From a virus: a DNA stretch of 64,000 nt. Where the stretch lies: the IMG/VR virus record IMGVR_UViG_3300012202_000039, positions 15,974 through 79,973 of that record. The stretch is one strand, 5' to 3'. Both the position numbers and the translations under genes were made by a program. Positions within the stretch are counted from its first letter, which is position 1, and each line of letters starts with the position of its first letter. This document shows positions 1 through 64,000 of this stretch, piece after piece. Under the pieces are notes generated by a model. The model did not search any database, was not told the DNA's origin, and was given only the letters and a program-made list of their open reading frames with translations.

Positions 1-89
1 ATGTAACCGTTCTAACCTGGTTACACAGATTAAATCAGCTTTAATGAATAGTTTCAATATTATTAAATCAGTGCTAAAGGGAAAATAAT

Positions 90-524
90 ATGTTTCCATT
101 AACAGGTGATCCAGTTAAAAATGCTAGTAAACCGTATGAACTCCAGCAGGATTTGCCGCTGAAGTTATCACGTTCTCTATTATCTTATGAGGATTGTGGA
201 TTAATTTCTGGGTTATTTTCTAGTATTACGGAGAGTTTAAATAACCAAGTGTTCCATAACAAAGAGATTCCTACTAGGGTACAGAATCATTTAATTCGGC
301 AATATATTCAGCTTATTGCCAATCTCTATCAGATAGATAAGGATTTTATTACTAAGATTTGTACTATCATTACTTCAGAAGAGAAGGTTAGGGCTGATAA
401 GATCACAGCCTTACCTCTATCTAAACAACAAACTAAGTTACCTAATGGTGATACTGCGCTAGCGCAGGTGATGGATTGTCTCTATACAATTTTTAATCGT
501 TATTTTAGAAATAAAGGTGTATAA
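90..524 (+). CDS. hypothetical protein
   Basis: 144-aa ORF, AAGGG RBS-like sequence upstream, TAATG-coupled to next ORF. Confidence 0.6.
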   Translation: MFPLTGDPVKNASKPYELQQDLPLKLSRSLLSYEDCGLISGLFSSITESLNNQVFHNKEIPTRVQNHLIRQYIQLIANLYQIDKDFITKICTIITSEEKVRADKITALPLSKQQTKLPNGDTALAQVMDCLYTIFNRYFRNKGV

Positions 525-685
525 TGTTCGACCCGCTCTTTGCTAAACCTCGTAAACAAGCAGTTAAAGCTTCTAACGAAGTTGTAGCTAACGACGTTAT
601 CAACTGCAATATCAAAGCTGATGATGGGCGTATTATTCCAGTACAAGTTAATACTAAAGAGCGTTTAGTATTTCCAACACGTTAA
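524..685 (+). CDS. small hypothetical protein (53 aa, not in ORF track)
   Basis: ATG overlaps the upstream stop (TAATG); MFDPLFAKPRKQAVKASNEVVAND...FPTR*; fills the gap to 696. Confidence 0.6.
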   Translation: MFDPLFAKPRKQAVKASNEVVANDVINCNIKADDGRIIPVQVNTKERLVFPTR

Positions 686-695
686 GAGGTATCTT

Positions 696-1013
696 ATGTC
701 TAAAGTTAAGTCTAAGTATTGTAATATTCCTATTCACACTGATGAAATCTGGCAGAGAATATTAACTTCAAATTATATCGATAAAATGTTAGCTGAAATA
801 ATTACGCCTAAACTAATAGTAGCGGGTAAGGGCTGGAAAGAAGTTCAGAATCCCAAGGAATTTATATACAACGATATTAGTGGTAAAACTACATTTCGGG
901 GTATAGAAGTTAATTACAATATTCTATTTTTATCTGCTGTTGGGTTATCTGAGGATTATTCACTAGGAGCGGTTAAAAACGGAGAGAGTAGATATCTAGA
1001 ATTCTCTTACTAA
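696..1013 (+). CDS. hypothetical protein
   Basis: 105-aa ORF with GAGGT RBS. Confidence 0.6.
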   Translation: MSKVKSKYCNIPIHTDEIWQRILTSNYIDKMLAEIITPKLIVAGKGWKEVQNPKEFIYNDISGKTTFRGIEVNYNILFLSAVGLSEDYSLGAVKNGESRYLEFSY

Positions 1014-1046
1014 TGAATATTTATTCAATTAATTTCTGTATAAGGA

Positions 1047-4000
1047 ATGCATATTTTGATTAAAGGATTTGGTCGAACTGGTGTAGTTTCTTCTAAAGTC
1101 GGCGGTAGGTCTTTTACAGAAACCGCGACGGATGGAGGAAATCTTAGTGGATTTGGTATCGGAGGTAATTACGGTTTAGGTGCATCAGCTATTATTCCTA
1201 ACACCGATCTAGAGTTACTAGACGGTCTAATCTCGTTTAGAAGTGACCAAATTGTTCGGAAAGTATACCGGGATATCTATTGGCACGACGTTATTGCTGG
1301 TGGTGCCGTCGATATTCAATCTACTATCCCTTTCTCAGATTTTAGCCTATCTGGTATCAACGATCCTAAAGTTCTCGAAGTCTACATGCAAGCTATTGAA
1401 AATATGTCTATCTTGACGTTGTTACCTTCAGTTAGGATCGACCAACTCGTCTTAGGCACATTTATCGGGGTAACTAACTTCGATAGAGAGATTAATAATT
1501 ATACTTCATTAACTCCGATTAACATAGATATGACGCAAATAACCCCGGCTCCATTGTTTGATATGGATCCCATTATTGATTTGCGTTTTGCTAAGGATAC
1601 TCAGCGGTACCTGAGGAATACTAAAGATCATAGGTACCAGCGTATCCGGAATAAAATGCCCCAATGGATGATCGATGGTATTTCCAAAGGACGCGTATTA
1701 TTAGATTCAGCTAACGTCATCTACTTACCTCGGAAGACTTTATCCACAAATAATCTCGGTACTTCCTATTTCCGTAGGATTTTACCGATACATATTATGG
1801 AAAAAGCTATATTACGAGGAAGCATACAACAGGCATATAGAAGGCAACGAGCTATCGGATGGGCGCGAGTCGGCGACGATGAATGGGAGCCTACAAACAA
1901 CGAACTAAGTTCTATTTTGAGTATGCTACAATGTTTGACGGGTGACACACTTATATCTATAGAAAATAAACTTACACGTTTAGATAAGATTTGTTCGCGT
2001 AAAGGTATGCAAAAAGATGAAGGTAAGAAAATAAATCTAAAGATAAAAGGCAAAGATGGTAAAATAGTTACTGCTAATAAGTGGTGGTATCGCGGTTACG
2101 ATTATGTTAATAACATTAAGACTGAGCACGGATACTCATTAAAAGCCACAGATACTCATCGTATACTGGTACTTAATGACAAATTAAAATTAATCTGGAA
2201 ATATACTAAAGATTTAAAGATCGGTGACAAACTTTGTTTAGATAGTAACATATCTAAAAGTGAAAATAATACCCAATTAAAGGTAGATATTAATCTACCT
2301 ACATTAGTTACTCGCCCGCAAAGTGGCGGTATGACAGCTAAAGCTATAGATATTCCTAAAGAAATGTACCCAAAATTAGCTTATTTATTAGGATTATTAG
2401 TTAGTGAGGGGCATGTCCATAAGCATTATGTAGCTATAACTAATAGTGCAGAAATTTTGCTCGAAGAAGCTATAGATTGTTTTAAAGAAATCTTCTATCT
2501 TAATCCTAGAATTGAGTGGATGGATAGAATAGGACAAGAAATAGTTATAAATGGTGTGCATACGGGTACTACTAGAAGTCTATCTGGTGTAGTACGTGCC
2601 CATAGCATATATGCCTCTCATATATTACAGAAGCTAGGCGTTAGCTCCAGTGAAACTCTTAGATTAAATGGTGATAAATATCCAGCAAATTATAAAGAAA
2701 TTCCTTGGTCTATTCTTCAAGCTGATGATGAATCTAAATATGCCTTTATTGCAGCATATTTAGATGGTGATGGCGGTCTCGAAGTACATGATACCAATTC
2801 GGGTAAAAATATACTTCTTATTATACGTAGTTTTAGTAAGAAATTACTAAAACAAATGCAGATAATGTTATTAGATCTAGGTTATCATTCTCATATATCC
2901 TATGATCTTAATAGGTTAACTATAAATCGAAATAATGCGGCTAAATTATATGCTAAAATATCAAAGTATCTCAAGCACCCAGATAGAATTATTAAAGATT
3001 GTTCTGGTCAGGCTAACGATATGGGTGAAGGTATTCCCGTAGCCCCTATTCGGAAGTTATTTCAATCTAGATTCATCCGCTCAGAATATAGAAAACACTT
3101 TTTCTTAAATGATGAAGGTAAAGAAATCAGTATTAAACATTATGGAGTATTTTTAGCTAAAACTTTAAGTCATAATACTCTTCGTACTGAAGCATATAAT
3201 AGAGATGAATATAAAAATATATTAGATGCTTTAAAAATTATTAGTAAGAAATTTTATAATACAGTTGTAGATTTACTAGGCGTTGGATATAGGTATGAAT
3301 CTATTACCTCTATTACTAAACTAGCTAAAAAGCAACATTTATATGATTTAACTATTGATAAAAAATCAGAGTCGGCTTTTGTCGCTAATGGTATAGTTGT
3401 TCACAATTCTGCTGATATGGACCCTATCGGCGCTTTTCTCGTAACTAGAAATGGTATTGATTATCAAGATATACGAGAAGGTGGACAGTTTTGGTCCTTC
3501 AATGATGTCTTCGATACCTTTTCTAACGCTAAAATGCGCGGGCTTGGAATTTCAGAGGGATTATTATCCCAAGAAAATACGTATTCAACACTCGAAGCAT
3601 CCATAAGTATGTTCATGGATCAAATAAAAAGTGATCGAGAACAGACAACGAGAGAAATGTTCACTAACCGTATATTCGCAAATATCGCTATTACTAACGA
3701 TTTTAAACGTAAAAATCCACGGATGGAAGTACCTAACGACGCTGAACAATACCCAACTTTAAGTTCTATGACGACTAAAGGTAGTCCTAGGGGAGTACAC
3801 CGCACTGAAGATGGCCGTTACTTCGCTGTTTGTAGTTCAGCTAGTGCTAGATCGCAACTAAGTGAATATCAGATACCCAGTGTTCATTGGCACAAACAGC
3901 TCGAACCTAAAGGTGATCGGGATTACGTTGATTTACTATCTACTCTAGAAGAAAAAGGTGTACCTGTTCCTCTGCGGGTGTACGCCGCATCCGTGGGTGT

Positions 4001-4394
4001 AGATTTAGATGCTATTGTTCAAGGTATGGATAACGACAAGAAACTCCGTAAAGAATTTGCTAAGTTTAAACAAGAAACTGGTGGTGGCGGTGATGAAGAA
4101 GAACAAGGTGGTGGACAAGGTCAGCAATTCGCTTCGGATCTGAGTAAAAGTGTGGGTAGTAGCGTAGCTCGTGTTGGTTTAGGTAATAGAACAACGGATG
4201 ATCCCCGCTACAAGATTAGAGGTTCTAATAATAAGGGTACACCGCAGGAACTTTCACGTAAAGGTGAAAAACTAGCTAACGAACGTATGCACAAGTTAGT
4301 AGCTAATATCCTAGCCGAGCGGCAACGTCAGGAAATCGTCAAGGAAAATAGCAAATTTAACAAACTTAAGGGTTTAAGGAAACCAAATAAATAG
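1047..4394 (+). CDS. portal protein (probable), intein-containing; about 623 aa after splicing
   Basis: Heads the head module upstream of protease, scaffold and MCP; spliced size fits a portal; charged low-complexity C-tail; clear intein inside. Confidence 0.7.
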   Translation: MHILIKGFGRTGVVSSKVGGRSFTETATDGGNLSGFGIGGNYGLGASAIIPNTDLELLDGLISFRSDQIVRKVYRDIYWHDVIAGGAVDIQSTIPFSDFSLSGINDPKVLEVYMQAIENMSILTLLPSVRIDQLVLGTFIGVTNFDREINNYTSLTPINIDMTQITPAPLFDMDPIIDLRFAKDTQRYLRNTKDHRYQRIRNKMPQWMIDGISKGRVLLDSANVIYLPRKTLSTNNLGTSYFRRILPIHIMEKAILRGSIQQAYRRQRAIGWARVGDDEWEPTNNELSSILSMLQCLTGDTLISIENKLTRLDKICSRKGMQKDEGKKINLKIKGKDGKIVTANKWWYRGYDYVNNIKTEHGYSLKATDTHRILVLNDKLKLIWKYTKDLKIGDKLCLDSNISKSENNTQLKVDINLPTLVTRPQSGGMTAKAIDIPKEMYPKLAYLLGLLVSEGHVHKHYVAITNSAEILLEEAIDCFKEIFYLNPRIEWMDRIGQEIVINGVHTGTTRSLSGVVRAHSIYASHILQKLGVSSSETLRLNGDKYPANYKEIPWSILQADDESKYAFIAAYLDGDGGLEVHDTNSGKNILLIIRSFSKKLLKQMQIMLLDLGYHSHISYDLNRLTINRNNAAKLYAKISKYLKHPDRIIKDCSGQANDMGEGIPVAPIRKLFQSRFIRSEYRKHFFLNDEGKEISIKHYGVFLAKTLSHNTLRTEAYNRDEYKNILDALKIISKKFYNTVVDLLGVGYRYESITSITKLAKKQHLYDLTIDKKSESAFVANGIVVHNSADMDPIGAFLVTRNGIDYQDIREGGQFWSFNDVFDTFSNAKMRGLGISEGLLSQENTYSTLEASISMFMDQIKSDREQTTREMFTNRIFANIAITNDFKRKNPRMEVPNDAEQYPTLSSMTTKGSPRGVHRTEDGRYFAVCSSASARSQLSEYQIPSVHWHKQLEPKGDRDYVDLLSTLEEKGVPVPLRVYAASVGVDLDAIVQGMDNDKKLRKEFAKFKQETGGGGDEEEQGGGQGQQFASDLSKSVGSSVARVGLGNRTTDDPRYKIRGSNNKGTPQELSRKGEKLANERMHKLVANILAERQRQEIVKENSKFNKLKGLRKPNK
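1932..3407 (+). mobile_element. intein with LAGLIDADG homing endonuclease (492 aa, C296-N787)
   Basis: N-junction Q|CLTGDTLI; block B TDTHRI; LAGLIDADG-like YLLGLLVSEG and FIAAYLDGDG; C-junction LYDLTI...FVANGIVVHN|S. Confidence 0.95.
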
Positions 4395-4406
4395 AGGTTT
4401 ACCTTT

Positions 4407-4877
4407 ATGAACCACATAGAAAGATATTTTAAGACTAAGTCTAATCATAAATTTAGTAATATATTAGAATTAGATCCTTGGTCTTTTGACCAACTAAAAT
4501 TTGGTTGGCGCTATATTTCAGAATTAAAAGATCAAGAAATAGCTATAATGAGTTACTTAAATAAATATTCATACAATAATACTTGGAAATCAAATACACC
4601 TAAATCTACATTTAATCCTATAATCTTACCAAGCTTATTATGGTTTCATTTAGGGCAAGTGCAGCTATTTATGAGTAAAGATGCACTTACTGCTCTAAAT
4701 ATAGCTTACAAGTTAGAGTTAAATATACAATTTAAAAAATATATTTTAGCCACTGTAGCTTTTGTAGAGAAAGATCATAATAAATTTGAACTAGCTATTA
4801 AAAATCTTACAGAGAATAAGCGTGTAATTAATACATTAAAGAATAATTTTGATAAAGACTATAAAGATATTTATTAA
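4407..4877 (+). CDS. hypothetical helical (TPR-like) protein
   Basis: 156 aa; FDQ..GWR, LWFHLGQ and YILATVAF segments look like helical repeats; GAGGT RBS. Confidence 0.45.
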   Translation: MNHIERYFKTKSNHKFSNILELDPWSFDQLKFGWRYISELKDQEIAIMSYLNKYSYNNTWKSNTPKSTFNPIILPSLLWFHLGQVQLFMSKDALTALNIAYKLELNIQFKKYILATVAFVEKDHNKFELAIKNLTENKRVINTLKNNFDKDYKDIY

Positions 4878-4891
4878 TAGGAATAAATATA

Positions 4892-5716
4892 ATGCAACTA
4901 ACTAAAGAGGTAATCTTAGCTAGGATAGACATTTCTTACCACGATAAAGCCGAAATAATTTACAATTCTATTAAATCCAGCATACTGAAGGGTGATTTAG
5001 TAAAAGTACAAAATGCGGAACTAAATACTAAATGGGATACTAAAATCTTATACAGATTTAGCAATAAAGAATTTTACGAAAAATATAAGGATATCAAAAA
5101 TATTCTATTCGCGGATAGTAATCACCCTAAATTTAAAGACGGCAGAGGTCTAGAGGGGTATAAAAATTACGTAGCACCATTAAAATTACTTTATACCTTT
5201 CATATTTATCGGTATGAAAAAGAAGTTAATATAATTTTAAGAATTAAAGCAAAAGAATTCAATAAAAACCAAATAACTAAGTTATTTGAACTAGATGCTT
5301 TAAAGGAAATAATGATACATGAGTTAACTCACTATATACAACGTAATAAACTCGTGTATTTTGAATCACCTTTTAAGGAATATAAAAGAGATTATATAAA
5401 AACTAGGGAAGAACGTGAGGCTTTTCTTAATAGCTTAATCGTTATTCTAGATAAATATATATTCCAAAAAGATAAGTCTAGTCTAAGTAATATAAATGAT
5501 TTTGAAGTAGCTGTTTTACATAAAATACTAGATTTAGTAAAAAATAAAACTAAATCTTCTCTTAAAGGTTCTTATGTCGCTACCTATATTAATCTGTCCG
5601 AAAAAGATAAACAAACCTATATAGATGATTTGTATAGGTATTTCAGGAAGAAATACAATATAACTAAGGAGGGACCGAGAACTAGCACTACTAAGTTATC
5701 TATAGGTAAGAAATAG
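4892..5716 (+). CDS. HExxH zincin-like protein, paralog 1 (putative internal head protein)
   Basis: MIHELTHYIQ plus downstream EREAF; paralog of 8101-8850. Confidence 0.65.
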   Translation: MQLTKEVILARIDISYHDKAEIIYNSIKSSILKGDLVKVQNAELNTKWDTKILYRFSNKEFYEKYKDIKNILFADSNHPKFKDGRGLEGYKNYVAPLKLLYTFHIYRYEKEVNIILRIKAKEFNKNQITKLFELDALKEIMIHELTHYIQRNKLVYFESPFKEYKRDYIKTREEREAFLNSLIVILDKYIFQKDKSSLSNINDFEVAVLHKILDLVKNKTKSSLKGSYVATYINLSEKDKQTYIDDLYRYFRKKYNITKEGPRTSTTKLSIGKK

Positions 5717-5724
5717 AGGTAAAT

Positions 5725-5952
5725 AGGCAACTAACTTTTACCAAAGTATTAGCTACCGTAGATGTTTCTTACTTAGATTAAGCTATAAGTGTTTACAATC
5801 TAATAATAGATTTAATTAAAGCAAGTAAACTTATTAAATCGGAGTTATCTAAAGAAGACGTCTATATGTTAGGTAACGATATAGTAAAGACCTTGAAGAA
5901 TATATACACTATATTATGTAAACGAAATAATATTATTCCCATATTTAAATAA
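5725..5952 (+). pseudogene. decayed third copy of the MQLTKEVILA family
   Basis: Reads (R)QLTFTKVLATVDVSYLD*AISVYNLIIDLIKASKLIK vs MQLTKEVILARIDISYHDKAEAIYKIIKQEVLKGKLIK; AGG in place of ATG, TAA at 5779 in place of Lys, GAGGT RBS retained. Confidence 0.75.
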
Positions 5953-5961
5953 GAGGTAACA

Positions 5962-7074
5962 ATGAATAACTTAGTCGTCGCATCTAGCCTAAAACGTCGA
6001 CCATATATTGAAATTACAGCTGGTGAAGCCCCAGTTATAGAGGATACTATTAAAGCTAAACTAGGTAACAATACTTTTAAGAGCTTACAATCTGATATCA
6101 AAGCACGATTTAACGGTAAATCTCAGCAGGAAGTTGAGAGTAACTTACGTCGAGCTAACGTTATCGGCCGCAAATATGGTTACTCTCAAGTAGCTATGTT
6201 AGCTATATTAGCCGAGAAGTTAGGGCCTAAGGAATTAGGTAAAGTTAAGAAAGAAATAATCGCGGAATACAATAGTATCGAAGATAAAGCGGCTAGAGAA
6301 GAAAAGATTGCCTTCGATCTCAACCAAGTGCAGAAGAAAGGCAAAGTTACTCGGTTAAAATTAACCCCTAAGTACCGTAGGTTATATAGTAAGTTAACTA
6401 CACAATATCCTAAACAAGTTAAAGAATTTCAGCGGCTAACTCTGAGTAACTTCGATAGTCCAGAAGAATTACGGGATTACCTAACTAAAAATGGTGACGT
6501 TTTAATTAACGGAAATACACAGGAAAATATAGCTTTCTATGAACCAGATAGCAGGTGGAAGAAGTTATTAACTTTCTTACTAACTGCTGTTGGCGGCGGT
6601 GCCCTTGGTTTTCTCTTAGGTGCATCTATCGGGGAATTAGTTAAGATTATATTTTCTATATTAATTCCAGCAGTAATGAGTTTCTTGTGGGTTAATATCT
6701 GGTACTTAGGCTTAATCGCTATTGTTATCGCCGCGGGCATTGCAGCGTATGTAACTCTAGTGTTATTAACACATTTTTTGACGACGTTTTGGTACGAGTC
6801 TAAGTACGTATTTAAGAGTATCGCCGCCGTTAGTGTAAGTATCGCCGCTTTCTTAGTTGCCGTAATTGGATTATATGAGTTATTCACTGTTGGTTTAATT
6901 ATGTCTACTTTAATGCTTGTAGGCGGTTATGTATTATTAGCTGTAGTAACCGCAGGATTTGTTGGTGTTTTAAGTTATATCATATTAAGTATATATCGGC
7001 GGATATTCTCTTCTTCTATGGGAGTTTATCTAGAGCCTATATCGCCATCTAATAATATCTTAGCAGTAATATAA
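5962..7074 (+). CDS. multi-pass membrane protein with basic N-terminal domain
   Basis: 370 aa; C-terminal 170 aa is several long hydrophobic helices; GAGGT RBS. Confidence 0.65.
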   Translation: MNNLVVASSLKRRPYIEITAGEAPVIEDTIKAKLGNNTFKSLQSDIKARFNGKSQQEVESNLRRANVIGRKYGYSQVAMLAILAEKLGPKELGKVKKEIIAEYNSIEDKAAREEKIAFDLNQVQKKGKVTRLKLTPKYRRLYSKLTTQYPKQVKEFQRLTLSNFDSPEELRDYLTKNGDVLINGNTQENIAFYEPDSRWKKLLTFLLTAVGGGALGFLLGASIGELVKIIFSILIPAVMSFLWVNIWYLGLIAIVIAAGIAAYVTLVLLTHFLTTFWYESKYVFKSIAAVSVSIAAFLVAVIGLYELFTVGLIMSTLMLVGGYVLLAVVTAGFVGVLSYIILSIYRRIFSSSMGVYLEPISPSNNILAVI

Positions 7075-7087
7075 TTAGGAGTTACAA

Positions 7088-7219
7088 ATGTCAGATATTA
7101 ACTTAATCGCAGCTATCGCTAAACTTAATGATCAACGTAAATATTCAGCTAATAATACCCATAAAGATGAGCTTAAATTCTTAGTGCCAGATAATAAAAT
7201 TAATAAGGATACCAAATAA
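7088..7219 (+). CDS. small hypothetical protein (43 aa, not in ORF track)
   Basis: AGGAG RBS, MSDINLIAAIAK...; stop abuts the ATG of the protease. Confidence 0.55.
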   Translation: MSDINLIAAIAKLNDQRKYSANNTHKDELKFLVPDNKINKDTK

Positions 7220-7984
7220 ATGAATAACCGTCCTTTTCATATCTATTCTGATTGTCTCGGCTCACTAAAACATGTAGAAGCCTTTGATTTACTAGATGAA
7301 AAACGTTCGGATAAGCTGGAGTTATTTAAGATTCAAGCTGCCGCTACGGATATGACTAAAGATATTAAAGAAACTATTGTAACTGCACCTAAGATTCTCC
7401 CCTTCGCTGCGGAGAAATACAATATTTCACCTAATATTAAAGATTATATTCTCTGTTGCGTAGTAGTTTTACCTTCAGATCTACCCAATAAAAATGGTAT
7501 TGCTTTTTCTCATGCTGAGCTTAGTTCGTTCGTTGTGGATGCTGGATCACTATGTTATGATACGTTTAGATATCGTCCGATTCACCTCGAACATGCCAAT
7601 AAGGACCCTAGCATAGCTAAAGGCATAATTTTAAGCTCTAGTTACAAAAGAATGACAGGATTTAAAGGTAATTTGTGGAAAGTTATCTGTCTCTGTGCGG
7701 TTGACCGTAATCGCGATAAAGTTTTAGCCGATCGTGTTCTTAATGAAAAAGATACCGGTTTTTCCTTAGGTAGTCTATGTGCCGATTACCGTTGTTCTAT
7801 TACTGGTAACCTTTTTAGTTCAGGACAAGCTGAGAATTATACTAAGTTAGGTAAACCTTCTTTCCAAGTTGTGGGGAATAATTTAGCTTTCTTAAATGCC
7901 ATAGATTCCTTAATGTTTGAAGTTAGTGTAGTAGCTTCTGAGGCTTATTCTTCTGCTCGAACACCATATAAGATGACCTTCTAG
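7220..7984 (+). CDS. prohead (capsid maturation) protease
   Basis: NKNG.AF...EL, PIHLEHAN...AKGII, FSLGS...YRCSITG and FEVSVV motifs typical of phage prohead serine proteases; lies between portal and scaffold/MCP. Confidence 0.75.
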   Translation: MNNRPFHIYSDCLGSLKHVEAFDLLDEKRSDKLELFKIQAAATDMTKDIKETIVTAPKILPFAAEKYNISPNIKDYILCCVVVLPSDLPNKNGIAFSHAELSSFVVDAGSLCYDTFRYRPIHLEHANKDPSIAKGIILSSSYKRMTGFKGNLWKVICLCAVDRNRDKVLADRVLNEKDTGFSLGSLCADYRCSITGNLFSSGQAENYTKLGKPSFQVVGNNLAFLNAIDSLMFEVSVVASEAYSSARTPYKMTF

Positions 7985-8100
7985 TATAAAAGGAATAATA
8001 ACTGTACTATAAATAGCTAAAGATAGAATTTTTCAAGCAATAGTCCGCACTATAATTGGGTTATAAAAAGATATATAAATTTTGACATAAGGTTATTATA

Positions 8101-8850
8101 ATGCAACTAACTAAAGAGGTAATCTTAGCTAGGATAGATATTTCTTACCACGATAAGGCTGAAGCTATATATAAAATAATTAAACAAGAAGTGCTTAAGG
8201 GAAAGTTAATAAAACAAAGTAACACAGCTTTGAGTAAACATCTAGATTCTACAACTATTTATTTATTAAATTCTGAACGATTTAATGAACTATATAAGAA
8301 TACGACTATATCTTTCTCTACCTATAAAACTAGTTCATATTTTAACGAAAATAAGCACGCCTCTGGTTTTACGGATCAGAAAGGTAGTATAAAGCTGTTA
8401 TATACATTTAGAATTTATACTTCCAAATTTAAAAATGATCTCCATTTCTTAGTTCCACGGTTGAATAAGCAAGAAATTATATCTTTCTTTACTTATGATT
8501 TGTATAAAGATATATTTATTCATGAGTTAACGCACTACCTTCAGATACATAAACGTTTATATTTTGAATCTCCCTTTAAGAATGCTGATAATGATTACTT
8601 TAAACAAAGAATAGAACGAGAAGCATACTTGAATAGTTTTATTGGAGATTTAAAGAATATCATTATAAAAAATCCAGAAAAATATCTACAGTCATTAAAC
8701 GATTTTAAAAATTTAATAAAATATGAATTAAGAAATGGCGGTAATGCTAAAGATATATTAGATAACCTATCCAATACTACGAGAGAGCAATATTATATAG
8801 ATGTATACGAATATTTCAGGAAGAAATATAAGCAAGGACTAAATACATGA
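8101..8850 (+). CDS. HExxH zincin-like protein, paralog 2
   Basis: FIHELTHYLQ...EREAY; first 21 aa identical to 4892-5716. Confidence 0.65.
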   Translation: MQLTKEVILARIDISYHDKAEAIYKIIKQEVLKGKLIKQSNTALSKHLDSTTIYLLNSERFNELYKNTTISFSTYKTSSYFNENKHASGFTDQKGSIKLLYTFRIYTSKFKNDLHFLVPRLNKQEIISFFTYDLYKDIFIHELTHYLQIHKRLYFESPFKNADNDYFKQRIEREAYLNSFIGDLKNIIIKNPEKYLQSLNDFKNLIKYELRNGGNAKDILDNLSNTTREQYYIDVYEYFRKKYKQGLNT

Positions 8851-9020
8851 ATAAATTTTATCTCTACTCGCAAAGAGATTCGGTTCTAGAAGATATAGAA
8901 GAACAAATGCATAAACTTAAAACTGAACACCAGAGACAGACGGAAGATTATAAAACACAAATGGAAAGTTTACGTAAACGTAAAGAATCTCGTATGCAGG
9001 GTCTAGGTAAGAACAAATAG
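8847..9020 (+). CDS. small coiled-coil protein (57 aa, not in ORF track)
   Basis: ATGA overlap with the upstream stop; charged heptad pattern. Confidence 0.55.
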   Translation: MNKFYLYSQRDSVLEDIEEQMHKLKTEHQRQTEDYKTQMESLRKRKESRMQGLGKNK

Positions 9021-9023
9021 GCC

Positions 9024-9031
9024 CTGTAAAT
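9024..9031 (+). promoter_or_regulatory. putative phage promoter motif CTGTAAAT
   Basis: Same 8-mer in intergenic DNA at 22682 and 46520; followed here by a small hairpin (AGAATACCA..TGGTACTCT). Confidence 0.5.
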
Positions 9032-9090
9032 AGAACACAGAATACCACTAATGGTACTCTAGTTTTTAAATAAATTGAAGGTAAATAGTT

Positions 9091-9900
9091 ATGTCAGTTA
9101 ATATTGTTCAAAATAAGTTTCTTGAATATATCGTCAGCGAATGTCACGATCGTGGTAATTTAATCGAGATGAATATTCATCTCGTAAATAATGTACGTTT
9201 AGTTGGACATATTATTGGTTACGATGACGATTCCATCATTCTTAATGGTCGTGGTAAAACGCAGATTGTCTTCAAGAAGGCTATTTTGACTATTTGTCCT
9301 GGCGACAAGGGTGACGTAAACATGCTTAAGGCATGTTTACCTGATACGCTTAGTGAAGCTGCGCTTAATAGGTTAGTAGGTAATACTAGTACATATAGGC
9401 ACTACACTTCTTCAAATTTAGATAAAACTAGCCACCAACCTTATTACGGTGAGCCCCAGACAGATTTAAATCCAGTAAAAGAACCTATTGATATAATCAA
9501 ACAAGTTGAAGGTAAGGTCGGCGAGGGTAGTTGTAGTGGGATCGGCGGTGAGGTTAATAACCAGCTAATTCCTAGTTATGATGCTATCCTGAACTACCAT
9601 AAGAATAAAGGTAATTCTGTTTCAGAAGAAGATAAGGTCAGTGATAATGCCGAGGAATCTCGGGCTCCTACTGAGAGAGAAGAATTTAATAAGTATCTAA
9701 AAGAGAAGTATTCTAGTTCAGATGATAAGGGACGTAAAGAACTTTTAGAACAATTAAAGCTAAAAAATAACATTGGCGCATGTTTTAGTGATCCTGATGA
9801 TGATATGTATTATCCTAGTAATATGAGTAATCTTCTTTCAGAAGAAGAGAAGATTACTCAAGAAATGCACGATAATGGTACTGACAGTGTTGCAGTTTAA
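9091..9900 (+). CDS. hfq: Hfq/Sm-like RNA chaperone domain with long acidic C-terminal extension
   Basis: NIVQNKFL...IHLVNNVRLVGHIIGYDDDSIIL...TQIVFKKAILTICP matches the Hfq pattern LQDxFL..IxLVNGxKLxGxIxxFD...SQxVYKHAISTxxP. Confidence 0.8.
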   Translation: MSVNIVQNKFLEYIVSECHDRGNLIEMNIHLVNNVRLVGHIIGYDDDSIILNGRGKTQIVFKKAILTICPGDKGDVNMLKACLPDTLSEAALNRLVGNTSTYRHYTSSNLDKTSHQPYYGEPQTDLNPVKEPIDIIKQVEGKVGEGSCSGIGGEVNNQLIPSYDAILNYHKNKGNSVSEEDKVSDNAEESRAPTEREEFNKYLKEKYSSSDDKGRKELLEQLKLKNNIGACFSDPDDDMYYPSNMSNLLSEEEKITQEMHDNGTDSVAV

Positions 9901-9926
9901 TTAAGTTCAAAGAGGAAATAATTAAG

Positions 9927-11054
9927 ATGTCTACGATTGATTTCCCCGAGTTAGATATTGAAACCTATATCTCTGCTGACCCTATCGACGTAGTACCAGA
10001 TAATAGCAAGGGTTCACAGAAGATTGCTATTCTAGGCTTAGGTCAAGCCGGCGGACGTATAGCAGAAGCTTTCCAAGACATTGGGTATAATAAAACTATT
10101 TATGTTAATACTACCGCACAAGATATTAATAATATTGTCTATAAATGTATTATTGGTATTACTGGTCGACCAGGCGGTGCTGGTAAGAATATGGCTATTG
10201 CTAGGGAAGCCTTTAATCAATGTGAATCAACTATTACTAACTTGATGACTAAAGTGTACGGTAAAGTTGATCATATTCTAGTATGTGCTGCGTTAGGCGG
10301 AGGTACTGGCTGCGGTTCCGTGGTTTCTGCTTTAGAATTAGCTAAGAAGTATATGCGTTATATCGGACACGCCGATGCAGATAAGCGAGTTGGGGCGGTT
10401 ATTACTATCCCAACTAATGGTGAACTTAACCCGCAAGTATTAAGTAATACTCTAGAAACCGCCGAAGAATTATCTAGGTTAGCAGATAATCAAGAAATCA
10501 GCCCTTTGATTATGGTGGATAACGAGAAGCTTAAGCTTCTCTATCAGACTAAAATTCCTATTGCGAAGTACCACACAACTATTAATAATCTTATTGTCCA
10601 GCTTATTGATAGTTTTAATACTATTTCTAACCAAGCTAGTGAATACATCACCTTCGACGCCACAGATTATGAAACCATCCTACAATGTGGCGGTCATATG
10701 ATTTCCGGGGTAACTCGGGTAGATAATTGGTTAGATAAAGATCTAGTAGTTAAAGCATTTCGAGATAATTTGATGGGTGCATTATTATCCTCTGATTTCG
10801 ACCTAACTACGGCTACTCACGGCGGTGTAGTAGTAATGGTTGACGAGGAGTTGATTAATACTGATGTAAATCTTCAAGCTTTTATTGAAGCTGGATTTGA
10901 TTCGATTAATCTCCTATGTCCTAAGGCCACTATTCATCGTGGTTTATACAAATGTAAGCCGACTAAGTTGAGTAAAGTTCGCGTATATACCACACTAGCT
11001 GGATTAAAGACACCTACTCGTAAATATGATAAGTTATCTGCTTTATTGAACTAA
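9927..11054 (+). CDS. tubulin/FtsZ superfamily GTPase
   Basis: GLGQAGGRIA, NTT..D, GGAGKN, signature GGGTGCG, DNE, T7-like FDATDY. Confidence 0.9.
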   Translation: MSTIDFPELDIETYISADPIDVVPDNSKGSQKIAILGLGQAGGRIAEAFQDIGYNKTIYVNTTAQDINNIVYKCIIGITGRPGGAGKNMAIAREAFNQCESTITNLMTKVYGKVDHILVCAALGGGTGCGSVVSALELAKKYMRYIGHADADKRVGAVITIPTNGELNPQVLSNTLETAEELSRLADNQEISPLIMVDNEKLKLLYQTKIPIAKYHTTINNLIVQLIDSFNTISNQASEYITFDATDYETILQCGGHMISGVTRVDNWLDKDLVVKAFRDNLMGALLSSDFDLTTATHGGVVVMVDEELINTDVNLQAFIEAGFDSINLLCPKATIHRGLYKCKPTKLSKVRVYTTLAGLKTPTRKYDKLSALLN

Positions 11055-11067
11055 AGGAGTAACACAA

Positions 11068-11280
11068 ATGAACGAACCTAAGAAAATTTTACATATTACA
11101 GTTGGTTCTGATGATTGGTATTCTACTAATGTAGAATTGGAGCAAGTTTATAATTTATTTAAAAATGGTATATTAAATGCGCATAATTGTGTTACACAAA
11201 GAGGTATTGAAGTTAAGGCTATAGATAATATTGAAGATATAGATGAAATTGTCATCAGGCGTAAGATGAAATTACCTTAA
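11068..11280 (+). CDS. small protein homologous to the portal segment flanking the intein site
   Basis: ILHITVGSDDWYSTNVEL...VTQRGI vs portal IGWARVGDDEWEPTNNEL...VTRNGI; AAGGAG RBS. Confidence 0.7.
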   Translation: MNEPKKILHITVGSDDWYSTNVELEQVYNLFKNGILNAHNCVTQRGIEVKAIDNIEDIDEIVIRRKMKLP

Positions 11281-11312
11281 ATAATACACCAAAACTAGCC
11301 AATTCTATATGG

Positions 11313-11347
11313 AATAGCCCTAAGGTATCACCTTAGGGCTATTTTTT
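11313..11347 (+). terminator. intrinsic terminator
   Basis: AATAGCCCTAAGGT-atc-ACCTTAGGGCTATT followed by a T-run. Confidence 0.85.
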
Positions 11348-11367
11348 CGTTTAAAGTTATCTAATTT

Positions 11368-11394
11368 ATTAGATACTATTCAATAGTATCTAAT
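11368..11394. promoter_or_regulatory. 13-bp inverted repeat directly after TAATTT (5' UTR hairpin or operator)
   Basis: ATTAGATACTATT-c-AATAGTATCTAAT. Confidence 0.5.
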
Positions 11395-11415
11395 TCTCTC
11401 CTAAAGGAATATAAA

Positions 11416-12336
11416 ATGTACCTAGGCCACGTAGTCAAAGCTGAAGCTATCCCTCAGTGGTTTTCTGATATGAATAAAGAAGGTCAACAAGGCTACTTAA
11501 AAGATCACCCTAACTCCAAGATTGCTCATACAGTTAAGAATAATCCGAAAGCTTTGAAATCTGGTAGTAGGGGTGGAACTAATAAACCAGCTCCACACGA
11601 TCCTAAGAAGACTCTAGATATTATCAAAAAGAATCCTAGGGTTCAGAAGGCGCTTAAACCAAATTCTCCAGAACGACAGGAATTAGCTGGTAATTTAAAG
11701 AAATATAAAAAATTAATGGATAAGACCTATAAAGGATTAGATTTAGAAACTAGAGATGCACTTAGGGCTACTTCTGCTAAACTAAAAGCTGGTAAGAAAT
11801 TAGATGAAAAAGATATGCAAGGTATAGTAAATTTAACAAATGAATATACTAAGAAAAATAAATACGGATTAGGTAAGGCGGCAGCCAATGCAGTTGGTGC
11901 GGGTATTGGTGTTGCTGCTATGAACGTGGGCGGAGCGTTAACATTATATACTGGTGGTTTGGCAGGAACATTAGGAATTGGGGCAGCAGGTACAGCTGCC
12001 GCTATTGCCGCTCCTCTTGGTATTGGGCTGTTAGCAGTTGGCGCAGGTATATATGGGTATAATGCATTTAAGGGTATTAGAGGAAATTTTAGAAATTTAC
12101 GAGGCAAAACTAAAATTAACGACAGAGAAACCCAAGAATTACTTAAACACAAGAATGAATTCAGTACTATTACAGCTTACTTCTACACTAAAGCAGAAGA
12201 CAATACTCCCGATGATCCTATTCAAACTATTCTAGATCACATGTCTAAGGCGGTGCAGACTACTAATCTCTCCCCAGAGATGTGGGCACAGATGTTAACT
12301 CCTATTAAAAGTGAAGCTAAAGAAAAAGAGGAATAG
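11416..12336 (+). CDS. glycine-zipper family paralog A (putative internal head/ejection protein)
   Basis: WFSDMNKEGQQGYLKDHPNSK motif, NSPERQ motif, central Gly/Ala hydrophobic segment. Confidence 0.6.
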   Translation: MYLGHVVKAEAIPQWFSDMNKEGQQGYLKDHPNSKIAHTVKNNPKALKSGSRGGTNKPAPHDPKKTLDIIKKNPRVQKALKPNSPERQELAGNLKKYKKLMDKTYKGLDLETRDALRATSAKLKAGKKLDEKDMQGIVNLTNEYTKKNKYGLGKAAANAVGAGIGVAAMNVGGALTLYTGGLAGTLGIGAAGTAAAIAAPLGIGLLAVGAGIYGYNAFKGIRGNFRNLRGKTKINDRETQELLKHKNEFSTITAYFYTKAEDNTPDDPIQTILDHMSKAVQTTNLSPEMWAQMLTPIKSEAKEKEE

Positions 12337-12338
12337 AG

Positions 12339-13187
12339 ATGTATTTTCCCTCTGAAAAAGAATATTTTAAAATAATGTCTAGTGTTGGCAAGCTAGACAT
12401 TAATATAGATTTAAATGAAATATTATCTTCAGTAATACCTCTACATAATATCAGGTCTTATTACGAAGGTGCTAAAGCTTTACCTAAGTTCGACAAATCT
12501 AGTCTCAATAAGATATCACAGTCTGGAACTAAGTCTATAAATAAAGCTAAAACTACATTAAAATCTAACGGCGTTAATATAACTTTACTTCAAAGCTTAT
12601 GCTATAAGTATGGTAAAACCTATCGTGCCGGCTTTGATCCACAGAAATTCGCTCAACATATCAAAGAAATTCACACTAAAGTATCAGTTAAAGAGTTACC
12701 TAAAACTATACTATTATTACTAGTCATGCTTATAGCCTCGTTATTATTTCAAATGATATTATTCTCAATTATAGTAACCGGTTTATCCGCTGTCGGTATA
12801 TCTATAGCTGGAGGCTTTATATTTACAATAGTTAACATCATTTACTTAGTTCTAGGGGCGCCTATATTTGAAGAAACTGCCAAAAAATACGCAAATGAAC
12901 ATGGATTTGGAAATACTTATGTAACATTATTTACTTACGCCGAATTTGCTAAATACGTAATTACTTTTGCACATGCCGGCGTTGCCGTCCTAACTATTGT
13001 AGCTTATAGAATATTAGCAGCAGTTCTTCATTTTTATACACATTATTTACAAAAAGAAAATGTAGATTTTACGGGTAAGAAAAGTGATATTAAGAATGCA
13101 GGTTACAAAACAGGACTAGCAGTTCACGGTCTTTGGAATTTTTGTTTAGGCGGCTTACCCATGGTACTACAACTTATTCTTAAATAA
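12339..13187 (+). CDS. PrsW/CPBP-like intramembrane protease
   Basis: Multiple TM helices with EETAK, FTYAE, LHF and HGLWN motifs (EExxK, FxxxE, H, HxxxN). Confidence 0.7.
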   Translation: MYFPSEKEYFKIMSSVGKLDINIDLNEILSSVIPLHNIRSYYEGAKALPKFDKSSLNKISQSGTKSINKAKTTLKSNGVNITLLQSLCYKYGKTYRAGFDPQKFAQHIKEIHTKVSVKELPKTILLLLVMLIASLLFQMILFSIIVTGLSAVGISIAGGFIFTIVNIIYLVLGAPIFEETAKKYANEHGFGNTYVTLFTYAEFAKYVITFAHAGVAVLTIVAYRILAAVLHFYTHYLQKENVDFTGKKSDIKNAGYKTGLAVHGLWNFCLGGLPMVLQLILK

Positions 13188-13204
13188 TATAGGAAGCTAG
13201 AGAA

Positions 13205-13921
13205 ATGCCAGATAAAAAAGCTTTACAAAAAATTATCGATGATCCCCGAACTAAAAAGGCTATGCAATCTAACTCTCCTGAAAGACAAGCTTTAGCTAAG
13301 ACAATTCTCAAATATAGAAAACCCGTACAGAAAGTTTATAAATCTCTCCTACCAGGAGAGAAATTACTTATGGATGCTATAGCTAATAAGTTACGTAAGA
13401 ATGAGAAACTAGATAAGAATGATATTAAGGATTTATCTAGTTTCACTCAAAGATATACACAGGAGATCGATCCCGCTTCCTATAAAAACATGTATAAGTA
13501 TGAACGAAATAGTAGTTTACAAGGAGGATTATTAGCATTCGCTTTAATACCTTGGGCTGCTAAAGGTTTAGCAACTCAATTTAGTGGTCCTCTTGTTGGT
13601 CTCGCGGCAGGTGTTGTTTCTTTCCCACCGGCCGTAATTTTTGGTACAGCAGCTTTAGCTGGTTTATCTTTAGGTATGGAAATATATAGTGCATATAAAG
13701 GTATTAAGAATTGGATTATGCGTATAAGAGGTACGGATAAAATTGATACAGATCAACTAAAAAGTGTATTAAAACATCAACCTTTAAGTCATGTACATGC
13801 TTACTATATATCAGCGGATAACGATAATTCTGAAGCAACCGTCGATACAATTCTAAAAGCCACGGCTAAAGCAATTTTAACTGTTAAAATTAATCCAGAG
13901 GATCTTATGAAAGCTGCGTAA
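13205..13921 (+). CDS. glycine-zipper family paralog B
   Basis: DDPRTKKAMQSNSPERQALA; hydrophobic core; C-terminus similar to 11416 ORF. Confidence 0.6.
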   Translation: MPDKKALQKIIDDPRTKKAMQSNSPERQALAKTILKYRKPVQKVYKSLLPGEKLLMDAIANKLRKNEKLDKNDIKDLSSFTQRYTQEIDPASYKNMYKYERNSSLQGGLLAFALIPWAAKGLATQFSGPLVGLAAGVVSFPPAVIFGTAALAGLSLGMEIYSAYKGIKNWIMRIRGTDKIDTDQLKSVLKHQPLSHVHAYYISADNDNSEATVDTILKATAKAILTVKINPEDLMKAA

Positions 13922-13922
13922 T

Positions 13923-14747
13923 ATGTTAATATTTGCTACTGAAGATAAAAATTCTTGGTTCTACGATATGAATAAAGATCAACAGGATTTGTATATCACT
14001 AGGCATCCTAACTCCAAATTCGCTAAACAAGCGTCACCAGAACAAGGTGACGCTGATGCTTTTTCTACACATATTTTAGACGATAAAAAAGTACAGAAGG
14101 CTACACAGCCTCACTCCAAACAGCGTAAACAAGCCGCTAATAGTGTTACTAACCAAGGGAAATTAATCGAGGATTATTATAGTAAACTGCCTAAGACTGA
14201 TAAGCTTAAGTTAGATAGTTTCACTAAAAAATTAAGTAATAAAGAAAAGATATCTAAAGTAGATTTTAAACCAGTTAAAACATTCTTTAATAAATATCAA
14301 AAGTGGGTTAAAGGTTTAGATAGCGAAAAAATTGGTAAACTAGCTATTAAGGGTGCGGCCGTTTTTGCTATTGGCTCTTTCGTGGCAGCTAATATACCTC
14401 TAGCTGCTTTAGCTGGAGTGGTATTTTTATCTAGTAAGTTTAAAGGACCGGAACCTAAATTTTTGGGTCCAGTTAGGCAGCCTAAAAAAGAAGCAGAAAC
14501 TGAAGAATCTGCACCTAAGTATACTAAATCCAAGCCTAATATAATCGATACTGAATACGAAGAAGTTCCTAACGATGAGTATCTTGATCATAAACAACCT
14601 AAGCAATTGCAACATATCACTAGCTACTTTAATATAGCAGCAGTAGATAATACTCCACAAATTCTAGTTAAGCATTTAGCTGATGCACTTCAGTCACATA
14701 ACTTTACCAAAGAACAGTGGCAATATTTATTACGGCACCAATCATGA
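13923..14747 (+). CDS. glycine-zipper family paralog C
   Basis: WFYDMNKDQQDLYITRHPNSK; KKVQKATQPHSKQR; hydrophobic core; shared C-terminal DNTP..IL..HL motif. Confidence 0.6.
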   Translation: MLIFATEDKNSWFYDMNKDQQDLYITRHPNSKFAKQASPEQGDADAFSTHILDDKKVQKATQPHSKQRKQAANSVTNQGKLIEDYYSKLPKTDKLKLDSFTKKLSNKEKISKVDFKPVKTFFNKYQKWVKGLDSEKIGKLAIKGAAVFAIGSFVAANIPLAALAGVVFLSSKFKGPEPKFLGPVRQPKKEAETEESAPKYTKSKPNIIDTEYEEVPNDEYLDHKQPKQLQHITSYFNIAAVDNTPQILVKHLADALQSHNFTKEQWQYLLRHQS

Positions 14748-16369
14748 TTAATCTCGCTGCTTTCTACGAAGAACAAGCTAACGCTATTACTATCGATGAA
14801 AAGCTGATAGAAGAATTAATTCAATACATCTCAGATGTAGCTGATATATTAGAATTTGGTCCGTTAAAAGTAGAAGAATACAAGTTACTTCATGTTAGAA
14901 ATTTTACTAATCAAATATTAAAAAATCACCCTGTTCGTAATAAATATACCTACCTTTACCGTTTTCACTACGGTAAAGCTTTTGTACATATTAACCCCAC
15001 TACTAATATCAAAGCAGTTAAATTTATAGTAACTGCAACCGAACAACAGATAGAAAAGCCCAAACCACATAAAATTATTGCCTATACTAGTATAATTGAT
15101 AATCTACCTCTAAGATGGGATCCTAAAACTAAGAAGAATATTAAAACTCAGTTAAAAACTATCTACACCGAAGAAGAACTTCGGGTGATAATAAACCGAT
15201 TTAAACAAAAGAACCCCGGTTCAGATGATATGGATATCGCTAAATATTTGATGTTATTATTAAAACATCCGCCTAAGGGTCATGAATCTATCTTAGATGG
15301 TTTATCACTTAATGATGCTGAAAAACAAGTCATTGTTCAGAGTTTATCTCCTCACGAAATTAACGAAGTAATCGCAATTTGGCGAGAAAGTTTTCAAGGT
15401 AAAAATCATCCGATTCAATTCTTATTTAAAAATGCTATATTACGTAACAAACGTCGTGTACCCGTATCTAAACAAATATTAGATAATAAAACTAAACTTA
15501 TTAATTCTTTAGCTATTGATAAAGAAGATAAATATACTTTAGATAATAAGTTCTCTTATGTAGAAATTATCGATATAGTGGAAGCTTACAAAAAACGTAC
15601 TGGTAATGAACAACCTACTATCTTAAATCTTAGTGATCTTTTTCAAATAGTATTAGATGATTACGTAGCTATGAATATTCGCTTTATTCTAACTAAAGTG
15701 GGTACGGCGGATTGGCCGAAAATCCATGAAGAACTTGATCACCAATCTTATTTAAATCCAGGTAAAGATATTAATTTTACCGATGATGAGCGTCTACCGC
15801 CCCATCTACTCAAAGAAGAACCAGATTTTTATAAAGAAGAAAAAACTCTTATTGAAACCCCAAGAGATCTTTATAAAGGTTTTATTAATTTTATTACATC
15901 GGGTAGACTATATATTAATGCCCGAGCCTACGAGACCTGGTATTTATCCGAAGGCATAGCAAATTACTTCGCTTTCGAGGTATACAAAGCCCACCCGTTT
16001 AAGAATGAATTTCAGCAGCCGTTTACATTATTACCTTCTATCTTAACCTACGATAATCTAAAAGCTCCTATTTTAATATCTCCCTGGTATATAGCCGCTA
16101 TATTAGAGACCTTCCCTGAAGCAGCTATTAAGCGAGTAACGTCTAACACTAAATATCTCTTAGATATCAAGCGTGTCTCGCATCGTTTACAACGAGTTTT
16201 CGGAGAAAAGGGGGCTTATGCTGTAATTTTACATCATGAAGGTACTAATAAACATGTTCATCCTATTTCTGCGGTAGAAGCTAAACCGCAGTCCGCTAAT
16301 ATTACTATTCCAACTGGTGTACCTTCACGTCAAGTAATAGAATATTTAGATAATTATATGAGAGTATAA
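14744..16369 (+). CDS. hypothetical protein (possible virion head protein)
   Basis: Long ORF; start moved to the ATG overlapping the upstream TGA. Confidence 0.6.
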   Translation: MINLAAFYEEQANAITIDEKLIEELIQYISDVADILEFGPLKVEEYKLLHVRNFTNQILKNHPVRNKYTYLYRFHYGKAFVHINPTTNIKAVKFIVTATEQQIEKPKPHKIIAYTSIIDNLPLRWDPKTKKNIKTQLKTIYTEEELRVIINRFKQKNPGSDDMDIAKYLMLLLKHPPKGHESILDGLSLNDAEKQVIVQSLSPHEINEVIAIWRESFQGKNHPIQFLFKNAILRNKRRVPVSKQILDNKTKLINSLAIDKEDKYTLDNKFSYVEIIDIVEAYKKRTGNEQPTILNLSDLFQIVLDDYVAMNIRFILTKVGTADWPKIHEELDHQSYLNPGKDINFTDDERLPPHLLKEEPDFYKEEKTLIETPRDLYKGFINFITSGRLYINARAYETWYLSEGIANYFAFEVYKAHPFKNEFQQPFTLLPSILTYDNLKAPILISPWYIAAILETFPEAAIKRVTSNTKYLLDIKRVSHRLQRVFGEKGAYAVILHHEGTNKHVHPISAVEAKPQSANITIPTGVPSRQVIEYLDNYMRV

Positions 16370-16370
16370 A

Positions 16371-16667
16371 ATGAAAACTATAAACGAACTTATATTATCT
16401 TATACTATTCCTATCGATCAATACTGCGACGAAATCGATAAATATTGTGAAACTGCTAATATTAAAATTGTAAAACCGTGCACCTTTAACGACTCAGTTT
16501 ATTCTATTATTATAGCTAATATTTTACATTATGATAAATTTCGTGAACTTCTGACTAATATAGAGTTACTCTGTCGTTCACATGGTCGTTATGATATGTA
16601 TATTATCTCTAGTTCTTTAGGTTTAAAAATCACAATTAAAGTCTATGATCAATATTTAAAGGCTTAA
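16371..16667 (+). CDS. hypothetical protein
   Basis: 98-aa ORF tightly packed in the operon. Confidence 0.55.
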   Translation: MKTINELILSYTIPIDQYCDEIDKYCETANIKIVKPCTFNDSVYSIIIANILHYDKFRELLTNIELLCRSHGRYDMYIISSSLGLKITIKVYDQYLKA

Positions 16668-16670
16668 ATT

Positions 16671-17495
16671 ATGCCAGCACAGGGACCACATGTATCTACT
16701 ACTCGCTTCCTAAATAAAAAAGCTACACATAGTGATGATAATAAATCTGAAGAAAACATTCGTCATCTAATTAAAATATATCGAGATATTAAAACTATTA
16801 CTGGTAATTGCCAACTTAAGGATGATAAGATTCTCATCTTTGAAGAGAATTTTAGCCAATTTGTTATGAAGTTAAAAGAAGATGGATGGAAGTTATCTAA
16901 CCTTACTTTTAGTACGCACACTAAAACTATATATATGAAGAAGGATGATATCGAGATAGGATTAGATAACCGAATTAATCAAAATCAAACTAGTCCGATA
17001 AAGTTATATATCTATAATACTATAGATGAAGATTTAGATAATAAGCCCACGGGTATGTTACCGATGGATATGATAATGAATTCTCCAGCATATAAAAAAA
17101 TGCACGAGGAAGAATCCGCTTTCGGTGATAAACTTAAGAAAGGATTTAATCTAACCAATATAATTAAATCTTTATTAAAGTATTTAGTATCTAAGCAGGA
17201 AAGAGATAGTGCTAAAAAACTCTTAAAATTATCCAAAGAAATTGAAGATTCTATCGATGAACACGAGGAACGTATACGTAGCGAAATGAAGTATTTAGCT
17301 CAAACTATTAACCCTCTTATTAACGACATTAAGAAACTCAAGGTTAGTATAGATGAATTAGATGAATCCGGGGGTAAACAGAAATTAAAGCAAAACTTAG
17401 ATAACTATTTAAATCATTTAGTAGATTACGTCCGTAATCCTCTGATTAGCTGTGCAGAAATAACTAAGTCTATCTCTGAAAGACTAGAGTCATGA
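16671..17495 (+). CDS. hypothetical protein with C-terminal coiled coil
   Basis: 274-aa ORF. Confidence 0.55.
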   Translation: MPAQGPHVSTTRFLNKKATHSDDNKSEENIRHLIKIYRDIKTITGNCQLKDDKILIFEENFSQFVMKLKEDGWKLSNLTFSTHTKTIYMKKDDIEIGLDNRINQNQTSPIKLYIYNTIDEDLDNKPTGMLPMDMIMNSPAYKKMHEEESAFGDKLKKGFNLTNIIKSLLKYLVSKQERDSAKKLLKLSKEIEDSIDEHEERIRSEMKYLAQTINPLINDIKKLKVSIDELDESGGKQKLKQNLDNYLNHLVDYVRNPLISCAEITKSISERLES

Positions 17496-18490
17496 ATATC
17501 CCACGTATTGTAGGTAGATTATGTAACTACGTAGACAATAAATTTTTCCCTCACCATATATACTCTTCTACTAAAATCACTTTAAAGCCTCTACCGGTTA
17601 TGTGGTTTGAGAATGAGAAAGGTGATAAAATTTCTTTTATGTATGAAGGTAAGCCTCCTACAGAAGAAATGCCAGATATAAAAGACTACCCTTATGCGCA
17701 TATGCGCATGAATGCTATTATTAGAGATGATATTTTTAAACGAGATAAAACTGGAGATGATGGTGATAATATTATTGGTAGTAGGCAGCGAGGGTTTAAT
17801 GGAGATTTAGCCCTTAGTCTGGCTAATAATTCTAACTTAAAATTATCTGAAGCTATTGCGTTTTGTGCTACATGCTGCGAAAGATGTATGAATTTATTAG
17901 CGAATAAATTAGGTTTATCTTGGGGATATACGCCAGATAGTGAAGATGCTAAGAAAGTTAATACTTCTTGTGAGGTTTGCCCGCAAGTAGCAGAGTTATT
18001 TCCTAAAGATAGTATCAAGTATAGCATAGAAAAAGCTTCTACTTTAGATATAGATACTCAGCTAGACTTTAAAAGATATTATCATACTGCAAATATAGAT
18101 TGGTCATATTATGCAGAAGATGAAATAGCTAGAATAGTAGCTAAATTCTTACCTTATGATATTAAGTTAACTTCCAATTTAAAAGATAGTATACATACTT
18201 TTATAAATAAGTGTCAGAAAGAGAATTGGTTCGAAGTACAAGCTAAAGAATCTTATCGGTATCTTATTAACTCAGCTATACTTAATCTTATCTCTAGTTT
18301 AAAATCTAATTCTAAACAGCCCAAGATATTATTGATTAAGGCTAAGATATATCCTCTGTATAGTAATGAAGCCAATCTATTTATTCCTAAAGAAATGCCC
18401 TTATCTCGCTACCAACACGATATATTAGCTACTATTCTTAATAAAAATGTAAAAGAAATAACTCCAAAAATGCTAAAATATATCAATTAA
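17492..18490 (+). CDS. hypothetical protein with Cys cluster (possible Zn site)
   Basis: CATCCERC...SCEVC; ATGA overlap. Confidence 0.55.
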   Translation: MNIPRIVGRLCNYVDNKFFPHHIYSSTKITLKPLPVMWFENEKGDKISFMYEGKPPTEEMPDIKDYPYAHMRMNAIIRDDIFKRDKTGDDGDNIIGSRQRGFNGDLALSLANNSNLKLSEAIAFCATCCERCMNLLANKLGLSWGYTPDSEDAKKVNTSCEVCPQVAELFPKDSIKYSIEKASTLDIDTQLDFKRYYHTANIDWSYYAEDEIARIVAKFLPYDIKLTSNLKDSIHTFINKCQKENWFEVQAKESYRYLINSAILNLISSLKSNSKQPKILLIKAKIYPLYSNEANLFIPKEMPLSRYQHDILATILNKNVKEITPKMLKYIN

Positions 18491-18508
18491 TATATCATGG
18501 CAAACATT

Positions 18509-18550
18509 AAATATAAATAGCCGGGAATATATTCGCGGCTATTTATATTT
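18509..18550. terminator. palindromic terminator-like hairpin
   Basis: 42-bp palindrome with one mismatched pair and AT-rich flanks. Confidence 0.75.
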
Positions 18551-18658
18551 TTAGAGCTATTTTGGCATTTTTACTACATTAATAATTTATCGCATATGTT
18601 TGATTGAAGGTTGATCAAATATGTGTTTACTTTAGCCATTTAATGAAGGATTATTTTT

Positions 18659-20683
18659 ATGCAAAACGCTCGTCTGGCTAAGATCCTTAGTACTGCCAAA
18701 CTCCCGCTGATCGTAGCCCACAAGAAGGGTGAGATCCGAGCGACTAATCTACGTCGCTTTCGCGATACGGAGGCTAAGGTACGCCTGGTGACGAATGATA
18801 TGAAGGCCCCGATGTCTATTCTTTCGGGTTCTCCATTAAAGCAAGATCTTAGGGCTACTGTAGTTATTAGCGCTTCTGATATTGCTAAGCTCGTACCTTT
18901 TGCTTATTCAAAGAAGACTAATATTGTATATCGCACTACTCCTGAAATAGCACGAGCATTCTCTAGAATTGAAAATGCTCGTGTGCATTGCGCAGTTTCT
19001 TCTGCGGTTATGTCAGTTAATATTAATAAGACTGTATTAGCCGCAGCTATGGAGACTGATGTTAGTTTAAAACATAATACGAAATTCCCAGGTGAGATGG
19101 GCGAAGATGATAATCCCGTTACCACTATGGACACATCTGAACTTGACTCAGATGATTTAGATGCGCTTAATGGCGACGCCATGGATGATAATAGGGTTCC
19201 ATTAGATGAAGATGAGCGTGTTGAAGATGATTACGAAGCTCCAGATGGTGGTTATCGTCAGGTAGAGAAAGACGATATGGATAATCACGGGCTACCCAAG
19301 GTGGCTGCTTCAGTTAAGAAAAATAGAATTGCCGCTAAAAAGCGTCGTGTAAAGGCCGCAGAAATGAAGGGTTTGGACGATAATACTACTCCTTCGCGCG
19401 GCGGCGGTTACGATTATGAAGGTGGCGATGATAATGAAACAAAGATGAGTGATGATGACGATATGGACATGGATGATGACATGTCCGATGATGACGATAT
19501 GGACATGGATGACGACATGTCTGATGAAAAAGATATGGATGATGATAATGGTGACGAAGATGCGTCAGAAGCTGACAGTGAATCCGGGGTTGATGATCAA
19601 GAATCCCGAGATATGTTAGCTGATGGCGATACAACAATGAATGACGGCGATATGCGCGCCCGTGATGGCGATAATGATGAAACTATGATGAGCGATGACG
19701 ACGACATGAATATGTCGGAAAATGAAGATGATGAAAAAGATATGGATGATGATGGTGAAGAAGATGTTTCCGAAGATGATAGTGAATTAATGAATGATGA
19801 TGGCGCACCGAATAATGTACAGTCGCCAAATAATATGCGTCGAGCCCCTGATGGTAATACAGAAATGGCATCTGTGTACCGGGCTAATCTATTAGAAGAA
19901 TTATCTGCTTTGAAGAATAAGCGTGTTGATATTGTCGAAGCTGGTGGTGATAAATCAGTATATTATCTTTTCTATAATCATAATCCTGTTGCAGTTATGA
20001 ATCCAATTCATGCATCAGATATGGTTAAGCAATTAGCTGCTTTTCCAGTTAAATTTAAGCATGCTTTCTTTGCAGCTACTCGGGATAAGGGTATTACTGC
20101 AAGTGTAGCTAAAGATTTTGGTTTAAAACCGCTGGTTATTAAACTTACCGCCGCTACTCTTATCAATAAAGCTATTGCTAAGAAAGTAAAGGAAATTAAG
20201 GCTAATTACCACCGTCGTGGTAATAATATTCGTAAGCGTTTACAGCACAGCATTAATATTGCTGCTGTTGGTATTAATAAGAATTTCTGGAAGGCTACAA
20301 CTAACCCTCTGCGGGAAAATCTTTGCCAGGAATTAGCCGCTAATAATGTTCGTAATCCTGAACGTATTATCGATAAGGTTTTCGAACATCATGGCGAAGA
20401 GTATCTTCGTACTATTATGACACGAGCTTCTATTATCGCTAAAAAGCCGCCTTCTTTCCGTGAAGAACTCGCTCATACAGTTGAAGATGCAAATTATCAG
20501 CCAATTAAGCGTAGCGAAGGTGATGTGCTTGTTGAACGTTTAGTTCATGGTAATCAGATAGTTAGTGATGATGAAGATTTCAGCGTAGAATCTTCAGATA
20601 ATAGTGATTATGATTATCGTAATCCTAATGTCGATGAGGTTACTGCCCTGCGTAATCAGCTAAAGCTTGGTGGTCGGCGTTAA
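18659..20683 (+). CDS. capsid scaffolding/prohead core protein (probable)
   Basis: Very acidic D/M-rich central region, helical C-terminus, upstream of decoration and MCP genes. Confidence 0.6.
   Translation: MQNARLAKILSTAKLPLIVAHKKGEIRATNLRRFRDTEAKVRLVTNDMKAPMSILSGSPLKQDLRATVVISASDIAKLVPFAYSKKTNIVYRTTPEIARAFSRIENARVHCAVSSAVMSVNINKTVLAAAMETDVSLKHNTKFPGEMGEDDNPVTTMDTSELDSDDLDALNGDAMDDNRVPLDEDERVEDDYEAPDGGYRQVEKDDMDNHGLPKVAASVKKNRIAAKKRRVKAAEMKGLDDNTTPSRGGGYDYEGGDDNETKMSDDDDMDMDDDMSDDDDMDMDDDMSDEKDMDDDNGDEDASEADSESGVDDQESRDMLADGDTTMNDGDMRARDGDNDETMMSDDDDMNMSENEDDEKDMDDDGEEDVSEDDSELMNDDGAPNNVQSPNNMRRAPDGNTEMASVYRANLLEELSALKNKRVDIVEAGGDKSVYYLFYNHNPVAVMNPIHASDMVKQLAAFPVKFKHAFFAATRDKGITASVAKDFGLKPLVIKLTAATLINKAIAKKVKEIKANYHRRGNNIRKRLQHSINIAAVGINKNFWKATTNPLRENLCQELAANNVRNPERIIDKVFEHHGEEYLRTIMTRASIIAKKPPSFREELAHTVEDANYQPIKRSEGDVLVERLVHGNQIVSDDEDFSVESSDNSDYDYRNPNVDEVTALRNQLKLGGRR
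19451..19522 (+). repeat. 36-bp tandem duplication (DDDDMDMDDDMS x2)
   Basis: GATGATGACGATATGGACATGGATGAYGACATGTCY twice. Confidence 0.9.
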
Positions 20684-20712
20684 ATTTTTAACTCAATATA
20701 GGAAAATATATT

Positions 20713-21444
20713 ATGATCAACCAGAATCGTACGAAGCCAACCAAATCTATCGATTTCTTAATCAGTGGTAGTGTGACCACTATTATTGAAGGCGCCGTTC
20801 TGATCACCCAGACGGAAGCTGATGGGTTTAACCATGTTCTACCCTCGGCAGGTTCTAGCGGCGAGATTTTCGCTGGTATCGCTTATAGCCAGATGATGAC
20901 TCCGACTACTTTCCCTCGGGTTAATCTGGTTACTGTTCCGCTGACTTCACCTTATACGGTTACGCTGGATCGTACTCCGGTTACCTATAATCTGGATATC
21001 AGCGTTAAGCGTAATAGCAATAATACACTTCTGACCATTGATAACGGTGGTACTACGCCAGCTACTGGTCACGTTGCGTTAGCAGTTGCGGGTAATGTGC
21101 TTACCTTTAACGCGGCTGATGCCGGTTTAGCCATGACCGTGGTTTTCCGCTTTAATCTCAGTGTGGCAGAAGCTGAATTTATTGCAGGTGATGGTGTTAT
21201 AGGTGCTCGCACTCCTGTGCAATTAGCTGGTTCAGTTGGTGTTATTCAGGGCGGTTTAGTTTATACCGATCAATTTGATCCTACCGTAGATTGGACAGCC
21301 CCTGCTATCGCTAATCTAGCTACTGGTGCTGGTGGTCGTTTAACTCGTGGTGGGTCAGGCTTTTCATTAACCAATGCGGGCATTTATGTAATTAAAGTGC
21401 CACAAATTGATGATCCTTACCTCGGTATCGCCCTTAGCGCCTAA
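20713..21444 (+). CDS. head decoration/cement protein (probable)
   Basis: Beta-rich T/A/G protein immediately before MCP; codon usage like a highly expressed gene. Confidence 0.55.
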   Translation: MINQNRTKPTKSIDFLISGSVTTIIEGAVLITQTEADGFNHVLPSAGSSGEIFAGIAYSQMMTPTTFPRVNLVTVPLTSPYTVTLDRTPVTYNLDISVKRNSNNTLLTIDNGGTTPATGHVALAVAGNVLTFNAADAGLAMTVVFRFNLSVAEAEFIAGDGVIGARTPVQLAGSVGVIQGGLVYTDQFDPTVDWTAPAIANLATGAGGRLTRGGSGFSLTNAGIYVIKVPQIDDPYLGIALSA

Positions 21445-21482
21445 TTATATTTTTATAAAATTATTCCAAAGGAATATAGGTT

Positions 21483-22580
21483 ATGAAAGCAACTGTTGCT
21501 CGTCGCCCTGCTGTCCCAGCTTTACATGCACGTTTTAATGGTAGTAATGAACGTATCGTCGGTCGAGACAATCATATTAATGCGGGTTCTAATAAGGAAC
21601 TTCTAACCCGCATTAAAGATCTGGCGGAAATGGTCACCGCTGGTTCTATTGATATGTCGCCCTATAATAAGAATAATCAAGTTACTGCGGCTGACGTTCA
21701 AACTCGTAATCAAAAATTATCAGCAGCATTTTATACCCAGAATAATTCCCGTCCGTGGGCAAATATGGGTGCCGCAGTTAGTGCCGATCTTTCGGAAGCC
21801 GCTGACCGTGAAGGCTTTATGCGTCGTCTCTTACTTAAGGTTGACGTAGCCAACGGAACTATTCCACGTATCCGCGTTAAGCAGAAGAATATTATCGCCT
21901 TAATCGCTTCTTCGGGGTTAGATAATCGGCCGGTATACTTACGTGATAAGTATATTACGCCTCCAGAATTTTATATTAAGCATAATATTCGCGTGGAAGA
22001 ACGTGAAATTGTGCAGGGGTCTGGGGATATTCTTGAAGATAAGTTCTTCGAGACCCAGGAAGGTATTATGGTGCAGGAAGATCGTAAGTTTATCTCTCTG
22101 CTAAATGATACTATTGGTATCGCTAATAGTAATCAGCTTTTAGCGGGTGGTTTATCTCCTGCTACCTTATCACAGATGCGCACACAGATTCTACAGTGGA
22201 ATCTGCCAGCATCTACTCTGTTAATTGCATCTGATGTGCTTAATGATATCGTTGGTCAGGGCGCAAATACTTTTGGCGGCTATTTTGATCCGGTGTCACA
22301 GTTTGAAATCGTTCAGACTGGTATGATTGGTACCTTAATGGGTATGCAGGTTATCACGGATTCGTACCGTGCCCCAACTCTTAAGGTTCTTAATGCCGGT
22401 GATATCTGGGTACTTTCTAATCCAGAAATGCTCGGTGCCTTTACGGATCGTGGTCCCGTGCAGTCACAGGAAGTTAATTCATACATGGAAGGTTCGCCCG
22501 CTCGTGGTTGGAACTTCTTTGAATTACTGAGTATGACTATAACTAACCAACGGTCAGCCGTCCACGGAAGTCGAGTTTAA
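21483..22580 (+). CDS. major capsid protein (HK97 fold, probable)
   Basis: 365 aa; REGFMRRLL, QEGIMVQEDR and TGMIGTLMGMQVITD segments; position after scaffold and decoration genes; biased codons. Confidence 0.8.
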   Translation: MKATVARRPAVPALHARFNGSNERIVGRDNHINAGSNKELLTRIKDLAEMVTAGSIDMSPYNKNNQVTAADVQTRNQKLSAAFYTQNNSRPWANMGAAVSADLSEAADREGFMRRLLLKVDVANGTIPRIRVKQKNIIALIASSGLDNRPVYLRDKYITPPEFYIKHNIRVEEREIVQGSGDILEDKFFETQEGIMVQEDRKFISLLNDTIGIANSNQLLAGGLSPATLSQMRTQILQWNLPASTLLIASDVLNDIVGQGANTFGGYFDPVSQFEIVQTGMIGTLMGMQVITDSYRAPTLKVLNAGDIWVLSNPEMLGAFTDRGPVQSQEVNSYMEGSPARGWNFFELLSMTITNQRSAVHGSRV

Positions 22581-22634
22581 ATTAGACCAAAATGCTGTTT
22601 AATACATGGCATTAGTTATAAAAGGGTCAAATTA

Positions 22635-22728
22635 CTAATTTAAGCGACATTATATTATATAACTCAAGATCTCTATTAAAACTGTAAATGAACAGAGATC
22701 TTGAGTTATAAATGTCGGCTTAAGTTAG
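22635..22728 (+). promoter_or_regulatory. long hairpin with CTGTAAAT in its loop, reaching the endonuclease RBS
   Basis: Perfect 17-bp arms 22658-22674 and 22694-22710, extended by 22635-22651 pairing with 22711-22728. Confidence 0.75.
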
Positions 22729-22739
22729 GAGAGTTTAAA

Positions 22740-24053
22740 TTGGAACGTTCAGAACAATATTATGATAGTTTAAAGAACGAACATATTAGAAAATTTAACG
22801 AAACACATGGTAAGGGTGAATATAAATTCTTATCTAAGATTTATCGTAAACAATTAGACACATATAAATATAAGCATAAATGTGGGCTAATTTTTGAATC
22901 TACGGCTATGAGCCTACAACATGGCAGATCTAAGTGTGTTTGCCAACATAAAATAAATATTCCGAATACACCTGAAGGGTTTAAAATTAGATCTGCTGCT
23001 TCAAATAAAGGCCAAGCTGGACGTTATAAAACCTATCGTAAGAAAATGCAAGTAATATTAAACGAAAAGTACGGTGAAAATGAATATAAACTTTTAACTA
23101 AGAAATATGAGGGTGGAACTAAAACTTATACCTTTAAGCATTCTTGTGGATTAAAATTTAAATCTACTGCTGCTTGTTTATCTAGAGGTTTATCTAAGTG
23201 TCCTTGTTTACACATTGTAAGAAGTAAAGGACTTACTCTAGAAGAACATAATATAGATTTACAAGCTAAAAAAGGTAACGATTATACTTGTACTAAATAT
23301 TTTAGTATGCATGATCCAAATAATGAATATATACACAATATATGTGATAATGCTTTTAAATCCCGTGCAGCAGCTGTTCTAGGTGATTTAAAAGGTTGTA
23401 TCCATTGCTCGGGTAAAGACGGTAGTTTAATTAATAGAGTGACTAAACGTCAATTTATGAAAGAATTAAATAGTGTTGAAAATGGAAGAGATTACCGAAT
23501 TATCGGAGATTTTGAGGGTAAGTCTAAAATAACAGAGTTTAAACATAATTGTGGTAATAAATTTAAAGCTAAGCCTTATGATGTATTAATGAATCGTATT
23601 AGATGTTATACATGTTATCCTATATTAAGTAATAAAGAAGTAGAAGTAAATAATAAAATTTTTACTTTACGTGGATATGAACCTTTCGCTTTAGAACGAT
23701 TATTAAAGCTTTACAGTTATAAAGATATTCTTGATTCTAAGTCAAAAGAGTTTCCTCATTTTAAATACACAATAAATAGGATACGCCGAAATTATATTCC
23801 AGATCTTTATGTTAAATCTAATAATCTAGTAATTGAGGTTAAGAGTTTATCAACTATGGGTTTAGAAAATTCATATTTTAATGATAAAGATGGTATCGAT
23901 TTATTTGATAGAAATAGCGCCAAAGCAAAAGCAGTACTAAGAAAGGGTTACAAATTTAGGATGTACTTATTCGATAGTAAAGGTGTACGGATAACACTAC
24001 CAAAATACTGGTATACGTTATCTAAAACAGATGTGTTAGATTATATTTCTTAA
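22740..24053 (+). CDS. free-standing homing-type endonuclease: repeated HxCG/CxxC zinc-ribbon modules plus C-terminal PD-(D/E)xK domain
   Basis: Four H-x-C-(G/D)-x-x-F...C-x1-2-C repeats; RGYEPFAL...YIPDLY...IEVKS; TTG start at 22740 has AGGAG 8 nt upstream (ORF track start is 22701). Confidence 0.75.
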   Translation: MERSEQYYDSLKNEHIRKFNETHGKGEYKFLSKIYRKQLDTYKYKHKCGLIFESTAMSLQHGRSKCVCQHKINIPNTPEGFKIRSAASNKGQAGRYKTYRKKMQVILNEKYGENEYKLLTKKYEGGTKTYTFKHSCGLKFKSTAACLSRGLSKCPCLHIVRSKGLTLEEHNIDLQAKKGNDYTCTKYFSMHDPNNEYIHNICDNAFKSRAAAVLGDLKGCIHCSGKDGSLINRVTKRQFMKELNSVENGRDYRIIGDFEGKSKITEFKHNCGNKFKAKPYDVLMNRIRCYTCYPILSNKEVEVNNKIFTLRGYEPFALERLLKLYSYKDILDSKSKEFPHFKYTINRIRRNYIPDLYVKSNNLVIEVKSLSTMGLENSYFNDKDGIDLFDRNSAKAKAVLRKGYKFRMYLFDSKGVRITLPKYWYTLSKTDVLDYIS

Positions 24054-24101
24054 TAGTAATTTAATCAAAGGGAAGCCTTCTATGCTGAAGGGAAAAGTAT
24101 T

Positions 24102-24935
24102 ATGAAATCGCTTAACGCTAAGAATTTAGAAATACTGCAAAGGTGCAGTAAGCAAATCGCTAGTATGCTTAAAGAAAATCATATTGTTATCTCTAGTAAC
24201 GAAGTATTAGATGATATTCTGAATATGGTTCTCAGTAAGGCTAATGGTGGTAAATCTACAGTTACGGCAGCTACAGCACCAACTACGTTACCACAACATA
24301 ATCCTGCTGCTGATATTCTTTGTTTAGCCTTTGCACATTTTCAAGAGGGTGAATTAGAGACTTCACTTAAATATGTATCCGCAGCTTTTGAAGCCGAAGG
24401 TATCGAAGAACTCGTGCAAGCTATGGAATCGATGAATAATGAAGTTGAAGAGGCATCATTTAATAAGGATGCTGATAGTTTAGCTCAACTAAATCCATTT
24501 AATGGTAATATGAGTCTAGTTGATTTAGATATTGACGATATGGTTGATGAAGCTGACCTCGATTATCAAAGCACTAATGTTCCGGTAGATCATTCCCAGA
24601 CGGATGAAATAAATACAGATTACCTTGATGACGAAGACGAAGACGAAGACGAAGACGACGATGATCCTAGTGTAACTATCGAAGTTAAATCTAGTGATCT
24701 TGGCGTCGTTACTAGTCAGGATGATGATAACGAGTTACAAGATGAGAATGAAGACGAAGAACCGCGTGATGATAATATGGACTTCGATGACGAAGAAGAT
24801 AATTTAAATAGTGATGATGATTTCGAAGATGAGGATGAAGTTAAAGCCAATATTATTCTAGCAAATAATATGTCTCTATATGGTGATACTATTAGTCGAA
24901 ATAAAGCCAGTAGACTATTAAATAAACGTGGTTAA
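24102..24935 (+). CDS. acidic hypothetical protein (head-associated?)
   Basis: D/E-rich C-half with (GACGAA)4 at 24630-24653. Confidence 0.55.
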   Translation: MKSLNAKNLEILQRCSKQIASMLKENHIVISSNEVLDDILNMVLSKANGGKSTVTAATAPTTLPQHNPAADILCLAFAHFQEGELETSLKYVSAAFEAEGIEELVQAMESMNNEVEEASFNKDADSLAQLNPFNGNMSLVDLDIDDMVDEADLDYQSTNVPVDHSQTDEINTDYLDDEDEDEDEDDDDPSVTIEVKSSDLGVVTSQDDDNELQDENEDEEPRDDNMDFDDEEDNLNSDDDFEDEDEVKANIILANNMSLYGDTISRNKASRLLNKRG

Positions 24936-24963
24936 TTATTTCTTGGTCTTACTACTAGTTGGT

Positions 24964-25003
24964 AAAAGGGAGACTACTGATTTGCTCAGTAGTCTCCCTT
25001 TTT
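24964..25003 (+). terminator. intrinsic terminator
   Basis: AAAAGGGAGACTACTGA-tttgc-TCAGTAGTCTCCCTTTT(T). Confidence 0.85.
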
Positions 25004-25027
25004 CTTAATAAAAATTGGGTTATTAAT

Positions 25028-25681
25028 ATGCAGGTAGAATCAAAAATATTTGAAGCTTCTTTAGAATATTTTATGAATATGTTGAAAGTTACCTTTAGTA
25101 AACCTAACTCCGAAAGGATAGAAGTAGTTAATACTCAGGGTCCTCAACAGATGCGTGAAATTGCACGTAGACTAGGCGGACAAGTTAAGTTTCCTTATAT
25201 GGCTACTATGTTGGAATCTATACAAAAAGATCGTGAGAGTTACCCTGGTCGTAATATGAAACGTTTAACAGTTAATGGAGCGAAGAATTTAGATAATGGT
25301 ACGGTATTAAAGTACCAACTTAAGCCAATAGAAGCTAATATTACTACTAAATTTATCTGTCAAGATTATGCAGACGGTATAGATTTTTGTAAAAAACTTA
25401 TATATTTAGATGAAACTTTTAACTTTGTATTAATGCAGGGTAATACTCGGATAAATATTCACGTTTTAACTGATGATGCCATACAATTCCCTGAAATACA
25501 ACTAGATGATATTGATAGTATATTTCAGTTCGAAACTGTTATAAAAATAAAAACTTACATAGGTACTGTTGAACAATTTAAGTTAGTTAAAAATGTAACT
25601 GTTAATACCAATATTCCTTATAACGATTATAGTGATTTTATAGTAGTTAGTAGTGAAAACTTTGCTCAAAATTCTTCATAG
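25028..25681 (+). CDS. putative tail completion/terminator protein
   Basis: Lies between head and sheath genes; start moved to the ATG downstream of the terminator. Confidence 0.45.
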   Translation: MQVESKIFEASLEYFMNMLKVTFSKPNSERIEVVNTQGPQQMREIARRLGGQVKFPYMATMLESIQKDRESYPGRNMKRLTVNGAKNLDNGTVLKYQLKPIEANITTKFICQDYADGIDFCKKLIYLDETFNFVLMQGNTRINIHVLTDDAIQFPEIQLDDIDSIFQFETVIKIKTYIGTVEQFKLVKNVTVNTNIPYNDYSDFIVVSSENFAQNSS

Positions 25682-25690
25682 GAAAATCAG

Positions 25691-26065
25691 ATGGCTTTAG
25701 TTCCTGATACATTAACTTTCGATCACATATTATATAAATCAGCTGCTAATGTTCGTGAAATACTTACTTCTTCTCGGGTATTCCTTTCCATATTTAATTG
25801 GACTAAAACTACGGTAGATATAGCAAATAATACTTCATTTGCTATATCTACCGGTATAACGTTATTTATCGATATAAATTGTCGTAATCCAATGAAGTTA
25901 ACTCTAGTATCTAATATACCTGGAACTAACACACCTCAGACCTATATAGTGCTGATTAATAACCGTTTCTTCTTTACTGGTGCTCTAACCTCTTTAACTC
26001 TCACTAATCCCAATCCTACATCGCCTAATTTAGATCCAATACAGTGTAAAATTATATATGCCTAA
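25691..26065 (+). CDS. putative structural protein
   Basis: Beta-rich 124-aa ORF. Confidence 0.5.
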   Translation: MALVPDTLTFDHILYKSAANVREILTSSRVFLSIFNWTKTTVDIANNTSFAISTGITLFIDINCRNPMKLTLVSNIPGTNTPQTYIVLINNRFFFTGALTSLTLTNPNPTSPNLDPIQCKIIYA

Positions 26066-26360
26066 GGAAATTGATATGATCGTACAAAATAAAACAGCTT
26101 TATCTATTGGTTTAGACTCGCATGATCGTGATCATGTACAGATTCCTCCACATTCTACTAAACAAGTTGATGATAAATTCTATTGGCAGTTTCCACCACA
26201 TAAATTGAAGTTAATTAAACCCCCAGTCGGTGTAGAAGTTATTCTAGATGTAGATACTCCTACACCTATTAATGATAGTATTTCTGTTGAAGTTATTAAT
26301 CCTCCTATTTTAGTTCAAGAAATTTCATCTAATTTCGTCACTACAAAATCTAACTTATAA
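26058..26360 (+). CDS. hypothetical protein preceding sheath
   Basis: 100-aa ORF overlapping the upstream stop. Confidence 0.5.
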   Translation: MPKEIDMIVQNKTALSIGLDSHDRDHVQIPPHSTKQVDDKFYWQFPPHKLKLIKPPVGVEVILDVDTPTPINDSISVEVINPPILVQEISSNFVTTKSNL

Positions 26361-26393
26361 CATATAGATATTTTAATATAAAAGGATATTATA

Positions 26394-29006
26394 ATGCCAC
26401 AATTTTATCTTTCTCCTGGCGTCTACAATACTGAAATAAATTTATCCCAGAGAGTGCAGGCAGCAGCATCTTCTACGGGTGCCGCAGTATTTGAATCGCA
26501 TAAAGGTGCTTTAGGCCAACAGTTCTATACTAATCGTGATGATTTTTTACGTGATTACGGTAACCCAGATCCTACTGTCAGTTTCGGTCACGATTGTGTA
26601 TTAGATTTCTTTACCCAATCTAATTCTATGTGGGTTGATCGAGTAATTAATGGATCTACTTGGGCAGGATCCTTTGTACATAATAATACAGGTGATAGTA
26701 CAGCAACCTCCACTTATTATGATAAGTTTGATATTGGTAATAATAATCAATTTGATGGTGGCACTGAACAAGATATCACCGTCTTAACTTTTAGTGGAGC
26801 TATAATAACTGCTAATAGCATTACAGGTACTGTTACTGATGGTATTGTGACTTCTCCAGTTACGATTGGCCCTACGGTTTTTGCTACGAGTAATAATGCC
26901 ACTTTAACCGCTTTTGCTACGGCTATTCAAAATGCTATTAATTCAATTAATGGTACTTACGCTGCTTTAGGTGGCGTAGCTGAAGTTATAGACACAGGAA
27001 CAGCTAATAATCGTAGTATTAGGGTTATTGCACCACAAGGAGTTATTTTAACTTTTACTGGTCTTGTGATTACTTTAGGTGCTAGCCAAGCTACTATTTC
27101 TGATCAAACCGGGGTTAAATTATTTGACGTTTTCGCGATCGGTCCTGGTACTTATGCTAATGGCGCAGTTGGGTTTAAAACTAGTGGTATAAATCAAGGT
27201 ATCCCCTCACGATATAATATATCATTTAGCGCCGCTTTAATTACGAGTAACGTATTTAGTGGAACAGTTAATGGCTTTAATATTGGATTTAATCAGGTAC
27301 TGACATTAACTTTCAGTACAACTTTAGTAACTGGTAACGTATTTAATGCTACAGTTAACGGTGTAGCTTTAACTCCGATTAATTTTACGACGGATAGCGC
27401 TACGACTATGGCAGCTATTGCCACAGCAATTCAAGCGGCTACAGTTACATTAAATCCAGGATCTACCGCTACAGTTAGCGGTAATGTAATTACTGTGACT
27501 TGTGGTCGTCCCTTATATAACGTCAATACTATTACTGGTTCTGTTGTTACTGGTGGTGCTGGACAGGCTACTGTTACCTTAGCTACCGCATCTCCTGTGC
27601 AAACTAACGTAATATTTTCTGCTAATAATAACCAAATGTTAAGTGATATTGCTACAGCTATTCAATATGCAATGGACATTAATATTAGTACAGGAGGTAG
27701 TACTGCTATAGTTAGTATACCAGGTTCATTGACTATGAACCGACAGATTAACGTAGTTACTCCTAAAGCTACTTTTGATCTGACTTTTGCTAATCTATTA
27801 GTTACTAGTGGCTCTAGTCAAGCTAGTGTGGTCGTTAGTCAGACATTAGTTCGTACTCCACCTAACGGCACTTTTCAATTTCAAGTATTTGCTAACGGTA
27901 ATGTTGTCACTCCTGTTGAATCATACGTTGTATCTATGGCAAATCAGCAGGATGGTTTTGGTAATCAACAGAATATTGCTCAGGTAATTAATCTAAGTGC
28001 TAGGGCTTCTAAATATGTACGAATTTGGCAGCCAAGTACTTCTTTAAGTTTACCTATAGTTACGGATACAGGTGGATCTATTATTTTTCTTGCAAATGGT
28101 GGTGATGGTTCAGCCGCTACTTCGTCAAATATCAATGCAGGTTGGAATACCTTTATTAACCGTGATCAAAATGAAATTCGTATTCTATTAAATTGTGGTT
28201 ACACTAACGTCGCTGTTCAGCAGAATATTGATGCTTTAGCTAATAGTCGATTTGACTGTTTTGGTATTCTTGACACACCCTCAAACTTACAGGCGACGAC
28301 TAGTGCAACTAACTATCGTCTTAATACACTAAACATCAATTCATCTTATTCTGGTATGTATAGTCCAGATTCTCAAATTGTAGATGAATTTACGGACCAA
28401 ATTAGATTTATTCCTAATTCTGGTAACGTAGGTGCTACTTTCGTCTTTACGGATACATCTCGGGCAACGTGGTTTTCTCCCGCTGGTTTAAATCGTGGTC
28501 AAATTCGTAACATTCAAGCGTTACGGGTTGATTATGAACAAGGTGATCGTGATCAACTGAGTCCTAATCAAGTTAATGCTATTATTAAGAAACGTGGTAA
28601 AGGTTTCTTTGTTTTTGATGATCAAACTCTATCTGCGGTAAAGAGTGCATTATCTAACATTAACGTTCGCCGTCTATTAATCTTTATCGAAGTTGCTATT
28701 ACCGATGCATTAGACTTCGATCTTTTTGAACCAGATGACGATTTTCTTGGATTTACTATTGTACAAATGTTGAATGATTTTCTCTTACCTATTCAACGAG
28801 GTAGAGGATTATTTGACTTTCTAGTAGTATCTGACGATACGAATAATTCAGCTTCAGATATAGATGCTGGACAGCGTAACGTTGATATTTATCTGAAGCC
28901 TACGTTAGCCGCACGAGTTATTAAAGTACGTACAGGTATAACAAAGACAGGGGCTAACTTCAGTGAATTAGTTGCTGCGGGTGGATTAGCAGCTGTCGCT
29001 GGATAA
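26394..29006 (+). CDS. tail sheath protein
   Basis: SPGVY..E N-terminus; WFSPAGLNRG, INVRRLL and VDIYLKP C-terminal motifs. Confidence 0.95.
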   Translation: MPQFYLSPGVYNTEINLSQRVQAAASSTGAAVFESHKGALGQQFYTNRDDFLRDYGNPDPTVSFGHDCVLDFFTQSNSMWVDRVINGSTWAGSFVHNNTGDSTATSTYYDKFDIGNNNQFDGGTEQDITVLTFSGAIITANSITGTVTDGIVTSPVTIGPTVFATSNNATLTAFATAIQNAINSINGTYAALGGVAEVIDTGTANNRSIRVIAPQGVILTFTGLVITLGASQATISDQTGVKLFDVFAIGPGTYANGAVGFKTSGINQGIPSRYNISFSAALITSNVFSGTVNGFNIGFNQVLTLTFSTTLVTGNVFNATVNGVALTPINFTTDSATTMAAIATAIQAATVTLNPGSTATVSGNVITVTCGRPLYNVNTITGSVVTGGAGQATVTLATASPVQTNVIFSANNNQMLSDIATAIQYAMDINISTGGSTAIVSIPGSLTMNRQINVVTPKATFDLTFANLLVTSGSSQASVVVSQTLVRTPPNGTFQFQVFANGNVVTPVESYVVSMANQQDGFGNQQNIAQVINLSARASKYVRIWQPSTSLSLPIVTDTGGSIIFLANGGDGSAATSSNINAGWNTFINRDQNEIRILLNCGYTNVAVQQNIDALANSRFDCFGILDTPSNLQATTSATNYRLNTLNINSSYSGMYSPDSQIVDEFTDQIRFIPNSGNVGATFVFTDTSRATWFSPAGLNRGQIRNIQALRVDYEQGDRDQLSPNQVNAIIKKRGKGFFVFDDQTLSAVKSALSNINVRRLLIFIEVAITDALDFDLFEPDDDFLGFTIVQMLNDFLLPIQRGRGLFDFLVVSDDTNNSASDIDAGQRNVDIYLKPTLAARVIKVRTGITKTGANFSELVAAGGLAAVAG

Positions 29007-29033
29007 AACTCATTAAAGCACAAATGTTAATCT

Positions 29034-29070
29034 AAAACAGCTACTAGGATTAATCCTAGTAGCTGTTTTT
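29034..29070. terminator. perfect 36-bp palindrome terminator
   Basis: AAAACAGCTACTAGGATT|AATCCTAGTAGCTGTTTT. Confidence 0.85.
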
Positions 29071-29127
29071 GTTTTAAACAAATATAACTAATTTAAGGTA
29101 TTAAATCTATATACAAAGGTAAGAAAT

Positions 29128-29661
29128 ATGCCACGTATTTCACTGTCTGATGTGCAATCTTTACATGATCCTATCAGTTCTGAAGCTTATGTACTACAAT
29201 TAGGCACAATTCCTAATTCTATCGGTAATGATCGAGAATTAGCAATTAAATGCTTAAATGCTAATATGCCGGGATTTTCTAATGAAGCTTTTGAAGTAAA
29301 TTTACACTCGCATGTGCGTAACGTACGTGGTCGTAAGATGTACCCACGAACACTGGCCGTGACATATATTGAAGATTCTACATTACATACAACTAACTTA
29401 TTACGTTCATGGAGTGAATTTATTGTAGGCTCGCAATCTGGTACTTCTGCGGGCGATATTGCTCAGTATTCAGTTACCGCCAATCTTCAGGTATTTAACC
29501 ACCAGGGTACGATAATTCAGGATATCAATTTCTTTCATTTCTTTATTCAGGAAGTTCCTGATGTGCAGCTTACGGGTGAATCTTCGACTTTAATGCAAAT
29601 TCCAGTTACATTTAAATATGATCATTTCTTAACTAATATTGGACCAGTTACCACAAGGTAA
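29128..29661 (+). CDS. tail tube protein (T4 gp19-like)
   Basis: 177 aa directly after sheath; LRSW, VTFKYD pattern. Confidence 0.8.
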   Translation: MPRISLSDVQSLHDPISSEAYVLQLGTIPNSIGNDRELAIKCLNANMPGFSNEAFEVNLHSHVRNVRGRKMYPRTLAVTYIEDSTLHTTNLLRSWSEFIVGSQSGTSAGDIAQYSVTANLQVFNHQGTIIQDINFFHFFIQEVPDVQLTGESSTLMQIPVTFKYDHFLTNIGPVTTR

Positions 29662-29665
29662 TTAT

Positions 29666-30559
29666 ATGAAAAGGGTATCACTTAACGACGTTCAATCTAT
29701 ACCTGATTTTGCACAAAAAGATAATTTTAATTTCGTATTAGGTAATACTCCTGGTGGAAGTACAGATAGAAAATTACACATAAAGTGTAATTCTATTACA
29801 TTTCCACCATTAGAGAATGAACCTATTATAGTAAATCTTTGGGGGCATAAAGTAAAACATCGTGGTAAATTTGTGCCTCCACAAGATATCACGGTTACTT
29901 ATTATGAAGATAATAAATATAGAACTTTAAAAGCTTTACGTTCTTGGCATAACGCTGTTGTTAATCCGGTTACTGGATCAACAGCTTATGGCAAAGTTGG
30001 CTATACTACTATAAGTGAATTAAGTTTATATGATCAAAAAGGTCATATAGGTTATGGGATAGGTTTCGTAAATATGTTTCCACAGAGGATAGAAGGTTTT
30101 GAATTAAGTGGTGACTCTTCTGGTCCTATATTAATATCAGTGAATTTTGGTTACGATTATATGGTTGAAGTTGGAAGTTTTGGTGGTATAGGTGGATTAT
30201 TAACGGGTAGTAGTGCCCTAGGTGGTGTAGTTAATACAGTTATATCTAATTTAGGTTTAAGTGCTAATGTTCTAGGTATTGATGTAGGTTTAAATCCTAA
30301 TGGATTAACATTAAATGGTGGTGGTATTGGTTTAACTGCCGGGTTAGATGGCGTAGGTATAGATACCGGTGGAGTAATTAGTAAAGCCTTTGATATTTTT
30401 GCAGGTAATGGAATATTTGGAGGTAATAATATAGGACAATCTAATGGTGCTGGTGGTATTCCTGGTGCTGGTACATTAGGAGATGATTCAGCAACTAATC
30501 CACAAGTATCGAATAATGCTCCGCAAAGTGTAATTACTTCTAATCTTGGATTAGGCTAA
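29666..30559 (+). CDS. tail tube-like protein with Gly-rich C-terminal extension
   Basis: N-terminal 170 aa paralogous to 29128 ORF (RVSLNDVQS, LRSW, VNFGYD). Confidence 0.7.
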   Translation: MKRVSLNDVQSIPDFAQKDNFNFVLGNTPGGSTDRKLHIKCNSITFPPLENEPIIVNLWGHKVKHRGKFVPPQDITVTYYEDNKYRTLKALRSWHNAVVNPVTGSTAYGKVGYTTISELSLYDQKGHIGYGIGFVNMFPQRIEGFELSGDSSGPILISVNFGYDYMVEVGSFGGIGGLLTGSSALGGVVNTVISNLGLSANVLGIDVGLNPNGLTLNGGGIGLTAGLDGVGIDTGGVISKAFDIFAGNGIFGGNNIGQSNGAGGIPGAGTLGDDSATNPQVSNNAPQSVITSNLGLG

Positions 30560-31056
30560 TGATACCCTCCCTATCACGTAATCGCGCCCAGCAATTAGCA
30601 CCACCTGCGATTGATTGGCGTTGGGTAGTTAATTTACCTAGTATACCCGGGGCTCCTAATTCAAAAAATATAGTTGTTGAAGCAATAGAATTTCCTCATT
30701 TTAGTATATCTGCTATTCCTAGGTTTAATGGAGCTTCTAATCGTCATTATCCTGGTATATCAGAAATATCCGCATTCGCTATGACATTTTATGAAGATAA
30801 TATGTTTAGTGCAACTAAATATTTATATGCTTGGAAAAGCTTAGTAGTTGATACTAATGGAATTTATGGTGTTCCAGCTGATTATAAAAAAGATCTTCGC
30901 TTAAGAATGTATGATATTCAAGACCATATAATGTTTAATGGTACATTACAAGAATGCTGGCCAACTAATATTTCTTCTTATAGTCTTAATTATAATGATT
31001 CTAATCGTTTAACTATATCAGCACAATTTGCTACAGATGGTTCTACGGTAGTTTAA
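30559..31056 (+). CDS. tail tube-like/tube initiator protein
   Basis: MTFYED..YLYAWK, CWPTNISSYSL tube-fold pattern. Confidence 0.7.
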   Translation: MIPSLSRNRAQQLAPPAIDWRWVVNLPSIPGAPNSKNIVVEAIEFPHFSISAIPRFNGASNRHYPGISEISAFAMTFYEDNMFSATKYLYAWKSLVVDTNGIYGVPADYKKDLRLRMYDIQDHIMFNGTLQECWPTNISSYSLNYNDSNRLTISAQFATDGSTVV

Positions 31057-31155
31057 TTCTGGTTCTTATCTTTGGTCTATAGCTCGTGGGTTCGAGCTTG
31101 TCATCTAGTAGTTAGCGTACATGGTTAACCCAATTTTTATTTTTAAGGAAATGTC

Positions 31156-32343
31156 ATGAATATTACTCCGGTTAAGCCTGGTTCTATTAATGCAGCTTTA
31201 GAAAAGCACACAGTATGGGAAGATGGTAACGATGGTACCATCATCTCTAATACGCAACCGCGAACTCCTTCCGCGGTGCGTATACCTGGACAACATAATA
31301 AGCAAAATATGGTCCAGCCCCCGCTAAATCCCCCTGTATCATCTAATATAACTAATCCACAATTACCAAAAGGTTCTACTATTGGAGTAGAACCTTTAGT
31401 CGTTACTGAAGAACAGCATAAACCTAAAGTAGATCATAGAGTAGAAGTAGATAATCTCGAAGATATTAAGTATGTCAAAGCACAATCTAAGAATCCTAAT
31501 AATATTCGTGAGTCTTTGCCTTCACATTGTTTACCTTATGATTTTGATGATATTGAAATAAGACAATTTAAAGCTAGAGATTTATCCAAAATATATCGTT
31601 CAGCAATAGATGAGAATTTTTCATTAATCGTTGACGCTATTGGTGCTACAGTTAATATAGATATTCGTCAATTAACTATGGGGGATTTTACATTTTTAAT
31701 GTATTGGCATCGGATTAATAGTTATCCGAAATCGCCTTACATCATCGAGTGGACTAGTCGGTATGGTAATGCAAACAAATATACAGTTAATGGCACTAAC
31801 TTAATTATTAATGAAATGAAGCTAACTCAATTAGAATTTGATACTTATTCTGGAATGGGTTTATGCTTACCTACAGTTAAAGATCTAGAAGTTCTACAAA
31901 CTATTAGATTAACTCCTGATCAACAATATATTTATAACTTAGCCCAATTTATTAAAGGTGATTCTATTAAGGAAAAAATAGAAATCTTAGATTCTTTTGA
32001 AGATTTAAGTATTCAGGAGTATATTAAGGAATTTCGTGAAAAAACTGAACATGGCGTCATTGAAACTGTTAAAGTTATTGATAATAATTTTGATTTAAAT
32101 ATTAGTATTGCTAATATACAAAAACAGCAAGATAATCAATTAATAATGTTTAAGAGTAGATTTAAACAAAATATGCAGGAGTCTGAATTAATACGACTAT
32201 TTCAGTTAAATATGACTCCACAGCAAAAAGACCTATTCGAAGAATTAGAGATTATGCGCTATCATTTAGAGCAAGGAAAGACGTATTTACCGCGGGAGGA
32301 GGAGCTAACACTCACAGTGAATGCCCTCAGCTTCTTTCCCTAG
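31156..32343 (+). CDS. tail/baseplate assembly chaperone (T4 gp26-like or gpG-equivalent)
   Basis: LPS...PY, IRQF, LTMGDF.FLMYW.RINSY; located before tape measure gene. Confidence 0.6.
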   Translation: MNITPVKPGSINAALEKHTVWEDGNDGTIISNTQPRTPSAVRIPGQHNKQNMVQPPLNPPVSSNITNPQLPKGSTIGVEPLVVTEEQHKPKVDHRVEVDNLEDIKYVKAQSKNPNNIRESLPSHCLPYDFDDIEIRQFKARDLSKIYRSAIDENFSLIVDAIGATVNIDIRQLTMGDFTFLMYWHRINSYPKSPYIIEWTSRYGNANKYTVNGTNLIINEMKLTQLEFDTYSGMGLCLPTVKDLEVLQTIRLTPDQQYIYNLAQFIKGDSIKEKIEILDSFEDLSIQEYIKEFREKTEHGVIETVKVIDNNFDLNISIANIQKQQDNQLIMFKSRFKQNMQESELIRLFQLNMTPQQKDLFEELEIMRYHLEQGKTYLPREEELTLTVNALSFFP

Positions 32344-32530
32344 TATATCTCATAAAGATCTTCTAGATCGCTGGTATTCTTTAGAAAATCAAGAAGGTCC
32401 AGGGTTAAAAATAAATCTTGATGAAATAGTAGCTGCGGATTTTCTTTATCTATACTCATTATATGAAAAAGATAAACGAGATGCTGTTTTACGTAATTAC
32501 GTAAATAAATCACAGAAAAGCATAAAATAA
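32321..32530 (+). CDS. +1 frame extension of the chaperone (gpGT-like)
   Basis: Overlaps the upstream ORF in the +1 frame across TTT-CCC-TAG; no well-spaced RBS for its own ATG. Confidence 0.6.
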   Translation: MPSASFPSISHKDLLDRWYSLENQEGPGLKINLDEIVAADFLYLYSLYEKDKRDAVLRNYVNKSQKSIK

Positions 32531-32532
32531 AG

Positions 32533-35500
32533 GTGTTACAAATGGTTCAGCCCATTCATGCTTCTCTAGCTAAAGACATCCTTGGTAGTGGCGGCTCCAA
32601 TGTGCCGGGGCGCGATCTCCGTATGGAGATCGATAATAAAAAGCACGCTATTAGGGGCATGAATGCAGCTAATCAAAATAGTCTTGCTTTAGTGGCATCT
32701 AACTCTAAAATAATTGCAGCTATTAATAATGGCGGTAAGACTGCTTCGTTATTAGCATCTGGATTAAAGTTCGAACAAGGACAGTTAGCCCAATTAAAGT
32801 TGATATCATCACAGGGGGAGCGGGAATATAAGAAGATTTCTCCCGCTCTCCAAAAACAATTTGATATGGAAACTAAGTTTGATCAGATAACCCGATTTAA
32901 AGTACTAGAAAAGCCATATTACGTCAATAACTTATTGCAGTTTAAACAGTGGAAATTAGATGTTAAAAATGCCGTATTAGAGAAACAATATCGGCATATG
33001 GTCGATAAAAAACAATTGGATATACTAGGTATTATAGCCGAGAAAATCGGTTTAGTTAAACACGGGAAATCTAGTAATCCTTTAGATATTGTATTAGGTG
33101 CTTTTGCTGGTGCAGCTAAGATAGCCTACAGAGGATTAGCTATTGGCGTCGGTGCTTTAATTAAAAATATTATGTCAGGTGAAAGTATTAAATCCGGCAT
33201 AGGTGGATTAGGTACAGCTTTAGGTGCTGTCGGTGGATTTTTACTAAAGGGTGGACCCTTAGGTATCTTAATAAAAGGTATAGCTATTTTAGGTACATCA
33301 TTTGCTGCGTCTAAATTTGGCTCGTTACTAACTGAAGAAAATTTTCAATTAGTAGCAGATAAAGCAGTTAGTGGAGCTAATAAAATATATGATATAGTAT
33401 CTGATTTCGCAACAAGTATAGATGTTAAAGGTTTATTAGATAGTGGTAGTAAACGTATATCAGAAATATATGATAGTGCTAAAATAACTATTAACGAACA
33501 AATAGACGCTTATCAGAGAGTTGGATTTCAACAGTATATAACTAATATTTGGGACAATAATAAATACCTGTTAGACTATGCTGGCAAGAAGATAAGTGAT
33601 CTATATGATGGAGCTAATAAATTTATAGATGGGCAAGTTAATACCTATACAGCAGCAGGTAGTTTTCAAGGTTATATTACTAATATATTTGATTCCACCG
33701 TATTAGCTTTGAGTGGTGCCTTATCTAGTATTAGTAATTATTTAGGTGGTACCGAATTTGCTAATAAAATAAAAGAAAATATGACGGCAGAGAATATTAA
33801 AACACTAACTACTATAGCCTACGACTCCTCTATAAATATGCTTAAATCGGGATTAATGACAGTATCTAACTTTGTATCCGGCCCTTCTGCTACTCCCGAT
33901 CAAGATAAATCTAAATCAATAGGAAGTTTAGTTTTAAGTACAGCTTTAGACTTATCCTGGACAGCAATTAAATTTGCTTTTAGTACTATCGGTTCAGGTT
34001 TATTATCTATAGGACAATATGCAGCAGATAAGTTAAGTGGTGTACCTATTGTAATAGGTGCATTGGCACCTATATTAGAGCCTATTTCACAAGTATTTAA
34101 ATATATAGGTGGTAGTTTAACGATATTAAAAGATAATATTTACATCTATGCTAATAGTTTTAGAACTTTTGAACAAAGTTTTAGAACTATGCAAGAAATA
34201 GTAAATCCGGTTACAGGTACAATTGAATTAGTAGCAAAAAATATAGAAACTACAGGATTTTTTGCATCTAAAACTATGAGTTTATTTCAGGTTATAGGGG
34301 ATGCAGTTAGACCTTTTGAAGGTGCTTTTAAACTCATAGGTAGTGCTGGAGAATTATTAGGTAAAATAGCTTGGCCGCTTCAAGTGGTTTTTAGTATATT
34401 TGATTTTTTCAGTGGATTTAATAATGCTGCGGATAATTTACATATAGATAAAGACAAAATTACTACTATGCAAAAGATTGGTGGCGGTATTGGCGGTATT
34501 ATTAGTGGTTTATTAGACTTTCCAATTAAAGCAATAAATTGGTTGGGTCAAGGTCTGTTTGGCGATAGTTTTGAAATAACTAGTGGCCAGGATATCGGTA
34601 ATGCAGTTGGAGGTTGGCTAGCAAAACTATTCACACCTAATCAGAAATTCCCCAATATAATGGGGACTTTAGTAGAAGGTTTATATTTTTTACCAATAAC
34701 TGCTGTTAATTGGCTAGGTAAAAAGCTATTCGGTGATAGTTTCTCTATAGGAAGTCCAGAAGAATTGGGTGCAGCTGTAGCTAAATCCGTAGAAAATGCA
34801 TTTAGTTTTGTATCCGATACGATCAGTTTATTTGAAAAAATGGCTAATGAGATAGGTAATTTCTTTGTAAAATTATACCATAAAGCTACCGATTGGATTC
34901 CGACATTTAAAGTATTTAGTGAATTACCTCCTGAACAAAATAAAGCTATAATGGAAGGTGCCTCTCAATTAGGCATAGGTTCTAATTTTATTCCCCCTCA
35001 AGCTAAAGGTGGAGCTTTTTCAGGTAACGTTATTCCTTTCGCTGATGGTGGTATTGTAAGCGGACCTACTAACTTCGGTATTGGTGGAACTAATGCTACA
35101 GGATTAGTGGGGGAAGCTGGTCCTGAAGCTATTATGCCCTTACAGCGTGATATTAAAGGACGTATGGGCGTATCAGTAGCAGATTTTTATAAATTCAAAG
35201 ATAAAGCTATCATTATCGGTAATGCGGCTATAGATGCCGGACAATCTACTATACAAGGGATACAAAATAATACTAATCCCTTGATGAATAAAATGACTAA
35301 TACTGCTTCTAGTATAGGTTCTTCAGTATCTAATACTTGGCATGATGCTTCTGGAAGAGTCTCAGATTTTATTCAGAAAATTCTTCCTGGTGCTCAAGAA
35401 GCTTCTAAACAAACGGGTATTCCTGTAGAAGCTATTATAGGTCAGGCTGGATTAGAGACAGGTTGGGGTAAATCCGCACCGGGTAATAATCTTTTTGGTA

Positions 35501-36282
35501 TTAAAGCAGATAGTAGTTGGACGGGTAAAACTCAGACCTTGCCAACAAGGGAAGTGATAAATGGTCAATCCCAGATGGTTGATCAGGTATTTAGAGCCTA
35601 TGATGATATAAGTGATAGTATTAAAGATCACGTCAAATTTTTACAAGATAATAGTAGGTATACAAAAGCTGGCGTATTTGATGCTAAAACACCGGAAGCT
35701 TACGGTGTAGCTTTACAAAAAGCTGGATATGCTACAGATCCTAATTATGGTTCTGCCGTTGCTGGTGCTGCTAATACAGTTAGAAATAGTCTTGGCACTG
35801 CGGGGACTTACGTAGCCAATACGGCATCTAATGTAGCTTCTAGTGTAGGTTCAGGATTTAATAAGGTTAAAGAATCTGTCGAAGGTTCCGATCATAAAGC
35901 TATTATTGGTAATGCTTTAGGTGCTTTAGGTGTACCTCAGTCAGGTATAGATAGAATTATTGCTACCGCAGAAAATCAGACTAAAGGTATTTTTACTGCG
36001 GCACCATTATCTGCCGCATTCGAGCATGGGCACGCTAATGGAATATTAGGTCAGGAATCTCCTTCCTCTTATATGCAGATACCAGCACCTGATAGAACTC
36101 AGTATATACCACCTAACCGTATTCCATCTGATGATACTCCTAATGAGCACATAATAAAGCCAAATGATAAACAAAGTTATAATTTTCCTCCGGTTAGCAC
36201 TACGCCGACGATAGATTCCATTCCTATTATTATTGATAACATGGGATTAATCTTAATTAATTCTCGCCTACTAGATGCTTAA
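32533..36282 (+). CDS. tape measure protein with GH73 (FlgJ-like) peptidoglycan hydrolase domain
   Basis: Amphipathic helical body; FADGG..GEAGPEAIMPL; QAGLETGWG..NNLFGIKA..FRAY..GYATDPNY. Confidence 0.85.
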   Translation: MLQMVQPIHASLAKDILGSGGSNVPGRDLRMEIDNKKHAIRGMNAANQNSLALVASNSKIIAAINNGGKTASLLASGLKFEQGQLAQLKLISSQGEREYKKISPALQKQFDMETKFDQITRFKVLEKPYYVNNLLQFKQWKLDVKNAVLEKQYRHMVDKKQLDILGIIAEKIGLVKHGKSSNPLDIVLGAFAGAAKIAYRGLAIGVGALIKNIMSGESIKSGIGGLGTALGAVGGFLLKGGPLGILIKGIAILGTSFAASKFGSLLTEENFQLVADKAVSGANKIYDIVSDFATSIDVKGLLDSGSKRISEIYDSAKITINEQIDAYQRVGFQQYITNIWDNNKYLLDYAGKKISDLYDGANKFIDGQVNTYTAAGSFQGYITNIFDSTVLALSGALSSISNYLGGTEFANKIKENMTAENIKTLTTIAYDSSINMLKSGLMTVSNFVSGPSATPDQDKSKSIGSLVLSTALDLSWTAIKFAFSTIGSGLLSIGQYAADKLSGVPIVIGALAPILEPISQVFKYIGGSLTILKDNIYIYANSFRTFEQSFRTMQEIVNPVTGTIELVAKNIETTGFFASKTMSLFQVIGDAVRPFEGAFKLIGSAGELLGKIAWPLQVVFSIFDFFSGFNNAADNLHIDKDKITTMQKIGGGIGGIISGLLDFPIKAINWLGQGLFGDSFEITSGQDIGNAVGGWLAKLFTPNQKFPNIMGTLVEGLYFLPITAVNWLGKKLFGDSFSIGSPEELGAAVAKSVENAFSFVSDTISLFEKMANEIGNFFVKLYHKATDWIPTFKVFSELPPEQNKAIMEGASQLGIGSNFIPPQAKGGAFSGNVIPFADGGIVSGPTNFGIGGTNATGLVGEAGPEAIMPLQRDIKGRMGVSVADFYKFKDKAIIIGNAAIDAGQSTIQGIQNNTNPLMNKMTNTASSIGSSVSNTWHDASGRVSDFIQKILPGAQEASKQTGIPVEAIIGQAGLETGWGKSAPGNNLFGIKADSSWTGKTQTLPTREVINGQSQMVDQVFRAYDDISDSIKDHVKFLQDNSRYTKAGVFDAKTPEAYGVALQKAGYATDPNYGSAVAGAANTVRNSLGTAGTYVANTASNVASSVGSGFNKVKESVEGSDHKAIIGNALGALGVPQSGIDRIIATAENQTKGIFTAAPLSAAFEHGHANGILGQESPSSYMQIPAPDRTQYIPPNRIPSDDTPNEHIIKPNDKQSYNFPPVSTTPTIDSIPIIIDNMGLILINSRLLDA

Positions 36283-36294
36283 AGGATTTTAATA

Positions 36295-36975
36295 ATGGCT
36301 TTAAGTAAGAATCCTAATTATCTATTAGCTATAACTCAACAAGATACAGGAATTAGTATTAGGGCAAATTTACCTGAAAATTTCGTGATTTCTACAGGAT
36401 CACAATGGGAATCACGCATGGCTAACTTATCTAGTGTTAAAAATTTAATAGAAAATAACGCACCCGGAGCAACTAAATTGTTAGCTAGCGGAGCATTATT
36501 TGCAACCAATTTTGATCCTATTATTCAATCTTTAACTTTTCAAAGTTGGCAAAGTAGTGCACCTATAGAATTTAATATGAGTATACAATTTGATGCTCAA
36601 ACTGACCCTAAAGAAGATATTATTAAACCAATGGCCATGCTACAAGCTATGTCCTTACCCTATATAACTGGCGATGGTAGTGCAGGGATATTATTACCTC
36701 CTGGACCTTCTCCAGCTTTTCCTAATCGTGCAAGAATTAGTGTAAGATTAGGAAGAATGATGTATATTCATAGTGTTGTATTAAAATCTGTTACTAACTC
36801 TGTTGATACAAGATTCGATAAAAATGGTCAACCCATTTCAGGCCAATCGGAAATAACTTTCGCCACAATTAATACTCCATCGTCGCAAGATGTAACTACA
36901 TTTTATAGTGCTATAGCTGGAGAAAATACTGCCTATGGTACTCGTAGTGGTCTAATACCTGGAGTAGCTCGATGA
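36295..36975 (+). CDS. baseplate/tube initiation protein (probable)
   Basis: Follows TMP; tube-like beta pattern. Confidence 0.5.
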   Translation: MALSKNPNYLLAITQQDTGISIRANLPENFVISTGSQWESRMANLSSVKNLIENNAPGATKLLASGALFATNFDPIIQSLTFQSWQSSAPIEFNMSIQFDAQTDPKEDIIKPMAMLQAMSLPYITGDGSAGILLPPGPSPAFPNRARISVRLGRMMYIHSVVLKSVTNSVDTRFDKNGQPISGQSEITFATINTPSSQDVTTFYSAIAGENTAYGTRSGLIPGVAR

Positions 36976-37346
36976 GTACTTCAACTGTACCAAATTTATA
37001 TACTTTTTATAATCCGCAATATGCTTTATCTAACATATTAGGCGTAGTTACAATTAAAGGTATAGATTATCTTGATATGTTAGATCCACGTATAATCAAA
37101 TTTATTAATAGTGTTAAGAATTTCCAAATTACTGTATATGATTCATCCGTACCTTTAACCACTTTAGCTTATCAAATATATGGTACAACAACTTTATATT
37201 GGACTATATTAGTTTTTAATGGATATTTTCATGAATTAGAAATTCCAGTCGGTGCAGTATTAAAACTTCCAAATCTTAATGATTTCAAAGATATATTTAT
37301 TCCACAAGTAGCTGCCCAACGTCGTGGGCAAACTATAACGGTATAA
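36972..37346 (+). CDS. baseplate wedge protein (gp53/LysM-like)
   Basis: LAYQIYGTTTLYWTILVFNG...G.VLKLP. Confidence 0.75.
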   Translation: MSTSTVPNLYTFYNPQYALSNILGVVTIKGIDYLDMLDPRIIKFINSVKNFQITVYDSSVPLTTLAYQIYGTTTLYWTILVFNGYFHELEIPVGAVLKLPNLNDFKDIFIPQVAAQRRGQTITV

Positions 37347-37348
37347 AA

Positions 37349-38539
37349 ATGACTAATAAAATAAATATAGGTGACCAGTATTATCTCATCATTAGTATAG
37401 ATAATCAACCTTTTTATATATCTCCTTCTAGTTTTAGTTTATACATCACACAAAGTGTATTAACCAAATTACCTGTATTAAAATTGAATTTACGTAATGA
37501 TCCTACAGGAAGATTAACACATTATTTTCAAGTTAGTGATGGTATATCTATTACTACAGAAATTGGTAGAGAAAGTGATCAAACTCGTAAAATAAAGAAT
37601 TCTTGGCGTATGTTTGGACCACCAAAATTTTCACCAGCAGCTGGTGGTATGAATGTCGAAATAATAGCAATATTAGATAGTATGGATTTTTTAAATAAGC
37701 AAGTACCACAATCTTATTCTAACATGCCAACTTCTGCAATAATAGATGCTATCGCTAATAGTTTAGGTTTTAAGACTAGTAATTATCGTGGAGAAAATAC
37801 CATAGATCGCTCAATTGATACGCAAACTTGGCGACCTACAACAAGAAAATATGCTGAGTTTGTTGATCATATAACTAGGCATGCTTATAATTCTAATTCT
37901 TCTGTATTTGTCACTTGTGTGGATGAAGAAAAAACTCTTTATTTTAAAGAACTTACTTCATTAATAGGAGTTAAGCCTAAAGGTATTTTTACACATAATG
38001 TAAGAGCACAATCCTCAACTAATCAAGTTATATATCCGATATTAGATTATAAAATTAAGTCTAATGCCGGACCATTGAATAGTCATATAGGTTTTGCTTT
38101 TAAAACTTTACAAGAAAGCTTAGGCGGTCTAACCACATCTTTAGTTAATACACAGATTACTCTACCTTCCAATTTTATTGAATTAAATAAAAATATTAAA
38201 GATTTAATTGGAGAAGGTAATTCTCTCTTTGAGTACCGTCCTTTAGATTGTGGAAATGTTCATTCTAATACTGAAAAAGCTTATTATCAAAATAAAAGAA
38301 TAAAAGCTTTATATTCATCAGGTTTTGACGTTTTAACTGAAACATTAACTAATGAAGATATATTATCGCCAGTTAGTTTTGATATAACGGATCCAGTTAC
38401 CCGAGAATCTAATGCTATGTATCGTGGTATTTATTTAGTGTCAGCTAAAACTCGTTGTATAGTTGGTTCACGCTATTATGAAAAATTTAGTCTAGTAGCT
38501 GCCGGCCGTGCAGTTGATGATTTTGATAGGGTAATTTAA
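37349..38539 (+). CDS. baseplate hub protein (gp27-like)
   Basis: Size, position before spike, GIYLV..KT C-terminal motif. Confidence 0.6.
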   Translation: MTNKINIGDQYYLIISIDNQPFYISPSSFSLYITQSVLTKLPVLKLNLRNDPTGRLTHYFQVSDGISITTEIGRESDQTRKIKNSWRMFGPPKFSPAAGGMNVEIIAILDSMDFLNKQVPQSYSNMPTSAIIDAIANSLGFKTSNYRGENTIDRSIDTQTWRPTTRKYAEFVDHITRHAYNSNSSVFVTCVDEEKTLYFKELTSLIGVKPKGIFTHNVRAQSSTNQVIYPILDYKIKSNAGPLNSHIGFAFKTLQESLGGLTTSLVNTQITLPSNFIELNKNIKDLIGEGNSLFEYRPLDCGNVHSNTEKAYYQNKRIKALYSSGFDVLTETLTNEDILSPVSFDITDPVTRESNAMYRGIYLVSAKTRCIVGSRYYEKFSLVAAGRAVDDFDRVI

Positions 38540-38541
38540 TA

Positions 38542-39231
38542 ATGTTTGATCCAACATCACAATTAAAGAAACCTTCTTTTTTAGATCATGTTTTTAAAGC
38601 TAAAGTGGTTAATAATAATGATCCTTTGAAAAATCAACGTGTAACTATTCGTATAAATGGATTACACGATACTGTACAAGATGTAGATTTACCTTGGGCA
38701 ATTAAACGTGGTAATTCTTCTATAACAGGTAATACAGGTCATACTGGTGAAGTTAGCGTGCCCGATATAGGTTCAGATTTACACGTAATTATGCAAGATG
38801 AAAGTGATAATTATCCTATTTACGTAGGTTACGGTTTCTTCGGTAACTCCATTCCGATAGAATTACTAAATTTAGATTATCCTAATACCGTAGGATTTAT
38901 AGATAAGAATAATAATTTATTTTTTATTAATAAACATACCAACGAAGTTAAATATAATCATAAATCAGGAACAATACTTAATATATTACCTAGTGGAGAA
39001 ATACATATAATATCCTCATCCGGTGGTAATATTAATATTAGTTCTAATGGTACTACACAAATACTATCTTCAGGTATAACTAATATATCAGCTATGGATA
39101 GATTACAAATATTATCATCTAGTAGAATAGACATTAGTGCACCTGCAATAACATTCTGGTCACCCAATGTTAGTACGATATCTACATTAATACTTCCAAT
39201 TGGGCCTCTATCTCCTACTGTTAGGAGTTAA
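38542..39231 (+). CDS. baseplate spike (gp5/gpV OB-fold)
   Basis: VVNNNDP...RV.IRI.GLH....LPWA, VPDIGS; beta-helix repeats. Confidence 0.85.
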   Translation: MFDPTSQLKKPSFLDHVFKAKVVNNNDPLKNQRVTIRINGLHDTVQDVDLPWAIKRGNSSITGNTGHTGEVSVPDIGSDLHVIMQDESDNYPIYVGYGFFGNSIPIELLNLDYPNTVGFIDKNNNLFFINKHTNEVKYNHKSGTILNILPSGEIHIISSSGGNINISSNGTTQILSSGITNISAMDRLQILSSSRIDISAPAITFWSPNVSTISTLILPIGPLSPTVRS

Positions 39232-39234
39232 TCA

Positions 39235-39678
39235 ATGACTATACCTCCACAAGTAACTATACTGCCAACTAATATACATAGTCGCATAGTAATTTATAAT
39301 GATATAAATTTAAATTTTACGATAGATAATGATCCTTTTATTGTAAATAATGTCTTAGCTATTAATAAGAAAATAATTAATTTATTACAAACAACGATAG
39401 GCAGTCGACCATGGGAACCAACTTTTGGCTCTAGAGTACCAGATCTACTTTTTGATCCAGTTGATGATATTACAGCTTGGGAATTAGAAACAGCTATATT
39501 TGATGCTATACAAACTTGGTTGGGCACTGAAATTCAATTAGATTTAACTAATACTTTAATAATACCAGATAAAGATAATGGAGAATTTCTAGCTAGAATA
39601 GCTTATATTATAAAAAAGAATAATGTAGTTACTTCTATCGAAGTGAATTTATCGCCAAATAACAATATGAGTATATAA
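39235..39678 (+). CDS. gp25-like baseplate/sheath initiator
   Basis: NLLQT.IGSRPWEPTFGS..DLLFDP. Confidence 0.9.
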   Translation: MTIPPQVTILPTNIHSRIVIYNDINLNFTIDNDPFIVNNVLAINKKIINLLQTTIGSRPWEPTFGSRVPDLLFDPVDDITAWELETAIFDAIQTWLGTEIQLDLTNTLIIPDKDNGEFLARIAYIIKKNNVVTSIEVNLSPNNNMSI

Positions 39679-39682
39679 AGCA

Positions 39683-41110
39683 ATGACAGTCCCTATTCCT
39701 CCACCGATAGTTCTTTCACAAATTACTCCCGACTTCGAAGATATCGCCTCTCAATTAATTTCCGATTTATCTACACCTACTTCAACTTGGGCAGATAAAT
39801 TAACTGTTGATCCAGCACAATCTTTAATTCAGATAGTTGCTGGAGTTGGTGCCGCTTCACAATTATCTATAATTCGTGCTCTTCAAGAGAGTATGGGAGA
39901 TACGGCACAACTACCTTCTAGCCGATATATAATTGCACGAATGTTTTCTATTCATATTCAGCGTAAAATAAGTGCTAATACTGTTGTCACTTTGACTAAC
40001 AAAGATATAACACAATTTGTATTTATACCCGCATATTCACAATTTAATGTGGATAATGATTTCTATTTTAATCGTACAGCAATAACCTTTAATGTAGGTG
40101 TAGCTACACAAATAGTTACCTTATATCAAGGTACAATTACTACACAAGATTTTATTAGCGATGGTACTCCATTTCAATCTTTTATTTTTGGTTTACAAGA
40201 TTTTTCTACATCTGATATTGATTTATTTTGTATAGTTAATGGTACAATGACTTTTAATTCTATTACTAACGGCATATGGAATTACGGTCCTAACGATCAA
40301 ATTTTTTATGAAAATAGTTATCCTAGTGGTGAAGTAGAGGTTAGATTCGGTAATAATATTTACGGTAAAATTCCTCCTATTAATTCAACTTTAGTTTTTA
40401 CATATGCTTTAGTATCGGGCGTACAAGGTAATGTTAGTACTACCGGTAGAATAGTAAGTATTATTACCCAACCATTAATCTCTGGGGTTACTACTACTCC
40501 ATGCGTAGGTGGATTAGAGCAAAAAGATTCTAGTTTTTATAGTATAGTTGGTCCGACTATATTTGCGGCTAATCAGCGGGCAGTTACTCGTACTGATTAC
40601 GTAGCGCAAGCCTTACAATACCCAGGTGTTATTGATGCTATATTTCGTGGTCAAGCAGATATAGCTCCTAACGATATTAGGTTCATGAATATAGTATATG
40701 CTACAATATTAACTAATCCGTTATTCACTGATATACAGTTTCAAGCTTTTATTACTTATTTAAAAAATTTAGCCACCTATCAAGTGTTTATAGAAAGAGC
40801 TGATCCATCGCCCGTACCCGTTACAGTGTCTGCTACTATTTCTTGTAAATTGCAATCTAATCTCGCATCAATAATGACTACAGTATTAAGTAATCTAAAT
40901 GCATTTTTTACTTTAAAGGTCGGTAGTTTAGGCTTTTCTATATATCGTAGTGATCTACATGATATTATATTAAATTCAGATCCTAATATTGTTTTCGTAG
41001 TAATAAATTCCCCAAATAATGATATTTTAGTTAATCAGTTACAATACGTTACCTTATCAGGTACACCAATATTAACTATGAATTATACTACTAGGTCAGT
41101 GAGTCCGTAA
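39683..41110 (+). CDS. baseplate wedge protein (gp6/J-like)
   Basis: VRFGNNIYGKIP, G..GN, QRAVT..DY. Confidence 0.85.
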   Translation: MTVPIPPPIVLSQITPDFEDIASQLISDLSTPTSTWADKLTVDPAQSLIQIVAGVGAASQLSIIRALQESMGDTAQLPSSRYIIARMFSIHIQRKISANTVVTLTNKDITQFVFIPAYSQFNVDNDFYFNRTAITFNVGVATQIVTLYQGTITTQDFISDGTPFQSFIFGLQDFSTSDIDLFCIVNGTMTFNSITNGIWNYGPNDQIFYENSYPSGEVEVRFGNNIYGKIPPINSTLVFTYALVSGVQGNVSTTGRIVSIITQPLISGVTTTPCVGGLEQKDSSFYSIVGPTIFAANQRAVTRTDYVAQALQYPGVIDAIFRGQADIAPNDIRFMNIVYATILTNPLFTDIQFQAFITYLKNLATYQVFIERADPSPVPVTVSATISCKLQSNLASIMTTVLSNLNAFFTLKVGSLGFSIYRSDLHDIILNSDPNIVFVVINSPNNDILVNQLQYVTLSGTPILTMNYTTRSVSP

Positions 41111-42411
41111 TGACCATTCCCCCAATTATAGATTATAGCAATTTTTTAACTGAACCTTTTGCTAAAAATCAATTATGGGTAGATTTAATTAATTCTGTGT
41201 CCAACGTCATGGAATATAATATTAATGCCCCACGACGTTTATTAGAAAATATTAGACATACGTCTTCAGAGAGATTATATCTTCAAAAAAATGTTAAGAT
41301 GTTAGGTTTTGAAGATAAATCTTCTATTTTACTAGATGATGATTATCGTCGTTTATTACAATTTATTTCTTTATATCATGAACAAAATGGTAACGTTAGT
41401 TTTACAAATTTCTATGGATATATTAAGGGTTCATTTTTTAATATATTTCAATTATGGACAAAAGATTACATAACGTTTGTCGAAGATTTTCAGATAAATA
41501 TGGCTACTCAGCCAATAACTCGTGGCGGTAATTTTTATCCAACCTCTCATGTTAACTTATATTTTGATGCTGAAACTTTTCCTATTCAAGATCCTAAAGA
41601 TTTAACTCCTTTCTTCTATAGAATTGCCCCTATTCACTTAGTACTCAAAGATATTATAGCTACTATATTTGGTAATACTAGCCTTACTTTAGATACTGGT
41701 AATGCAGGATTAGTTGAGATTCAGGATGTAGGAGTATTCGTTGACTTATTCGTACAAAAATACTCTACTACGGCCATAGCCAATCAAATAGTATTTAATA
41801 CTGGGGTGAATAATATATCACCTATGGTATTTTCTATTAATGGAATTAATTTCTTTAACGCTATTTCTATAAGCTCTCCAGGATCTAATACTTTAATATA
41901 TAATTCAACATTAGGCAATTATAATATTCAAGCTGGAGATGTTGTAAATGTTCTCTATAATATAAATGATAGTAGTTACATACAAAAATTAAATATAACA
42001 GCTACATTAAATCAAACAGTATTTAATGTAGGTATTGTCGGATTAACTTTTATATCTATATTTATTAATGGAATTAATTTCCCTTTAGAATGTTTTATTT
42101 ATCCTAATGGATCTACTTTAGTCACATATAATCCTATGTTAACTAGTTATACTATACAAGCTGGAGATATAGTTTTATTTTTATATTCTCCTGCTAATAC
42201 TAATCCTTTAAGAGAATTATTATTTACGGCAACAGCTAATCAAATAAATTTTGTTACTACTGTATCTAATGTTGTACCTTTAGCTTTTTATGTTAAAGGT
42301 ACTGATAAAATCAATGCTTGTACTACTAGTGGTAATACTGTTATATATAATCCTAGTACCGGTATGTACACAATACAAGCTGGTGATATCATAGTTATAC
42401 GAGTACAATAA
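41110..42411 (+). CDS. baseplate wedge protein (gp7/I-like) with three C-terminal repeat domains
   Basis: FYRIAPIHLVL motif; three YN....Y.IQAGD repeats. Confidence 0.65.
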   Translation: MTIPPIIDYSNFLTEPFAKNQLWVDLINSVSNVMEYNINAPRRLLENIRHTSSERLYLQKNVKMLGFEDKSSILLDDDYRRLLQFISLYHEQNGNVSFTNFYGYIKGSFFNIFQLWTKDYITFVEDFQINMATQPITRGGNFYPTSHVNLYFDAETFPIQDPKDLTPFFYRIAPIHLVLKDIIATIFGNTSLTLDTGNAGLVEIQDVGVFVDLFVQKYSTTAIANQIVFNTGVNNISPMVFSINGINFFNAISISSPGSNTLIYNSTLGNYNIQAGDVVNVLYNINDSSYIQKLNITATLNQTVFNVGIVGLTFISIFINGINFPLECFIYPNGSTLVTYNPMLTSYTIQAGDIVLFLYSPANTNPLRELLFTATANQINFVTTVSNVVPLAFYVKGTDKINACTTSGNTVIYNPSTGMYTIQAGDIIVIRVQ

Positions 42412-42420
42412 GGTGTTATT

Positions 42421-43203
42421 ATGCAAGAACAACTATTAAATACTGGGCGTAATGCCTTAGTTAATGCCTTAATAACAAATACTCCGATTAATATTACTAA
42501 ACTACATATCAGTGCTATACCTAATATAACTTTAGATCCTGCTGCTACAGACGTAGTTGGCGGTATAGTTTATTCTAGTTCTTCCGGTAATATATTTGCT
42601 GATGTAATTAATAGTAATGAGTTACGTATTCTAGTCAAGTTGGATCAGACAATAGGTAGTTTTTTAATAGGCAATGTTGTACTTTTCTTAGATGATGGTA
42701 CACCATTTATGTCGGGATCGATAACAACCGCGGTGCAAAAATTAGTACAAAATCTACCTAGTGAAGTCGGTAATATTGTAACGCTAAATATGACATTAAC
42801 TTATACTAACGTAACTACCGCGGTTAATGTTACTATTTTGAATCCTCTATATGCTACTCTGCCATTTATCACGGACACGAATGCTTTACCAATAGCTGGA
42901 TTTGCAGCTTACGATGTATATAATGTACAAAATGATGTACGTAGTGGTAGGCCAGTAATAGTATTTCGTCGCGCTAGTGATAATACTTGGTGGAGTTCAC
43001 CTATAGTCGATCCTTATGATTCAGCTGATTTTGGTTTAGTAGTATTAGATGGTGGTGTTTTACAAGATAATATGTTAACTGCGCCAACGCGTATAGTTGG
43101 GGGAGCTTTGTATAGTCCTCCTTTAATAACAAGAAATATAGATTTTGGGCAATATACTGGGCCAGCGCCGACTACCAATCGTGATTTTGGTACTTACACA
43201 TAG
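42421..43203 (+). CDS. tail fibre baseplate-attachment protein
   Basis: LLNTG..AL, IGSF.IG.V.LF.DDG as in fibre N-termini. Confidence 0.6.
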   Translation: MQEQLLNTGRNALVNALITNTPINITKLHISAIPNITLDPAATDVVGGIVYSSSSGNIFADVINSNELRILVKLDQTIGSFLIGNVVLFLDDGTPFMSGSITTAVQKLVQNLPSEVGNIVTLNMTLTYTNVTTAVNVTILNPLYATLPFITDTNALPIAGFAAYDVYNVQNDVRSGRPVIVFRRASDNTWWSSPIVDPYDSADFGLVVLDGGVLQDNMLTAPTRIVGGALYSPPLITRNIDFGQYTGPAPTTNRDFGTYT

Positions 43204-43211
43204 GTAATTTT

Positions 43212-43613
43212 ATGAGGAATGAAATACTTAAATTTGTTAGAAAAATAGGTAATTGGAATACTTCTATAGGAAGATATCCGGATGTAGCTGAACCCTTCTA
43301 TGATGCGTCAAATAGTAGTGCTGGAGTCGGTGATGGAACATCTAATCCACCTATATTTTTAACTAACAAAAACCAAGCTATTGGCACATTGATAATAATG
43401 GCAACTCCGATAGCTCCAGATAATAATTTCTTAATATGTAATGGACAAGCTATATCAAGAACTACTTATTCGGTACTATTTTCAATAATAAATGTAGCCT
43501 GGGGTGCTGGAAATGGTTCAACTACCTTTAATTTACCACCAGCTAATGCTATAGGTACTTTAATATCACCCGCTACATTATATATACGAGTTTTACAGAC
43601 GGTATTAACTTAA
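43212..43613 (+). CDS. tail collar domain protein
   Basis: FLICNGQAISRTTYSVLF....WGAGNGSTTFNLP. Confidence 0.85.
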   Translation: MRNEILKFVRKIGNWNTSIGRYPDVAEPFYDASNSSAGVGDGTSNPPIFLTNKNQAIGTLIIMATPIAPDNNFLICNGQAISRTTYSVLFSIINVAWGAGNGSTTFNLPPANAIGTLISPATLYIRVLQTVLT

Positions 43614-43626
43614 AGGAATAGTTTAT

Positions 43627-44466
43627 ATGACGGATAAATTGCAATTTAGACGAGGGGTAGCTTCTGCTAGACCAGCAATAGATATAGGTGAACCCGCGTG
43701 GGATACTGATACTAAAATTCTTAACGTAGGTGATGGTACGGGATCACCACCACAAGTACTGATGAATAATGCTAATCAAATATTAGCTAATAAAGTAATA
43801 CAACATATACTACCTACAGCAGTTGGTGGACTAAATACCTTTGTTATAACTATAACTAATACTTTTTTGACTGCTTATAGTTTAGGTGATGAATTCCAAT
43901 TTATAGCTAATAATCCTAATACCTCAACAACTGTTACATTAAATGTAAATTCTATAGGTGCTTTACCTATTACGACAAATAATGGTGTTGGATTACTAAT
44001 CGGAGAAATTCAGACAGGAATAATTGTTCGTGTTATATATGATGGGACGCTATTTCGTTTAATAGGTTCGGGGTCTACCGTACCTGGTAATGAAACTGGT
44101 ACTAATCAGAATAGTTTTTCTATAGGTGACGGTTTAGCCTCAGATAAAAAGTTAATAGCAGGAAATGATGATACCAATAAACCTTATATAGTATTTTCTG
44201 AAAGTAATAATACATGGCAATGGTCCAATGACGGCACTACGGTAACATCATTTGGTACCGCATCTACGTTAGGAAATACGACGAATTTAGGTGATGGTAC
44301 TAACGGTAATAAGGTATTACAAGCTAATACCGCAGCTTCACCCAAACCAGCAATTAGATGGAATCAAACTACTACTGTTTGGGAATTCTCTAACGATGGC
44401 ACTAACTTTCTTGCTTTAGGTGCTGGTGGTAGTGATTTATTTAATTTTGCTAATAATATTACCTAA
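43627..44466 (+). CDS. tail fibre protein
   Basis: LQFRRG..GEP.WDTDT....VGDG N-terminus; duplicated GDG..K.L.A....KP.I...WxxSNDGT modules. Confidence 0.65.
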   Translation: MTDKLQFRRGVASARPAIDIGEPAWDTDTKILNVGDGTGSPPQVLMNNANQILANKVIQHILPTAVGGLNTFVITITNTFLTAYSLGDEFQFIANNPNTSTTVTLNVNSIGALPITTNNGVGLLIGEIQTGIIVRVIYDGTLFRLIGSGSTVPGNETGTNQNSFSIGDGLASDKKLIAGNDDTNKPYIVFSESNNTWQWSNDGTTVTSFGTASTLGNTTNLGDGTNGNKVLQANTAASPKPAIRWNQTTTVWEFSNDGTNFLALGAGGSDLFNFANNIT

Positions 44467-44481
44467 AGGAATAATTATAAA

Positions 44482-44868
44482 ATGGCTAATCAATCTTTAT
44501 ATGTAGCTACACCTTTAACTTGGCTTGCTCAAATATCAGCAGCTAATGCAAACTTAGATGGTACTGGTACTTTAGTTACGGTTATGACTGCAACTACGGC
44601 ATTAGGATCACGCATAGATCGTGGTTTCGTTCAATCTATAGTTACAACATCTGCCGGTATGGTTCGTTTATTTATGAATAATACCACTAATATGCGTTTA
44701 TTTTATGAACTTCCTGTAGGTGCACAAACACCAAGTTCAACTTTTCCAGCTTGGGCAGATAATTTTAGTTTTGATGGTGGTTTATTTGTGCCCAATGGTT
44801 GGTCAATTATGGCAGGCACACAAATAGCTAATACATTTAATGTGTTTTTAAGTGGAGGTAATTTCTAA
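44482..44868 (+). CDS. putative fibre-associated structural protein
   Basis: Beta-rich 128 aa in the fibre cluster. Confidence 0.5.
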   Translation: MANQSLYVATPLTWLAQISAANANLDGTGTLVTVMTATTALGSRIDRGFVQSIVTTSAGMVRLFMNNTTNMRLFYELPVGAQTPSSTFPAWADNFSFDGGLFVPNGWSIMAGTQIANTFNVFLSGGNF

Positions 44869-45986
44869 TGCCTGATACTGGCGCTTTTGTAGTACCTAAA
44901 TCAACTAAGTTAGGTCCGCGTGGATCTAATTTTAATAACACATCTATATGGACTAATCTACGTATGTATTTTGTACCAGGTGTTTATACTTGGTATCCAC
45001 CGGATGGTGTAAGTTATGCTCGTGGTGCTGTTTTAGGTGGCGGTGGCAGTCCAGCTGCTAGTTTTTCTTCTGCTGGCGGAGGAGGAGGTTATGCTCATGA
45101 TATATTCAAAACTACAAAAGGAACTCCAATTACTGTTACAGTAGGTGCCTCAGGTTCTACTTCTTCAGTAGGTCCTTATGTTTCTGCTACTGGTGGAGCA
45201 ACACCCACTACTTCTACAGGTGGTGTAGGAGGTACAGGATCATTTACTTCACCTTATGGATTTGCTGCTAGTGGCGGTACCGGTGGTAATGGCCAATCAG
45301 GAACTAAAGCTGGTGGTGGGGGTGGTGCTAGTGGATCACCTTATGGAATTGGTGGCGGCGGCGGTACTACTAATTCTAGTTCGGGTCCAGGTGGTGGTGG
45401 TGGTGGCTGGGGAGGTAGCGGTGGTAGTACTAATACGACTGTTGGTGGATCTGGTGGCGCTGGCGGTGGTGGGGGTGGTGGTTCTTTAGGAATACCAGGA
45501 TTTCTTATTGTTGGCGGTGGTGGTAATGCCGGATATGCAGGTGGACAAGGATTAGTTCCAGGAGGATTAGGAGGAGCATCTTTAGCGGCAGCAGCTACTT
45601 CTGGTACAGCTGGTAATGGTATATCTGGTGGTAGTTTAGCCTTACCTAATGCTCCAAATGCATCACCTTTTTATATTTTAGGTAGTGGTGGTGGTGGTGG
45701 TGGTAGTGCTGGTGCTTCTGGATCTACAGCGGGCATAGGTGGTGCTGGTGGAAATGGTAGTGGTGGTGGGGGTGGTGGCGGCGGAGTTAACATTACTTCT
45801 TCTACAGATTTTACAGGTGGGCAAGCTGGCGGTCATGGTGGATTTGGTGGTGGTGGTGGTGGTGGCGGAGGTTCTTCTTCCGGCAGTGGATCTGTAAGCA
45901 ATTATGGTGGTAATGGTGGACTTGGCGGTGGTGGTGGTGGTAATATTTCTGTAGGTGGCGGCGGCTATGCAGAAATTGCATTTTAA
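44868..45986 (+). CDS. glycine-rich (polyglycine II-type) fibre/adhesin protein
   Basis: PGVYTW.PPDGV....VLGGGG followed by many poly-Gly runs. Confidence 0.7.
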   Translation: MPDTGAFVVPKSTKLGPRGSNFNNTSIWTNLRMYFVPGVYTWYPPDGVSYARGAVLGGGGSPAASFSSAGGGGGYAHDIFKTTKGTPITVTVGASGSTSSVGPYVSATGGATPTTSTGGVGGTGSFTSPYGFAASGGTGGNGQSGTKAGGGGGASGSPYGIGGGGGTTNSSSGPGGGGGGWGGSGGSTNTTVGGSGGAGGGGGGGSLGIPGFLIVGGGGNAGYAGGQGLVPGGLGGASLAAAATSGTAGNGISGGSLALPNAPNASPFYILGSGGGGGGSAGASGSTAGIGGAGGNGSGGGGGGGGVNITSSTDFTGGQAGGHGGFGGGGGGGGGSSSGSGSVSNYGGNGGLGGGGGGNISVGGGGYAEIAF

Positions 45987-46001
45987 TATAGGAGTAATAT
46001 A

Positions 46002-46472
46002 ATGACAACGTGGGCTAGAATTATAAATAATGATTTGATTGCAGAAGTAACAGAAATAGATCCTAAAGATAGATTTCATTCGGATATAATATGGTCTATT
46101 GTACCAGAAGGAACTAAACAAAATGCTACATTAATTAATGGTGTTTGGACTAACCCTGTTCCACCTCCTGTCGTGGTACCTTCGCCACCCCCACCACCAG
46201 GAATTGGTACTACGACGCCATCTCCAGCTATAGTTTTTACTTTATTGACTTTACAAGAAAATATAGATTTACGTGCTAGTACTGATCTAGGTGTACTAGC
46301 TTGGTTACGCATAGTAGATGATTTACGTCTAACTGAAGTTAATCTAACAACTCCACCTGTTATTCAAGCTGTCAACTATTTAACTACAATAGCAGTACCT
46401 AATACAGTTCCATCTAGGACTATATTAACTGCTGATCGTCCAGCACATATATTAGCAGGATTTTATCCTTAA
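46002..46472 (+). CDS. putative fibre assembly protein
   Basis: WARI.N..IAE....DP..RFH..I.W; Pro-rich linker. Confidence 0.55.
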   Translation: MTTWARIINNDLIAEVTEIDPKDRFHSDIIWSIVPEGTKQNATLINGVWTNPVPPPVVVPSPPPPPGIGTTTPSPAIVFTLLTLQENIDLRASTDLGVLAWLRIVDDLRLTEVNLTTPPVIQAVNYLTTIAVPNTVPSRTILTADRPAHILAGFYP

Positions 46473-46484
46473 TTAATGTAAAAT

Positions 46485-46518
46485 AAATAAGCGGGGAAAT
46501 CGATTTCCCCGCTTATTT
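46485..46518. terminator. perfect 34-bp palindrome (terminator-like)
   Basis: AAATAAGCGGGGAAATC|GATTTCCCCGCTTATTT. Confidence 0.75.
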
Positions 46519-46519
46519 C

Positions 46520-46527
46520 CTGTAAAT
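46520..46527 (+). promoter_or_regulatory. putative promoter motif CTGTAAAT
   Basis: Third intergenic copy, immediately after a terminator and before a GGAG RBS. Confidence 0.5.
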
Positions 46528-46556
46528 TATATTTAGTTAGTATTCGGAGTAATATT

Positions 46557-46829
46557 ATGTCAGAAGATACTTTAGTTCATGCGTCTAATTTTTATTTTAC
46601 TTATGATAAGTTTAATTTTCTTATACAATTTACCCAGATATTAAATGAAGTTATTAACGACGAATCTGGTAGATCATTACAATTCACACAAAAAATTATC
46701 CCAGAGCAATATGTTATGTCACCACAAGCTTTCAAAGAAATGATGCATATGGGAGCTAAACTTATACGAGAATATGAAGAAAAAAATGGAAAAATGGAAT
46801 TTATTAAAGGTCCTGATGATAAAGAATAA
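46557..46829 (+). CDS. DUF3467-like small protein
   Basis: SNF......F.IQF.Q...VMSPQAFK......IREYEEKNG resembles the DUF3467 pattern. Confidence 0.5.
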   Translation: MSEDTLVHASNFYFTYDKFNFLIQFTQILNEVINDESGRSLQFTQKIIPEQYVMSPQAFKEMMHMGAKLIREYEEKNGKMEFIKGPDDKE

Positions 46830-46845
46830 TATAAGGAATTAAAGA

Positions 46846-47067
46846 ATGCCTTCGCCACCTACTCCACCTTCACCTCCACCGTCTATAACGGTCAGTGATC
46901 AGGTGATTCTTACTGAGGCCATGATTCAATATGCAATATATTACTATCTGGCATCAATAGGCATCACTATTAGTGCTTCAACCGCAGTTTATACAGTCAC
47001 TGATCCAAACTGGAATGATCCTATTAACGTAACTAAACCCGTAGTAACTATAGTTTGGACTCCATAA
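46846..47067 (+). CDS. Pro-rich small protein
   Basis: 73 aa, AAGGA RBS. Confidence 0.5.
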   Translation: MPSPPTPPSPPPSITVSDQVILTEAMIQYAIYYYLASIGITISASTAVYTVTDPNWNDPINVTKPVVTIVWTP

Positions 47068-47079
47068 ATGAGGTAAATA

Positions 47080-47451
47080 ATGGCAAATCCAGGTACTTAT
47101 GATATTATTGCTCGTCAATCAAGTGATCTTAATATAATTTTCTTATGGAAAGATAATAATGGAAATCCTATTAATCTAACGGGTTATCTTGGGGCATTTA
47201 TGCAAGTTAGACAATCTTTTGGTAGTCCTCAAGTATTTTTTGATTATAATACTAATAATAGTAAATTAACTCTAGGCGGTATGACTGGTACTATTACTTT
47301 ATTTGATTCTGGCATTAACACTCTAGGGTATGCGGCTAATTTTAAAGGTGTATACGATTTAATTTTAGTTGGCCCAACAGACACGAGAATTACTATTCTT
47401 AGTGGTAATTTTACGGTGCAGCAGGGTGTAACTCTGGTGCCACTGCCATGA
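47080..47451 (+). CDS. BppU/LtfC-like fibre adaptor protein
   Basis: W.D..G.PINLTGY...MQVR...GVYDL.L......IL.G.F.V. Confidence 0.6.
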   Translation: MANPGTYDIIARQSSDLNIIFLWKDNNGNPINLTGYLGAFMQVRQSFGSPQVFFDYNTNNSKLTLGGMTGTITLFDSGINTLGYAANFKGVYDLILVGPTDTRITILSGNFTVQQGVTLVPLP

Positions 47452-47948
47452 CCGTAGTAGTTAACAACGTTCCCTATAGTATAACAATAACACAAAATAA
47501 TATTTCTCAGACAGTTAGCGTTAATCCCACAGTTACAACAGTTTCTATATTAGAGAATTTCTCTTTAGCTACTAACTTGTTATTAGCGGGTGATGTAACT
47601 GGTGGTGCCGGTACATTTATATTAAACACTACACTAGCAGCAGTTAATTCTGCACCAGGTAGTTATACCAATCCAAACATAACTGTTGATAGTAAAGGTC
47701 GTATTACTAATATTTCTGCCGGCAGAAACATATTAATAAATACTCAATATTTTTCACCAACTAATAGTCAAATAACTTTCGTAACAACCGGATTCAATAT
47801 AGTTTTATTAGCAGTATATATTAACGGAATTAATTATACAGGTGCTTGTACGGTATCACCCATAGGGTCGGGGACTATAGTATATAACCCTACCGTGGGA
47901 GTATATACTATACAATCTGGAGATACAGTTTTAATTCAATGGCAATAA
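47448..47948 (+). CDS. fibre-type structural protein
   Basis: GDVTG...GSYTN.NITVDSKGRIT motif plus one copy of the gp7-like C-terminal repeat domain. Confidence 0.6.
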   Translation: MTVVVNNVPYSITITQNNISQTVSVNPTVTTVSILENFSLATNLLLAGDVTGGAGTFILNTTLAAVNSAPGSYTNPNITVDSKGRITNISAGRNILINTQYFSPTNSQITFVTTGFNIVLLAVYINGINYTGACTVSPIGSGTIVYNPTVGVYTIQSGDTVLIQWQ

Positions 47949-47961
47949 TTGGAGTATAGTT

Positions 47962-48309
47962 ATGGAATTTAATTTTTATGAAATAAAAAATATAATTAAT
48001 TGTATTAATGAATTAAAAGATCAAGATTTTCCAATAAAAATTTCCCACAAATTATTTAAATTTTGTCAAAAAGCAGATGATGAGTTAAAATTTGTTAACA
48101 AGGAATTCGAAAGACTTCGTAATAAATACTCTATTACTGAAGGGGAAATCTCCGAAGAAATAAATAAAAATATACAAGAAGATGCACATATAGTTATGTC
48201 TATGTTCATTGATATAGATTTTGAACCAATATCTATTAGTGATATTCCTAACGCTATAGTTATATCTATGCAAATTTATGCAATGATGAATAAACTATTT
48301 AAAGATTAG
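47962..48309 (+). CDS. hypothetical protein (possible fibre chaperone)
   Basis: L...DFPIKIS.KL helical pattern; sits beside fibre genes. Confidence 0.45.
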   Translation: MEFNFYEIKNIINCINELKDQDFPIKISHKLFKFCQKADDELKFVNKEFERLRNKYSITEGEISEEINKNIQEDAHIVMSMFIDIDFEPISISDIPNAIVISMQIYAMMNKLFKD

Positions 48310-48316
48310 GGCGAAA

Positions 48317-51300
48317 ATGAGCATTTTCACTCCTCCTAATATAAACCAGATATCTGGTTTGGCTTCTACATTATCCGGACTTACCACTTCTTTAGCAAAT
48401 AAGCAACCGTTAAATTCTATCTTAACAGCTTTATCTAGCCTATCATCTCAGGGTATTCTAGCTTTTAATGGTTCTGGGTTTAATTCATCAACTATTATAG
48501 GGACTATAGGAACTATAGCCGTAACTAATGGTAGTGGTGTCAGTGGAAATCCAACGTTAACAATAGATCCAAATTATATTGGTCAGGCATCAATAACTAC
48601 ATTAGGGACCGTATCAACAGGTATTTGGTCGGGAACTAATATAGCCTTAAATAAAGGTGGTACGAATGCTAACTTAACGGCTAATGCTGGGTCTATTATA
48701 TATTCAACAGCTTCAGCTTTAGCTTTATCTGCCGTAGGAACCTCAAATCAAGTATTAACCTCAACGGGAACAACGGCCCCAAGCTGGAGTAGTGCTAGTA
48801 ATGGCATATCAATAAGCTCCAACTTAATTAGTGCTAAAATCACATCTTCTAGCACAGGATTTGATGGTTCAGGTAATATAATAGTTAATTCCACGGCTAC
48901 GACAGGACAAATATTAAGAAGTGTTGGTACTCTAGGTGCTGAAGCTACTTGGGGTGCTTTAGATCTAAGTAATGCTAACTCAATAGCTAATAACCTGATT
49001 TTAGCTAACGGCGGGACTAACGCTAGTCTAACCGCTAACGCTGGGGCAGTAATATATTCTACAGCTTCAGCTTTAGCTTTATCTAGCGTGGGTGCTGCTA
49101 ATCAAGTTTATACTTCCACTGGTACTACCGCACCCATTTGGACCTCGTTTTCTTCGACTAATACCGCTAGTAACTTAGTACAAAGAGATAGTTCAGGTAA
49201 TTTTTCTGCTAGCACTATTACTGCTAGTTTAACTGGTGCAGCTTCACTCAATGTATTAAAAGCTGGTGATACGATGACCGGCTTTTTAACTTTAAGTGCG
49301 GACCCAACTACAGGGCTACATGCTGCTACTAAACAATATGTAGATAATAATATCCAAGGAATAACAGCTAAATTTTCTGCGCGAGCAGGTACTACGACTA
49401 CATTACCAACATATACATACAATAACGGTACTAGCGGTGTCGGTGCTACTATAACAGCTACGACTAACGCAGCATTAACCGCACAGGATGGTGTAACACT
49501 AATTCTTAATGATAATCTACTAGTTAAAAATGAAAGTGGGGCTAATCAACCCTTTAATGGTTTATATAAACTGACTCAAGTAGGAAGTGGATCCTTACCT
49601 TATGTATTGACGCGTGCCGTTGATATGGATATTAGTGCGCAGGTTCCCGGAGCATTTACCTTTATTTCTGAAGGTTCAACTTTACAAGGCACAGGTTGGG
49701 TAGCTAATCCCGGTGCTAGTTATGTAATAGGCACTACGAATTTGCCTTTCGTACAATTTAGTGCGGCCGGTGTTCCAACTGCTGGTAATGGTATTTCTAT
49801 TATTGGTCAAGTTATAAGTGCTAAAATTACATCTTCTAGTACCGGATTCGATGGTTCTAGCAATATTATAGTTAGATCTACATCTACAACGGGACAAGTA
49901 TTAAGAAGCACTGGTACTTCAGGAAATGAAGCCACTTGGGGTGCTTTAGATCTAAGTAATTCTAATGCTATTACAAATTTATTGGCTTTAACGAATGTAA
50001 ATATATCAGGTGGAACGGCGGGAGCACCATCTAACGTAACAGATTTAATACCTTATTATAATGGCACTTCTACGTCTAATAAAGTAATGACATTAACCCA
50101 ATTAGCAGCTAATACGGCATTTACTGGTACATATTTACCTCTGAGTGGCGGTACTTTAACTGGTGCTATTACTTTTAACGTTGCTGGACCGCAATTAACT
50201 ACGGCTTTAGGGACTAATTTTTCCTTTATACCAGGTACGGCAACTACAGTAACAAGTGCTGGTAATACTCTAACCTTAACCGGCGGTCCTGGGGGTGGCA
50301 CTAGTGGTAACGGTGGTGCCTTAAATATAAATGGTGGTGTGCCTACAGTTGGTACCGGAGGTATAGTTAATATAACTGGAGCTAACGGTGTAGGTACTAA
50401 CCAGAATGGTGGTGGAATAGTATTAATATCAGGTAATCCCACTGGAACTGGAACTCCAGGAAATATATCTTTAACCGCTGGTGCTTTACAGGGAGCCGGT
50501 ACCGCCGGTATTATTTCTTTAACCGGTGGTGCAGGTAATAGCTCTACAACAGGTGGAGCTATTAATATTACCAGTGGTTCAGGCGGTGGAACTGGTGTCG
50601 GAGCTAACGTTGTAATTACTGGTGGTCCAGGTGGATCTACATCGGGTAATGCTGGTAATGTTAATATTCTAGGTGGTGTGCCTACAGTTGGTACCGGTGG
50701 AGCTATTAATATAACTGGAGCTAACGGTGTAGGTACTAACCAGAATGGTGGTAATTTAGTTTTAACTGCTGGATCAAAAACAGGTTCTGGTACAGCCGGT
50801 AATATTCAATTAGCTACACAGACTGGCACATTAATAACTTTAAATACTGTAATAAATACAGCTGTGCCTATTTTAATGCCAGATGGTTCAGCGGCTAATG
50901 CTAGTTATTCATTCACTAATGATGTAGGCATGGGTATATATCGTGCTGGATCTGGACTTCTAGGCCTAGCTACTAGCGGTGTTACAAATTTCACGTTTGC
51001 TTTAGGTACATTAACTGGAATAGGAAATAATTTATCTTTAATAGCTGGAACAGCGGCGACTACATCCAGTGCAGGTTATTCTGTAACGATACAAGGTGGT
51101 CCTGGCGGTAGTTCTTCCGGAACAGGCGGAGCTTTGAGTATTCTAGGTGGTACACCAGTTAGTGGCGCTGGTGGAGCCATAAATATAACCGGAGCTAACG
51201 GTGTTGGTACTAATCAAAACGGTGGTAATATAACCATAATGGGTAGTAATCCCACTGGAACTGGAACTCCAGGAAATATATCTTTAACCGCTGGTGCTTT

Positions 51301-52123
51301 ACAAGGTGCGGGAACTCCGGCAACTGTAGCACTTATAGGTGGGGCTGGAAATAGTGCAACTACCGGCGGCGCAGTTAACTTAACTGGCGGTTCAGGCGGT
51401 GGAACTGGTGTCGGAGCTAACGTTGTAATTACTGGTGGTCCAGGTGGATCTACATCGGGTAATGCTGGTAATGTTAATATAATTGCGGGTACCCCTGTTG
51501 CTGGTAATGGCGGAAATGTTAGTATATCTGGTTCAGCTGGTGTAGGTACTACAAAAAATGGTGGTAATGTTGTAATTACTTCTGGCGCTTCTACATCAGG
51601 CGGTACCCAAGGAAATATACAATTTGCGACTACCAATGGAATTCAAGCAGAAGTAATTGATAATGGTGCTACTGCGGTTAATTTCTTTACACTTAAAGGT
51701 TCAGCAACAACAGTTGCAACTAACTTAAGTGTATCGGGAACTGATTCAAATATAGGTATAAATGTTACGACTAAAGGTACCGGTAGAATTCAGATACCAA
51801 CGATTATGGTGTCAATTAATGCCTTAGGTAATGCTACCGGAGCAGTAACATTAGACACAAGTGTATCAGAATACGTCACAGCTACGACGACAGGCGCTAC
51901 TACTTGGACATTTAGTAATGCAGCTAGTACAGGAAATGCTCATGGTTTTGTATTAGAATTAACTAACGGTGGTTCACAAACACAAACTTGGCCAGCTGGT
52001 ACTAAATGGCCCGCAGGTACAGCGCCCACTTTGACTACTTCTGGCGTAGATATATTAGTATTTTTCACTAGAGATGGTGGTACTACATGGCGTGGACAAG
52101 CTCCTGAAATTGGGAGTGCTTAG
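48317..52123 (+). CDS. long tail fibre/hair protein with internal repeats
   Basis: T/G/S/N-rich; HAATKQYVD, YLPLSGGTLTG; 17-aa G-rich repeats; C-terminal TWP...KWP.GTAPTLT..GVDIL.F. Confidence 0.8.
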   Translation: MSIFTPPNINQISGLASTLSGLTTSLANKQPLNSILTALSSLSSQGILAFNGSGFNSSTIIGTIGTIAVTNGSGVSGNPTLTIDPNYIGQASITTLGTVSTGIWSGTNIALNKGGTNANLTANAGSIIYSTASALALSAVGTSNQVLTSTGTTAPSWSSASNGISISSNLISAKITSSSTGFDGSGNIIVNSTATTGQILRSVGTLGAEATWGALDLSNANSIANNLILANGGTNASLTANAGAVIYSTASALALSSVGAANQVYTSTGTTAPIWTSFSSTNTASNLVQRDSSGNFSASTITASLTGAASLNVLKAGDTMTGFLTLSADPTTGLHAATKQYVDNNIQGITAKFSARAGTTTTLPTYTYNNGTSGVGATITATTNAALTAQDGVTLILNDNLLVKNESGANQPFNGLYKLTQVGSGSLPYVLTRAVDMDISAQVPGAFTFISEGSTLQGTGWVANPGASYVIGTTNLPFVQFSAAGVPTAGNGISIIGQVISAKITSSSTGFDGSSNIIVRSTSTTGQVLRSTGTSGNEATWGALDLSNSNAITNLLALTNVNISGGTAGAPSNVTDLIPYYNGTSTSNKVMTLTQLAANTAFTGTYLPLSGGTLTGAITFNVAGPQLTTALGTNFSFIPGTATTVTSAGNTLTLTGGPGGGTSGNGGALNINGGVPTVGTGGIVNITGANGVGTNQNGGGIVLISGNPTGTGTPGNISLTAGALQGAGTAGIISLTGGAGNSSTTGGAINITSGSGGGTGVGANVVITGGPGGSTSGNAGNVNILGGVPTVGTGGAINITGANGVGTNQNGGNLVLTAGSKTGSGTAGNIQLATQTGTLITLNTVINTAVPILMPDGSAANASYSFTNDVGMGIYRAGSGLLGLATSGVTNFTFALGTLTGIGNNLSLIAGTAATTSSAGYSVTIQGGPGGSSSGTGGALSILGGTPVSGAGGAINITGANGVGTNQNGGNITIMGSNPTGTGTPGNISLTAGALQGAGTPATVALIGGAGNSATTGGAVNLTGGSGGGTGVGANVVITGGPGGSTSGNAGNVNIIAGTPVAGNGGNVSISGSAGVGTTKNGGNVVITSGASTSGGTQGNIQFATTNGIQAEVIDNGATAVNFFTLKGSATTVATNLSVSGTDSNIGINVTTKGTGRIQIPTIMVSINALGNATGAVTLDTSVSEYVTATTTGATTWTFSNAASTGNAHGFVLELTNGGSQTQTWPAGTKWPAGTAPTLTTSGVDILVFFTRDGGTTWRGQAPEIGSA

Positions 52124-52125
52124 TA

Positions 52126-54906
52126 ATGCGTTTATGGCAAAGTTTATTAACTACATTTAATCCAACAGTAATTAATCCTCTAGCTGTAGATTTTGATGGA
52201 ACTAATGATTATCTAAATACAGGAGCTGATTTAACCGGTGATGCAGATGGCACACAATTTACATTTTCAGCTTTTATTTACGCCAATACTTGGCCGGGAT
52301 CTACAGAAATAATCTATCAAGCTGGTACTAGTACGGCGATAGGATATACTATTTCAATTAATAGTAGCGGAAAATTAGTAATTACTGGCTCAAGTTCCAC
52401 TCCCACAGTATTATTATCAGCAACGTCTAATTTTATAATTTCTGTTAAAACATGGACTCATGTACTAATTAGTGTAAATCTAACTAGTACTAGCAATAGA
52501 TCTATGTATTTTAATGATGTTGTAGATAGTAGCGTAACTTGGACAACTTATACCTCAGGCACTGTAAAACAAACTCGGGCTTCACATGGTGTTGCTGCTA
52601 TAAGCGATGGAACTAGCAAAACAACTGGTAGATTAGCTAATCTATATTTAGATTATACCTATAGAGATTTTAGTATAATAAATAATCGACGATTATTTAT
52701 TAATTCTACATTATATCCAGCTGTTATTATAGTATCTACAGCAGGAGATCCGAATTTTAATTCAGTAAAATTATTAATGTTAGGAAATACTTTAACTGAT
52801 ACTATCGGGCATGCTTTAACGTCAACAGGTTCTCCATCTGTATCGACAACTACGGTACATTCGCCAGCTACTAAGTCTATTTCTTTAAGTAACACTAACT
52901 ATTTAACTACCACATCTTCAAGCACAGACTTTGATTTATCCACAGCAAATTGGACATTGGAGTGGTGGGCAAATACTACTACAACCGCAGATAATTCTAG
53001 ATTTATTGTTTTTCAAACTTCTAGTAGTCAACAGTACGGTGCATATTTTGCTAGTAATAGCTTAGAAGTAGGATTGTTTGGTAATGGTGCTGCAATATCT
53101 TCCTTAACGATAACTGCAAATACTTGGAATCACTATGCTATAGTTAGACAGAGTAGCGGAGAAATTACATTATATTTCAACGGCACGTCGGGACAATCTA
53201 TAGTTGGTGGAAGTAATAGTGGTATTTTCAGTTTATCCTCTGGAGCTATGTCTATACGATTTGCAAATGATTTTAGTGTTAGTGGTGCAGCTAATTCAAT
53301 ATTTTTTACTGATATTAGGTTTACTGCTAGTATAGCGAGATACACCGCAAATTTTACACCTCCTGCATCAAATTTACCTACAGGGGGGCAAACTAATCCA
53401 ATTTTGTATCTACCTTTATCAACAGGTTCAACCGCTAATATTAATTCAGGGACTGGTGGTAATTTTACCCAGGTAGGGACACCAGTTACTAGTGGTAGGG
53501 GACCTAATCAATATAATACTAAAATGGGAACTTTTTCTAGTGGTAGTTGTATAAGTGTTACTACTAGTGGCTATACTAGTACAAAAACTGGAACTATAAT
53601 AGCTTCATTTCGATTAAATGCATTACCCGCGGGTAATGGGTTTATTTATATGCTTAGGGATGGAAGTAGCAATTTTTATTTTAGATTATATATTACTTCT
53701 GCTGGAGTATTAACTTTATCTGGTTTAAATAGTTCAGCTACTCAAATTTTATTAGCTACGTGGACAGGTACTGTTATAGCTAATAGAAATTATATTGTAG
53801 CAATTTCCTTTGATCTAACTAGTAGTGCAAAACGATCATTTTATGTTAATGGTGTTAGTGGAGCGATTTGGACAACTTATACAAATGACACTGTAGCTTA
53901 TGCTACGGCTACTAAAGGAGCAGTTGGTGCTTCTGACGATAATTCTAATGGAATTAATGGGCAAATCGGAGATATATACCACAACGTTAATTATTATGAT
54001 TTAACAATAGCAAGTAATAGAGCTAAGGTTTTTACTAGTACTAGCATAAATTGTATGACAGTTGATATGGGGGTGACTGGTACTACTTTAACTGGAAGTT
54101 CACCCATAGCATTTTTTAGAAATGACGCTACTACATTTAATATTAATTCTGGAACCGGAGGTAATTGGAGTTTTAATTCTACAAATCCTGCGGGTACTCG
54201 TGGAATTAATGAATATTGGGGAAATTGGGCAACATCATTTAGTGATAGTAATTATCTATCACGGGCTGCTTTAACTGAAACAAATAATAGTAAAACTTTT
54301 GTTATATCTGGTTGGGCGCAATTTACTTCATTAAATCTATCAGGTAATACTATATTTGAAATATCTAATGCAACACCTTTAATAAGATTTAGTTTTTTTC
54401 AATTAGCTGGTACTTGGGTTATACACGGTTCTAATAGTACTGGAACACTAATATTTTCTGCTACTGGTGGAACAGTATTAGCCAATACTAAATATTATTT
54501 CCAATTATCTATAGATTTATCTAATACATCTAATAGGAATTTTTACGTTAATGGCACAGTAGTTACCTTAACTTATGCTACTTATACTAATGATTTAATT
54601 AATTTTTCCGCTGCAAATGTTTTTATAGGTAAATCTAATACAGCATCAGGTTTATCAGCTACTGGTCAAATAGGAGAATTATATTTTGATACTAATTACA
54701 TAGACTTTTCTCAAGCAACTAATAGATTAAAATTTTATGATAAATTTTCTGAACCAGTATCATTAGGAGTAACAGGTTCTGTGCCAACGGATAATAGTCC
54801 AATTTTATATCTTAGATTTGATCCAGCTAATGTAAATATTAATAGTAGTGATACAGGTGGTAATTTTATTACGACTGGAACACTTACAGATGGCGGTCAA
54901 TTCTAA
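52126..54906 (+). CDS. multi-domain LamG/concanavalin A-like fibre or receptor-binding protein
   Basis: Three paralogous beta-sandwich repeats plus DP.F..V.LL...W.H.A.VR...RYTANFTPP LamG domain. Confidence 0.75.
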   Translation: MRLWQSLLTTFNPTVINPLAVDFDGTNDYLNTGADLTGDADGTQFTFSAFIYANTWPGSTEIIYQAGTSTAIGYTISINSSGKLVITGSSSTPTVLLSATSNFIISVKTWTHVLISVNLTSTSNRSMYFNDVVDSSVTWTTYTSGTVKQTRASHGVAAISDGTSKTTGRLANLYLDYTYRDFSIINNRRLFINSTLYPAVIIVSTAGDPNFNSVKLLMLGNTLTDTIGHALTSTGSPSVSTTTVHSPATKSISLSNTNYLTTTSSSTDFDLSTANWTLEWWANTTTTADNSRFIVFQTSSSQQYGAYFASNSLEVGLFGNGAAISSLTITANTWNHYAIVRQSSGEITLYFNGTSGQSIVGGSNSGIFSLSSGAMSIRFANDFSVSGAANSIFFTDIRFTASIARYTANFTPPASNLPTGGQTNPILYLPLSTGSTANINSGTGGNFTQVGTPVTSGRGPNQYNTKMGTFSSGSCISVTTSGYTSTKTGTIIASFRLNALPAGNGFIYMLRDGSSNFYFRLYITSAGVLTLSGLNSSATQILLATWTGTVIANRNYIVAISFDLTSSAKRSFYVNGVSGAIWTTYTNDTVAYATATKGAVGASDDNSNGINGQIGDIYHNVNYYDLTIASNRAKVFTSTSINCMTVDMGVTGTTLTGSSPIAFFRNDATTFNINSGTGGNWSFNSTNPAGTRGINEYWGNWATSFSDSNYLSRAALTETNNSKTFVISGWAQFTSLNLSGNTIFEISNATPLIRFSFFQLAGTWVIHGSNSTGTLIFSATGGTVLANTKYYFQLSIDLSNTSNRNFYVNGTVVTLTYATYTNDLINFSAANVFIGKSNTASGLSATGQIGELYFDTNYIDFSQATNRLKFYDKFSEPVSLGVTGSVPTDNSPILYLRFDPANVNINSSDTGGNFITTGTLTDGGQF

Positions 54907-54921
54907 TACAAAGGATTTCTT

Positions 54922-55548
54922 ATGGCTAGCGAATTATTTTGTCAAATAGTTAATAACGTAATTATTGTTTTTAATATTCCTAGACCCCTGGCTACCCCTA
55001 CAGTTAGCTTCAGTAATTCATCTTCAGATAATGATCTTCGTGATGCTGGATTTTATCCAGTAGTTCAGATAAATAATAATTATAATCCTGTTTTGCAAAA
55101 TATAACTGGCCCTATCTACAGTATAGATATAGGCAATCGTAATGTTAATGCTACTTTTACAATTATTGATAAAACTTTAGCTGAAGTAGTTTCTAATAAA
55201 TTAAGTGATTTGGCAACATATAGATATATTCAAGAAACTAAGTCAGTAATATTTAATCACGTAGCCTATTCCTTGGATTTAATATCACAGAGTAGATTAA
55301 CTACAGCCTTTATTGCGGCTAAAAATAATTTAATAACTTCTTTTAATTTTAAATCTGCTACTGGTAATTATATAGTATTATCCGCAAGTGATCTAATTAA
55401 TGCTTGTGAATATCTATTTGGCTATGTAGAAGGATGTTTTACTACAGAAGCGCAACATATGGTTAGTATAAATGGATTAACCCGTCCATTTGATGTGGTT
55501 AATTATGATATTACTACTAGTTGGCCACAAGCTAATTTTCTTATTTAG
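54922..55548 (+). CDS. DUF4376-like tail fibre assembly protein
   Basis: LA.YRY..ET, D..SQ, ...YVEGCF..E. Confidence 0.6.
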   Translation: MASELFCQIVNNVIIVFNIPRPLATPTVSFSNSSSDNDLRDAGFYPVVQINNNYNPVLQNITGPIYSIDIGNRNVNATFTIIDKTLAEVVSNKLSDLATYRYIQETKSVIFNHVAYSLDLISQSRLTTAFIAAKNNLITSFNFKSATGNYIVLSASDLINACEYLFGYVEGCFTTEAQHMVSINGLTRPFDVVNYDITTSWPQANFLI

Positions 55549-55559
55549 GATTTGATATT

Positions 55560-55964
55560 ATGATAGATGATAATTCTGCTACAACAGGTCCTCCTACCAT
55601 AGATGTACCTGTAGACCATCCAGCTGATTCAAAATTACTTGATAAAGTAATGAATCACGATCTATTCGGCCCCCATTTAATGAAAAACAAACGGGAGATA
55701 GTATTAGGTTCTTTAATATTTTCAGGTGCACTATTTTCTTTTATTATATTAGCAATGACCGTTATTAGTTTCTATATAATATATCAAGAAAAAACTAATA
55801 CGGTTAAAGTTGATAGTGATATTATAGGTATATTGAATAGTGCTCTATGGATACTTTTTCTATTTGCTACCGGCATTATTGGCTCTAGCGTATTTGGATC
55901 AGCGTATGATGCTAGTGGTTTTCGGTCTTCTATATTGGGTTTAGTTGAACGCTTAAAGAAATAG
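55560..55964 (+). CDS. holin (putative, 2 TM)
   Basis: Two hydrophobic helices, basic C-terminus, directly before spanins. Confidence 0.6.
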   Translation: MIDDNSATTGPPTIDVPVDHPADSKLLDKVMNHDLFGPHLMKNKREIVLGSLIFSGALFSFIILAMTVISFYIIYQEKTNTVKVDSDIIGILNSALWILFLFATGIIGSSVFGSAYDASGFRSSILGLVERLKK

Positions 55965-55976
55965 TAAGGAGTTAAA

Positions 55977-56423
55977 ATGTTACCCTTCTTAAGTAATCCT
56001 TTATTATCTATAGCTTTAGTTATGGCACTAGTAGCCGGTGGATTCGGTGCTTTTGAATACCATCAAAGTGTAGTAGCTAATTTTGAAAAGAATGAAACTA
56101 TATATCAGGCTAATGCACAAAAAGACAAAGAAGCCATAGAATCTAGAGATAAACAAATAGAGTCTTTAAAAATTATTAATACACAAATTATTGCTGAAAA
56201 TAAAGCGGCGCAAGATTCTAACTTATCAGCTCAGAAGAAAATAAATGATATTCATGATGCTATTCTAAATCCAAAACGTCAGAAAACTTTAGCTACTATA
56301 CGAGAAAATCCTAAAGTAGCGCCTTTGTTAGTAGATAAGTTAAATAGTTCTGCCGCTTGTGAAATTACACATATTAATGATTATGATGGTAAATGTACCA
56401 ATGGGACTTGGAAAGTAAACTAA
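55977..56423 (+). CDS. inner-membrane spanin (Rz-like)
   Basis: N-terminal TM, coiled coil, C-terminal Cys pair. Confidence 0.75.
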   Translation: MLPFLSNPLLSIALVMALVAGGFGAFEYHQSVVANFEKNETIYQANAQKDKEAIESRDKQIESLKIINTQIIAENKAAQDSNLSAQKKINDIHDAILNPKRQKTLATIRENPKVAPLLVDKLNSSAACEITHINDYDGKCTNGTWKVN

Positions 56424-56424
56424 A

Positions 56425-56778
56425 ATGAAAAAGTATTTTTTATTACTATTACTTAGTATATCCGCTTGTTCTAACCCTTCTCCTCCTATGGTTATAACTA
56501 ATACTATAGTGCAATATCCTGAATTTCCACCCGTGCCGGCAGTTCCACCTTTGAATTTAGAAGTATTTAAATATGACTTACCAAGAGATAGTAAAGGCAA
56601 TATACTAAATAATCCTAATTCTTTTGTGTGCCTATCCCAGAATGATTTTAACACTTTACAATTAGATTTTAATAAATTAAAAATTCAAATAAAATTATAT
56701 CAAAATAGAATAGATGAAGTTAATAATCTTAGAACGCAATGGATAGATTTAAACAAAAATAAAGCCACTAAGAATTAA
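56425..56778 (+). CDS. outer-membrane spanin lipoprotein (Rz1-like)
   Basis: MKKYFLLLLLSISAC lipobox followed by Pro-rich segment. Confidence 0.8.
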   Translation: MKKYFLLLLLSISACSNPSPPMVITNTIVQYPEFPPVPAVPPLNLEVFKYDLPRDSKGNILNNPNSFVCLSQNDFNTLQLDFNKLKIQIKLYQNRIDEVNNLRTQWIDLNKNKATKN

Positions 56779-56803
56779 CTTAGTGGCGGAATATTTTAAA
56801 CGT

Positions 56804-56835
56804 AAAAAGGAGGATCCAATTGGATCCTCCTTTTT
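56804..56835. terminator. bidirectional terminator between convergent modules; perfect 32-bp palindrome
   Basis: AAAAAGGAGGATCCAA|TTGGATCCTCCTTTTT; a second hairpin at 56764-56787. Confidence 0.9.
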
Positions 56836-56839
56836 CTAT

Positions 56840-57544
56840 TTAACCAATGATAGTAAAAATACTCTTAGCTGATTCGTTCAAGATTTCCTGAAAGAGAGTA
56901 AGATCATCTTCACTAACTTGTAAAGTCCGCATATGTGACTTAAATTTCTTTACGCGCATTGTAGTAACTTCTTCCTTAAGAAGCTCATTAATGCGCTTCA
57001 TTGAACGATAAACTAAATTCTTTTTATTTTCAATATTTTCCGTCAAGCCTTCAATATTCGAAGTTGACTGTACATTTTCTACTGTAGGAATAATATTCTG
57101 AAAGCCACTAAATCCAGAGCTACTACTCTCTACCTTATGATTTTCTAAGATATTCAATAGCTTAAGATAACTAATAATACGCTTCTCTAACTTATTCTTA
57201 ATTCCTTCAGGGATTGCAGAATAAAAATCTTTTGCTTGTTCCAGAGGAATACTAGTTTCACTAAACTCAAAATCTACATTACCAACATTACTCTCAACTA
57301 AGTTGAGAGCAGCTTCAGTAGTCTTCTTATCCTTTTCTTCAGGTAAATCATAGCTCTTATTACGTAAGAGGTCAAAATTGATCTGACCTTTAACTGTAGT
57401 TAAAAGCATAATAGGACTACTAGATACGGTAGGTAGTTGAATCTTATATTCTGGATAAAATCCAACGTTAGTTGTGATTTCCTCAATATCTTCTAACTTA
57501 TAGAAAGCACCAGTTTCATTAAAAAACACTAACTTAGCACTCAT
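56840..57544 (-). CDS. hypothetical protein (234 aa)
   Basis: ATG at 57544 with GGAG RBS; the ORF-track TTG start coincides with the -35 box. Confidence 0.65.
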   Translation of the reverse strand: MSAKLVFFNETGAFYKLEDIEEITTNVGFYPEYKIQLPTVSSSPIMLLTTVKGQINFDLLRNKSYDLPEEKDKKTTEAALNLVESNVGNVDFEFSETSIPLEQAKDFYSAIPEGIKNKLEKRIISYLKLLNILENHKVESSSSGFSGFQNIIPTVENVQSTSNIEGLTENIENKKNLVYRSMKRINELLKEEVTTMRVKKFKSHMRTLQVSEDDLTLFQEILNESAKSIFTIIG

Positions 57545-57574
57545 TTTAATCTCCGAATAGAAGTTTACTAGGTT

Positions 57575-57604
57575 ATTGTAGCATAATTCAGTCACACCTG
57601 TCAA
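57575..57604 (-). promoter_or_regulatory. sigma70-type promoter TTGACA-N18-TACAAT with extended TG
   Basis: Minus strand TTGACAggtgtgactgaattaTGcTACAAT, 30 nt upstream of the ATG. Confidence 0.75.
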
Positions 57605-57669
57605 CTGAATTTTATCTAGACAATCTTTATAACTACCTATGTATAAAGCATATAACTTTACAGATAACT

Positions 57670-58497
57670 TTATCTATATTTATTTCTCTTGTTATTACGT
57701 TGTTTTCTATCTTTTAATAAATTACATATATTTTCTACAGCATACTCTGATATTATCAGTGTATTTATATAATTCTTGCCTAATATCAAGATATCTTTAT
57801 TGATTGTATTGGCGTCATTACTATTTATAGGTTCCTTATAAGTTTTATTAATAAAATTTTGTCGTTTAACTTTATCTTCTTCTAAATCATAATTAGTAAT
57901 CACTAACTCCTTAGATATATAATCTTCTTTAAAATTTGCTGTTTCATCTATATTGTTAATAAAAGCTTTCATCTTTAATAGCATTAGGCGACTATATAAA
58001 GCTATAGTCATACCAAAGGCATACGAATCAGATACATTGTTATGACGCTTACTATTCTTAAATAAGCGTATTCCACAGGCTCGTACATATAATGCACTAT
58101 TTTCAAAGTACTGTAATTGTTTTTTAAGCAATAAATTATATTCTTCGTATGTCTTAATAAATTCATCAATAAATTCTTTAATACCTATAATTATAATACC
58201 TAGATATACAATGTCATTATTTAATTTTTTATTTATACTAAGAATGTCACAATTAAATATTTCTCCTAAAGATGATGCTAGAGCTTGTTGCCAACGTAAT
58301 ATAGAAACTTCTTCAAACATATATTCTATTGATTCAAATTCAGGTATGATATCTTCATCAGTTATAGAATATTCCTGCTTCAAGTTTAATATTTTTTCAT
58401 TAATTATCTCTCTTTCTTCGACAGAAGTTGCGGCATTATCTGCTTTTAATTTTAATTTACTTATTATACTAATTGTATCATCTCGTGTTCTTTTCAT
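57670..58497 (-). CDS. DUF2786-like protein
   Basis: I.KLK..A...ATS.EE.......L...Y.I N-terminus; W...LA, SYAFG motifs. Confidence 0.55.
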   Translation of the reverse strand: MKRTRDDTISIISKLKLKADNAATSVEEREIINEKILNLKQEYSITDEDIIPEFESIEYMFEEVSILRWQQALASSLGEIFNCDILSINKKLNNDIVYLGIIIIGIKEFIDEFIKTYEEYNLLLKKQLQYFENSALYVRACGIRLFKNSKRHNNVSDSYAFGMTIALYSRLMLLKMKAFINNIDETANFKEDYISKELVITNYDLEEDKVKRQNFINKTYKEPINSNDANTINKDILILGKNYINTLIISEYAVENICNLLKDRKQRNNKRNKYR

Positions 58498-58499
58498 TA

Positions 58500-59246
58500 T
58501 TATATCTCTTGTACATGTTTTTTAACTTCTGAGTTGGAAGTAATAAATAATTTGGATAAAAATTGTAATTCATAAGGATCAACACTATATTCTTTAGCTA
58601 TATTTTCATATAGCTCATCTTTAAATTTTTTATGCTTAGCTGCGGATAAGGCAGCTACTAGAGCTTTACTTTCATTATCAATAAAAGCTATTAAATCTAC
58701 ATAATAACTCTTATTCTTTTCTTTCATTAATTTTAATATTAATTCATCATAGACTTTACGTGTAATAGTTTTAAATAATAAATTTACGATAAGCTTACGT
58801 ATTTCAGCTCGTTTTATCTTTGGAAAAGAATAAATAAATTTAGTAAATATATGTAGAATTCTACCTTTTTGCTCTTTTTTAATAGTATCATTTATTAAAT
58901 CTAATTTTTGTATAACTATTTTATGTTCAATTTTATTATATCTTTTTAAGATATCTAAAATATCCTCCGTCGATAAGAGATAATTAACATACTGTGAAGG
59001 AGATTCAAAGTATATTATGTTTTTAAATTGTAATAATTTATCAGGTTGATCAAATATGAATATATTACCTTCATAGTTGTATAAATGTTTTTTATTATTT
59101 ATAACATCTATAGCTTTAGAAAATATTATAATATCTTTGTCTAACTTTAATCCAGTTTTATCATAAATACTATAAGAGTACTTGGTATATTTAAGTAAAT
59201 CTCTTATATAGATTAAAGATAAATTTGGAATACCAAATATAGGCAT
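58500..59246 (-). CDS. hypothetical protein
   Basis: 248 aa, GGAGG RBS. Confidence 0.55.
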   Translation of the reverse strand: MPIFGIPNLSLIYIRDLLKYTKYSYSIYDKTGLKLDKDIIIFSKAIDVINNKKHLYNYEGNIFIFDQPDKLLQFKNIIYFESPSQYVNYLLSTEDILDILKRYNKIEHKIVIQKLDLINDTIKKEQKGRILHIFTKFIYSFPKIKRAEIRKLIVNLLFKTITRKVYDELILKLMKEKNKSYYVDLIAFIDNESKALVAALSAAKHKKFKDELYENIAKEYSVDPYELQFLSKLFITSNSEVKKHVQEI

Positions 59247-59256
59247 ATTTTTCCTC

Positions 59257-61572
59257 CTAAAGTATTCGAGTTATTTTAGACTTTCCTCCCTGTTTAACTA
59301 CATGATATTCACTATTCGCGCAAGATATTGGGAATTCTTCTGAAGTTCTTGGGGTTATTATTACTAAATGTGGAATAATAGCTTTAAGCCGTGGAAGAAA
59401 TTCATCTGCTATTAATTTTAGAGTTTCTTCACCACAATTAGAATCTATTTCATCTAAAATTAATACATTAGTTCTCATATTATCTGGAATAATAGATAAC
59501 ATACTTAATAGACAAAGTAATCTAAAACATTGAGTTTCGGATCCAGATAATAATTGAACATCTGAACTAAGTCCTGAACGTAAAGCTATAATATCAAATT
59601 TATTCTCAGTTACGTTAAGTTTAAACTGGAAGTTTTCAGCAAATACCAAAGAAGAGTATTTGTTTAAACAATCTTCAAAAAGCTTAGCGAAACCTTTAAG
59701 TTGCTCTATACGTATGCCTTTAGGACCGTAAGCTAACACTAAATCTTTGTATAACTCAAAATCCTTTAAATCTATATTATATTGTGTAATATCCTTTTCA
59801 AAATCTTTAGATATATTTATATCATGTTTAAGCATACTTAAATCTATATTAAGTTTTTCAATATTCTCTTGCGTAGAGTTTATTTTTTGCATTAAAGGCA
59901 TTAATTTAATCTCTATATTAGATCTCATAATTTCTAGTTTATTAACATTTTTATTACCAAGTTTATTTAGAAATTTTTCATCAGATTTATATTCATCAAG
60001 TAATATTTTATATTTATCTAATGCTTTAGTATATTTAACTATTAAGTTATTACTATTATGTGGAAGTTTAGGTAATTCATTAATATCTAAAGTGGATATT
60101 TGTGTTTTTATTCTATATTTAATTTTAGCAAAATGTAACTTCTTAGTTAAACTATTTAATAGTTTATTCAGATTAAAAATATACTTAGTTGGATCTTTAT
60201 ATAAAGGTATAGTTAATGTAGCTAGCTTTTCTTTTAGTTCTACATATTCTATTTGTTTCTCTATTCTTATTTTATGTGAGTTATATTTTATTATGATTCG
60301 TTTAGCTTTATATAGATGAATTTTTGTTTCTTGTGGATTTAATTGTTGTTTACAAGTAGGACAGATTTTTTTACTAGATATATTACTAAATATTTTAATA
60401 TTATTAGTATAAGTAGTTAACTTAAATTTTATATTATCTAGTATATCTTTCAATACTTTAACTGGTTTAGCAGAGGGATATGCATTAGTTTCTAACTCTT
60501 GTTTAATTTCATTATATTGCTGAGCTTTCTCTTCTTCTTGATTATAGGTGGTAATTAATTCATTTAGTTTAATTATTTTACTTTCATAATACTCTATTGA
60601 TTTAATTTGCTTTAACTTAGTTAATGCTTTTTTATATTTTAATCGTTTGTCATGTAGGGGTTTTAATTCATTATATCTTATAATGAGATCTTTTAGTTTA
60701 TTAGTTTTATCTTCTATATTAGAAATATAGATATTTAATTTAATTATCTTCTTGCTTATAGTAGAAAGATCTAAATCTTTATGTTTGATATTATCATAAT
60801 ACATGAAATATTTATTTAAAGTATCTTGACGTTGTTTAAATTTAGTTTGTAAAACAAATAACTTATTATAAAGCTTACGTTTTAGTTTTAACTCACAATT
60901 TTTGTTATTTTGTAAAGATTCTAACTTATCTAACTTAGTTATATTATATTCTTTAAATAGATGTCCATCATGGTCTACTTTTTTATCCAAAATATATTCT
61001 AAAGTTACTTTTTTCTTTTTTAGTTCACCCAAATATTTATTTAACTTATTACGAATACTATCATATATTTCTAAACTAAATAGAGATTCAAAGAAATCAT
61101 GTCGTTGTGCAGATGTACCTACTTGTAATATATTATCACGTAAAGCATTTATATAAGTATAAGTATAAAAATGTTGTTCTTTTTGGTGAAAGAGTTTTTG
61201 AATTTCATTTTTTACTTCACTTCTAATTTTTATATTATGTTTTTTAGGATCAAAACTTTCTTTACTATCATGTTGATATACAACATAATTAACTCCGCTA
61301 TTTTTACTTTTCTGTTCAATATGACTTATTTTGCTATTTTCTTGAATACCAATACGTATATATGAATTACCATTATGAAGTTTTTTAGCCGTATTTTTCT
61401 TACGATCTAAAGGTGGAGAAAAATAGATAATATTACCTAATAAAGAGTATGCCAGACTTTTTCCACTACGATTACCTCCTCTAATAACTCGTAATTCGTT
61501 ATCTGGAAAAGTCAAATTCAAATTATCATAGGTAATAATATTTTTGGCTTCTAGATATAATAACTTAATCAT
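59257..61572 (-). CDS. SbcC/Rad50-like (T4 gp46-like) recombination ATPase
   Basis: Walker A GGNRSGKS, coiled coils, CPTC zinc hook, LSGSE signature, Walker B ILDE. Confidence 0.9.
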   Translation of the reverse strand: MIKLLYLEAKNIITYDNLNLTFPDNELRVIRGGNRSGKSLAYSLLGNIIYFSPPLDRKKNTAKKLHNGNSYIRIGIQENSKISHIEQKSKNSGVNYVVYQHDSKESFDPKKHNIKIRSEVKNEIQKLFHQKEQHFYTYTYINALRDNILQVGTSAQRHDFFESLFSLEIYDSIRNKLNKYLGELKKKKVTLEYILDKKVDHDGHLFKEYNITKLDKLESLQNNKNCELKLKRKLYNKLFVLQTKFKQRQDTLNKYFMYYDNIKHKDLDLSTISKKIIKLNIYISNIEDKTNKLKDLIIRYNELKPLHDKRLKYKKALTKLKQIKSIEYYESKIIKLNELITTYNQEEEKAQQYNEIKQELETNAYPSAKPVKVLKDILDNIKFKLTTYTNNIKIFSNISSKKICPTCKQQLNPQETKIHLYKAKRIIIKYNSHKIRIEKQIEYVELKEKLATLTIPLYKDPTKYIFNLNKLLNSLTKKLHFAKIKYRIKTQISTLDINELPKLPHNSNNLIVKYTKALDKYKILLDEYKSDEKFLNKLGNKNVNKLEIMRSNIEIKLMPLMQKINSTQENIEKLNIDLSMLKHDINISKDFEKDITQYNIDLKDFELYKDLVLAYGPKGIRIEQLKGFAKLFEDCLNKYSSLVFAENFQFKLNVTENKFDIIALRSGLSSDVQLLSGSETQCFRLLCLLSMLSIIPDNMRTNVLILDEIDSNCGEETLKLIADEFLPRLKAIIPHLVIITPRTSEEFPISCANSEYHVVKQGGKSKITRIL

Positions 61573-61575
61573 GAT

Positions 61576-62220
61576 TTATACAAACTTTGTAGTTTTAATA
61601 TTATCTAGGGTTAAACGCTCTTTACCTAATTCTAAAGCATCTAATTCTTTAAATACATCAATTATATCGAAAAAGAAATCACTCTGTATTCGTAAACGAT
61701 TAGGTATAACTAAATCAGTACTAGTTGAAGAAATAGATTTATTTTCAGTTAATTCTTCAATTCTTGATAAACCTATAGTAACAACACAAACTCCCATTTC
61801 ACGTATAATACGAATAGGATAATCAAAATCTGGATTATGTGTCATAACCCATATTACATCTAGCTGTGGATTATGATTATGTATACGTACCATAATATCT
61901 GTAAGCATTTCTAAATCTATACGTCTACTTTTAATATTATCTATAGCATCTCGTGTTCTAACTAGATAGCCTTGATAGGCTAAAGTCTGTAAAAAACTAG
62001 TAAAATTATCACTATTACGATCATTAGAATTTATAGCAGAGTAGTAATATACTCCACTAACTCTGTATTGTTGGCGTAGAGCTAAGAGAAATTCTTTATA
62101 CAAGAATTTAACTCGTAATCTTTGAGATGCCTTATAGGTTAGATCACTATCAATAAATATTGCAATATTAGTCCCTTTGTATATATCTAGAAATTTAGTG
62201 TAATTAGTTAATTTCGACAT
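61576..62220 (-). CDS. NYN/LabA (PIN-like) domain protein with degenerate active site
   Basis: IAIFIDS, YYYSA, IDLEM..D, THNPDF..PI...REMG..V..IG, SDFF.DI. Confidence 0.7.
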   Translation of the reverse strand: MSKLTNYTKFLDIYKGTNIAIFIDSDLTYKASQRLRVKFLYKEFLLALRQQYRVSGVYYYSAINSNDRNSDNFTSFLQTLAYQGYLVRTRDAIDNIKSRRIDLEMLTDIMVRIHNHNPQLDVIWVMTHNPDFDYPIRIIREMGVCVVTIGLSRIEELTENKSISSTSTDLVIPNRLRIQSDFFFDIIDVFKELDALELGKERLTLDNIKTTKFV

Positions 62221-62228
62221 AATCCATC

Positions 62229-63260
62229 CTATAAATGACTTAGAGCACAAATGATACTATCTTCATCTATTGGCTTGGTTAATAGTTCTTTTTTAACAAA
62301 GATTAGTTTATTATGTATTAATACAGAGAATTTAATATTCGGTTTAGCTATTTGACTTTGAAATTTCTTATATAGTGGAATAAAGCGACGATTAGCGGCA
62401 CCACTAAGTTCTTCCACAATAAATCTATTCAATAACATTGTGCGAAATAAAATAGATACTAATTGATCTTTATTAATTAAAGCTAGTTTGATTAAACTAG
62501 CTATATTATTTTTATATACGTTAACTAGAAATTCTACGGCTAAATCATCTAATGGTGATTCTGTTTTTAACAAGATAGATTTAAAAGTGCTATCATCTAT
62601 TTTGAATTTAGGATTACTCGAATAACGGTTAACAAAGGCTGAAAATTGGTTGATAGAATCTCGTATACTTCCATTAGAGTTAATTGCTATATATTTACAT
62701 GCTAACATCAAGGATTTAGGGGGTATTTTTAGCTGTTCTTTACCTGCTATATATAGCAGGTTATCTATAATAATGTTAGGTGGAATATGCTCTAGAGCTA
62801 TAAGTTCGCAGCGATTTTTGATCGTAGGTAATAGTGCCTCGGGCTCATTAGTACAGAGAATCCAGATAATATGCGGTGGGGGTTCTTCTAATGCCTTAAG
62901 AAAAGCATTAGAAGATAACTTCTGAATACCTTGTACCTCGTCGAGGATAATAACCTTGTATTTATGCTTGGGCTTAAATCGTATAATTTTAACCAGATCA
63001 CGAATATCTTCAATACTTCTCTTATCACTAACATTTATCTCTATTGTATCTTCATCAGAGTTGTTTAGTTTATTAGCAATAATTCTAGCTAGGGTAGTCT
63101 TGCCCGTACCAGTATTACCTGTGATTAGTATACGTGGTGGTATATTAGTATTCTTAAGAAAACCCCGTATTTGTGCTACAGCATTCGGTTGCCCCAAAAA
63201 TCTCTTCAATATTTTAGGGCGATACTTTAGATCGTAAGGAGTATTAATCATTTTTAGCAT
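62229..63260 (-). CDS. DNA polymerase III gamma/tau-like clamp loader ATPase
   Basis: KYRP....LGQ, GNTGTGKTTLAR, VIILDEV, NAFLKALEEPP, TIKNRC, GSIRD. Confidence 0.9.
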   Translation of the reverse strand: MLKMINTPYDLKYRPKILKRFLGQPNAVAQIRGFLKNTNIPPRILITGNTGTGKTTLARIIANKLNNSDEDTIEINVSDKRSIEDIRDLVKIIRFKPKHKYKVIILDEVQGIQKLSSNAFLKALEEPPPHIIWILCTNEPEALLPTIKNRCELIALEHIPPNIIIDNLLYIAGKEQLKIPPKSLMLACKYIAINSNGSIRDSINQFSAFVNRYSSNPKFKIDDSTFKSILLKTESPLDDLAVEFLVNVYKNNIASLIKLALINKDQLVSILFRTMLLNRFIVEELSGAANRRFIPLYKKFQSQIAKPNIKFSVLIHNKLIFVKKELLTKPIDEDSIICALSHL

Positions 63261-63453
63261 TGATTAATTTGTACCCAATTCTCACACGTTGTACTATATT
63301 TCTAGCAATTAACCTATCCAAAGATTTTTCAACTTGGTCTAAATCATACCCCCGAAACTCTTCTGCTTCTGTTATTGAACAGATAACTCCATAATTATTA
63401 TTACATCTAGATAGATATTTTATTATATCTTGCTGTATTTTACCAAGTTTCAT
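63244..63453 (-). CDS. small winged-helix-like hypothetical protein
   Basis: 69 aa; V..SL.RL..R.IV.R...GY.L. Confidence 0.45.
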   Translation of the reverse strand: MKLGKIQQDIIKYLSRCNNNYGVICSITEAEEFRGYDLDQVEKSLDRLIARNIVQRVRIGYKLINAKND

Positions 63454-63457
63454 TAGT

Positions 63458-63880
63458 TTATTCTCCCTCTAGATTTACGCTCAATGGAATGCTAATATAC
63501 TTAACTGGAGCTATAGGTTTAAGCATCAAATCAAAACTATAATCATCTACGAAGTTAACTTTAACTTCACGAAATGTAGAGCTATATTTTTCTGTTAAAA
63601 TGACAGATATATCTTCTTCAGTAAAATCGAATGTTTTTAATGTATCAATAAAACACTCTACACTTAGATTATGAAATAATTTATTAATAGTTTCTGCATC
63701 TCTACTTTTTAAAAGAGCTTTTGTATTATTATTTAATGAACTAGCATAACTTACAGTAGATTTAAAAGTAGTGCTATCTTCAAAGTTATTGTAACTCATA
63801 ATACCGGCCACAGCTGATTCCATAGAATTTAATAGTCGGCTAACATTAATGTTATCTTCAACTTTTTTAATTTCAGTCAT
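63458..63880 (-). CDS. stand-alone tail sheath C-terminal-domain-like protein
   Basis: NINVSRLLNSMESAVAGIMSYNNFE vs sheath NINVRRLLIFIEVAITDALDFDLFE; FDLMLKP vs VDIYLKP; AGGAG RBS. Confidence 0.65.
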   Translation of the reverse strand: MTEIKKVEDNINVSRLLNSMESAVAGIMSYNNFEDSTTFKSTVSYASSLNNNTKALLKSRDAETINKLFHNLSVECFIDTLKTFDFTEEDISVILTEKYSSTFREVKVNFVDDYSFDLMLKPIAPVKYISIPLSVNLEGE

Positions 63881-64000
63881 CTTAGTTCTCCTATTAGTTC
63901 AGACTGTGTTTAGTTTATGTTAAACCTAAGTTTAGCCCCCGCTATCATATGTAGATATACCTTAGCAATCTGATTATCTCCATGTTTATCGGTAATCGCG

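Follow-up and report, generated by a model that had tools for sequence, protein, structure and literature searches.

Why would a phage keep genes for an Hfq-like protein, a tubulin and a small portal-like protein side by side among its head genes? This question arose from an initial annotation of a 64,000-nucleotide stretch of viral DNA (the window), which described the trio as a self-contained, co-regulated operon with a possible role in portal handling. The three open reading frames are indeed co-oriented and closely spaced. Gene A (9091–9900, + strand) is predicted to encode a 269-aa Hfq/Sm-domain protein, gene B (9927–11054, + strand) a 375-aa GTPase of the tubulin/FtsZ superfamily from a family like gp138 of phage G, and gene C (11068–11280, + strand) a free-standing 70-aa protein homologous to the portal's stem/clip segment, the one into which the intein is inserted. 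The gaps measure 26 nt between A and B and 13 nt between B and C, and genes B and C are preceded by the ribosome-binding sites AAGAGGA and AAGGAG.

The head-module setting that had been assigned to the trio could be confirmed. The intein-containing portal gene (1047–4394, + strand; phrog_16240, E 4.5e-116) is the resident paralog of gene C, the co-oriented head maturation protease upstream of the trio occupies 7220–7984 (+ strand; phrog_18299, E 1.6e-52), and the major head protein is encoded within the window at 21483–22580, with TerL just outside on the upstream side (record positions 13514–15634). The trio lies between the portal/protease genes and the capsid gene of this jumbo myovirus fragment, a placement that suggests late expression. 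Both capsid and portal belong to the Lu11/PaBG/RHEph12 type, and RHEph12 is collinear with the block downstream of the terminator that follows the trio (from 11416 to the major capsid protein and sheath). The phage is an uncultured jumbo myovirus and a distant relative of Lu11/PaBG/RHEph12/phiRSL1-type phages. Its source record comprises 80 kb and is about 35% complete; the A, B and C proteins are also present on a 185-kb contig. We can eliminate the possibility that the trio forms a compositional island, since its GC content is 0.35–0.39 and that of the flanks is 0.26–0.38. Pfam and PHROG scans of the window, including the unknown genes at 11416–18490, identified no neck proteins (gp13/gp14-like) and hence no known partner for gene A.

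The two proposed boundaries of the trio differ in strength. The strong terminator noticed earlier is an intrinsic terminator that closes the transcription unit at 11311–11345 (+ strand; 14-nt perfect arms, 3-nt loop, T run). It folds at −23.9 kcal/mol (z −5.3), and 0 of 200 shuffles were as stable. The upstream boundary, which had been drawn at CTGTAAAT and a small hairpin, did not withstand the same scrutiny. The motif lies at 9024–9031 (+ strand) within the 70-nt gap preceding gene A and occurs three times in the window versus 4.5 times expected; as all three copies (9024, 22682 and 46520) are intergenic and on the + strand, they are suggestive of a possible signal, not of a boundary marker. 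The weak hairpin followed by a UUUUU run (9036–9061, + strand) is at chance level: the region 9021–9090 folds at −9.0 kcal/mol (z −0.40), and 55 of 200 shuffles were as stable. Since there is also no convincing terminator between the trio and the upstream genes for the protease, a 249-aa and a 57-aa protein, the evidence does not support a self-contained unit. Sigma-70-like promoter sites are present at shuffle level (49 found, 49.3 expected), and the counts of T4-type TATAAATA and TAAATAG show a strand or intergenic bias too weak for use. Judging from gene spacing and the terminator, the trio is very probably co-transcribed with the upstream head genes and ends at this one strong terminator.

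The initial assignment of gene A to Hfq is supported by a match of residues 21–72 to PF17209 (43.1 bits, cut-off 27); a six-frame search of the whole record with this profile gave 46.1 bits. The protein consists of a core (residues about 20–75) and an orphan tail, about 190 aa long, that is acidic and hydrophilic (residues about 81–269; pI 4.6, GRAVY −0.97). Of the solved structures, Aquifex Hfq (5szd) matches best. Among 1.84 billion representative proteins, relatives were found for the Sm core only and none for the tail, which also has no features and no structural neighbours (TM ≤ 0.28). A homolog search with gene A returned only itself; among cultured phages neither tblastn of gene A nor blastn of the locus produced a match, and a weak Hfq-like match in PaBG was dismissed because it runs antisense to an annotated gene. 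In the ESM Atlas, the model of the monomer is of low quality (pLDDT 0.52).

In E. coli Hfq, the Sm2 motif [YF]KHAI and the proximal-face aromatic residue F/Y42 make up the uridine pocket. Gene A lacks this combination: gap-free alignment to solved Hfqs places an Asp at position F/Y42 and reveals FKKAI instead of YKHAI, which corresponds to the exchange of H57 for Lys. The same comparison shows that the K56 equivalent is retained. The Q8 equivalent is presumably also kept and the rim residues R16/R17/R19 lost, according to comparison by eye with the E. coli sequence. Gene A encodes a divergent Hfq/Sm-core protein with changes in the canonical uridine-pocket residues. A second phage Hfq, found in genome G066, also lacks H57 and is encoded 105 kb away from its portal.

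Gene B could likewise be confirmed as a tubulin by its match to PF00091 (41.2 bits, cut-off 33). We identified 27 homologs at 36–51% identity, the closest of which (45–51%) lie on ENA/Logan contigs. The motifs GxGQxGG (T1), GGGTGxG (T4) and DxxD are invariant across the family, and residues G37, G39, Q40, G42, G43, G125, G126, G128 and G130 are invariant in 26 members. The invariant FDATD motif (D244, D247) resembles NxDxxD of FtsZ; its assignment as T7 is by analogy. The best solved match of gene B is RepX/TubZ (4ei7, E 3.8e-24), and PhuZ does not occur among its 60 best PDB matches. The initial annotation had invoked the PhuZ spindles of nucleus-forming phages, an analogy that finds no support in this protein. 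The family profile matches PhiKZ PhuZ (gp039) in hhalign with 47.7% probability over 91 N-terminal columns only, a marginal match; gene B is not a PhuZ. The same comparison with gp138 affords 99.2% probability (E 5.9e-20) over 312 columns, and in tblastn 91% of the query aligns at 25.7% identity; the similarity is full-length and includes the C-terminal GL..P..R motif. Furthermore, a query with chimallin (PhiKZ gp054) found no match in the 80-kb, 35%-complete record or in three complete tubulin-bearing relatives, in a single-sequence search that is insensitive but did match the PhiKZ control; the Lu11/PaBG/RHEph12 type of the capsid and portal points in the same direction. TubZ-like_C (PF22453) scores 17 bits in gene B, below the cut-off of 26, and 25.3 bits in the homolog P0002. 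The last 25 residues of gene B have a pI of 10.2, and a basic C-terminal tail is conserved in the family. From these comparisons gene B is a tubulin that stands closer to TubZ/RepX than to PhuZ and belongs to a large family of uncultured-phage proteins. This family, with more than 350 loci that so far stem almost only from uncultured phages, would be a third family of phage tubulins, distinct from both PhuZ and classical TubZ.

The proposal that the small third protein is portal-like was examined against the resident portal, in which a LAGLIDADG-type intein extends from Cys296 to Asn787 (matches to PF14890 and PF14528). Smith–Waterman alignment of gene C with the spliced portal scored 58, a value that none of 2000 shuffles reached (null 29.9 ± 4.2). 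A profile HMM of ten cultured-phage portals, from which the portal of the window was left out, detected gene C with an E-value of 3.6e-5 (next decoy 0.38), whereby HMM positions 289–344 align to residues 5–58 of gene C. An HMM of IMG/VR portals gave an E-value of 1.9e-4, and an HMM of the clip segment gave 4e-4 among 35,753 ORFs. These matches bear out the portal likeness. Residues I7, W17 and T43 are invariant in the portal-segment alignment that includes gene C; the family-invariant ADxDP loop of the portal is not kept. A homolog search with gene C returned only itself.

To which part of the portal does this segment belong? By sequence, the portal family has no match among solved structures. 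The AF2 model of an intein-free portal matches solved portals at Z 15–17.6 and places the segment (279–335) between the wing (80–260) and a long bent helix (371–405). Because this order of secondary-structure elements is the same as in T4 gp20, where stem and clip are located at 255–377 (PMC4493910), we tentatively read the segment as the clip, in a model with a pLDDT of only 42–59 at this position. Models of gene C itself (AF2, pLDDT 70; ESM, 0.55) gave beta-grasp or DCX-like domains as best matches (E 0.02). Since the sequence evidence points to a portal origin, we treat the likeness to doublecortin as generic fold similarity. Gene C is most consistent with a minimal version of the portal's stem/clip segment that stands on its own, with the clip assignment depending on the low-pLDDT model.

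Free-standing relatives of this segment also occur in other phages. Clip-like paralogs (phrog_11049, for example Lu11_0130) are present in 8 of 34 portal-sharing genomes, always at other positions, with no tubulin or Hfq gene adjoining; in Lu11-type phages they lie among non-structural genes. Gene C matches these paralogs in phmmer at E-values from 7.6e-9 to 2e-6 in a small database, and it did not reach the phrog_11049 profile at E ≤ 0.01. The phrog_11049 proteins in turn match the portal phrog_16240 at positions about 289–340, and the paralogs match the portal clip profile with E-values down to 3.5e-15. That intact copies keep turning up, in 8 of 34 genomes, argues for selection. An intact reading frame, the AAGGAG site and membership in this paralog family also argue that gene C is not debris. 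We found no description of a class of free-standing portal-clip domains, which at least nine jumbo-phage genomes carry, filed as "unknown function". Such domains would lend themselves naturally to modulating the site at which terminase and neck dock.

If the trio were a co-regulated unit common to jumbo phages, its members should travel together. Searches for related loci found none with single-protein queries and succeeded with alignment queries. Among 160 tubulin loci, none has a homolog of Hfq or gene C nearby; none of 50 tubulin-bearing records contains Hfq above the cut-off, and none of 34 genomes of the same portal family contains a tubulin. The A-B-C combination is absent from every related genome examined and is not a conserved module. 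The idea of a shared co-regulated unit thereby fails the refutation test that the initial annotation had set for it. Tubulin lies 1–9 kb from TerL or portal at 39 of the 160 loci, confined to few clades. Where at least 8 kb of flank is available on each side, the proportion is only 5 of 33, and proximity to TerL or portal was rejected as a general rule.

What may the trio do in this phage? We see about an even chance that the locus is a lineage-specific, three-gene late accessory cassette at the 3′ end of the portal–protease block, with the products of A and C acting at the portal vertex. As late morphogenesis accessories, the three proteins could have the following roles: gene A may form a phage-encoded ring at the portal–neck junction, by analogy with T4 neck Hfq, instead of being an RNA chaperone of the classical type; gene C, as chaperone or competitor, may engage the proteins that dock on the clip (terminase or adaptor arms); and gene B would probably polymerise with GTP into filaments by which DNA or sites of assembly are positioned. 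The portal vertex is proposed because in T4 the Hfq of the host serves as a second, transient genome gate on the phage neck, as shown in a 2026 paper (PMC12929587), and because gene C copies the docking region of the portal. The T4-neck Hfq structures (PDB 9lu5/9lu6) also surfaced independently in our searches. On this ground, which differs from that of the initial annotation, a link to portal handling is plausible by analogy. The altered RNA-binding residues of gene A (F42, H57 and the rim arginines) and the absence of H57 in the G066 protein speak for a role at the portal vertex. The distance between Hfq and portal in G066 and the non-structural surroundings of the Lu11-type paralogs speak against it. 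The adjacency of the three genes, seen in a single genome, may also be accidental.

A more elaborate version, which we regard as highly improbable, holds that this phage has internalised the gate that T4 borrows from its host: an Hfq ring impaired in RNA binding would act together with a clip decoy that times terminase release or adaptor docking and a tubulin that organises head completion, making up a new control module for this step. Should the gene A ring act at the portal vertex, the second-gate trick of T4 would be more than an oddity of that phage, and phages encoding their own Hfq gate would provide a clean genetic handle on post-packaging genome retention. In this sense the trio is a testable lead on how filled phage heads get sealed.

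Accidental adjacency is the essence of a different explanation, according to which the three genes are unrelated neighbours. Gene A would then act as an RNA chaperone of the ordinary kind or regulate mRNAs of the phage or the host, gene B would manipulate the host or host cell division, and gene C would be a portal-fragment duplicate in decay. No pairing among the three is conserved, gene A keeps the equivalents of Q8 and K56, and jumbo-phage genomes are mosaic (PMC13282480), all of which this explanation would accommodate. It is nevertheless unlikely, given that gene C combines an intact frame and a consensus AAGGAG site with membership in a paralog family that recurs, that gene A lacks F42, H57 and the rim arginines used in canonical RNA binding, and that the position inside the head block suggests late expression.

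Two further explanations assign the tubulin a leading part. One is integrated cytoskeletal trafficking, in which procapsids, portals or RNA would travel on tubulin filaments in the manner of a PhuZ spindle, with the Hfq-like ring and the clip mimic as the adaptors that load them. The tight adjacency of the genes before one common terminator, the complementary charges of the A tail, which is acidic, and the C-terminal tail of B, which is basic and conserved in its family, and the 39 of 160 loci with TerL or portal nearby are consistent with this idea, as is, with low confidence, the resemblance of the gene C models to beta-grasp/DCX microtubule-binding domains. We consider it quite unlikely: no partner gene is conserved beside tubulin at 160 loci, the tubulin is not PhuZ and chimallin was not found, the DCX likeness reflects a generic beta-grasp fold (E 0.02, pLDDT 55–70) in a protein that by sequence is portal-derived, and only 5 of 33 long-flank loci have TerL or portal nearby. 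The other is TubZ-like segregation or positioning, with B partitioning or centring the phage genome (for example in pseudolysogeny or as a plasmid-prophage) and A replacing TubR as nucleic-acid adaptor. TubZ has a basic C-terminal tail, as has gene B, whose nearest solved relatives are RepX/TubZ and which shows a weak TubZ-like_C match that reaches 25.3 bits in its homolog P0002; Hfq, for its part, binds DNA too (PMC12929587). Against this stand the absence of iterated direct (centromere-like) repeats in 8800–11500 and of a TubR-like winged-helix gene adjoining gene B, where the upstream neighbour is Hfq-like, the position of the genes in a late structural block and not in a replication or maintenance region, and the lack of gene A at all other tubulin loci. 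This second idea strikes us as distinctly improbable.

The preferred reading, a late accessory cassette, can be set against several known systems. In T4, a hexamer of host Hfq caps the gp13/gp14 neck and prevents mis-docking on the portal clip, through an interface that its authors describe as specific to the T4 lineage (PMC12929587). There, a hexameric ring of the Hfq fold is tied to head completion and the neck docks on the portal clip; here, an Hfq-like gene lies in the head block and a copy of the portal clip, gene C, in the same cassette. The T4 ring consists of unmodified host Hfq, whereas gene A is encoded by the phage, with F42 changed to Asp, H57 changed to Lys, the rim arginines lost and an acidic tail of 190 aa. 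T4 also has gp14 as a partner; in the window, no gp14-like protein could be identified.

Gene B, in whose family the GTP-binding and putative T7-type motifs are conserved, resembles gp138 of Bacillus phage G ("putative FtsZ-like") and TubZ/RepX. At 26% identity, gp138 is encoded among nucleotide-metabolism genes and gene B among late head genes, and the TubZ/RepX systems differ by their TubR gene and centromere repeats, both of which are missing here. With PhuZ of the Chimalliviridae, gene B has in common that it is a phage-encoded tubulin in a jumbo phage; its C-terminal tail is basic and not acidic, and its phage belongs to a Lu11/PaBG-like capsid/portal lineage in which chimallin was undetected.

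A possible functional precedent for gene C also comes from T4. In gp20, both gp17 and gp13 dock on the clip domain, and a 24-aa peptide from the clip (residues 288–311) binds the terminase gp17 and inhibits packaging (PMC4493910). Like this peptide, gene C would be a free clip fragment able to engage a clip partner; the peptide is an experimental reagent, whereas gene C is a natural gene. Its natural counterparts are the phrog_11049 proteins such as Lu11_0130 of Pseudomonas phage Lu11, which appear to contain the same portal-clip-like domain. These proteins measure 127–477 aa and carry extra N- or C-terminal regions, whereas gene C is the bare 70-aa domain.

The three genes considered here bring together, uniquely in one phage, a rare variant of phage Hfq (gene A, 9091–9900), a member of a large, unstudied family of phage tubulins (gene B, 9927–11054) and what appears by sequence to be the smallest member of an undescribed family of portal-clip paralogs (gene C, 11068–11280). 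The initial annotation reported this trio within a block of head genes, and the observation is real, though the single genes are of more interest than the supposed "system". The identical three proteins are also recorded from a 185-kb contig. The gene content of the window, bases 15974–79973 of a 79,973-bp IMG/VR viral record that is 35% complete (CheckV), identifies the source as a contractile-tailed jumbo phage. TerL (phrog_17415, E = 1e-139) is encoded just upstream of the window, followed by the portal (1047–4394; phrog_16240, E = 4.5e-116) and the head maturation protease (7220–7984); downstream of the protease lie genes for a virion protein, the major head protein (21483–22580), an HNH endonuclease (22701–24053, after the capsid gene) and the tail sheath. 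The capsid and portal proteins share 31–39% identity with their counterparts in Rhizobium RHEph12-type phages, Xanthomonas/Erwinia phages of ~227 kb, Motura, BcepSauron, phiRSL1, PaBG, Lu11 and Dickeya/Erwinia phages. This lineage is that of the "Lupandier" group and its neighbors (PMC7412058), not Chimalliviridae.

The portal–protease block ends, on its 3' side, with the trio. Because the segment from 11416 to the tail tube gene is collinear with RHEph12, the terminator at 11311–11345 divides two conserved structural blocks. This strong terminator, already recognized in the initial annotation, is excellent: its two 14-nt arms pair perfectly and it folds at −23.9 kcal/mol (z = −5.3). All three ORFs are on the plus strand with gaps of 26 and 13 nt, good Shine–Dalgarno sites precede gene B (AAGAGGA) and gene C (AAGGAG), and the base composition of the trio shows no anomaly relative to its surroundings. 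The three genes are probably co-transcribed, possibly together with the upstream protease gene and the genes for a 249-aa and a 57-aa protein. The proposal of a self-contained operon is not demonstrated, since the evidence for an upstream edge is weak: the hairpin assigned to it (9036–9061) folds no better than shuffled sequences (z = −0.40), and the accompanying motif CTGTAAAT (9024) is not enriched in number (3 copies vs 4.5 expected), although its placement is suggestive, with 3/3 copies intergenic and on the coding strand. A regulatory role of this motif is possible but unproven. Its copy at 46520 comes after a terminator, and the one at 22682 forms part of the loop of a hairpin, long and perfect (region 22640–22740), just upstream of the HNH gene. 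A perfect 13-bp palindrome, ATTAGATACTATT/AATAGTATCTAAT (11368–11394, fold z = −3.7), is located after the terminator and before the gene that starts at 11416; it could serve as an operator or form a hairpin in the RNA.

Measured by the criterion of the initial annotation itself, the idea that the trio forms a conserved linked unit is refuted. We examined 160 loci with tubulin homologs, including the closest ones (48–50% identity). Searches with all nearby window proteins (phmmer) recovered nothing but tubulin, and neither a custom Hfq HMM over the same loci nor lenient searches of the immediate neighbors of tubulin returned a partner. The Pfam Hfq model found no match above threshold in 50 tubulin-bearing records, and tubulin is absent from all 34 genomes that share the portal family of the window. 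The combination of Hfq, tubulin and clip is specific to one lineage.

Plain sequence and family searches with gene C (70 aa) gave nothing, and single-sequence models predict a small beta-grasp fold with doublecortin domains as best neighbors at sub-threshold scores. Its resemblance to a portal, as claimed initially, emerged upon comparison with the resident portal after removal of an intein (1932–3407, ~492 aa, Cys296 to Asn787, +1 Ser; PF14890 and a LAGLIDADG homing endonuclease). The alignment score with the spliced portal is 58, as compared to 29.9 ± 4.2 for shuffled sequences (0/2000 as high) and to 38 for the best alignment with any other window protein. An HMM built from 10 cultured-phage portals, excluding that of the window, retrieved gene C among all window ORFs with E = 3.6e-5 (next ORF: 0.38), and an independent HMM from 25 IMG/VR portals gave E = 1.9e-4. 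With a 67-column HMM of the segment, 2.7 Mb of sequence yielded 96 long ORFs (portals) and one small ORF, which is gene C (E = 4e-4). The alignment of gene C (KKILHITVGSDDW..T..ELEQVYNLF...VTQRGIEV) with the portals (RGILHLTLGDGDQWEPT..DME..TDLF.NADADP.GAIIATR.GV) makes a convincing case for sequence kinship. The family-invariant ADxDP loop is missing from gene C; in the resident portal, the intein sits at precisely this place, immediately before the loop. An AF2 model of an intein-free portal relative matches solved portals with Z = 15–17.6 and places the gene C-like segment between the wing and a long bent helix. In T4 gp20 this position is taken by the stem (255–278 and 359–377) and the clip (279–358; PMC4493910). 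Since pLDDT in this segment is low (42–59), its assignment as the portal clip is probable, no more.

A search of 38 genomes with the segment alignment revealed a second, non-portal ORF with this type of domain in eight related jumbo-phage genomes (8/34; E = 6.5e-10 to 2.8e-18, or 1.4e-7 to 3.5e-15 with a portal-only HMM). Gene C matches these ORFs directly (E = 7.6e-9 to 2e-6). They include, at loci retrieved from other phages, L264:2911–3498 (minus; Lu11_0130, annotated as hypothetical), L261:2933–3382 (minus), L266:2777–3157 (minus), L265:2920–3558 (minus), L259:2720–3556 (plus), L262:1888–3318 (plus) and L263:2752–3336 (plus). Of seven that were scanned, five belong to phrog_11049 and the remaining two match the portal family only; six of the seven also match portal phrog_16240 at ~289–340. 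The clip-like non-portal proteins (127–477 aa) are all filed as hypothetical or of unknown function, and none is encoded near a tubulin or Hfq gene in these genomes. By this recurrence, gene C can be classed as the minimal member of an unrecognized family of free-standing portal-clip-like proteins. The portal kinship of phrog_11049-type proteins has apparently not been noted before.

Residues 21–72 of gene A (269 aa) exceed the curated Pfam threshold for Hfq (43.1 bits vs 27). This core aligns without gaps to solved Hfqs, best with that of Aquifex aeolicus (5szd). The alignment shows FKKAI as the Sm2 motif where YKHAI is canonical, Asp at the proximal-face aromatic position F/Y42, and a conserved equivalent of K56. 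Outside this alignment, by eye against E. coli Hfq, the N-terminus keeps the equivalent of Q8 and not the rim arginines. Exhaustive HMMER searches of 1.84 billion representative proteins found relatives of the Sm core only (30–47% identity, mostly tandem-Hfq proteins) and none for residues 81–269, an acidic, hydrophilic tail (pI 4.6, GRAVY −0.97) for which a search for structural neighbors also found none. Hfq is rare in cultured phages: a canonical query matches 7 of 50,697 records, several of which resemble bacterial or prophage contigs. Among the 34 genomes with the portal family of the window, one of 190 kb (G066) encodes an Hfq (L268:1489–1701, corresponding to G066 19030–19215, minus strand; 70 aa, 52 bits on PF17209). 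This protein is 45% identical to the gene A core, also lacks H57 (YKQAI) and is encoded 105 kb from the portal gene. A related cultured jumbo phage, Xanthomonas phage PhiXhv-12, carries a gene annotated as the CsrA translational regulator (L166:1363–1599), a further host-type RNA-binding regulator in the same phage supergroup.

Gene B (375 aa) exceeds the Pfam Tubulin threshold and has 27 metagenomic homologs at 36–51% identity. Since GxGQxGG, GGGTGxG, a DxxD motif and a C-terminal GL..P..R vary little or not at all among them, gene B very likely encodes an active polymerizing GTPase. The family comprises at least 152 loci in IMG/VR and at least 198 in JGI metagenomes; its only cultured-phage relative is gp138 of Bacillus phage G (25.7% identity, hhalign probability 99.2%). 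Tubulin neighbor genes vary between clades. TerL or portal genes lie within 1–9 kb of tubulin at 39/160 loci, yet at only 5/33 with long flanks on both sides. In one large clade (L006–L024, L039, L042; e.g., L011:6088–12052) an SbcCD-like nuclease gene precedes the order tubulin, three small uncharacterized genes, TerL (phrog_2) and portal (phrog_213). A conserved 339-aa ORF, together with other genes that resemble nothing in the window, lies ~2–3 kb upstream of the closest JGI homologs (~50% identity; L084:6524–7543 and L087:765–1784).

As to function, the generic expectation is that gene B would position DNA or assembly sites. A TubZ-like role in segregation is a live rival: the nearest solved structure to the family profile is RepX/TubZ of pXO1 (E = 3.8e-24), followed by archaeal FtsZ/CetZ and other TubZs; against it, no centromere-like repeats flank the trio genes. 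Trafficking by the filament, as first suggested, is likewise a live rival. The analogy to PhuZ spindles drawn with it is unsupported, because hhalign gives only a marginal match to the N-terminal part of PhiKZ PhuZ, and chimallin was found neither in the record nor in three complete tubulin-bearing genomes, with a PhiKZ control matching. The complementary charge of the acidic gene A tail and the basic, conserved gene B tail is the sole hint of direct coupling.

Genes A and C most likely act on the portal vertex as heads are completed, an inference from findings on the T4 neck and clip and from the placement of both genes in the head block, where only the tubulin gene separates them. Structure searches with both gene A and the portal surfaced PDB 9lu5/9lu6, T4 portal–neck complexes with E. 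coli Hfq (PMC12929587). In T4, a hexamer of Hfq from the host attaches below the gp14 stopper and serves there as a transient second genome gate; it stabilizes the gp13/gp14 neck, keeps gp14 from docking wrongly between the clip domains of the portal, raises phage yield ~2-fold and departs upon tail joining (PMC12929587). The T4 clip is the docking place of terminase gp17 and adaptor gp13; a 24-aa peptide of the clip, when free, binds to gp17 and prevents packaging (PMC4493910). Against this role count the lack of an identifiable neck partner in the window, the description of the T4 Hfq interface as lineage-specific (PMC12929587), and the location of the G066 Hfq and of the other clip-like paralogs outside head modules. 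If genes A and C do act at the portal vertex, the system would differ from T4 in that the putative Hfq-like ring is encoded by the phage and has degraded RNA-binding residues, whereas T4 relies on the Hfq of its host.

What the first reader, a model, noticed from the sequence alone, without database searches (positions are those of the whole stretch)
11068..11280. Stand-alone mini-copy of the portal segment that flanks the intein site (candidate decoy or packaging modulator)
Seen: this 70-aa ORF has its own AAGGAG RBS. It aligns to the spliced portal across the intein junction (nt 1854-1931 plus about 3408-3470): ILHITVGSDDWYSTNVELEQVYNLFK vs IGWARVGDDEWEPTNNELSSILSMLQ (9/26 identical, ungapped), then VTQRGI vs VTRNGI. 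It is intact but diverged and sits with non-structural genes. Known: the portal clip is where terminase docks, and Avs4-type STAND defence ATPases recognise portal through surfaces that include the clip. Inference: the segment is the beta-alpha-beta clip, and the small protein acts as a decoy for portal-sensing immunity or as a regulator/competitor of terminase docking.
Basis: partly seen in the sequence, partly recalled or inferred. Interest (0 to 1): 0.85.

Follow-up and report, generated by a model that had tools for sequence, protein, structure and literature searches.

The report
Free-standing portal clip mini-protein
An uncultured soil jumbo phage carries a 70-residue gene that is an old, separate copy of the exposed "clip" tip of its head portal, where the DNA-packaging motor, the neck and some bacterial immune sensors dock. 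It most likely acts as a soluble mimic of that tip, but nothing it binds has been shown.

Summary
ORF 11068-11280 is intact, has an AAGGAG ribosome-binding site and a strong terminator. It is homologous to the portal segment that the intein interrupts. This is shown by pairwise Smith-Waterman (58 against 29.9 +/- 4.2 in shuffles), by the profile hitting both portal halves, and by hhalign of small relatives against portals (99.1%, E 1.9e-18). By topology the segment is the portal clip.

The ORF is not a one-off. It belongs to an unnamed family of free, often tandem clip domains, including BcepSauron gp210, BCSR5 and Lu11 gp133 (phrog_11049). These are scattered through a minority of jumbo phages with this portal type. 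This scan has reported such genes before on other DNA.

The ORF keeps all 7 invariant family residues. It has no close ortholog, and its branch is among the longest in the tree. Its origin, whether from the free-clip family or from its own portal, is unresolved.

Function is inferred only. I favour a soluble clip mimic, most plausibly a decoy for clip-docking host sensors (published: SpbK on the SPbeta portal clip; Avs4 contacts the clip). Terminase or neck competition is the main rival.

The link to the neighbouring tubulin gene is not conserved. Structure matches were not significant.

The parts
11054..11059 (+). AAGGAG ribosome-binding site. It lies 8 nt upstream of the ATG and overlaps the last base of the tubulin gene's stop codon.
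   Evidence: Read directly from the sequence.
11068..11280 (+). 70-aa free-standing portal clip domain protein (P0001). Predicted elements are strand 6-12, helix 21-33, strand 47-53 and strand 59-63.
   Evidence: It keeps the family-invariant residues H9, G13, W17, T20, L24, F31 and T43.
11311..11355 (+). Intrinsic terminator-like hairpin (16 pairs) followed by a T run. It closes the Hfq-like / tubulin / clip gene string.
1839..1931 (+). N-extein half of the portal's own clip: the end of the stem helix, the first strand, the tip loop and the clip helix. It is homologous to ORF residues 2-33.
1932..3407 (+). LAGLIDADG intein (portal aa 296-787) inserted at the C-terminal end of the clip helix.
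   Evidence: Pfam PF14890 and PF14528. Junctions come, and the profile break at model position 33.
3408..3518 (+). C-extein half of the portal's own clip (loop and the two later strands). It is homologous to ORF residues 33-67.
9927..11054 (+). Tubulin/FtsZ-family gene immediately upstream (13-nt gap). It is context only and not a conserved partner.
   Evidence: Pfam PF00091, 41.2 bits. Tubulin was found in only 1 of 24 related jumbo-phage records, 85 kb from that record's free clip gene.

Best explanation
The ORF is a real gene for a free-standing portal clip domain. It comprises the last turn of the first stem helix plus the strand, tip loop, helix and two strands of the clip, with nothing else of the portal. 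It belongs to an unnamed, fast-evolving family of free, single or tandem clip domains that occur sporadically in jumbo phages with phiRSL1/Lu11/BcepSauron-type portals (phrog_16240). These points are shown.

Inferred: it is made late, together with the head genes, as a small soluble protein. It displays the same exposed surface as the portal clip and so occupies a protein that normally docks on that clip. My preferred partner, at about 30% on its own, is a host immune sensor that reads portals through the clip, of the SpbK or Avs4 kind. A monomeric clip could bind such a sensor without offering the portal ring on which SpbK-type and RAZR-type sensors cluster to fire. The phage's own terminase or neck proteins are the alternative partners.
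For: Homology is supported, and by hhalign of the small proteins against 21 portals (probability 99.1%, E 1.9e-18, portal columns 271-331).

The family is supported by several results:
- phmmer against 1.8 billion representatives gave 9 genuine small relatives, 76-256 aa, 6 of them with two tandem domains.
- BcepSauron gp210, BCSR5 and Lu11 gp133 hit portal profile positions 291-346 at E 1e-8 to 1e-14.
- Free copies sit beside a full portal in 9 of 24 IMG/VR jumbo records, at E 6e-9 to 2.5e-23 and 35-85 kb from the portal.

The ORF keeps 7 of 7 invariant columns and has its own RBS and terminator.

The clip assignment rests, together with PMC4493910 and PMC12847820.

An accessory role is supported by these results:
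- Distribution is patchy: 3 of 18 portal-picked records, 0 of 5 near-complete ones, and 8 of 94 GenBank records, which is 5 phages.
- End branches of free clips are about 0.6-1.8, against a median of 0.13 for all rows.
- Other members sit in arrays of small unknown genes.
- Other members are fused to small phage accessory domains: Phage_gp49_66, DUF1653, and a sub-threshold Acb2/Tad1 hairpin hit.
- The motif is essentially phage-restricted: 38 loci in viral contigs, against one true hit (a portal) in 185,579 prokaryote genomes.

There is published precedent that the clip is an immune target. SpbK's N-domain docks on YonE clip domains, and a clip-helix mutation allows escape. EcAvs4 contacts stem, clip and wing.
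Against: No binding partner has been shown. The ORF has no close ortholog, and the only two runs that hold it are identical, so purifying selection on this copy is inferred only from retained motifs.

The tip loop is altered (WYST instead of the near-invariant WxPT), and the TR motif reads TQR.

The monomer model is of low confidence (pLDDT 58.5).

Avs-type sensors use extended interfaces over stem, clip and wing, so a 50-residue clip alone may bind them poorly.

Two relatives (P0004, P0012) begin with signal-peptide-like, twin-arginine-like N-termini by eye. This does not fit a cytoplasmic decoy for every member.

The host and its defence systems are unknown.
Confidence: 0.5

Rival explanations
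1. It is a packaging or head-completion regulator. The free clip binds the phage's own large terminase or neck/adaptor proteins. This would buffer them or time their docking on the portal, or it would block the packaging machinery of a co-infecting related phage.
For: In T4 the clip is the attachment site of gp17 and of the neck protein gp13, and tip residues 291-296 are proposed to contact gp17 (PMC4493910). The tip loop and the start of the helix (G-x3-W-x-P-T-x2-E-L) hold several of the invariant or near-invariant columns shared by portals and free clips. In this phage the gene lies in the head module and is co-oriented with portal and protease.
Against: A core morphogenetic role does not fit the patchy distribution or the long branches. 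In other phages the gene lies 35-85 kb from the portal, among small unknown genes. Competing with one's own portal would be costly. No terminase gene was found in the 80-kb record to test this.
Confidence: 0.2
2. It binds portal subunits themselves. The free clip would pair its strands with the clip strands of a portal monomer, as neighbouring subunits do in the ring. It would then act as an assembly chaperone or cap, or as a poison of foreign portals.
For: [quoted passage not shown] Invariant residues of free clips include the strand motifs H-I-T-x-G and T-R. Six of the nine genuine relatives found by phmmer carry two tandem domains, which could imitate adjacent subunits.
Against: There is no direct evidence. 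The distribution is patchy. The invariant residues may simply hold the fold together.
Confidence: 0.1
3. It is a decaying or function-less remnant: a fragment copied from a portal gene, or brought in with mobile DNA, that is still open by chance.
For: There is no close ortholog in 5.8 billion proteins. Its end branch is among the longest in the tree (1.51) and its composition is odd. It has lost the near-invariant Pro19. GC is 27.7% and GC3 is 18.3%, below its neighbours and similar to the intein. Confidence of the fold is low.
Against: All 7 invariant positions are kept, at only about 19-36% identity to the other aligned clip segments. The frame is intact, with a good RBS and its own terminator. 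The family persists as intact genes in many phages.
Confidence: 0.08
4. It is an adaptor of the neighbouring tubulin (a TubR/TubY-like role), linking filaments to capsids or to packaging proteins as part of an Hfq-tubulin-clip system.
For: There is a 13-nt gap to the tubulin gene on the same strand, and one terminator follows the three genes.
Against: Tubulin (PF00091) is present in only 1 of 24 related jumbo-phage records, 85 kb from that record's free clip. Of the 9 records with a free clip, 8 have no tubulin hit. No neighbour of free clip genes elsewhere resembles the window's tubulin or Hfq-like gene. No DNA-binding domain was detected.
Confidence: 0.05

Closest known systems
Clip domain of tailed-phage portal proteins (T4 gp20 residues 279-358; SPbeta YonE 270-325; here the phrog_16240 portals of phiRSL1-, Lu11-, BcepSauron- and Erwinia Y3-type jumbo phages)
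   Same: The sequence is homologous at profile level (E 1.9e-18). It has the same order of elements, with three strands and one helix, and the same invariant residues.
   Different: It is a protein on its own, without wing, stem or crown, so it cannot form a portal. Its tip loop has lost the conserved proline.
Free clip-domain proteins of cultured jumbo phages: BcepSauron gp210 and BcepSaruman (two tandem domains), BCSR5 QRE00113 and Lu11 gp133 (phrog_11049, 'unknown function')
   Same: They share the same stand-alone domain and motif, the same type of phage, and an accessory, patchy distribution.
   Different: Identity is only about 25-35%. This copy has a single domain, is the shortest seen (70 aa), and lies in the head module rather than among small early-type genes. 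It does not reach phrog_11049 directly at E <= 0.01.
Clip-docking and portal-sensing defence systems (SpbK/YonE; Avs4, Avs11, RAZR) and the phage counter-measure Nip
   Same: They show that the clip is a surface read by host immunity and that phages encode small proteins to escape portal sensing.
   Different: Nip blocks the NADase domain of SpbK and is not a portal mimic. No portal-fragment decoy turned up in the papers I searched or read.

Membership tests
Portal clip domain (phrog_16240-type portals) | Significant sequence or profile similarity to the clip segment of portals | tested here: met
   hhalign gives 99.1%, E 1.9e-18. The domain profile hits the ORF and both halves of the window's portal. 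A shuffle test gives 0 of 3000.
Portal clip domain (phrog_16240-type portals) | Three strands and one helix in the order strand, helix, strand, strand | tested here: met
   AlphaFold model: E6-12, H21-33, E47-53, E59-63, but pLDDT is only 58.5.
Portal clip domain (phrog_16240-type portals) | Three-dimensional match to a solved portal clip | tested here: inconclusive
   Foldseek E >= 2 and VIA Z <= 2.8. The HFTV1 portal (232-293) and the phiXacJX1 connector (220-267) are among the top rows, but they are tied with unrelated folds.
Portal clip domain (phrog_16240-type portals) | Embedded between the two stem helices of a full portal subunit | tested here: not met
   The ORF is 70 aa with its own start, stop, RBS and terminator. 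It is therefore a homolog of the domain, not a portal.
Portal clip domain (phrog_16240-type portals) | Docks terminase and neck proteins | not testable with these tools
Free clip-domain family (phrog_11049, BcepSauron gp210 and relatives) | Small protein carrying the motif R-x-I-x-H-I-T-x-G-x3-W-x-P-T-x2-E-L...F...T-R-x-G | tested here: met
   7 of 7 invariant columns are kept. Of the 4 near-invariant columns, E23 is kept, R5 is K, P19 is S and R44 is Q. phmmer hits to 9 members range from E 7.7e-6 to 7.2e-4.
Free clip-domain family (phrog_11049, BcepSauron gp210 and relatives) | Direct match to the phrog_11049 profile | tested here: not met
   Only a weak hit to phrog_5732 (E 0.0032) was listed at E <= 0.01.
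Free clip-domain family (phrog_11049, BcepSauron gp210 and relatives) | Groups with free clips rather than with its own portal in a tree | tested here: inconclusive
   In the ML tree it is sister to free clips L008 and P0005. Forcing it onto its own portal lineage costs 15.6 lnL, but p-AU is 0.26 and only 55 columns are available.
Anti-defence decoy against portal sensors | Binds a portal sensor and relieves defence | not testable with these tools
   There is only precedent that the clip is sensed. The host is unknown.
Tubulin partition or positioning adaptor (TubR/TubY-like) | Conserved pairing with a tubulin gene and a DNA-binding fold | tested here: not met
   Tubulin is in 1 of 24 related records and is not adjacent there. 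No DNA-binding domain was detected.

The most novel reading that the evidence does not exclude
Free clip domains are a widespread, undescribed class of phage counter-defence proteins. They would be fragments of a conserved structural protein, released as soluble monomers (or tandem pairs) that soak up host sensors which read the portal clip or need the portal ring as an activation platform. This would be a 'structural-protein fragment decoy' strategy against pattern-recognition immunity.
Probability: 0.25. Interest if true: 0.85.

Novelty: new variant of a known kind. Interest (0 to 1): 0.6.

Why it matters
Portals are among the conserved phage proteins that bacterial pattern-recognition systems sense (Avs4, Avs11, RAZR, SpbK), and at least SpbK docks on the clip itself. 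In the papers I searched and read, I found no description of phages answering such sensors with mimics of the sensed part.

A recurrent, fast-evolving family of free clip domains gives a concrete, cheap test in cultured phages (BcepSauron, Lu11, BCSR5). Delete the gene or express it, then ask what it binds. If the partner turns out to be the terminase or neck instead, the family would be a new kind of packaging regulator.

Either way, the databases currently file these genes as 'hypothetical' or wrongly as 'portal protein'.

Tried and rejected
The contigs of the nearest portal relatives (P0014, P0017) could not be fetched, so synteny and dN/dS for this ORF could not be examined.
- **Close relatives:** The search for related loci with the N-extein found none in viral contigs. 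blastn of the region against GenBank phages found no match.
- **Complex prediction** of three copies of the ORF gave 'no answer' (score 0.01 against a mark of 0.42). This is not evidence either way.
- **Sequencing runs:** no RNA holder is listed. The two soil DNA runs that hold the stretch give contigs identical to the window, with the same break points. They are probably not independent and show no polymorphism.
- **Structure searches:** Foldseek and VIA searches with the low-confidence ORF model gave nothing significant. The ESM Atlas structure neighbours were ubiquitin-like folds and small viral hypotheticals, on a model of pLDDT 0.55, and were not used.
- **False positives:** P0003 (1735 aa) and P0007 (436 aa) are repeat-driven. 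My early idea that P0003 was an intein-bearing portal was wrong.
- **Neighbours** of free clip genes in other phages gave only 'unknown function' PHROGs.
- **Terminase** Pfam models found nothing in the 80-kb record.
- **PDB** sequence searches with the two portal exteins gave only chance hits.
- **Tree:** the quick tree's clean split of free clips from portals is not robust. A constrained search found a better tree, and AU tests reject none of the placements.
- **Gao et al. 2022** (Avs4 structure) is not held in the library. The Avs4-clip contact is cited second-hand from PMC12847820.

Full report
**What is there**

ORF 11068-11280 (+) encodes 70 residues. AAGGAG lies at 11054-11059, 8 nt before the ATG, and overlaps the last base of the stop codon of the upstream tubulin-family gene. 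A hairpin of 16 pairs with a T run follows at 11311-11345.

The gene lies in the late head module, all on the + strand:
- portal with a LAGLIDADG intein (1047-4394)
- prohead protease (7220)
- an Hfq-domain protein (9091)
- a tubulin/FtsZ-family protein (9927)
- this ORF
- several unknown genes
- a virion protein and the major head protein (20713, 21483)
- tail sheath (26394)

The window is part of an 80-kb IMG/VR record. The same protein is on a 185-kb contig. The DNA was found only in soil metagenome runs.

**Is the similarity to the portal real?**

Yes. BLASTP of the ORF against the spliced portal gives 13/43 identities across the junction (26.6 bits, pairwise E 6e-5). Smith-Waterman scores 58 against 29.9 +/- 4.2 for 3000 shuffles, and none reaches it. 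The portal is the best of 141 window ORFs, and the runner-up scores 38.

Independent support comes from outside the window:
- tblastn of the ORF against GenBank phages finds, as its best (weak) hits, the same portal segment in other jumbo phages and small proteins that carry it.
- phmmer against 1.8 billion representatives finds 9 genuine small relatives at E 7.7e-6 to 7.2e-4. Two further hits are repeat artefacts.
- A profile of these small proteins matches a profile of 21 intein-less portals at 99.1% probability, E 1.9e-18, over portal columns 271-331.
- A joint profile hits the ORF at 4e-20 and hits the two halves of the window's own portal at model positions 2-33 and 33-67. The intein therefore sits at the end of the domain's helix.

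**Which part of the portal is it?**

An AlphaFold model of the closest intein-less portal (P0014, 57% identical over the searched N-extein region; pLDDT 62) has the portal fold. Its best Foldseek matches are T4 gp20, lambda and other portals. The homologous stretch (about 255-315) lies between helix 236-261 and helix 321-336 and contains one helix (279-294). A 39-residue helix follows.

This is the stem-clip-stem topology. The T4 clip (279-358) is 'three beta-strands and helix alpha6' joining the two stem helices. It is exposed outside the capsid and is the attachment site of gp17 and gp13 (PMC4493910). The SPbeta YonE clip is described in the same way (PMC12847820).

The ORF model has strand 6-12, helix 21-33 and strands 47-53 and 59-63, but at pLDDT 58.5. 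Its matches to solved portals (HFTV1 232-293, phiXacJX1 220-267) are not significant. The clip assignment therefore rests on sequence homology plus topology, not on a 3D match of the ORF.

**A family, not a one-off**

A degenerate DNA pattern for the motif found 38 loci in IMG/VR. Most are portals of 520-690 aa, and seven are small proteins of 95-280 aa on contigs of 68-278 kb.

In cultured phages the free form occurs in BcepSauron and BcepSaruman (gp210, two tandem domains, named 'portal protein' in RefSeq), BCSR5, Lu11 gp133 (phrog_11049) and HRDY3.

Searching whole records gave these counts:
- All 24 jumbo records have a portal. Nine also have a free copy, 35-85 kb away from it.
- Among 18 records picked through their portal, 3 have a free copy. 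None of the 5 that are at least 90% complete has one.
- In GenBank, 8 of 94 matching records (5 phages) have a second place.
- The strict motif is virtually absent from 185,579 prokaryote genomes. The one true hit is a portal on a 175-kb contig of a MAG.

Other members of the family vary:
- Six of the nine phmmer relatives carry two tandem domains.
- Some are fused to Phage_gp49_66 or DUF1653. One has a sub-threshold Acb2/Tad1-hairpin hit (E 0.034).
- Two have signal-peptide-like N-termini by eye.
- Their neighbours are small genes of unknown function.

**State of this copy**

In the 33-row alignment the ORF keeps all seven invariant residues (H9, G13, W17, T20, L24, F31, T43). It has Ser for the near-invariant Pro19 and reads TQR for TR.

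Its own portal, and that portal's closest relative P0014, have lost the invariant His (W and M respectively), while the ORF keeps it.

The ORF's end branch is among the longest in the tree, at 1.51. Free clips run about 0.6-1.8, against a median of 0.13 for all rows.

The maximum-likelihood tree puts the ORF with free clips (L008, P0005). Forcing it onto its own portal lineage costs 15.6 log-likelihood units, but the AU test does not reject this (p 0.26). Nor does it reject a single clade of all free clips (p 0.38). Only 55 columns are available. The origin is therefore unresolved, though a recent local copy is the less likely reading.

GC (27.7%) and GC3 (18.3%) are below the flanking genes and resemble the intein.

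No close ortholog exists in the searched collections. The only two runs holding the DNA give identical contigs. Selection on this copy could therefore not be measured.

**The neighbouring tubulin**

An earlier first-reader note proposed an Hfq-tubulin-mini-portal system. Tubulin (PF00091) occurs in 1 of the 24 related records, 85 kb from that record's free clip gene. Eight of the nine records with free clips have no tubulin hit. None of the free-clip loci shares the window's tubulin or Hfq-like gene. The adjacency is therefore not a conserved feature of the family.

**How it most likely works**

Shown:
- It is a clip homolog on its own.
- The family is recurrent.
- The distribution is patchy and evolution is fast.

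Inferred: it is a soluble mimic of the exposed clip that occupies a clip-binding protein.

Published work makes a host sensor a credible partner. SpbK's N-terminal domain docks on the clip domains of the SPbeta portal ring, and this clustering activates its NADase. A clip-helix substitution (A291P) lets the phage escape. [quoted passage not shown] RAZR needs the portal ring as a scaffold (PMC13017515).

A monomeric clip could bind a clip reader without providing the ring. The gene's position among late head genes would produce it at the same time as the portal.

Against this, Avs-type interfaces are extended, the tip loop of this copy is altered, and some relatives look exported.

The main rival is competition for terminase or neck docking, the clip's known function. 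Pairing with portal subunits through the clip's inter-subunit sheet is a third option. A homo-trimer prediction gave no verdict (not evidence).

**Novelty**

I found no paper describing free portal clip domains or portal-fragment decoys. Databases label them hypothetical, 'unknown function' (phrog_11049) or, wrongly, 'portal protein'.

This scan has reported the same kind of gene before on at least six other genomes. Those reports reached the same reading and left the same gap, which is that no partner is known. I used them as leads only.

Noticed in passing
window 1932-3407: The portal's LAGLIDADG intein is inserted exactly at the C-terminal end of the clip helix (profile position 33). Eight of 30 portal homologs also carry intein Pfam hits, and some appear to sit at other sites. 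This portal family is a recurrent intein host.
   Followed up: partly
window 11068-11280 compared with 9091-12336: The clip ORF has GC 27.7% and GC3 18.3%, clearly below its neighbours (36-38% and 27-30%) and close to the intein (31% and 19.5%). This may hint at separate acquisition, or it may only reflect the gene's small size.
   Followed up: no
window 9927-11054: This is a tubulin/FtsZ-family gene inside the head module. Its nearest cultured relative is Bacillus phage G gp138, at 25.7% identity. Tubulin is absent from 23 of 24 related jumbo-phage records.
   Followed up: partly
window 9091-9900: A 269-aa protein with an N-terminal Hfq/Sm domain (Pfam PF17209, E 3e-11) and a tail of about 200 residues. 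It lies directly upstream of the tubulin gene.
   Followed up: no
L002 2375-2839 (NC_049851.1, BcepSauron gp210): RefSeq names this 154-aa protein 'portal protein'. It is two tandem free clip domains, not a portal. GenBank calls it hypothetical.
   Followed up: yes
L080 (CAYUTI010000002.1, 174,909 bp): This contig, binned as a Woesearchaeota MAG, encodes a phrog_16240-type portal (556-aa frame, E 1.9e-23). It is probably a mis-binned jumbo phage.
   Followed up: partly
window 22701-24053: An HNH endonuclease gene lies directly after the major head protein gene. It is a second sign, after the intein, of mobile endonucleases in the structural module.
   Followed up: no
P0004 and P0012: These two tandem free-clip proteins start with twin-arginine or signal-peptide-like N-termini, so some family members may be exported. 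No signal-peptide predictor was run.
   Followed up: no

What the first reader, a model, noticed from the sequence alone, without database searches (positions are those of the whole stretch)
11068..63880. Possible self-mimic strategy: two independent genes encoding interaction-domain fragments of virion proteins
Seen: two unlinked small ORFs each match a putative protein-protein interaction domain of a virion protein from this same window (portal clip region; sheath C-domain). Each has a strong RBS and sits among non-structural genes. Two such cases in 64 kb suggest selection rather than debris. Inference: an undescribed anti-defence or phage-competition system built from structural-protein fragments, since capsid, portal and tail proteins are established triggers of bacterial immunity.
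Basis: inference. Interest (0 to 1): 0.8.

Follow-up and report, generated by a model that had tools for sequence, protein, structure and literature searches.

The report
Free-standing portal clip-domain mini-protein
One of the two small genes is a real, separately encoded copy of the exposed "clip" tip of the phage head portal. It belongs to a large, undescribed family of such mini-proteins in giant phages. The supposed tail-sheath fragment is no better than a chance match, and no function has been shown for either gene.

Summary

**ORF A (11068-11280, 70 aa): real homologue of the portal clip.**
- A profile of five foreign portals finds it at E 1.2e-5 among all 668 open frames of the window. 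The best shuffled proteome scored 3.8 bits against its 19.
- The match runs across the portal's intein junction, so it corresponds to the spliced portal.
- Its AlphaFold model (pLDDT 82) is strand-helix-strand-strand, and its best PDB matches are portal clip regions.
- It is not a recent copy of its own portal. It belongs to a large family of free clip-domain proteins: 715 cluster representatives, mostly 65-300 aa, some tandem, some with Tat signals, some fused to other domains.
- PHROGs lists one subtype (phrog_11049) as unknown function. RefSeq labels one member "portal protein". I found no paper on it.

**ORF B (63458-63880) versus the sheath C-domain: not established.**
- An unrelated clamp loader scores as high on the same helix.

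**Interpretation.**
- The anti-defence decoy reading has no support here.
- ORF A closes an Hfq-like / tubulin operon inside the head module, so a role at the clip's docking surface (neck or terminase) is my best guess, at about one in three.

This scan has noted similar portal-clip mini-genes on other DNA.

The parts
11068..11280 (+). ORF A: a free-standing portal clip-domain protein of 70 aa. The predicted fold is strand 6-12, helix 21-37, strands 47-53 and 61-65.
   Evidence: Portal HMM E 1.2e-5. Small-family HMM E 3.6e-14. AF2 pLDDT 81.7. Best structural matches are portals.
11054..11059 (+). Ribosome-binding site AAGGAG, overlapping the tubulin stop codon and lying 8 nt before the ORF A ATG.
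   Evidence: Read from the sequence.
11311..11345 (+). Intrinsic terminator: a 16-pair stem followed by a T run, closing the operon just after ORF A.
   Evidence: sequence.
9091..9900 (+). Hfq-like protein with a long tail, the first gene of the same operon.
   Evidence: Pfam Hfq 3.1e-11.
9927..11054 (+). Tubulin/TubZ-like GTPase, the gene immediately upstream of ORF A.
   Evidence: Pfam Tubulin 2.8e-10.
1047..4394 (+). Portal gene (1115 aa) interrupted by a LAGLIDADG intein. N-extein 1047-1931, intein 1932-3407 (C296...HN787), C-extein 3408-4394.
   Evidence: phrog_16240 4.5e-116. Pfam Intein_splicing and LAGLIDADG_3. Sequence.
1848..1931 (+). First half of the portal clip segment (aa 268-295), homologous to ORF A residues 5-32.
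   Evidence: Alignment A2.
3408..3491 (+). Second half of the portal clip segment (aa 788-815, just after the intein), homologous to ORF A residues 33-55.
   Evidence: Alignment A2.
63458..63880 (-). ORF B: an orphan 140-aa protein in the replication module. Its likeness to the sheath C-domain is not significant.
   Evidence: No relatives found.
28629..28745 (+). Sheath helix (aa 746-784 of the 870-aa sheath, gene 26394-29006) that ORF B residues 1-39 resemble.

Best explanation
ORF A is a free-standing copy of the portal clip domain. The clip is the small strand-helix-strand-strand tip of the portal that protrudes from the capsid; in T4 and HK97 it docks the packaging motor first and the neck or adaptor afterwards.

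ORF A is an old paralogue that belongs to a large family of free clip proteins in giant phages. It is not a recent fragment of this phage's own portal. It is translated from a strong ribosome-binding site as the last gene of an Hfq-like / tubulin operon inside the head module.

Shown: homology, fold, family membership, operon anatomy, and selection in relatives.

Inferred, at about 0.3-0.35: the protein works by offering a soluble clip surface to a natural clip partner, either a neck/adaptor protein or the large terminase. In that way it would chaperone or time head completion in this phage's own assembly.

ORF B is most likely an unrelated orphan of the replication module.
For: Homology:
- Foreign-portal HMM E 1.2e-5, spanning the intein junction.
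- hhalign 81%.
- Small-family HMM without ORF A, E 3.6e-14.
- Null maximum 3.8 bits.

Fold:
- The AF2 model has pLDDT 81.7.
- The seven best Foldseek rows (ranks 1-7) are chains of the Haloferax virus HFTV1 portal and rank 8 is a phage head-to-tail connector chain, though E is only 0.7-1.5.
- In the VIA-align search, 8 of the best 12 rows are portal or head-to-tail connector chains, each aligned over about 52-57 residues in mid-chain, Z 3.7-5.4.
- T4's clip is described as 'three beta-strands and helix alpha6' and as the gp17 and gp13 docking site (PMC4493910; PMC10359639).

Family:
- 715 representatives, of which 119 of the best 149 are 300 aa or shorter.
- Members hit the portal family phrog_16240 at positions 290-345.
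- BcepSauron gp210 hits true portals at E 4e-11.
- There is one small clip gene per complete genome in BcepSauron and Lu11.
- dN/dS is 0.26 for L076 against L065.

Context:
- Terminator after ORF A. Prohead protease upstream. Major capsid protein downstream.
- In L021 the free clip gene lies between terL and the portal.
- T4 uses host Hfq on the neck that docks on the clip (PMC12929587).
Against: - No binding partner is shown.
- Hfq is absent from four other phages that carry free clip genes, so the Hfq link is local to this window.
- Contexts in BcepSauron, Lu11 and BCSR5 are mostly hypothetical genes.
- Seven relatives carry Tat export signals. Others are fused to HTH-antitoxin or WYL/SH3-like domains. 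This fits a general binding or oligomerising module as well as it fits an assembly factor.
- ORF A has lost the conserved D-P-x-G loop of the family.
- ORF A has no close relative, so selection on it cannot be measured directly.
Confidence: 0.55

Rival explanations
1. Immune decoy. The free clip domain soaks up or blinds a host sensor that recognises portal protein, for example Avs4-type STAND NTPases.
For: The domain is a real, selected copy of an exposed portal surface. That portal proteins trigger Avs4 is from my own knowledge and was not checked here.
Against: There is no defence or anti-defence context. The gene closes a head-module operon rather than sitting in an early region. Tat-exported relatives cannot act on cytoplasmic sensors. 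A 55-residue piece is a small part of what a fold-recognising sensor would see.
Confidence: 0.1
2. Weapon against co-infecting phages. The free clip poisons foreign portal rings, or titrates their terminase, while the phage's own diverged portal escapes.
For: [quoted passage not shown] The window's own portal departs from the family motif (IGWARVG instead of the conserved xxH at that position), whereas ORF A keeps it.
Against: There is no evidence of exclusion. The family is old and spread over very different phages, with only one copy per genome. Fusion partners do not suggest toxicity.
Confidence: 0.15
3. General small scaffold. The clip fold was recruited as a self-associating or adaptor module that carries other domains, with no remaining link to the portal's partners.
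For: About 30 of the best 150 hits have tandem modules. There are fusions on either side with a GGYFVRY-type domain, a HigA-like HTH, a WYL_2/SH3-like domain, and Tat leaders.
Against: 43 of the best hits are bare modules of 100 aa or less, like ORF A, with nothing to carry. No oligomer test was made.
Confidence: 0.15
4. ORF B is a strongly diverged free-standing sheath C-terminal domain, so a second virion-fragment gene does exist.
For: With a low alignment threshold, hhalign lays ORF B colinearly over the whole domain: the INV-x-RL helix, FE, V-x-C-x-x-D, and LKP....[KN][YF]I. The score of 26.2 compares with a shuffle maximum of 25.0 in that mode and 20.5 in the default local mode. Language-model neighbours include two clusters of small PF17482 proteins, but at scores of only 0.76-0.77.
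Against: The HMM gives E 0.059, below an obvious false positive. The clamp loader scores 28.5 on the same helix. Pfam PF17482 and the sheath PHROGs do not see it. No relatives exist to build a profile.
Confidence: 0.3
5. ORF A is decaying debris of a partial portal duplication or of intein homing.
For: It covers exactly the portal stretch around the intein site. It has lost the D-P-x-G loop.
Against: The reading frame is intact, with a ribosome-binding site and a terminator. All six family-invariant residues are kept. It is closer to other free clip proteins than to its own portal. Family members occur in phages whose portals have no intein (portals of 652 and 663 aa).
Confidence: 0.05

Closest known systems
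Clip domain of tailed-phage portal proteins (T4 gp20 residues 279-358, PDB 3JA7/6UZC; portal family phrog_16240)
   Same: The sequence is homologous to positions about 290-345 of phrog_16240 portals. It has the same strand-helix-strand-strand make-up, and its best structural matches are portal clip regions.
   Different: It has no stem, wing or crown, so it cannot form a portal. It has an extra C-terminal strand region that is conserved among the small proteins. It is encoded about 7 kb downstream of the portal gene.
phrog_11049 (unknown function; Pseudomonas phage Lu11 gp133 type) and Burkholderia phage BcepSauron gp210 (labelled 'portal protein' in RefSeq)
   Same: It carries the same free clip module, with the motif ILH-x-x-x-G-x-D/E-x-W-x-P-T-x-x-E-L and a later V-x-T-R.
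   Different: ORF A is a bare single module of 70 aa. Lu11 gp133 has an extra N-terminal domain, and gp210 has two tandem modules plus a helical tail. ORF A itself does not reach phrog_11049 in hmmscan.
Packaging-interference proteins of phage satellites (for example SaPI Ppi and PICI Rpp, which bind the small terminase)
   Same: They are small proteins that would act by binding a part of the packaging machine. This is an analogy from my own knowledge and was not tested here.
   Different: They are not derived from portal, they are encoded by satellites rather than by the phage itself, and their target is TerS.
Host Hfq as accessory gate of the T4 gp13/gp14 neck (PMC12929587)
   Same: An Hfq-family ring and the portal clip surface meet in one assembly step. 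Here an Hfq-like gene and a free clip gene share an operon.
   Different: In T4 the Hfq is the host's, and no free clip protein is involved. Four other phages with free clip genes lack Hfq.

Membership tests
Portal protein (phrog_16240 / T4 gp20-like) | Full clip-stem-wing-crown architecture of about 500-700 aa, able to form the dodecameric ring | tested here: not met
   ORF A is 70 aa and matches only HMM positions 300-355 of a 652-position portal profile.
Portal protein (phrog_16240 / T4 gp20-like) | Sequence homology to the clip segment | tested here: met
   E 1.2e-5 with a profile that holds no sequence of this window. hhalign 81%.
Free-standing clip-domain proteins (phrog_11049-like, no Pfam entry) | Match to a profile of the small proteins built without the query | tested here: met
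   E 3.6e-14, 47 bits, over 60 of 70 residues.
Free-standing clip-domain proteins (phrog_11049-like, no Pfam entry) | Invariant residues H, G, W, T, F, T of the module | tested here: met
   H9, G13, W17, T20, F31 and T43 are all present in ORF A.
Free-standing clip-domain proteins (phrog_11049-like, no Pfam entry) | Clip-like fold | tested here: met
   The model has pLDDT 81.7. Portal or connector chains fill 8 of the best 12 VIA-align rows, Z 3.7-5.4, and the best 8 Foldseek rows at weak E.
Phage_sheath_1C (PF17482), for ORF B | Significant match to the family profile | tested here: inconclusive
   There is no Pfam hit. The custom HMM gives E 0.059. hhalign gives 25%, equalled by an unrelated clamp loader.
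Phage_sheath_1C (PF17482), for ORF B | Sheath inner-domain fold | not tested
Anti-defence decoy | Relief of a defined defence system | not testable with these tools
   This needs plating of knockouts on defended hosts.

The most novel reading that the evidence does not exclude
Free clip domains are a widespread class of phage-made molecular mimics of the portal's docking tip. They would titrate clip partners (terminase, neck proteins, or host sensors of portal). Different phages would use them for self-regulation, for competition, or, in the Tat-exported forms, for a task outside the cytoplasm.
Probability: 0.25. Interest if true: 0.85.

Novelty: new variant of a known kind. Interest (0 to 1): 0.6.

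Why it matters
The portal clip is the one surface that the packaging motor and then the neck must both use. A large, conserved family of soluble copies of just that surface has not been named in Pfam, and I found no paper on it in the held library.

If these proteins bind terminase or neck proteins, they would be a new layer of control, or of conflict, over head completion. They would also be ready-made probes for that interface.

There are practical points as well. RefSeq labels at least one member 'portal protein', which can mislead genome annotation. Cultured phages such as BcepSauron, Lu11 and BCSR5 carry members, so the question can be tested at the bench.

Tried and rejected
- Complex prediction of ORF A with the phage's own large terminase (L084:2515-4635) returned no verdict. 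It is not used as evidence either way.
- No close relatives of this phage were found through its tubulin, clamp loader or TerL in IMG/VR, nor of ORF B in metagenome contigs.
- ORF A and ORF B each found only themselves in the word-indexed protein search.
- The sheath C-domain found no small relatives there.
- Alignments A2 and A3 were too diverse for the search for related loci.
- The portal profile found no solved relative by sequence.
- The full portal model was poor in the clip (pLDDT under 50 at 277-287 and 312-340), so the clip was mapped from helix order and from the ORF A model.
- Pfam found nothing for the small proteins apart from a sub-threshold WYL_2 hit in the C-terminal half of P0047.
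- The CTGTAAAT motif occurs 3 times against 4.5 expected, so no promoter claim is made.
- The first BLAST alignment of ORF A ran into the intein. That part was spurious; the correct partner is the C-extein.
Full report
**The window.** It is a low-GC (about 33%) piece of a giant phage. It comes from an IMG/VR record of 79,973 bases that CheckV estimates to be 35% complete.

Genes identified:
- Portal at 1047-4394 (phrog_16240, E 4.5e-116).
- Prohead protease at 7220-7984.
- Major capsid protein at 21483-22580.
- T4-like sheath at 26394-29006, and tail tube at 29128-29661.
- A replication block on the minus strand at the right end, with a clamp-loader ATPase and a NYN nuclease.

The portal is 1115 aa because it carries a LAGLIDADG intein (Pfam Intein_splicing and LAGLIDADG_3). 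From the sequence, the intein is residues C296 to N787, followed by S788.

**Checking the observation.** The two ORFs are real open frames with AGGAG 8 nt before the start codon. By pairwise comparison both likenesses are weak, at 25 and 27.7 bits. When each of the 24 small ORFs is shuffled and compared with all large proteins, the three best scores average 60, 56 and 53. The observed scores are 60, 60 and 53. So pairwise scores alone show nothing.

**ORF A is a portal clip homologue.**
- A tblastn of ORF A against 50,697 phage records gave weak hits only. They fell on small proteins of Burkholderia phages BcepSauron and BcepSaruman, labelled 'portal protein' in RefSeq, and on Pseudomonas phage Lu11 gp133.
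- BcepSauron gp210 (154 aa) in turn hits true portals of phiRSL1 and Motura at E 4e-11 and 6e-11.
- A profile of five foreign portals, with no sequence of this window, was searched against all 668 stop-to-stop frames of the window. Apart from the portal it found only ORF A, at E 1.2e-5 and 19.1 bits, over profile positions 300-355.
- Thirty shuffled proteomes never exceeded 3.8 bits. hhalign gives 81%.
- The match crosses the intein site. ORF A residues 5-32 align with the end of the N-extein and residues 33-55 with the start of the C-extein. The part of the first BLAST alignment that ran into the intein was spurious.

**Which part of the portal it copies.**
- In the portal model, the matched stretch lies between a long helix (257-282) and the helix pair 340-354 / 368-406. 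That is, it lies between the two stem helices, where the clip sits. It is poorly modelled in a monomer.
- The whole portal model matches T4 gp20 best.
- The ORF A model, built on 41 sequences with pLDDT 81.7, is strand 6-12, helix 21-37, strands 47-53 and 61-65.
- T4's clip (residues 279-358) is described as three strands and one helix. It is exposed outside the capsid and is the docking site of gp17 and then gp13 (PMC4493910). The same role is stated for HK97 (PMC10359639).
- In Foldseek, ranks 1-7 for the ORF A model are chains of one archaeal virus portal (HFTV1) and rank 8 is a phage connector chain, at weak E of 0.7-1.5.
- VIA-align against 48,161 chains puts an HK97-family portal (Z 5.4) and a chain of the phage Mu neck structure (Z 5.2) first. 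Portal or head-to-tail connector chains fill 8 of the best 12 rows, each aligned over about 52-57 residues in mid-chain. These Z values are modest, as expected for 57 residues; the weight lies in the enrichment.

**A large family.**
- A degenerate DNA pattern for the motif found further small ORFs in IMG/VR.
- A profile of eight small modules was searched against 1.84 billion representatives. It found 715 proteins at E of 0.001 or better and 144 at 1e-10 or better.
- Of the best 149, 43 are 100 aa or shorter (all start with M), 76 are 101-300 aa, and only 21 are of portal size.
- About 30 have two tandem modules. Seven have twin-arginine leaders.
- Some are fused to a HigA-like HTH, to a WYL_2/SH3-like domain, or to a 'GGYFVRY-x-NG' domain that can sit on either side of the module.
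- Members hit the portal PHROG at positions 290-345, and also phrog_11049, which has unknown function. Pfam has no family for them.
- A profile of 125 modules built without ORF A scores it at E 3.6e-14.
- On a tree of 54 columns, 30 of 37 portal clips fall on one side of a split with 4 small proteins (support 0.80). ORF A's neighbours are other bare modules, and its own portal's neighbours are portals. The resolution is low, but it agrees with the scores of 47 against 19 bits.
- BcepSauron and Lu11 each hold one portal and one small clip gene.
- dN/dS between two Lu11-type members is 0.26.

**Context.**
- ORF A starts 13 nt after a tubulin-like gene, which follows an Hfq-like gene. A 16-pair terminator closes the unit.
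- The unit lies between the prohead protease and the capsid gene.
- In contig L021 the free clip gene lies between terL and an intein-bearing portal.
- A 2026 paper shows that T4 borrows host Hfq as a second gate on the gp13/gp14 neck. It also shows that Hfq prevents gp14 from mis-docking between portal clip domains (PMC12929587). This makes an assembly role attractive here.
- However, four other phages with free clip genes have no Hfq.

**ORF B.**
- A profile of seven foreign sheath C-domains gives E 0.059 for a 36-residue helix, below the clamp loader at 0.044.
- hhalign gives 26.2 (25%). No shuffle of 150 reached this, but the clamp loader scores 28.5 on the same helix.
- A loose alignment is colinear over the whole domain. 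A language-model search lists two clusters of small PF17482 proteins at 0.76-0.77, below the tool's 0.9 line for a lead.
- Pfam sees only the true sheath.
- I put the chance of real homology at about 0.3.

**Verdict.** There is one real case, not two. Its function is open. This scan noted portal-clip mini-genes on other DNA before. Those notes were leads only.

Noticed in passing
window 9091-11345: An Hfq-like gene with a tail of about 200 aa, a tubulin/TubZ-like GTPase and the free clip gene form one terminator-closed unit inside the head module. T4 is now known to use host Hfq on its neck (PMC12929587).
   Followed up: partly
window 1932-3407; L021:6594-10055; L043 and L061: Portals of this family carry inteins at three different sites. 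[quoted passage not shown]
   Followed up: partly
P0006, P0010, P0049, P0070, P0080, P0084, P0091: Free clip proteins with clear twin-arginine (Tat) signal peptides, which suggests that some family members are exported.
   Followed up: no
L002:2168-2758 (Lu11 gp133), L076, L065, L019:6932-7384: A second unnamed domain (GGYFVRY-x-NG-x-ESF) is fused before the clip module in Lu11-type proteins and after it in the L019 type.
   Followed up: no
L001:2375-2839 (BcepSauron gp210, NC_049851): RefSeq calls this 154-aa two-module protein 'portal protein', although the true portal (652-aa open frame) lies about 31 kb away. This is an annotation trap.
   Followed up: yes
window 4892-5716 / 8101-8850; 11416-14747; 29128-31056: There are paralogue sets within the window. 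The 274- and 249-aa pair is 40% identical. Three consecutive genes at 11416-14747 are related. Tube-like paralogues lie at 29128-31056.
   Followed up: no
window 22701-24053: An HNH endonuclease gene lies directly after the major capsid gene, so the region carries a second mobile element besides the portal intein.
   Followed up: no
L021:6211-6492: A second, weak clip-like frame (E 9.3e-4) lies immediately after the 72-aa free clip gene of that contig.
   Followed up: no

Follow-up and report, generated by a model that had tools for sequence, protein, structure and literature searches.

What would a piece of the tail sheath do among the replication genes of a phage? The question is raised by a 140-codon ORF in the DNA of a large uncultured soil phage. 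The window (the whole stretch analysed, 64,000 nucleotides) is the right-hand 64 kb of a linear IMG/VR virus record of 79,973 bp, and positions below are those of the window unless they are given as genome positions. A reading made from the sequence alone had placed the ORF on the minus strand at 63458-63880, which is correct in coordinates, strand and length, and had taken it for a stand-alone C-terminal domain of the sheath.

Contractile sheaths, whether of phage tails, tailocins, T6SS or injection systems, polymerise through a conserved strand-exchange network. A literature search found no natural protein known to imitate one half of this network and so to poison or cap it. If the ORF codes for a sheath domain that stands alone and can only accept arms, its product would be an obvious candidate for such a role.

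Genome context

The structural genes are read from the plus strand and are divided by a bidirectional terminator from an operon on the minus strand, whose end it also forms (Table 1). This operon runs from the record end through the 140-aa ORF, a 69-aa winged-helix-like ORF and the genes for the clamp loader, the NYN nuclease and the SbcC-like ATPase to three unknown genes. The position proposed from the sequence alone, about 35 kb from the sheath gene and upstream of DnaX, NYN and SbcC, agrees with this order, into which the 69-aa ORF has to be inserted. The product of the latter is without relatives in phage records or in the PDB.

No terminator-like site was found on the minus strand between the 140-aa ORF and the clamp loader gene (63880 to 62229), and one weak match lies further down, within the NYN gene (61851-61831). 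We infer early expression of the ORF solely from its position in the operon. A scan for sigma-70 promoters returned 59 sites for 52.6 expected, a count that is uninformative in such AT-rich DNA, and the motif CTGTAAAT is not enriched in the window.

The cultured phages with the most similar clamp loaders are jumbo phages, namely PaBG (35% identity), GR7B, BCSR5, Motura and Lu11. The succession of clamp loader and SbcC genes is syntenic in PaBG, GR7B, Lu11 and HRDY3. A search of IMG/VR with the clamp loader returned no close relatives.

The ~36-nt repeat directly upstream of the ORF has two further copies at the other record end, both on the plus strand (genome positions 253 and 999), and its core motif stands before seven small genes at this left end. 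The repeat marks junctions of small-gene cassettes; it might act as a promoter or a processing site, or represent a recombination junction. Contig depth over 63886-64000 is ~8-fold that of the flanks, and assemblies of two soil metagenomes break there. This pile-up and these breaks put the ORF where cassettes of an accessory-gene array join, but the replication genes follow it without a terminator.

Both ends of the 80-kb record carry paralogous pentapeptide-repeat genes in inverted orientation (window 63886-64000, minus strand; genome 200-290 and 940-1030, plus strand). The last ~20 codons of these paralogues and the GTCTGAACTAA junction that follows them are near-identical.

Paralogues are also found in the structural module, where all genes named here lie on the plus strand. 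Three tail-tube paralogues (phrog_45) stand in succession at 29128-31056, the second with a long Gly-rich C-terminal extension. The head module has a paralogous pair of 41% identity (4892-5716 and 8101-8850, E 1e-52) and three paralogous genes at 11416-14747 with 27-32% identity among them. A 70-aa ORF at 11068-11280 has a weak likeness to the portal protein (1047-4394) of 25 bits in BLASTP, and its Smith-Waterman score of 56 against the portal is reached by one of 1,000 shuffles. By this likeness it may be a second gene for a virion-protein fragment in the same genome.

Table 1. Coordinates of the features discussed, in order of their position in the window (strand: + or -)
Feature	Position	Strand	Remarks
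Structural module	1-56,800	+	Sheath, three tube paralogues, gp53-, gp25- and gp6-like baseplate genes
Tail sheath, 870 aa	26394-29006	+	C-domain at residues ~740-870 (nt 28611-29003), probable homologue of the 140-aa ORF
Canonical gp25-like sheath initiator	39235-39678	+	Baseplate module; PF04965 28.0 bits (cut-off 27.2); phrog_261, phrog_43
Bidirectional terminator	56764-56787	both	Between structural module and minus-strand operon; operon end
SbcC-like ATPase	59257-61572	-	Downstream of the 140-aa ORF, same direction
NYN nuclease	61576-62250	-	Downstream of the 140-aa ORF, same direction
Clamp loader (DnaX-like)	62229-63260	-	Downstream of the 140-aa ORF, same direction
Winged-helix-like ORFan, 69 aa	63244-63453	-	Basic, pI 9.0; MarR_2 E 0.076; 4 nt downstream of the 140-aa ORF
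140-aa ORF	63458-63880	-	15.9 kDa, pI 4.7; probable free-standing, highly diverged homologue of the sheath C-terminal domain
Last beta-hairpin match	63482-63541	-	ORF residues 114-133; D..LKP..P.KYI.I; second HMM stretch
Helical insertion	63686-63760	-	ORF residues ~41-65; no sheath counterpart; from alignments and predicted helices
First-helix match	63761-63868	-	ORF residues 5-40; INVxRLL...E.A...FE; sheath 751-785; HMM stretch of 16.8 bits
Ribosome binding site (RBS)	63886-63891	-	GGAGAA, 5 nt before the ATG of the 140-aa ORF
Repeat of ~36 nt	63894-63929	-	Ends in GTCTGAACTAA; includes the 3' end of the pentapeptide-repeat paralogue; directly upstream of the 140-aa ORF
3' end of upstream gene	63910-64000	-	Truncated at the record end; paralogous to the pentapeptide-repeat genes at genome 1-247 and 283-993

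The ORF as a gene

The 140-aa ORF is a real, maintained gene. It is preceded by an RBS, its codon log-likelihood with the long genes of the phage as reference is +0.196 bits per codon in frame, with negative values in the other five frames, and the frame stays open in DNA of ~30% G+C at ~22% identity to any sheath. The chance of an open frame of 140 codons is ~1e-5, an estimate of our own from base composition and not the output of a program. Open frame, RBS and genome-typical codon usage together speak for long-lasting selection at the protein level.

The protein is a singleton in the databases. A search of 5.8 billion 90% clusters found no relative beyond the protein itself, which is recorded in identical form on a 185-kb contig. 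HMMER over 1.8 billion 50% representatives matched only the query, tblastn against 50,697 phage records gave nothing meaningful, and Pfam and PHROG scans yielded only sub-threshold, unrelated matches. Two DNA runs of soil metagenomes contain the stretch and may be its source, whereas no RNA run was listed with it; contigs from the two show no variants within the ORF. In five related IMG/VR contigs, one of them complete, the sheath C-domain occurs in the sheath itself and no second copy was found. Short proteins that match the resident sheath C-domain were also searched for and none was found, with a word index that would miss the 140-aa ORF too.

Homology to the sheath C-terminal domain

Pairwise comparison of the ORF product with the resident sheath gives 26.2 bits in BLASTP (E 7e-4 as a single pair). 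When all 68 window proteins are compared with each other the same pair has an E-value of 0.095 and takes rank 13, at the top of the noise. Pairwise BLASTP alone is thus borderline, and the significance of the match comes from sequence profiles.

A first profile was built from sheath residues 735-870 and 22 database relatives of 28-72% identity. It gives the ORF 23.2 bits and the other 66 non-sheath proteins of the window at most 3.2 bits, and none of 5,000 composition-preserving shuffles reaches the score of the ORF (maximum 16.9 bits). The ORF scores 22.7 bits if the phage's own sheath is left out of the profile and 17.5 bits if only the nine most distant members are kept. Comparison with the sheath C-domain profile in hhalign yields a probability of 74.5% (E 2.7e-5). 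An independent profile of 74 sheath C-domains from IMG/VR aligns residues 9-40 and 66-132 of the ORF with 17.0 bits, again above all of 20,000 shuffles.

Profile and ORF were also both cut into an N part (ORF 1-42) and a C part (ORF 43-140). The N part scores 21.1 bits, which none of 20,000 shuffles reaches (maximum 12.4; p<5e-5), and the C part 8.0 bits, reached by 20 of 20,000 (p=0.001). The analytic E-values of HMMER are too optimistic here, with shuffles reaching 15-17 bits, and for this reason the homology call rests on empirical nulls. One of these was made up of 1,479 real ORFs from phage loci, 261,000 residues in all, and in it noise stays at or below 7 bits. Beyond 80 sheath genes, only Lu11 gp115, its HRDY3 counterpart and the 140-aa ORF exceed 10 bits in this set.

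BLASTP against the full sheath of the relative P0013 joins ORF residues 10-131 to sheath residues 656-746 in a single gapped alignment (E 1e-4). This alignment and the profile statistics support the proposal that the stand-alone ORF spans the sheath C-terminal domain. The resemblances described for its two ends stand as well. The ORF start, NINVSRLL...FE, is identical without gaps to sheath residues 755-779 (nt 28656 onward) at exactly the 11 of 25 positions that had been counted, and its final strand segment is identical to that of the sheath at 5 of 16. The ORF was not recovered at E<=1 with the Pfam profile Phage_sheath_1C (PF17482), put forward in the sequence-only reading as a check, but with this profile even the resident sheath stays below the cut-off of 26.9, at 21.4 bits.

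The family profile matches T4 gp18 residues 535-656 (E ~1e-45), which identifies the domain as gp18 domain IV, the core of Phage_sheath_1C. From these comparisons the 140-aa product is very probably homologous to the C-terminal (inner, ring-linking) domain of the T4-type contractile tail sheath. Its Smith-Waterman scores are 74 to the sheath of P0013 and 69 to that of P0014, against 60 to the resident one, and its hairpin motif LKPxxPVKY matches the relatives P0010, P0012 and P0014 better than the LKPTLAARV of the resident sheath. The ORF is therefore at least as close to the sheaths of relatives as to the one it accompanies, which points to an old or imported copy and not to a recent self-duplication.

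Anatomy of the free-standing domain

Residues 5-40 and 114-133 (or 66-132) of the ORF align in order with both ends of the sheath domain, and the middle is poorly conserved. The ORF starts 9 residues ahead of the first helix of the domain and stops ~7 residues past its last strand, limits that coincide with those of the Pfam domain in the resident sheath (751-849). Motifs retained from the sheath are INVxRLL, E.A and FE, which lie in helix 1, and D..LKP..P.KYI.I of the final hairpin. Several others that hardly vary among sheaths have been lost, namely RGL, CDxxNN, the G..F.E of the arm and the region of N781 and T785. About 25-35 residues, predicted to be helical, are extra to the ORF, and the placement of the insertion given in Table 1 is uncertain because MAFFT sets these residues after helix 2 instead.

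The 140-aa protein has neither an N-terminal arm nor a match to PF04984 and is no complete tail sheath protein. Where sheaths go on with the nearly invariant G..F.E arm, its C-terminal arm is mostly or wholly missing. A possible trace of it is seen in the last residues, SVNLEGE, which weakly resemble the arm sequence GANFSEL over a very short segment. The protein is not a gp25-like initiator, since the phage already has a canonical gene of this type in its baseplate module.

AlphaFold2 run on the single sequence predicts six helices and a C-terminal hairpin at low confidence (pLDDT 58.9), and an alignment of 35 sheath C-domains brought no improvement (pLDDT 54.1). Owing to this low pLDDT the model is not comparable with the sheath domain. 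A Foldseek search of the PDB with the low-confidence model had no match at E<=0.001. In the ESM Atlas, where the model has a pLDDT of 0.52, a search by features yielded nothing of use and the structural neighbours stayed below a TM of 0.4.

Sheath-fragment genes in other phages

Pieces of the sheath C-domain are found in small genes of other large phages. Lu11 gp115 (L085:15579-16079) and its HRDY3 counterpart (L086:16504-17052), both from the clamp-loader/SbcC operon, match the sheath segment CDETNNT...VDI with 28.5 and 23.5 bits, respectively. The likeness is strong but confined to the first 30 residues of each, which copy the strand-loop-strand of the sheath; the remainder is unrelated to it. 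Lu11 gp113, a protein of 143 aa, weakly resembles the sheath C-domain in two places, the first helix and the last strand. Short matches to the CDETNNT...VDI segment also occur in a 236-aa open frame of PaBG (NC_022096.1, 241749-241832; E 7e-4 per genome) and in a 120-aa open frame of GR7B (MT366760.1, 15129-15245; E 0.013 per genome), and these weak, small matches lie outside the clamp-loader/SbcC operon.

No direct similarity was detected between the fragments of Lu11, HRDY3, PaBG and GR7B and the 140-aa ORF. Nor was the ORF found to be tied directly to the gp113 family of Lu11 (BLASTP E 2.5; 0.1 bits for the ORF on a gp113 profile).

PaBG, Lu11 and HRDY3 each encode a full-length sheath twice, as paralogues of ~545-571 aa whose genes lie far apart. 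In the replication region of HRDY3, upstream of the clamp loader, a 196-aa protein is annotated as 'portal protein' (L086:1486-2076) and may come from a portal-fragment gene. Lu11 has an ORF of equal length (L085:1593-2183).

The checks in Lu11, HRDY3, PaBG and GR7B suggest that sheath-domain mini-genes are a recurrent feature of replication operons in large phages. A literature search for free-standing sheath-domain genes found no description of them. Their recurrence points to a selected, undescribed accessory function, and the 140-aa ORF is apparently one more, very divergent case of this theme, which itself seems not to have been described.

Possible functions

The subunits of a contractile sheath are linked by a handshake: each N terminus is paired with the C terminus of a neighbouring subunit, and the two-stranded sheet so formed docks on a beta-hairpin that an inner domain of the next ring provides (PMC10304247). 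Tail terminators, for instance that of P1, cap the last sheath ring through the same handshake strands (PMC10304247). The 140-aa protein would be an acceptor-only module of this network, with the hairpin kept and the arms absent. Its hairpin would bind the arms of a sheath subunit, either free or at the tip of the growing sheath, and, for want of arms of its own, the next ring would be unable to attach. The protein could so act as a non-extendable cap or as a sequestering partner that delays or blocks sheath polymerisation, and candidate targets are the phage's own sheath or that of a co-infecting relative. The earlier suggestion of a decoy or chain-terminating inhibitor would fit the same anatomy.

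This acceptor-only cap or sequestering partner is the best explanation for the ORF, to be held tentatively; binding of the sheath arms is doubtful to a similar or slightly greater degree and is adopted here as the working mechanism. Against the model are the lost sheath motifs, the singleton status without conservation and the lack of fold support. The loss of several nearly invariant motifs means that the domain may no longer fold or bind like that of a sheath. In FV3 gp053, C-terminal truncations of up to 100 residues still gave polysheath assembly (PMC6357053), which argues against the model in that interactions of the C-domain are not always limiting. A complex prediction with sheath residues 1-100, sheath residues 500-870 and the ORF gave no answer (score 0.00) and weighs neither for nor against binding.

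It is unlikely, though worth considering, that the protein serves anti-defence. As a sheath-derived domain made before the late genes it would occupy or blunt a host sensor of the conserved inner sheath domain, with the winged-helix gene downstream as its regulator, as in anti-CRISPR/Aca pairs. An acidic ORFan followed within 4 nt by a small basic winged-helix-like ORFan would suit such a pair, although this arrangement by itself is weak evidence and neither protein has similarity to a known anti-defence or Aca family. The location at the junction of a repeat-bounded array of small accessory genes, the fast evolution of an ORF without relatives and the sheath fragments held by other phages in replication operons are also in line with a decoy. 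The sole PDB sequence match of the ORF is AcrIIA15, at a non-significant E-value of 0.19; this likeness was rejected as noise. We know of no defence system that senses the tail sheath, and a literature search found none.

The multi-copy repeat in front of the ORF, at which contigs break, invites another reading that we also regard as unlikely. A piece of a relative's sheath would have recombined into the cassette junction, gained a start and a stop and drifted, to be re-used in a role outside the tail or to retain little function, and the shared motifs would be relics. This would account for an ORF that is nearer to the sheaths of relatives than to its own, that has lost the central sheath motifs and that is a singleton, and the portal-like ORF at 11068-11280 suggests fragment capture in the same genome. 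A drifting relic is hard to reconcile, however, with 140 codons that stay open in AT-rich DNA at ~22% identity behind an RBS and with genome-typical codons, signs of long selection, and the parts retained, first helix and acceptor hairpin, are not a random choice.

A chance or convergent likeness, in which an amphipathic helix and a beta-strand resemble the sheath without common ancestry, is improbable. The pairwise BLAST score at the noise boundary of the all-against-all comparison, the optimism of the analytic HMMER E-values with shuffles at 15-17 bits and the missing fold support would all be expected from it, but three differently built profiles, two independent colinear segments and the null of real proteins separate the ORF from noise.

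Structural genes are often placed outside the structural module in jumbo phages, and the 140-aa protein might be a minor virion or assembly component, of which six copies would cap the first or last sheath ring in the manner of a terminator or adaptor. The anatomy of the acceptor-only model would serve such a cap equally well, P1 tail terminators bind the handshake sheets of the last ring (PMC10304247), and none of the ORFs immediately before the sheath gene could be assigned to a terminator family. This reading is nevertheless improbable. The ORF lies in an oppositely oriented operon, set apart from the structural genes by a bidirectional terminator, and the protein databases show no conservation of it, not even in relatives whose sheath domains are 50-70% identical, whereas an essential structural part should be conserved.

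The acceptor-only module remains the preferred reading, and the analysis supports that the sheath domain is used here as a putative free-standing accessory protein. A broader reading, which we consider unlikely at present, is that isolated inner domains and handshake pieces of sheaths form a widespread, undescribed class expressed with the replication genes of jumbo and T4-like phages, where they would cap the contractile-tail assembly of rival phages in a dominant-negative manner or serve as decoys for a hypothetical host sensor of sheath protein. The 140-aa ORF is a supporting case for this class and not its best entry point, being a singleton with a weak sequence signal and no fold model.

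Comparison with known systems

The closest known counterpart is the C-domain of T4-type sheaths (gp18 ~535-656, domain IV, PF17482). The ORF is colinear with it from the first helix to the last beta-hairpin and shares INVxRL, E.A, FE and D..LKP..P..I.I. Unlike it, the ORF is free-standing, has neither the PF04984 domain nor the N-terminal arm, and its C-terminal arm is missing or degenerate. It also differs in an insert of ~25 residues, in the lack of RGL and CDxxNN, in a score below the Pfam threshold and in its location in a replication operon, 35 kb from the sheath gene.

Lu11 gp115 and gp113 and their HRDY3 counterparts are likewise small genes of the clamp-loader/SbcC operon with pieces of the sheath C-domain. 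However, gp115 retains another part of this domain than the ORF, gp113 carries a basic insert and the operon positions of these fragment genes differ from that of the ORF.

With anti-CRISPR/Aca pairs the gene arrangement alone is similar, and no homology to an Acr or Aca family is seen. The initiator gp25, or TssE, is a small protein thought to engage sheath subunits by sheath-like strand pairing. The 140-aa product is also small, but it has no sequence match to this family (PF04965) and its gene stands outside the baseplate context. Tail terminators such as P1 gp24 use their own N and C termini and another fold; what the 140-aa protein would share with them is the proposed action, namely to engage exposed handshake strands and so end polymerisation (PMC10304247).
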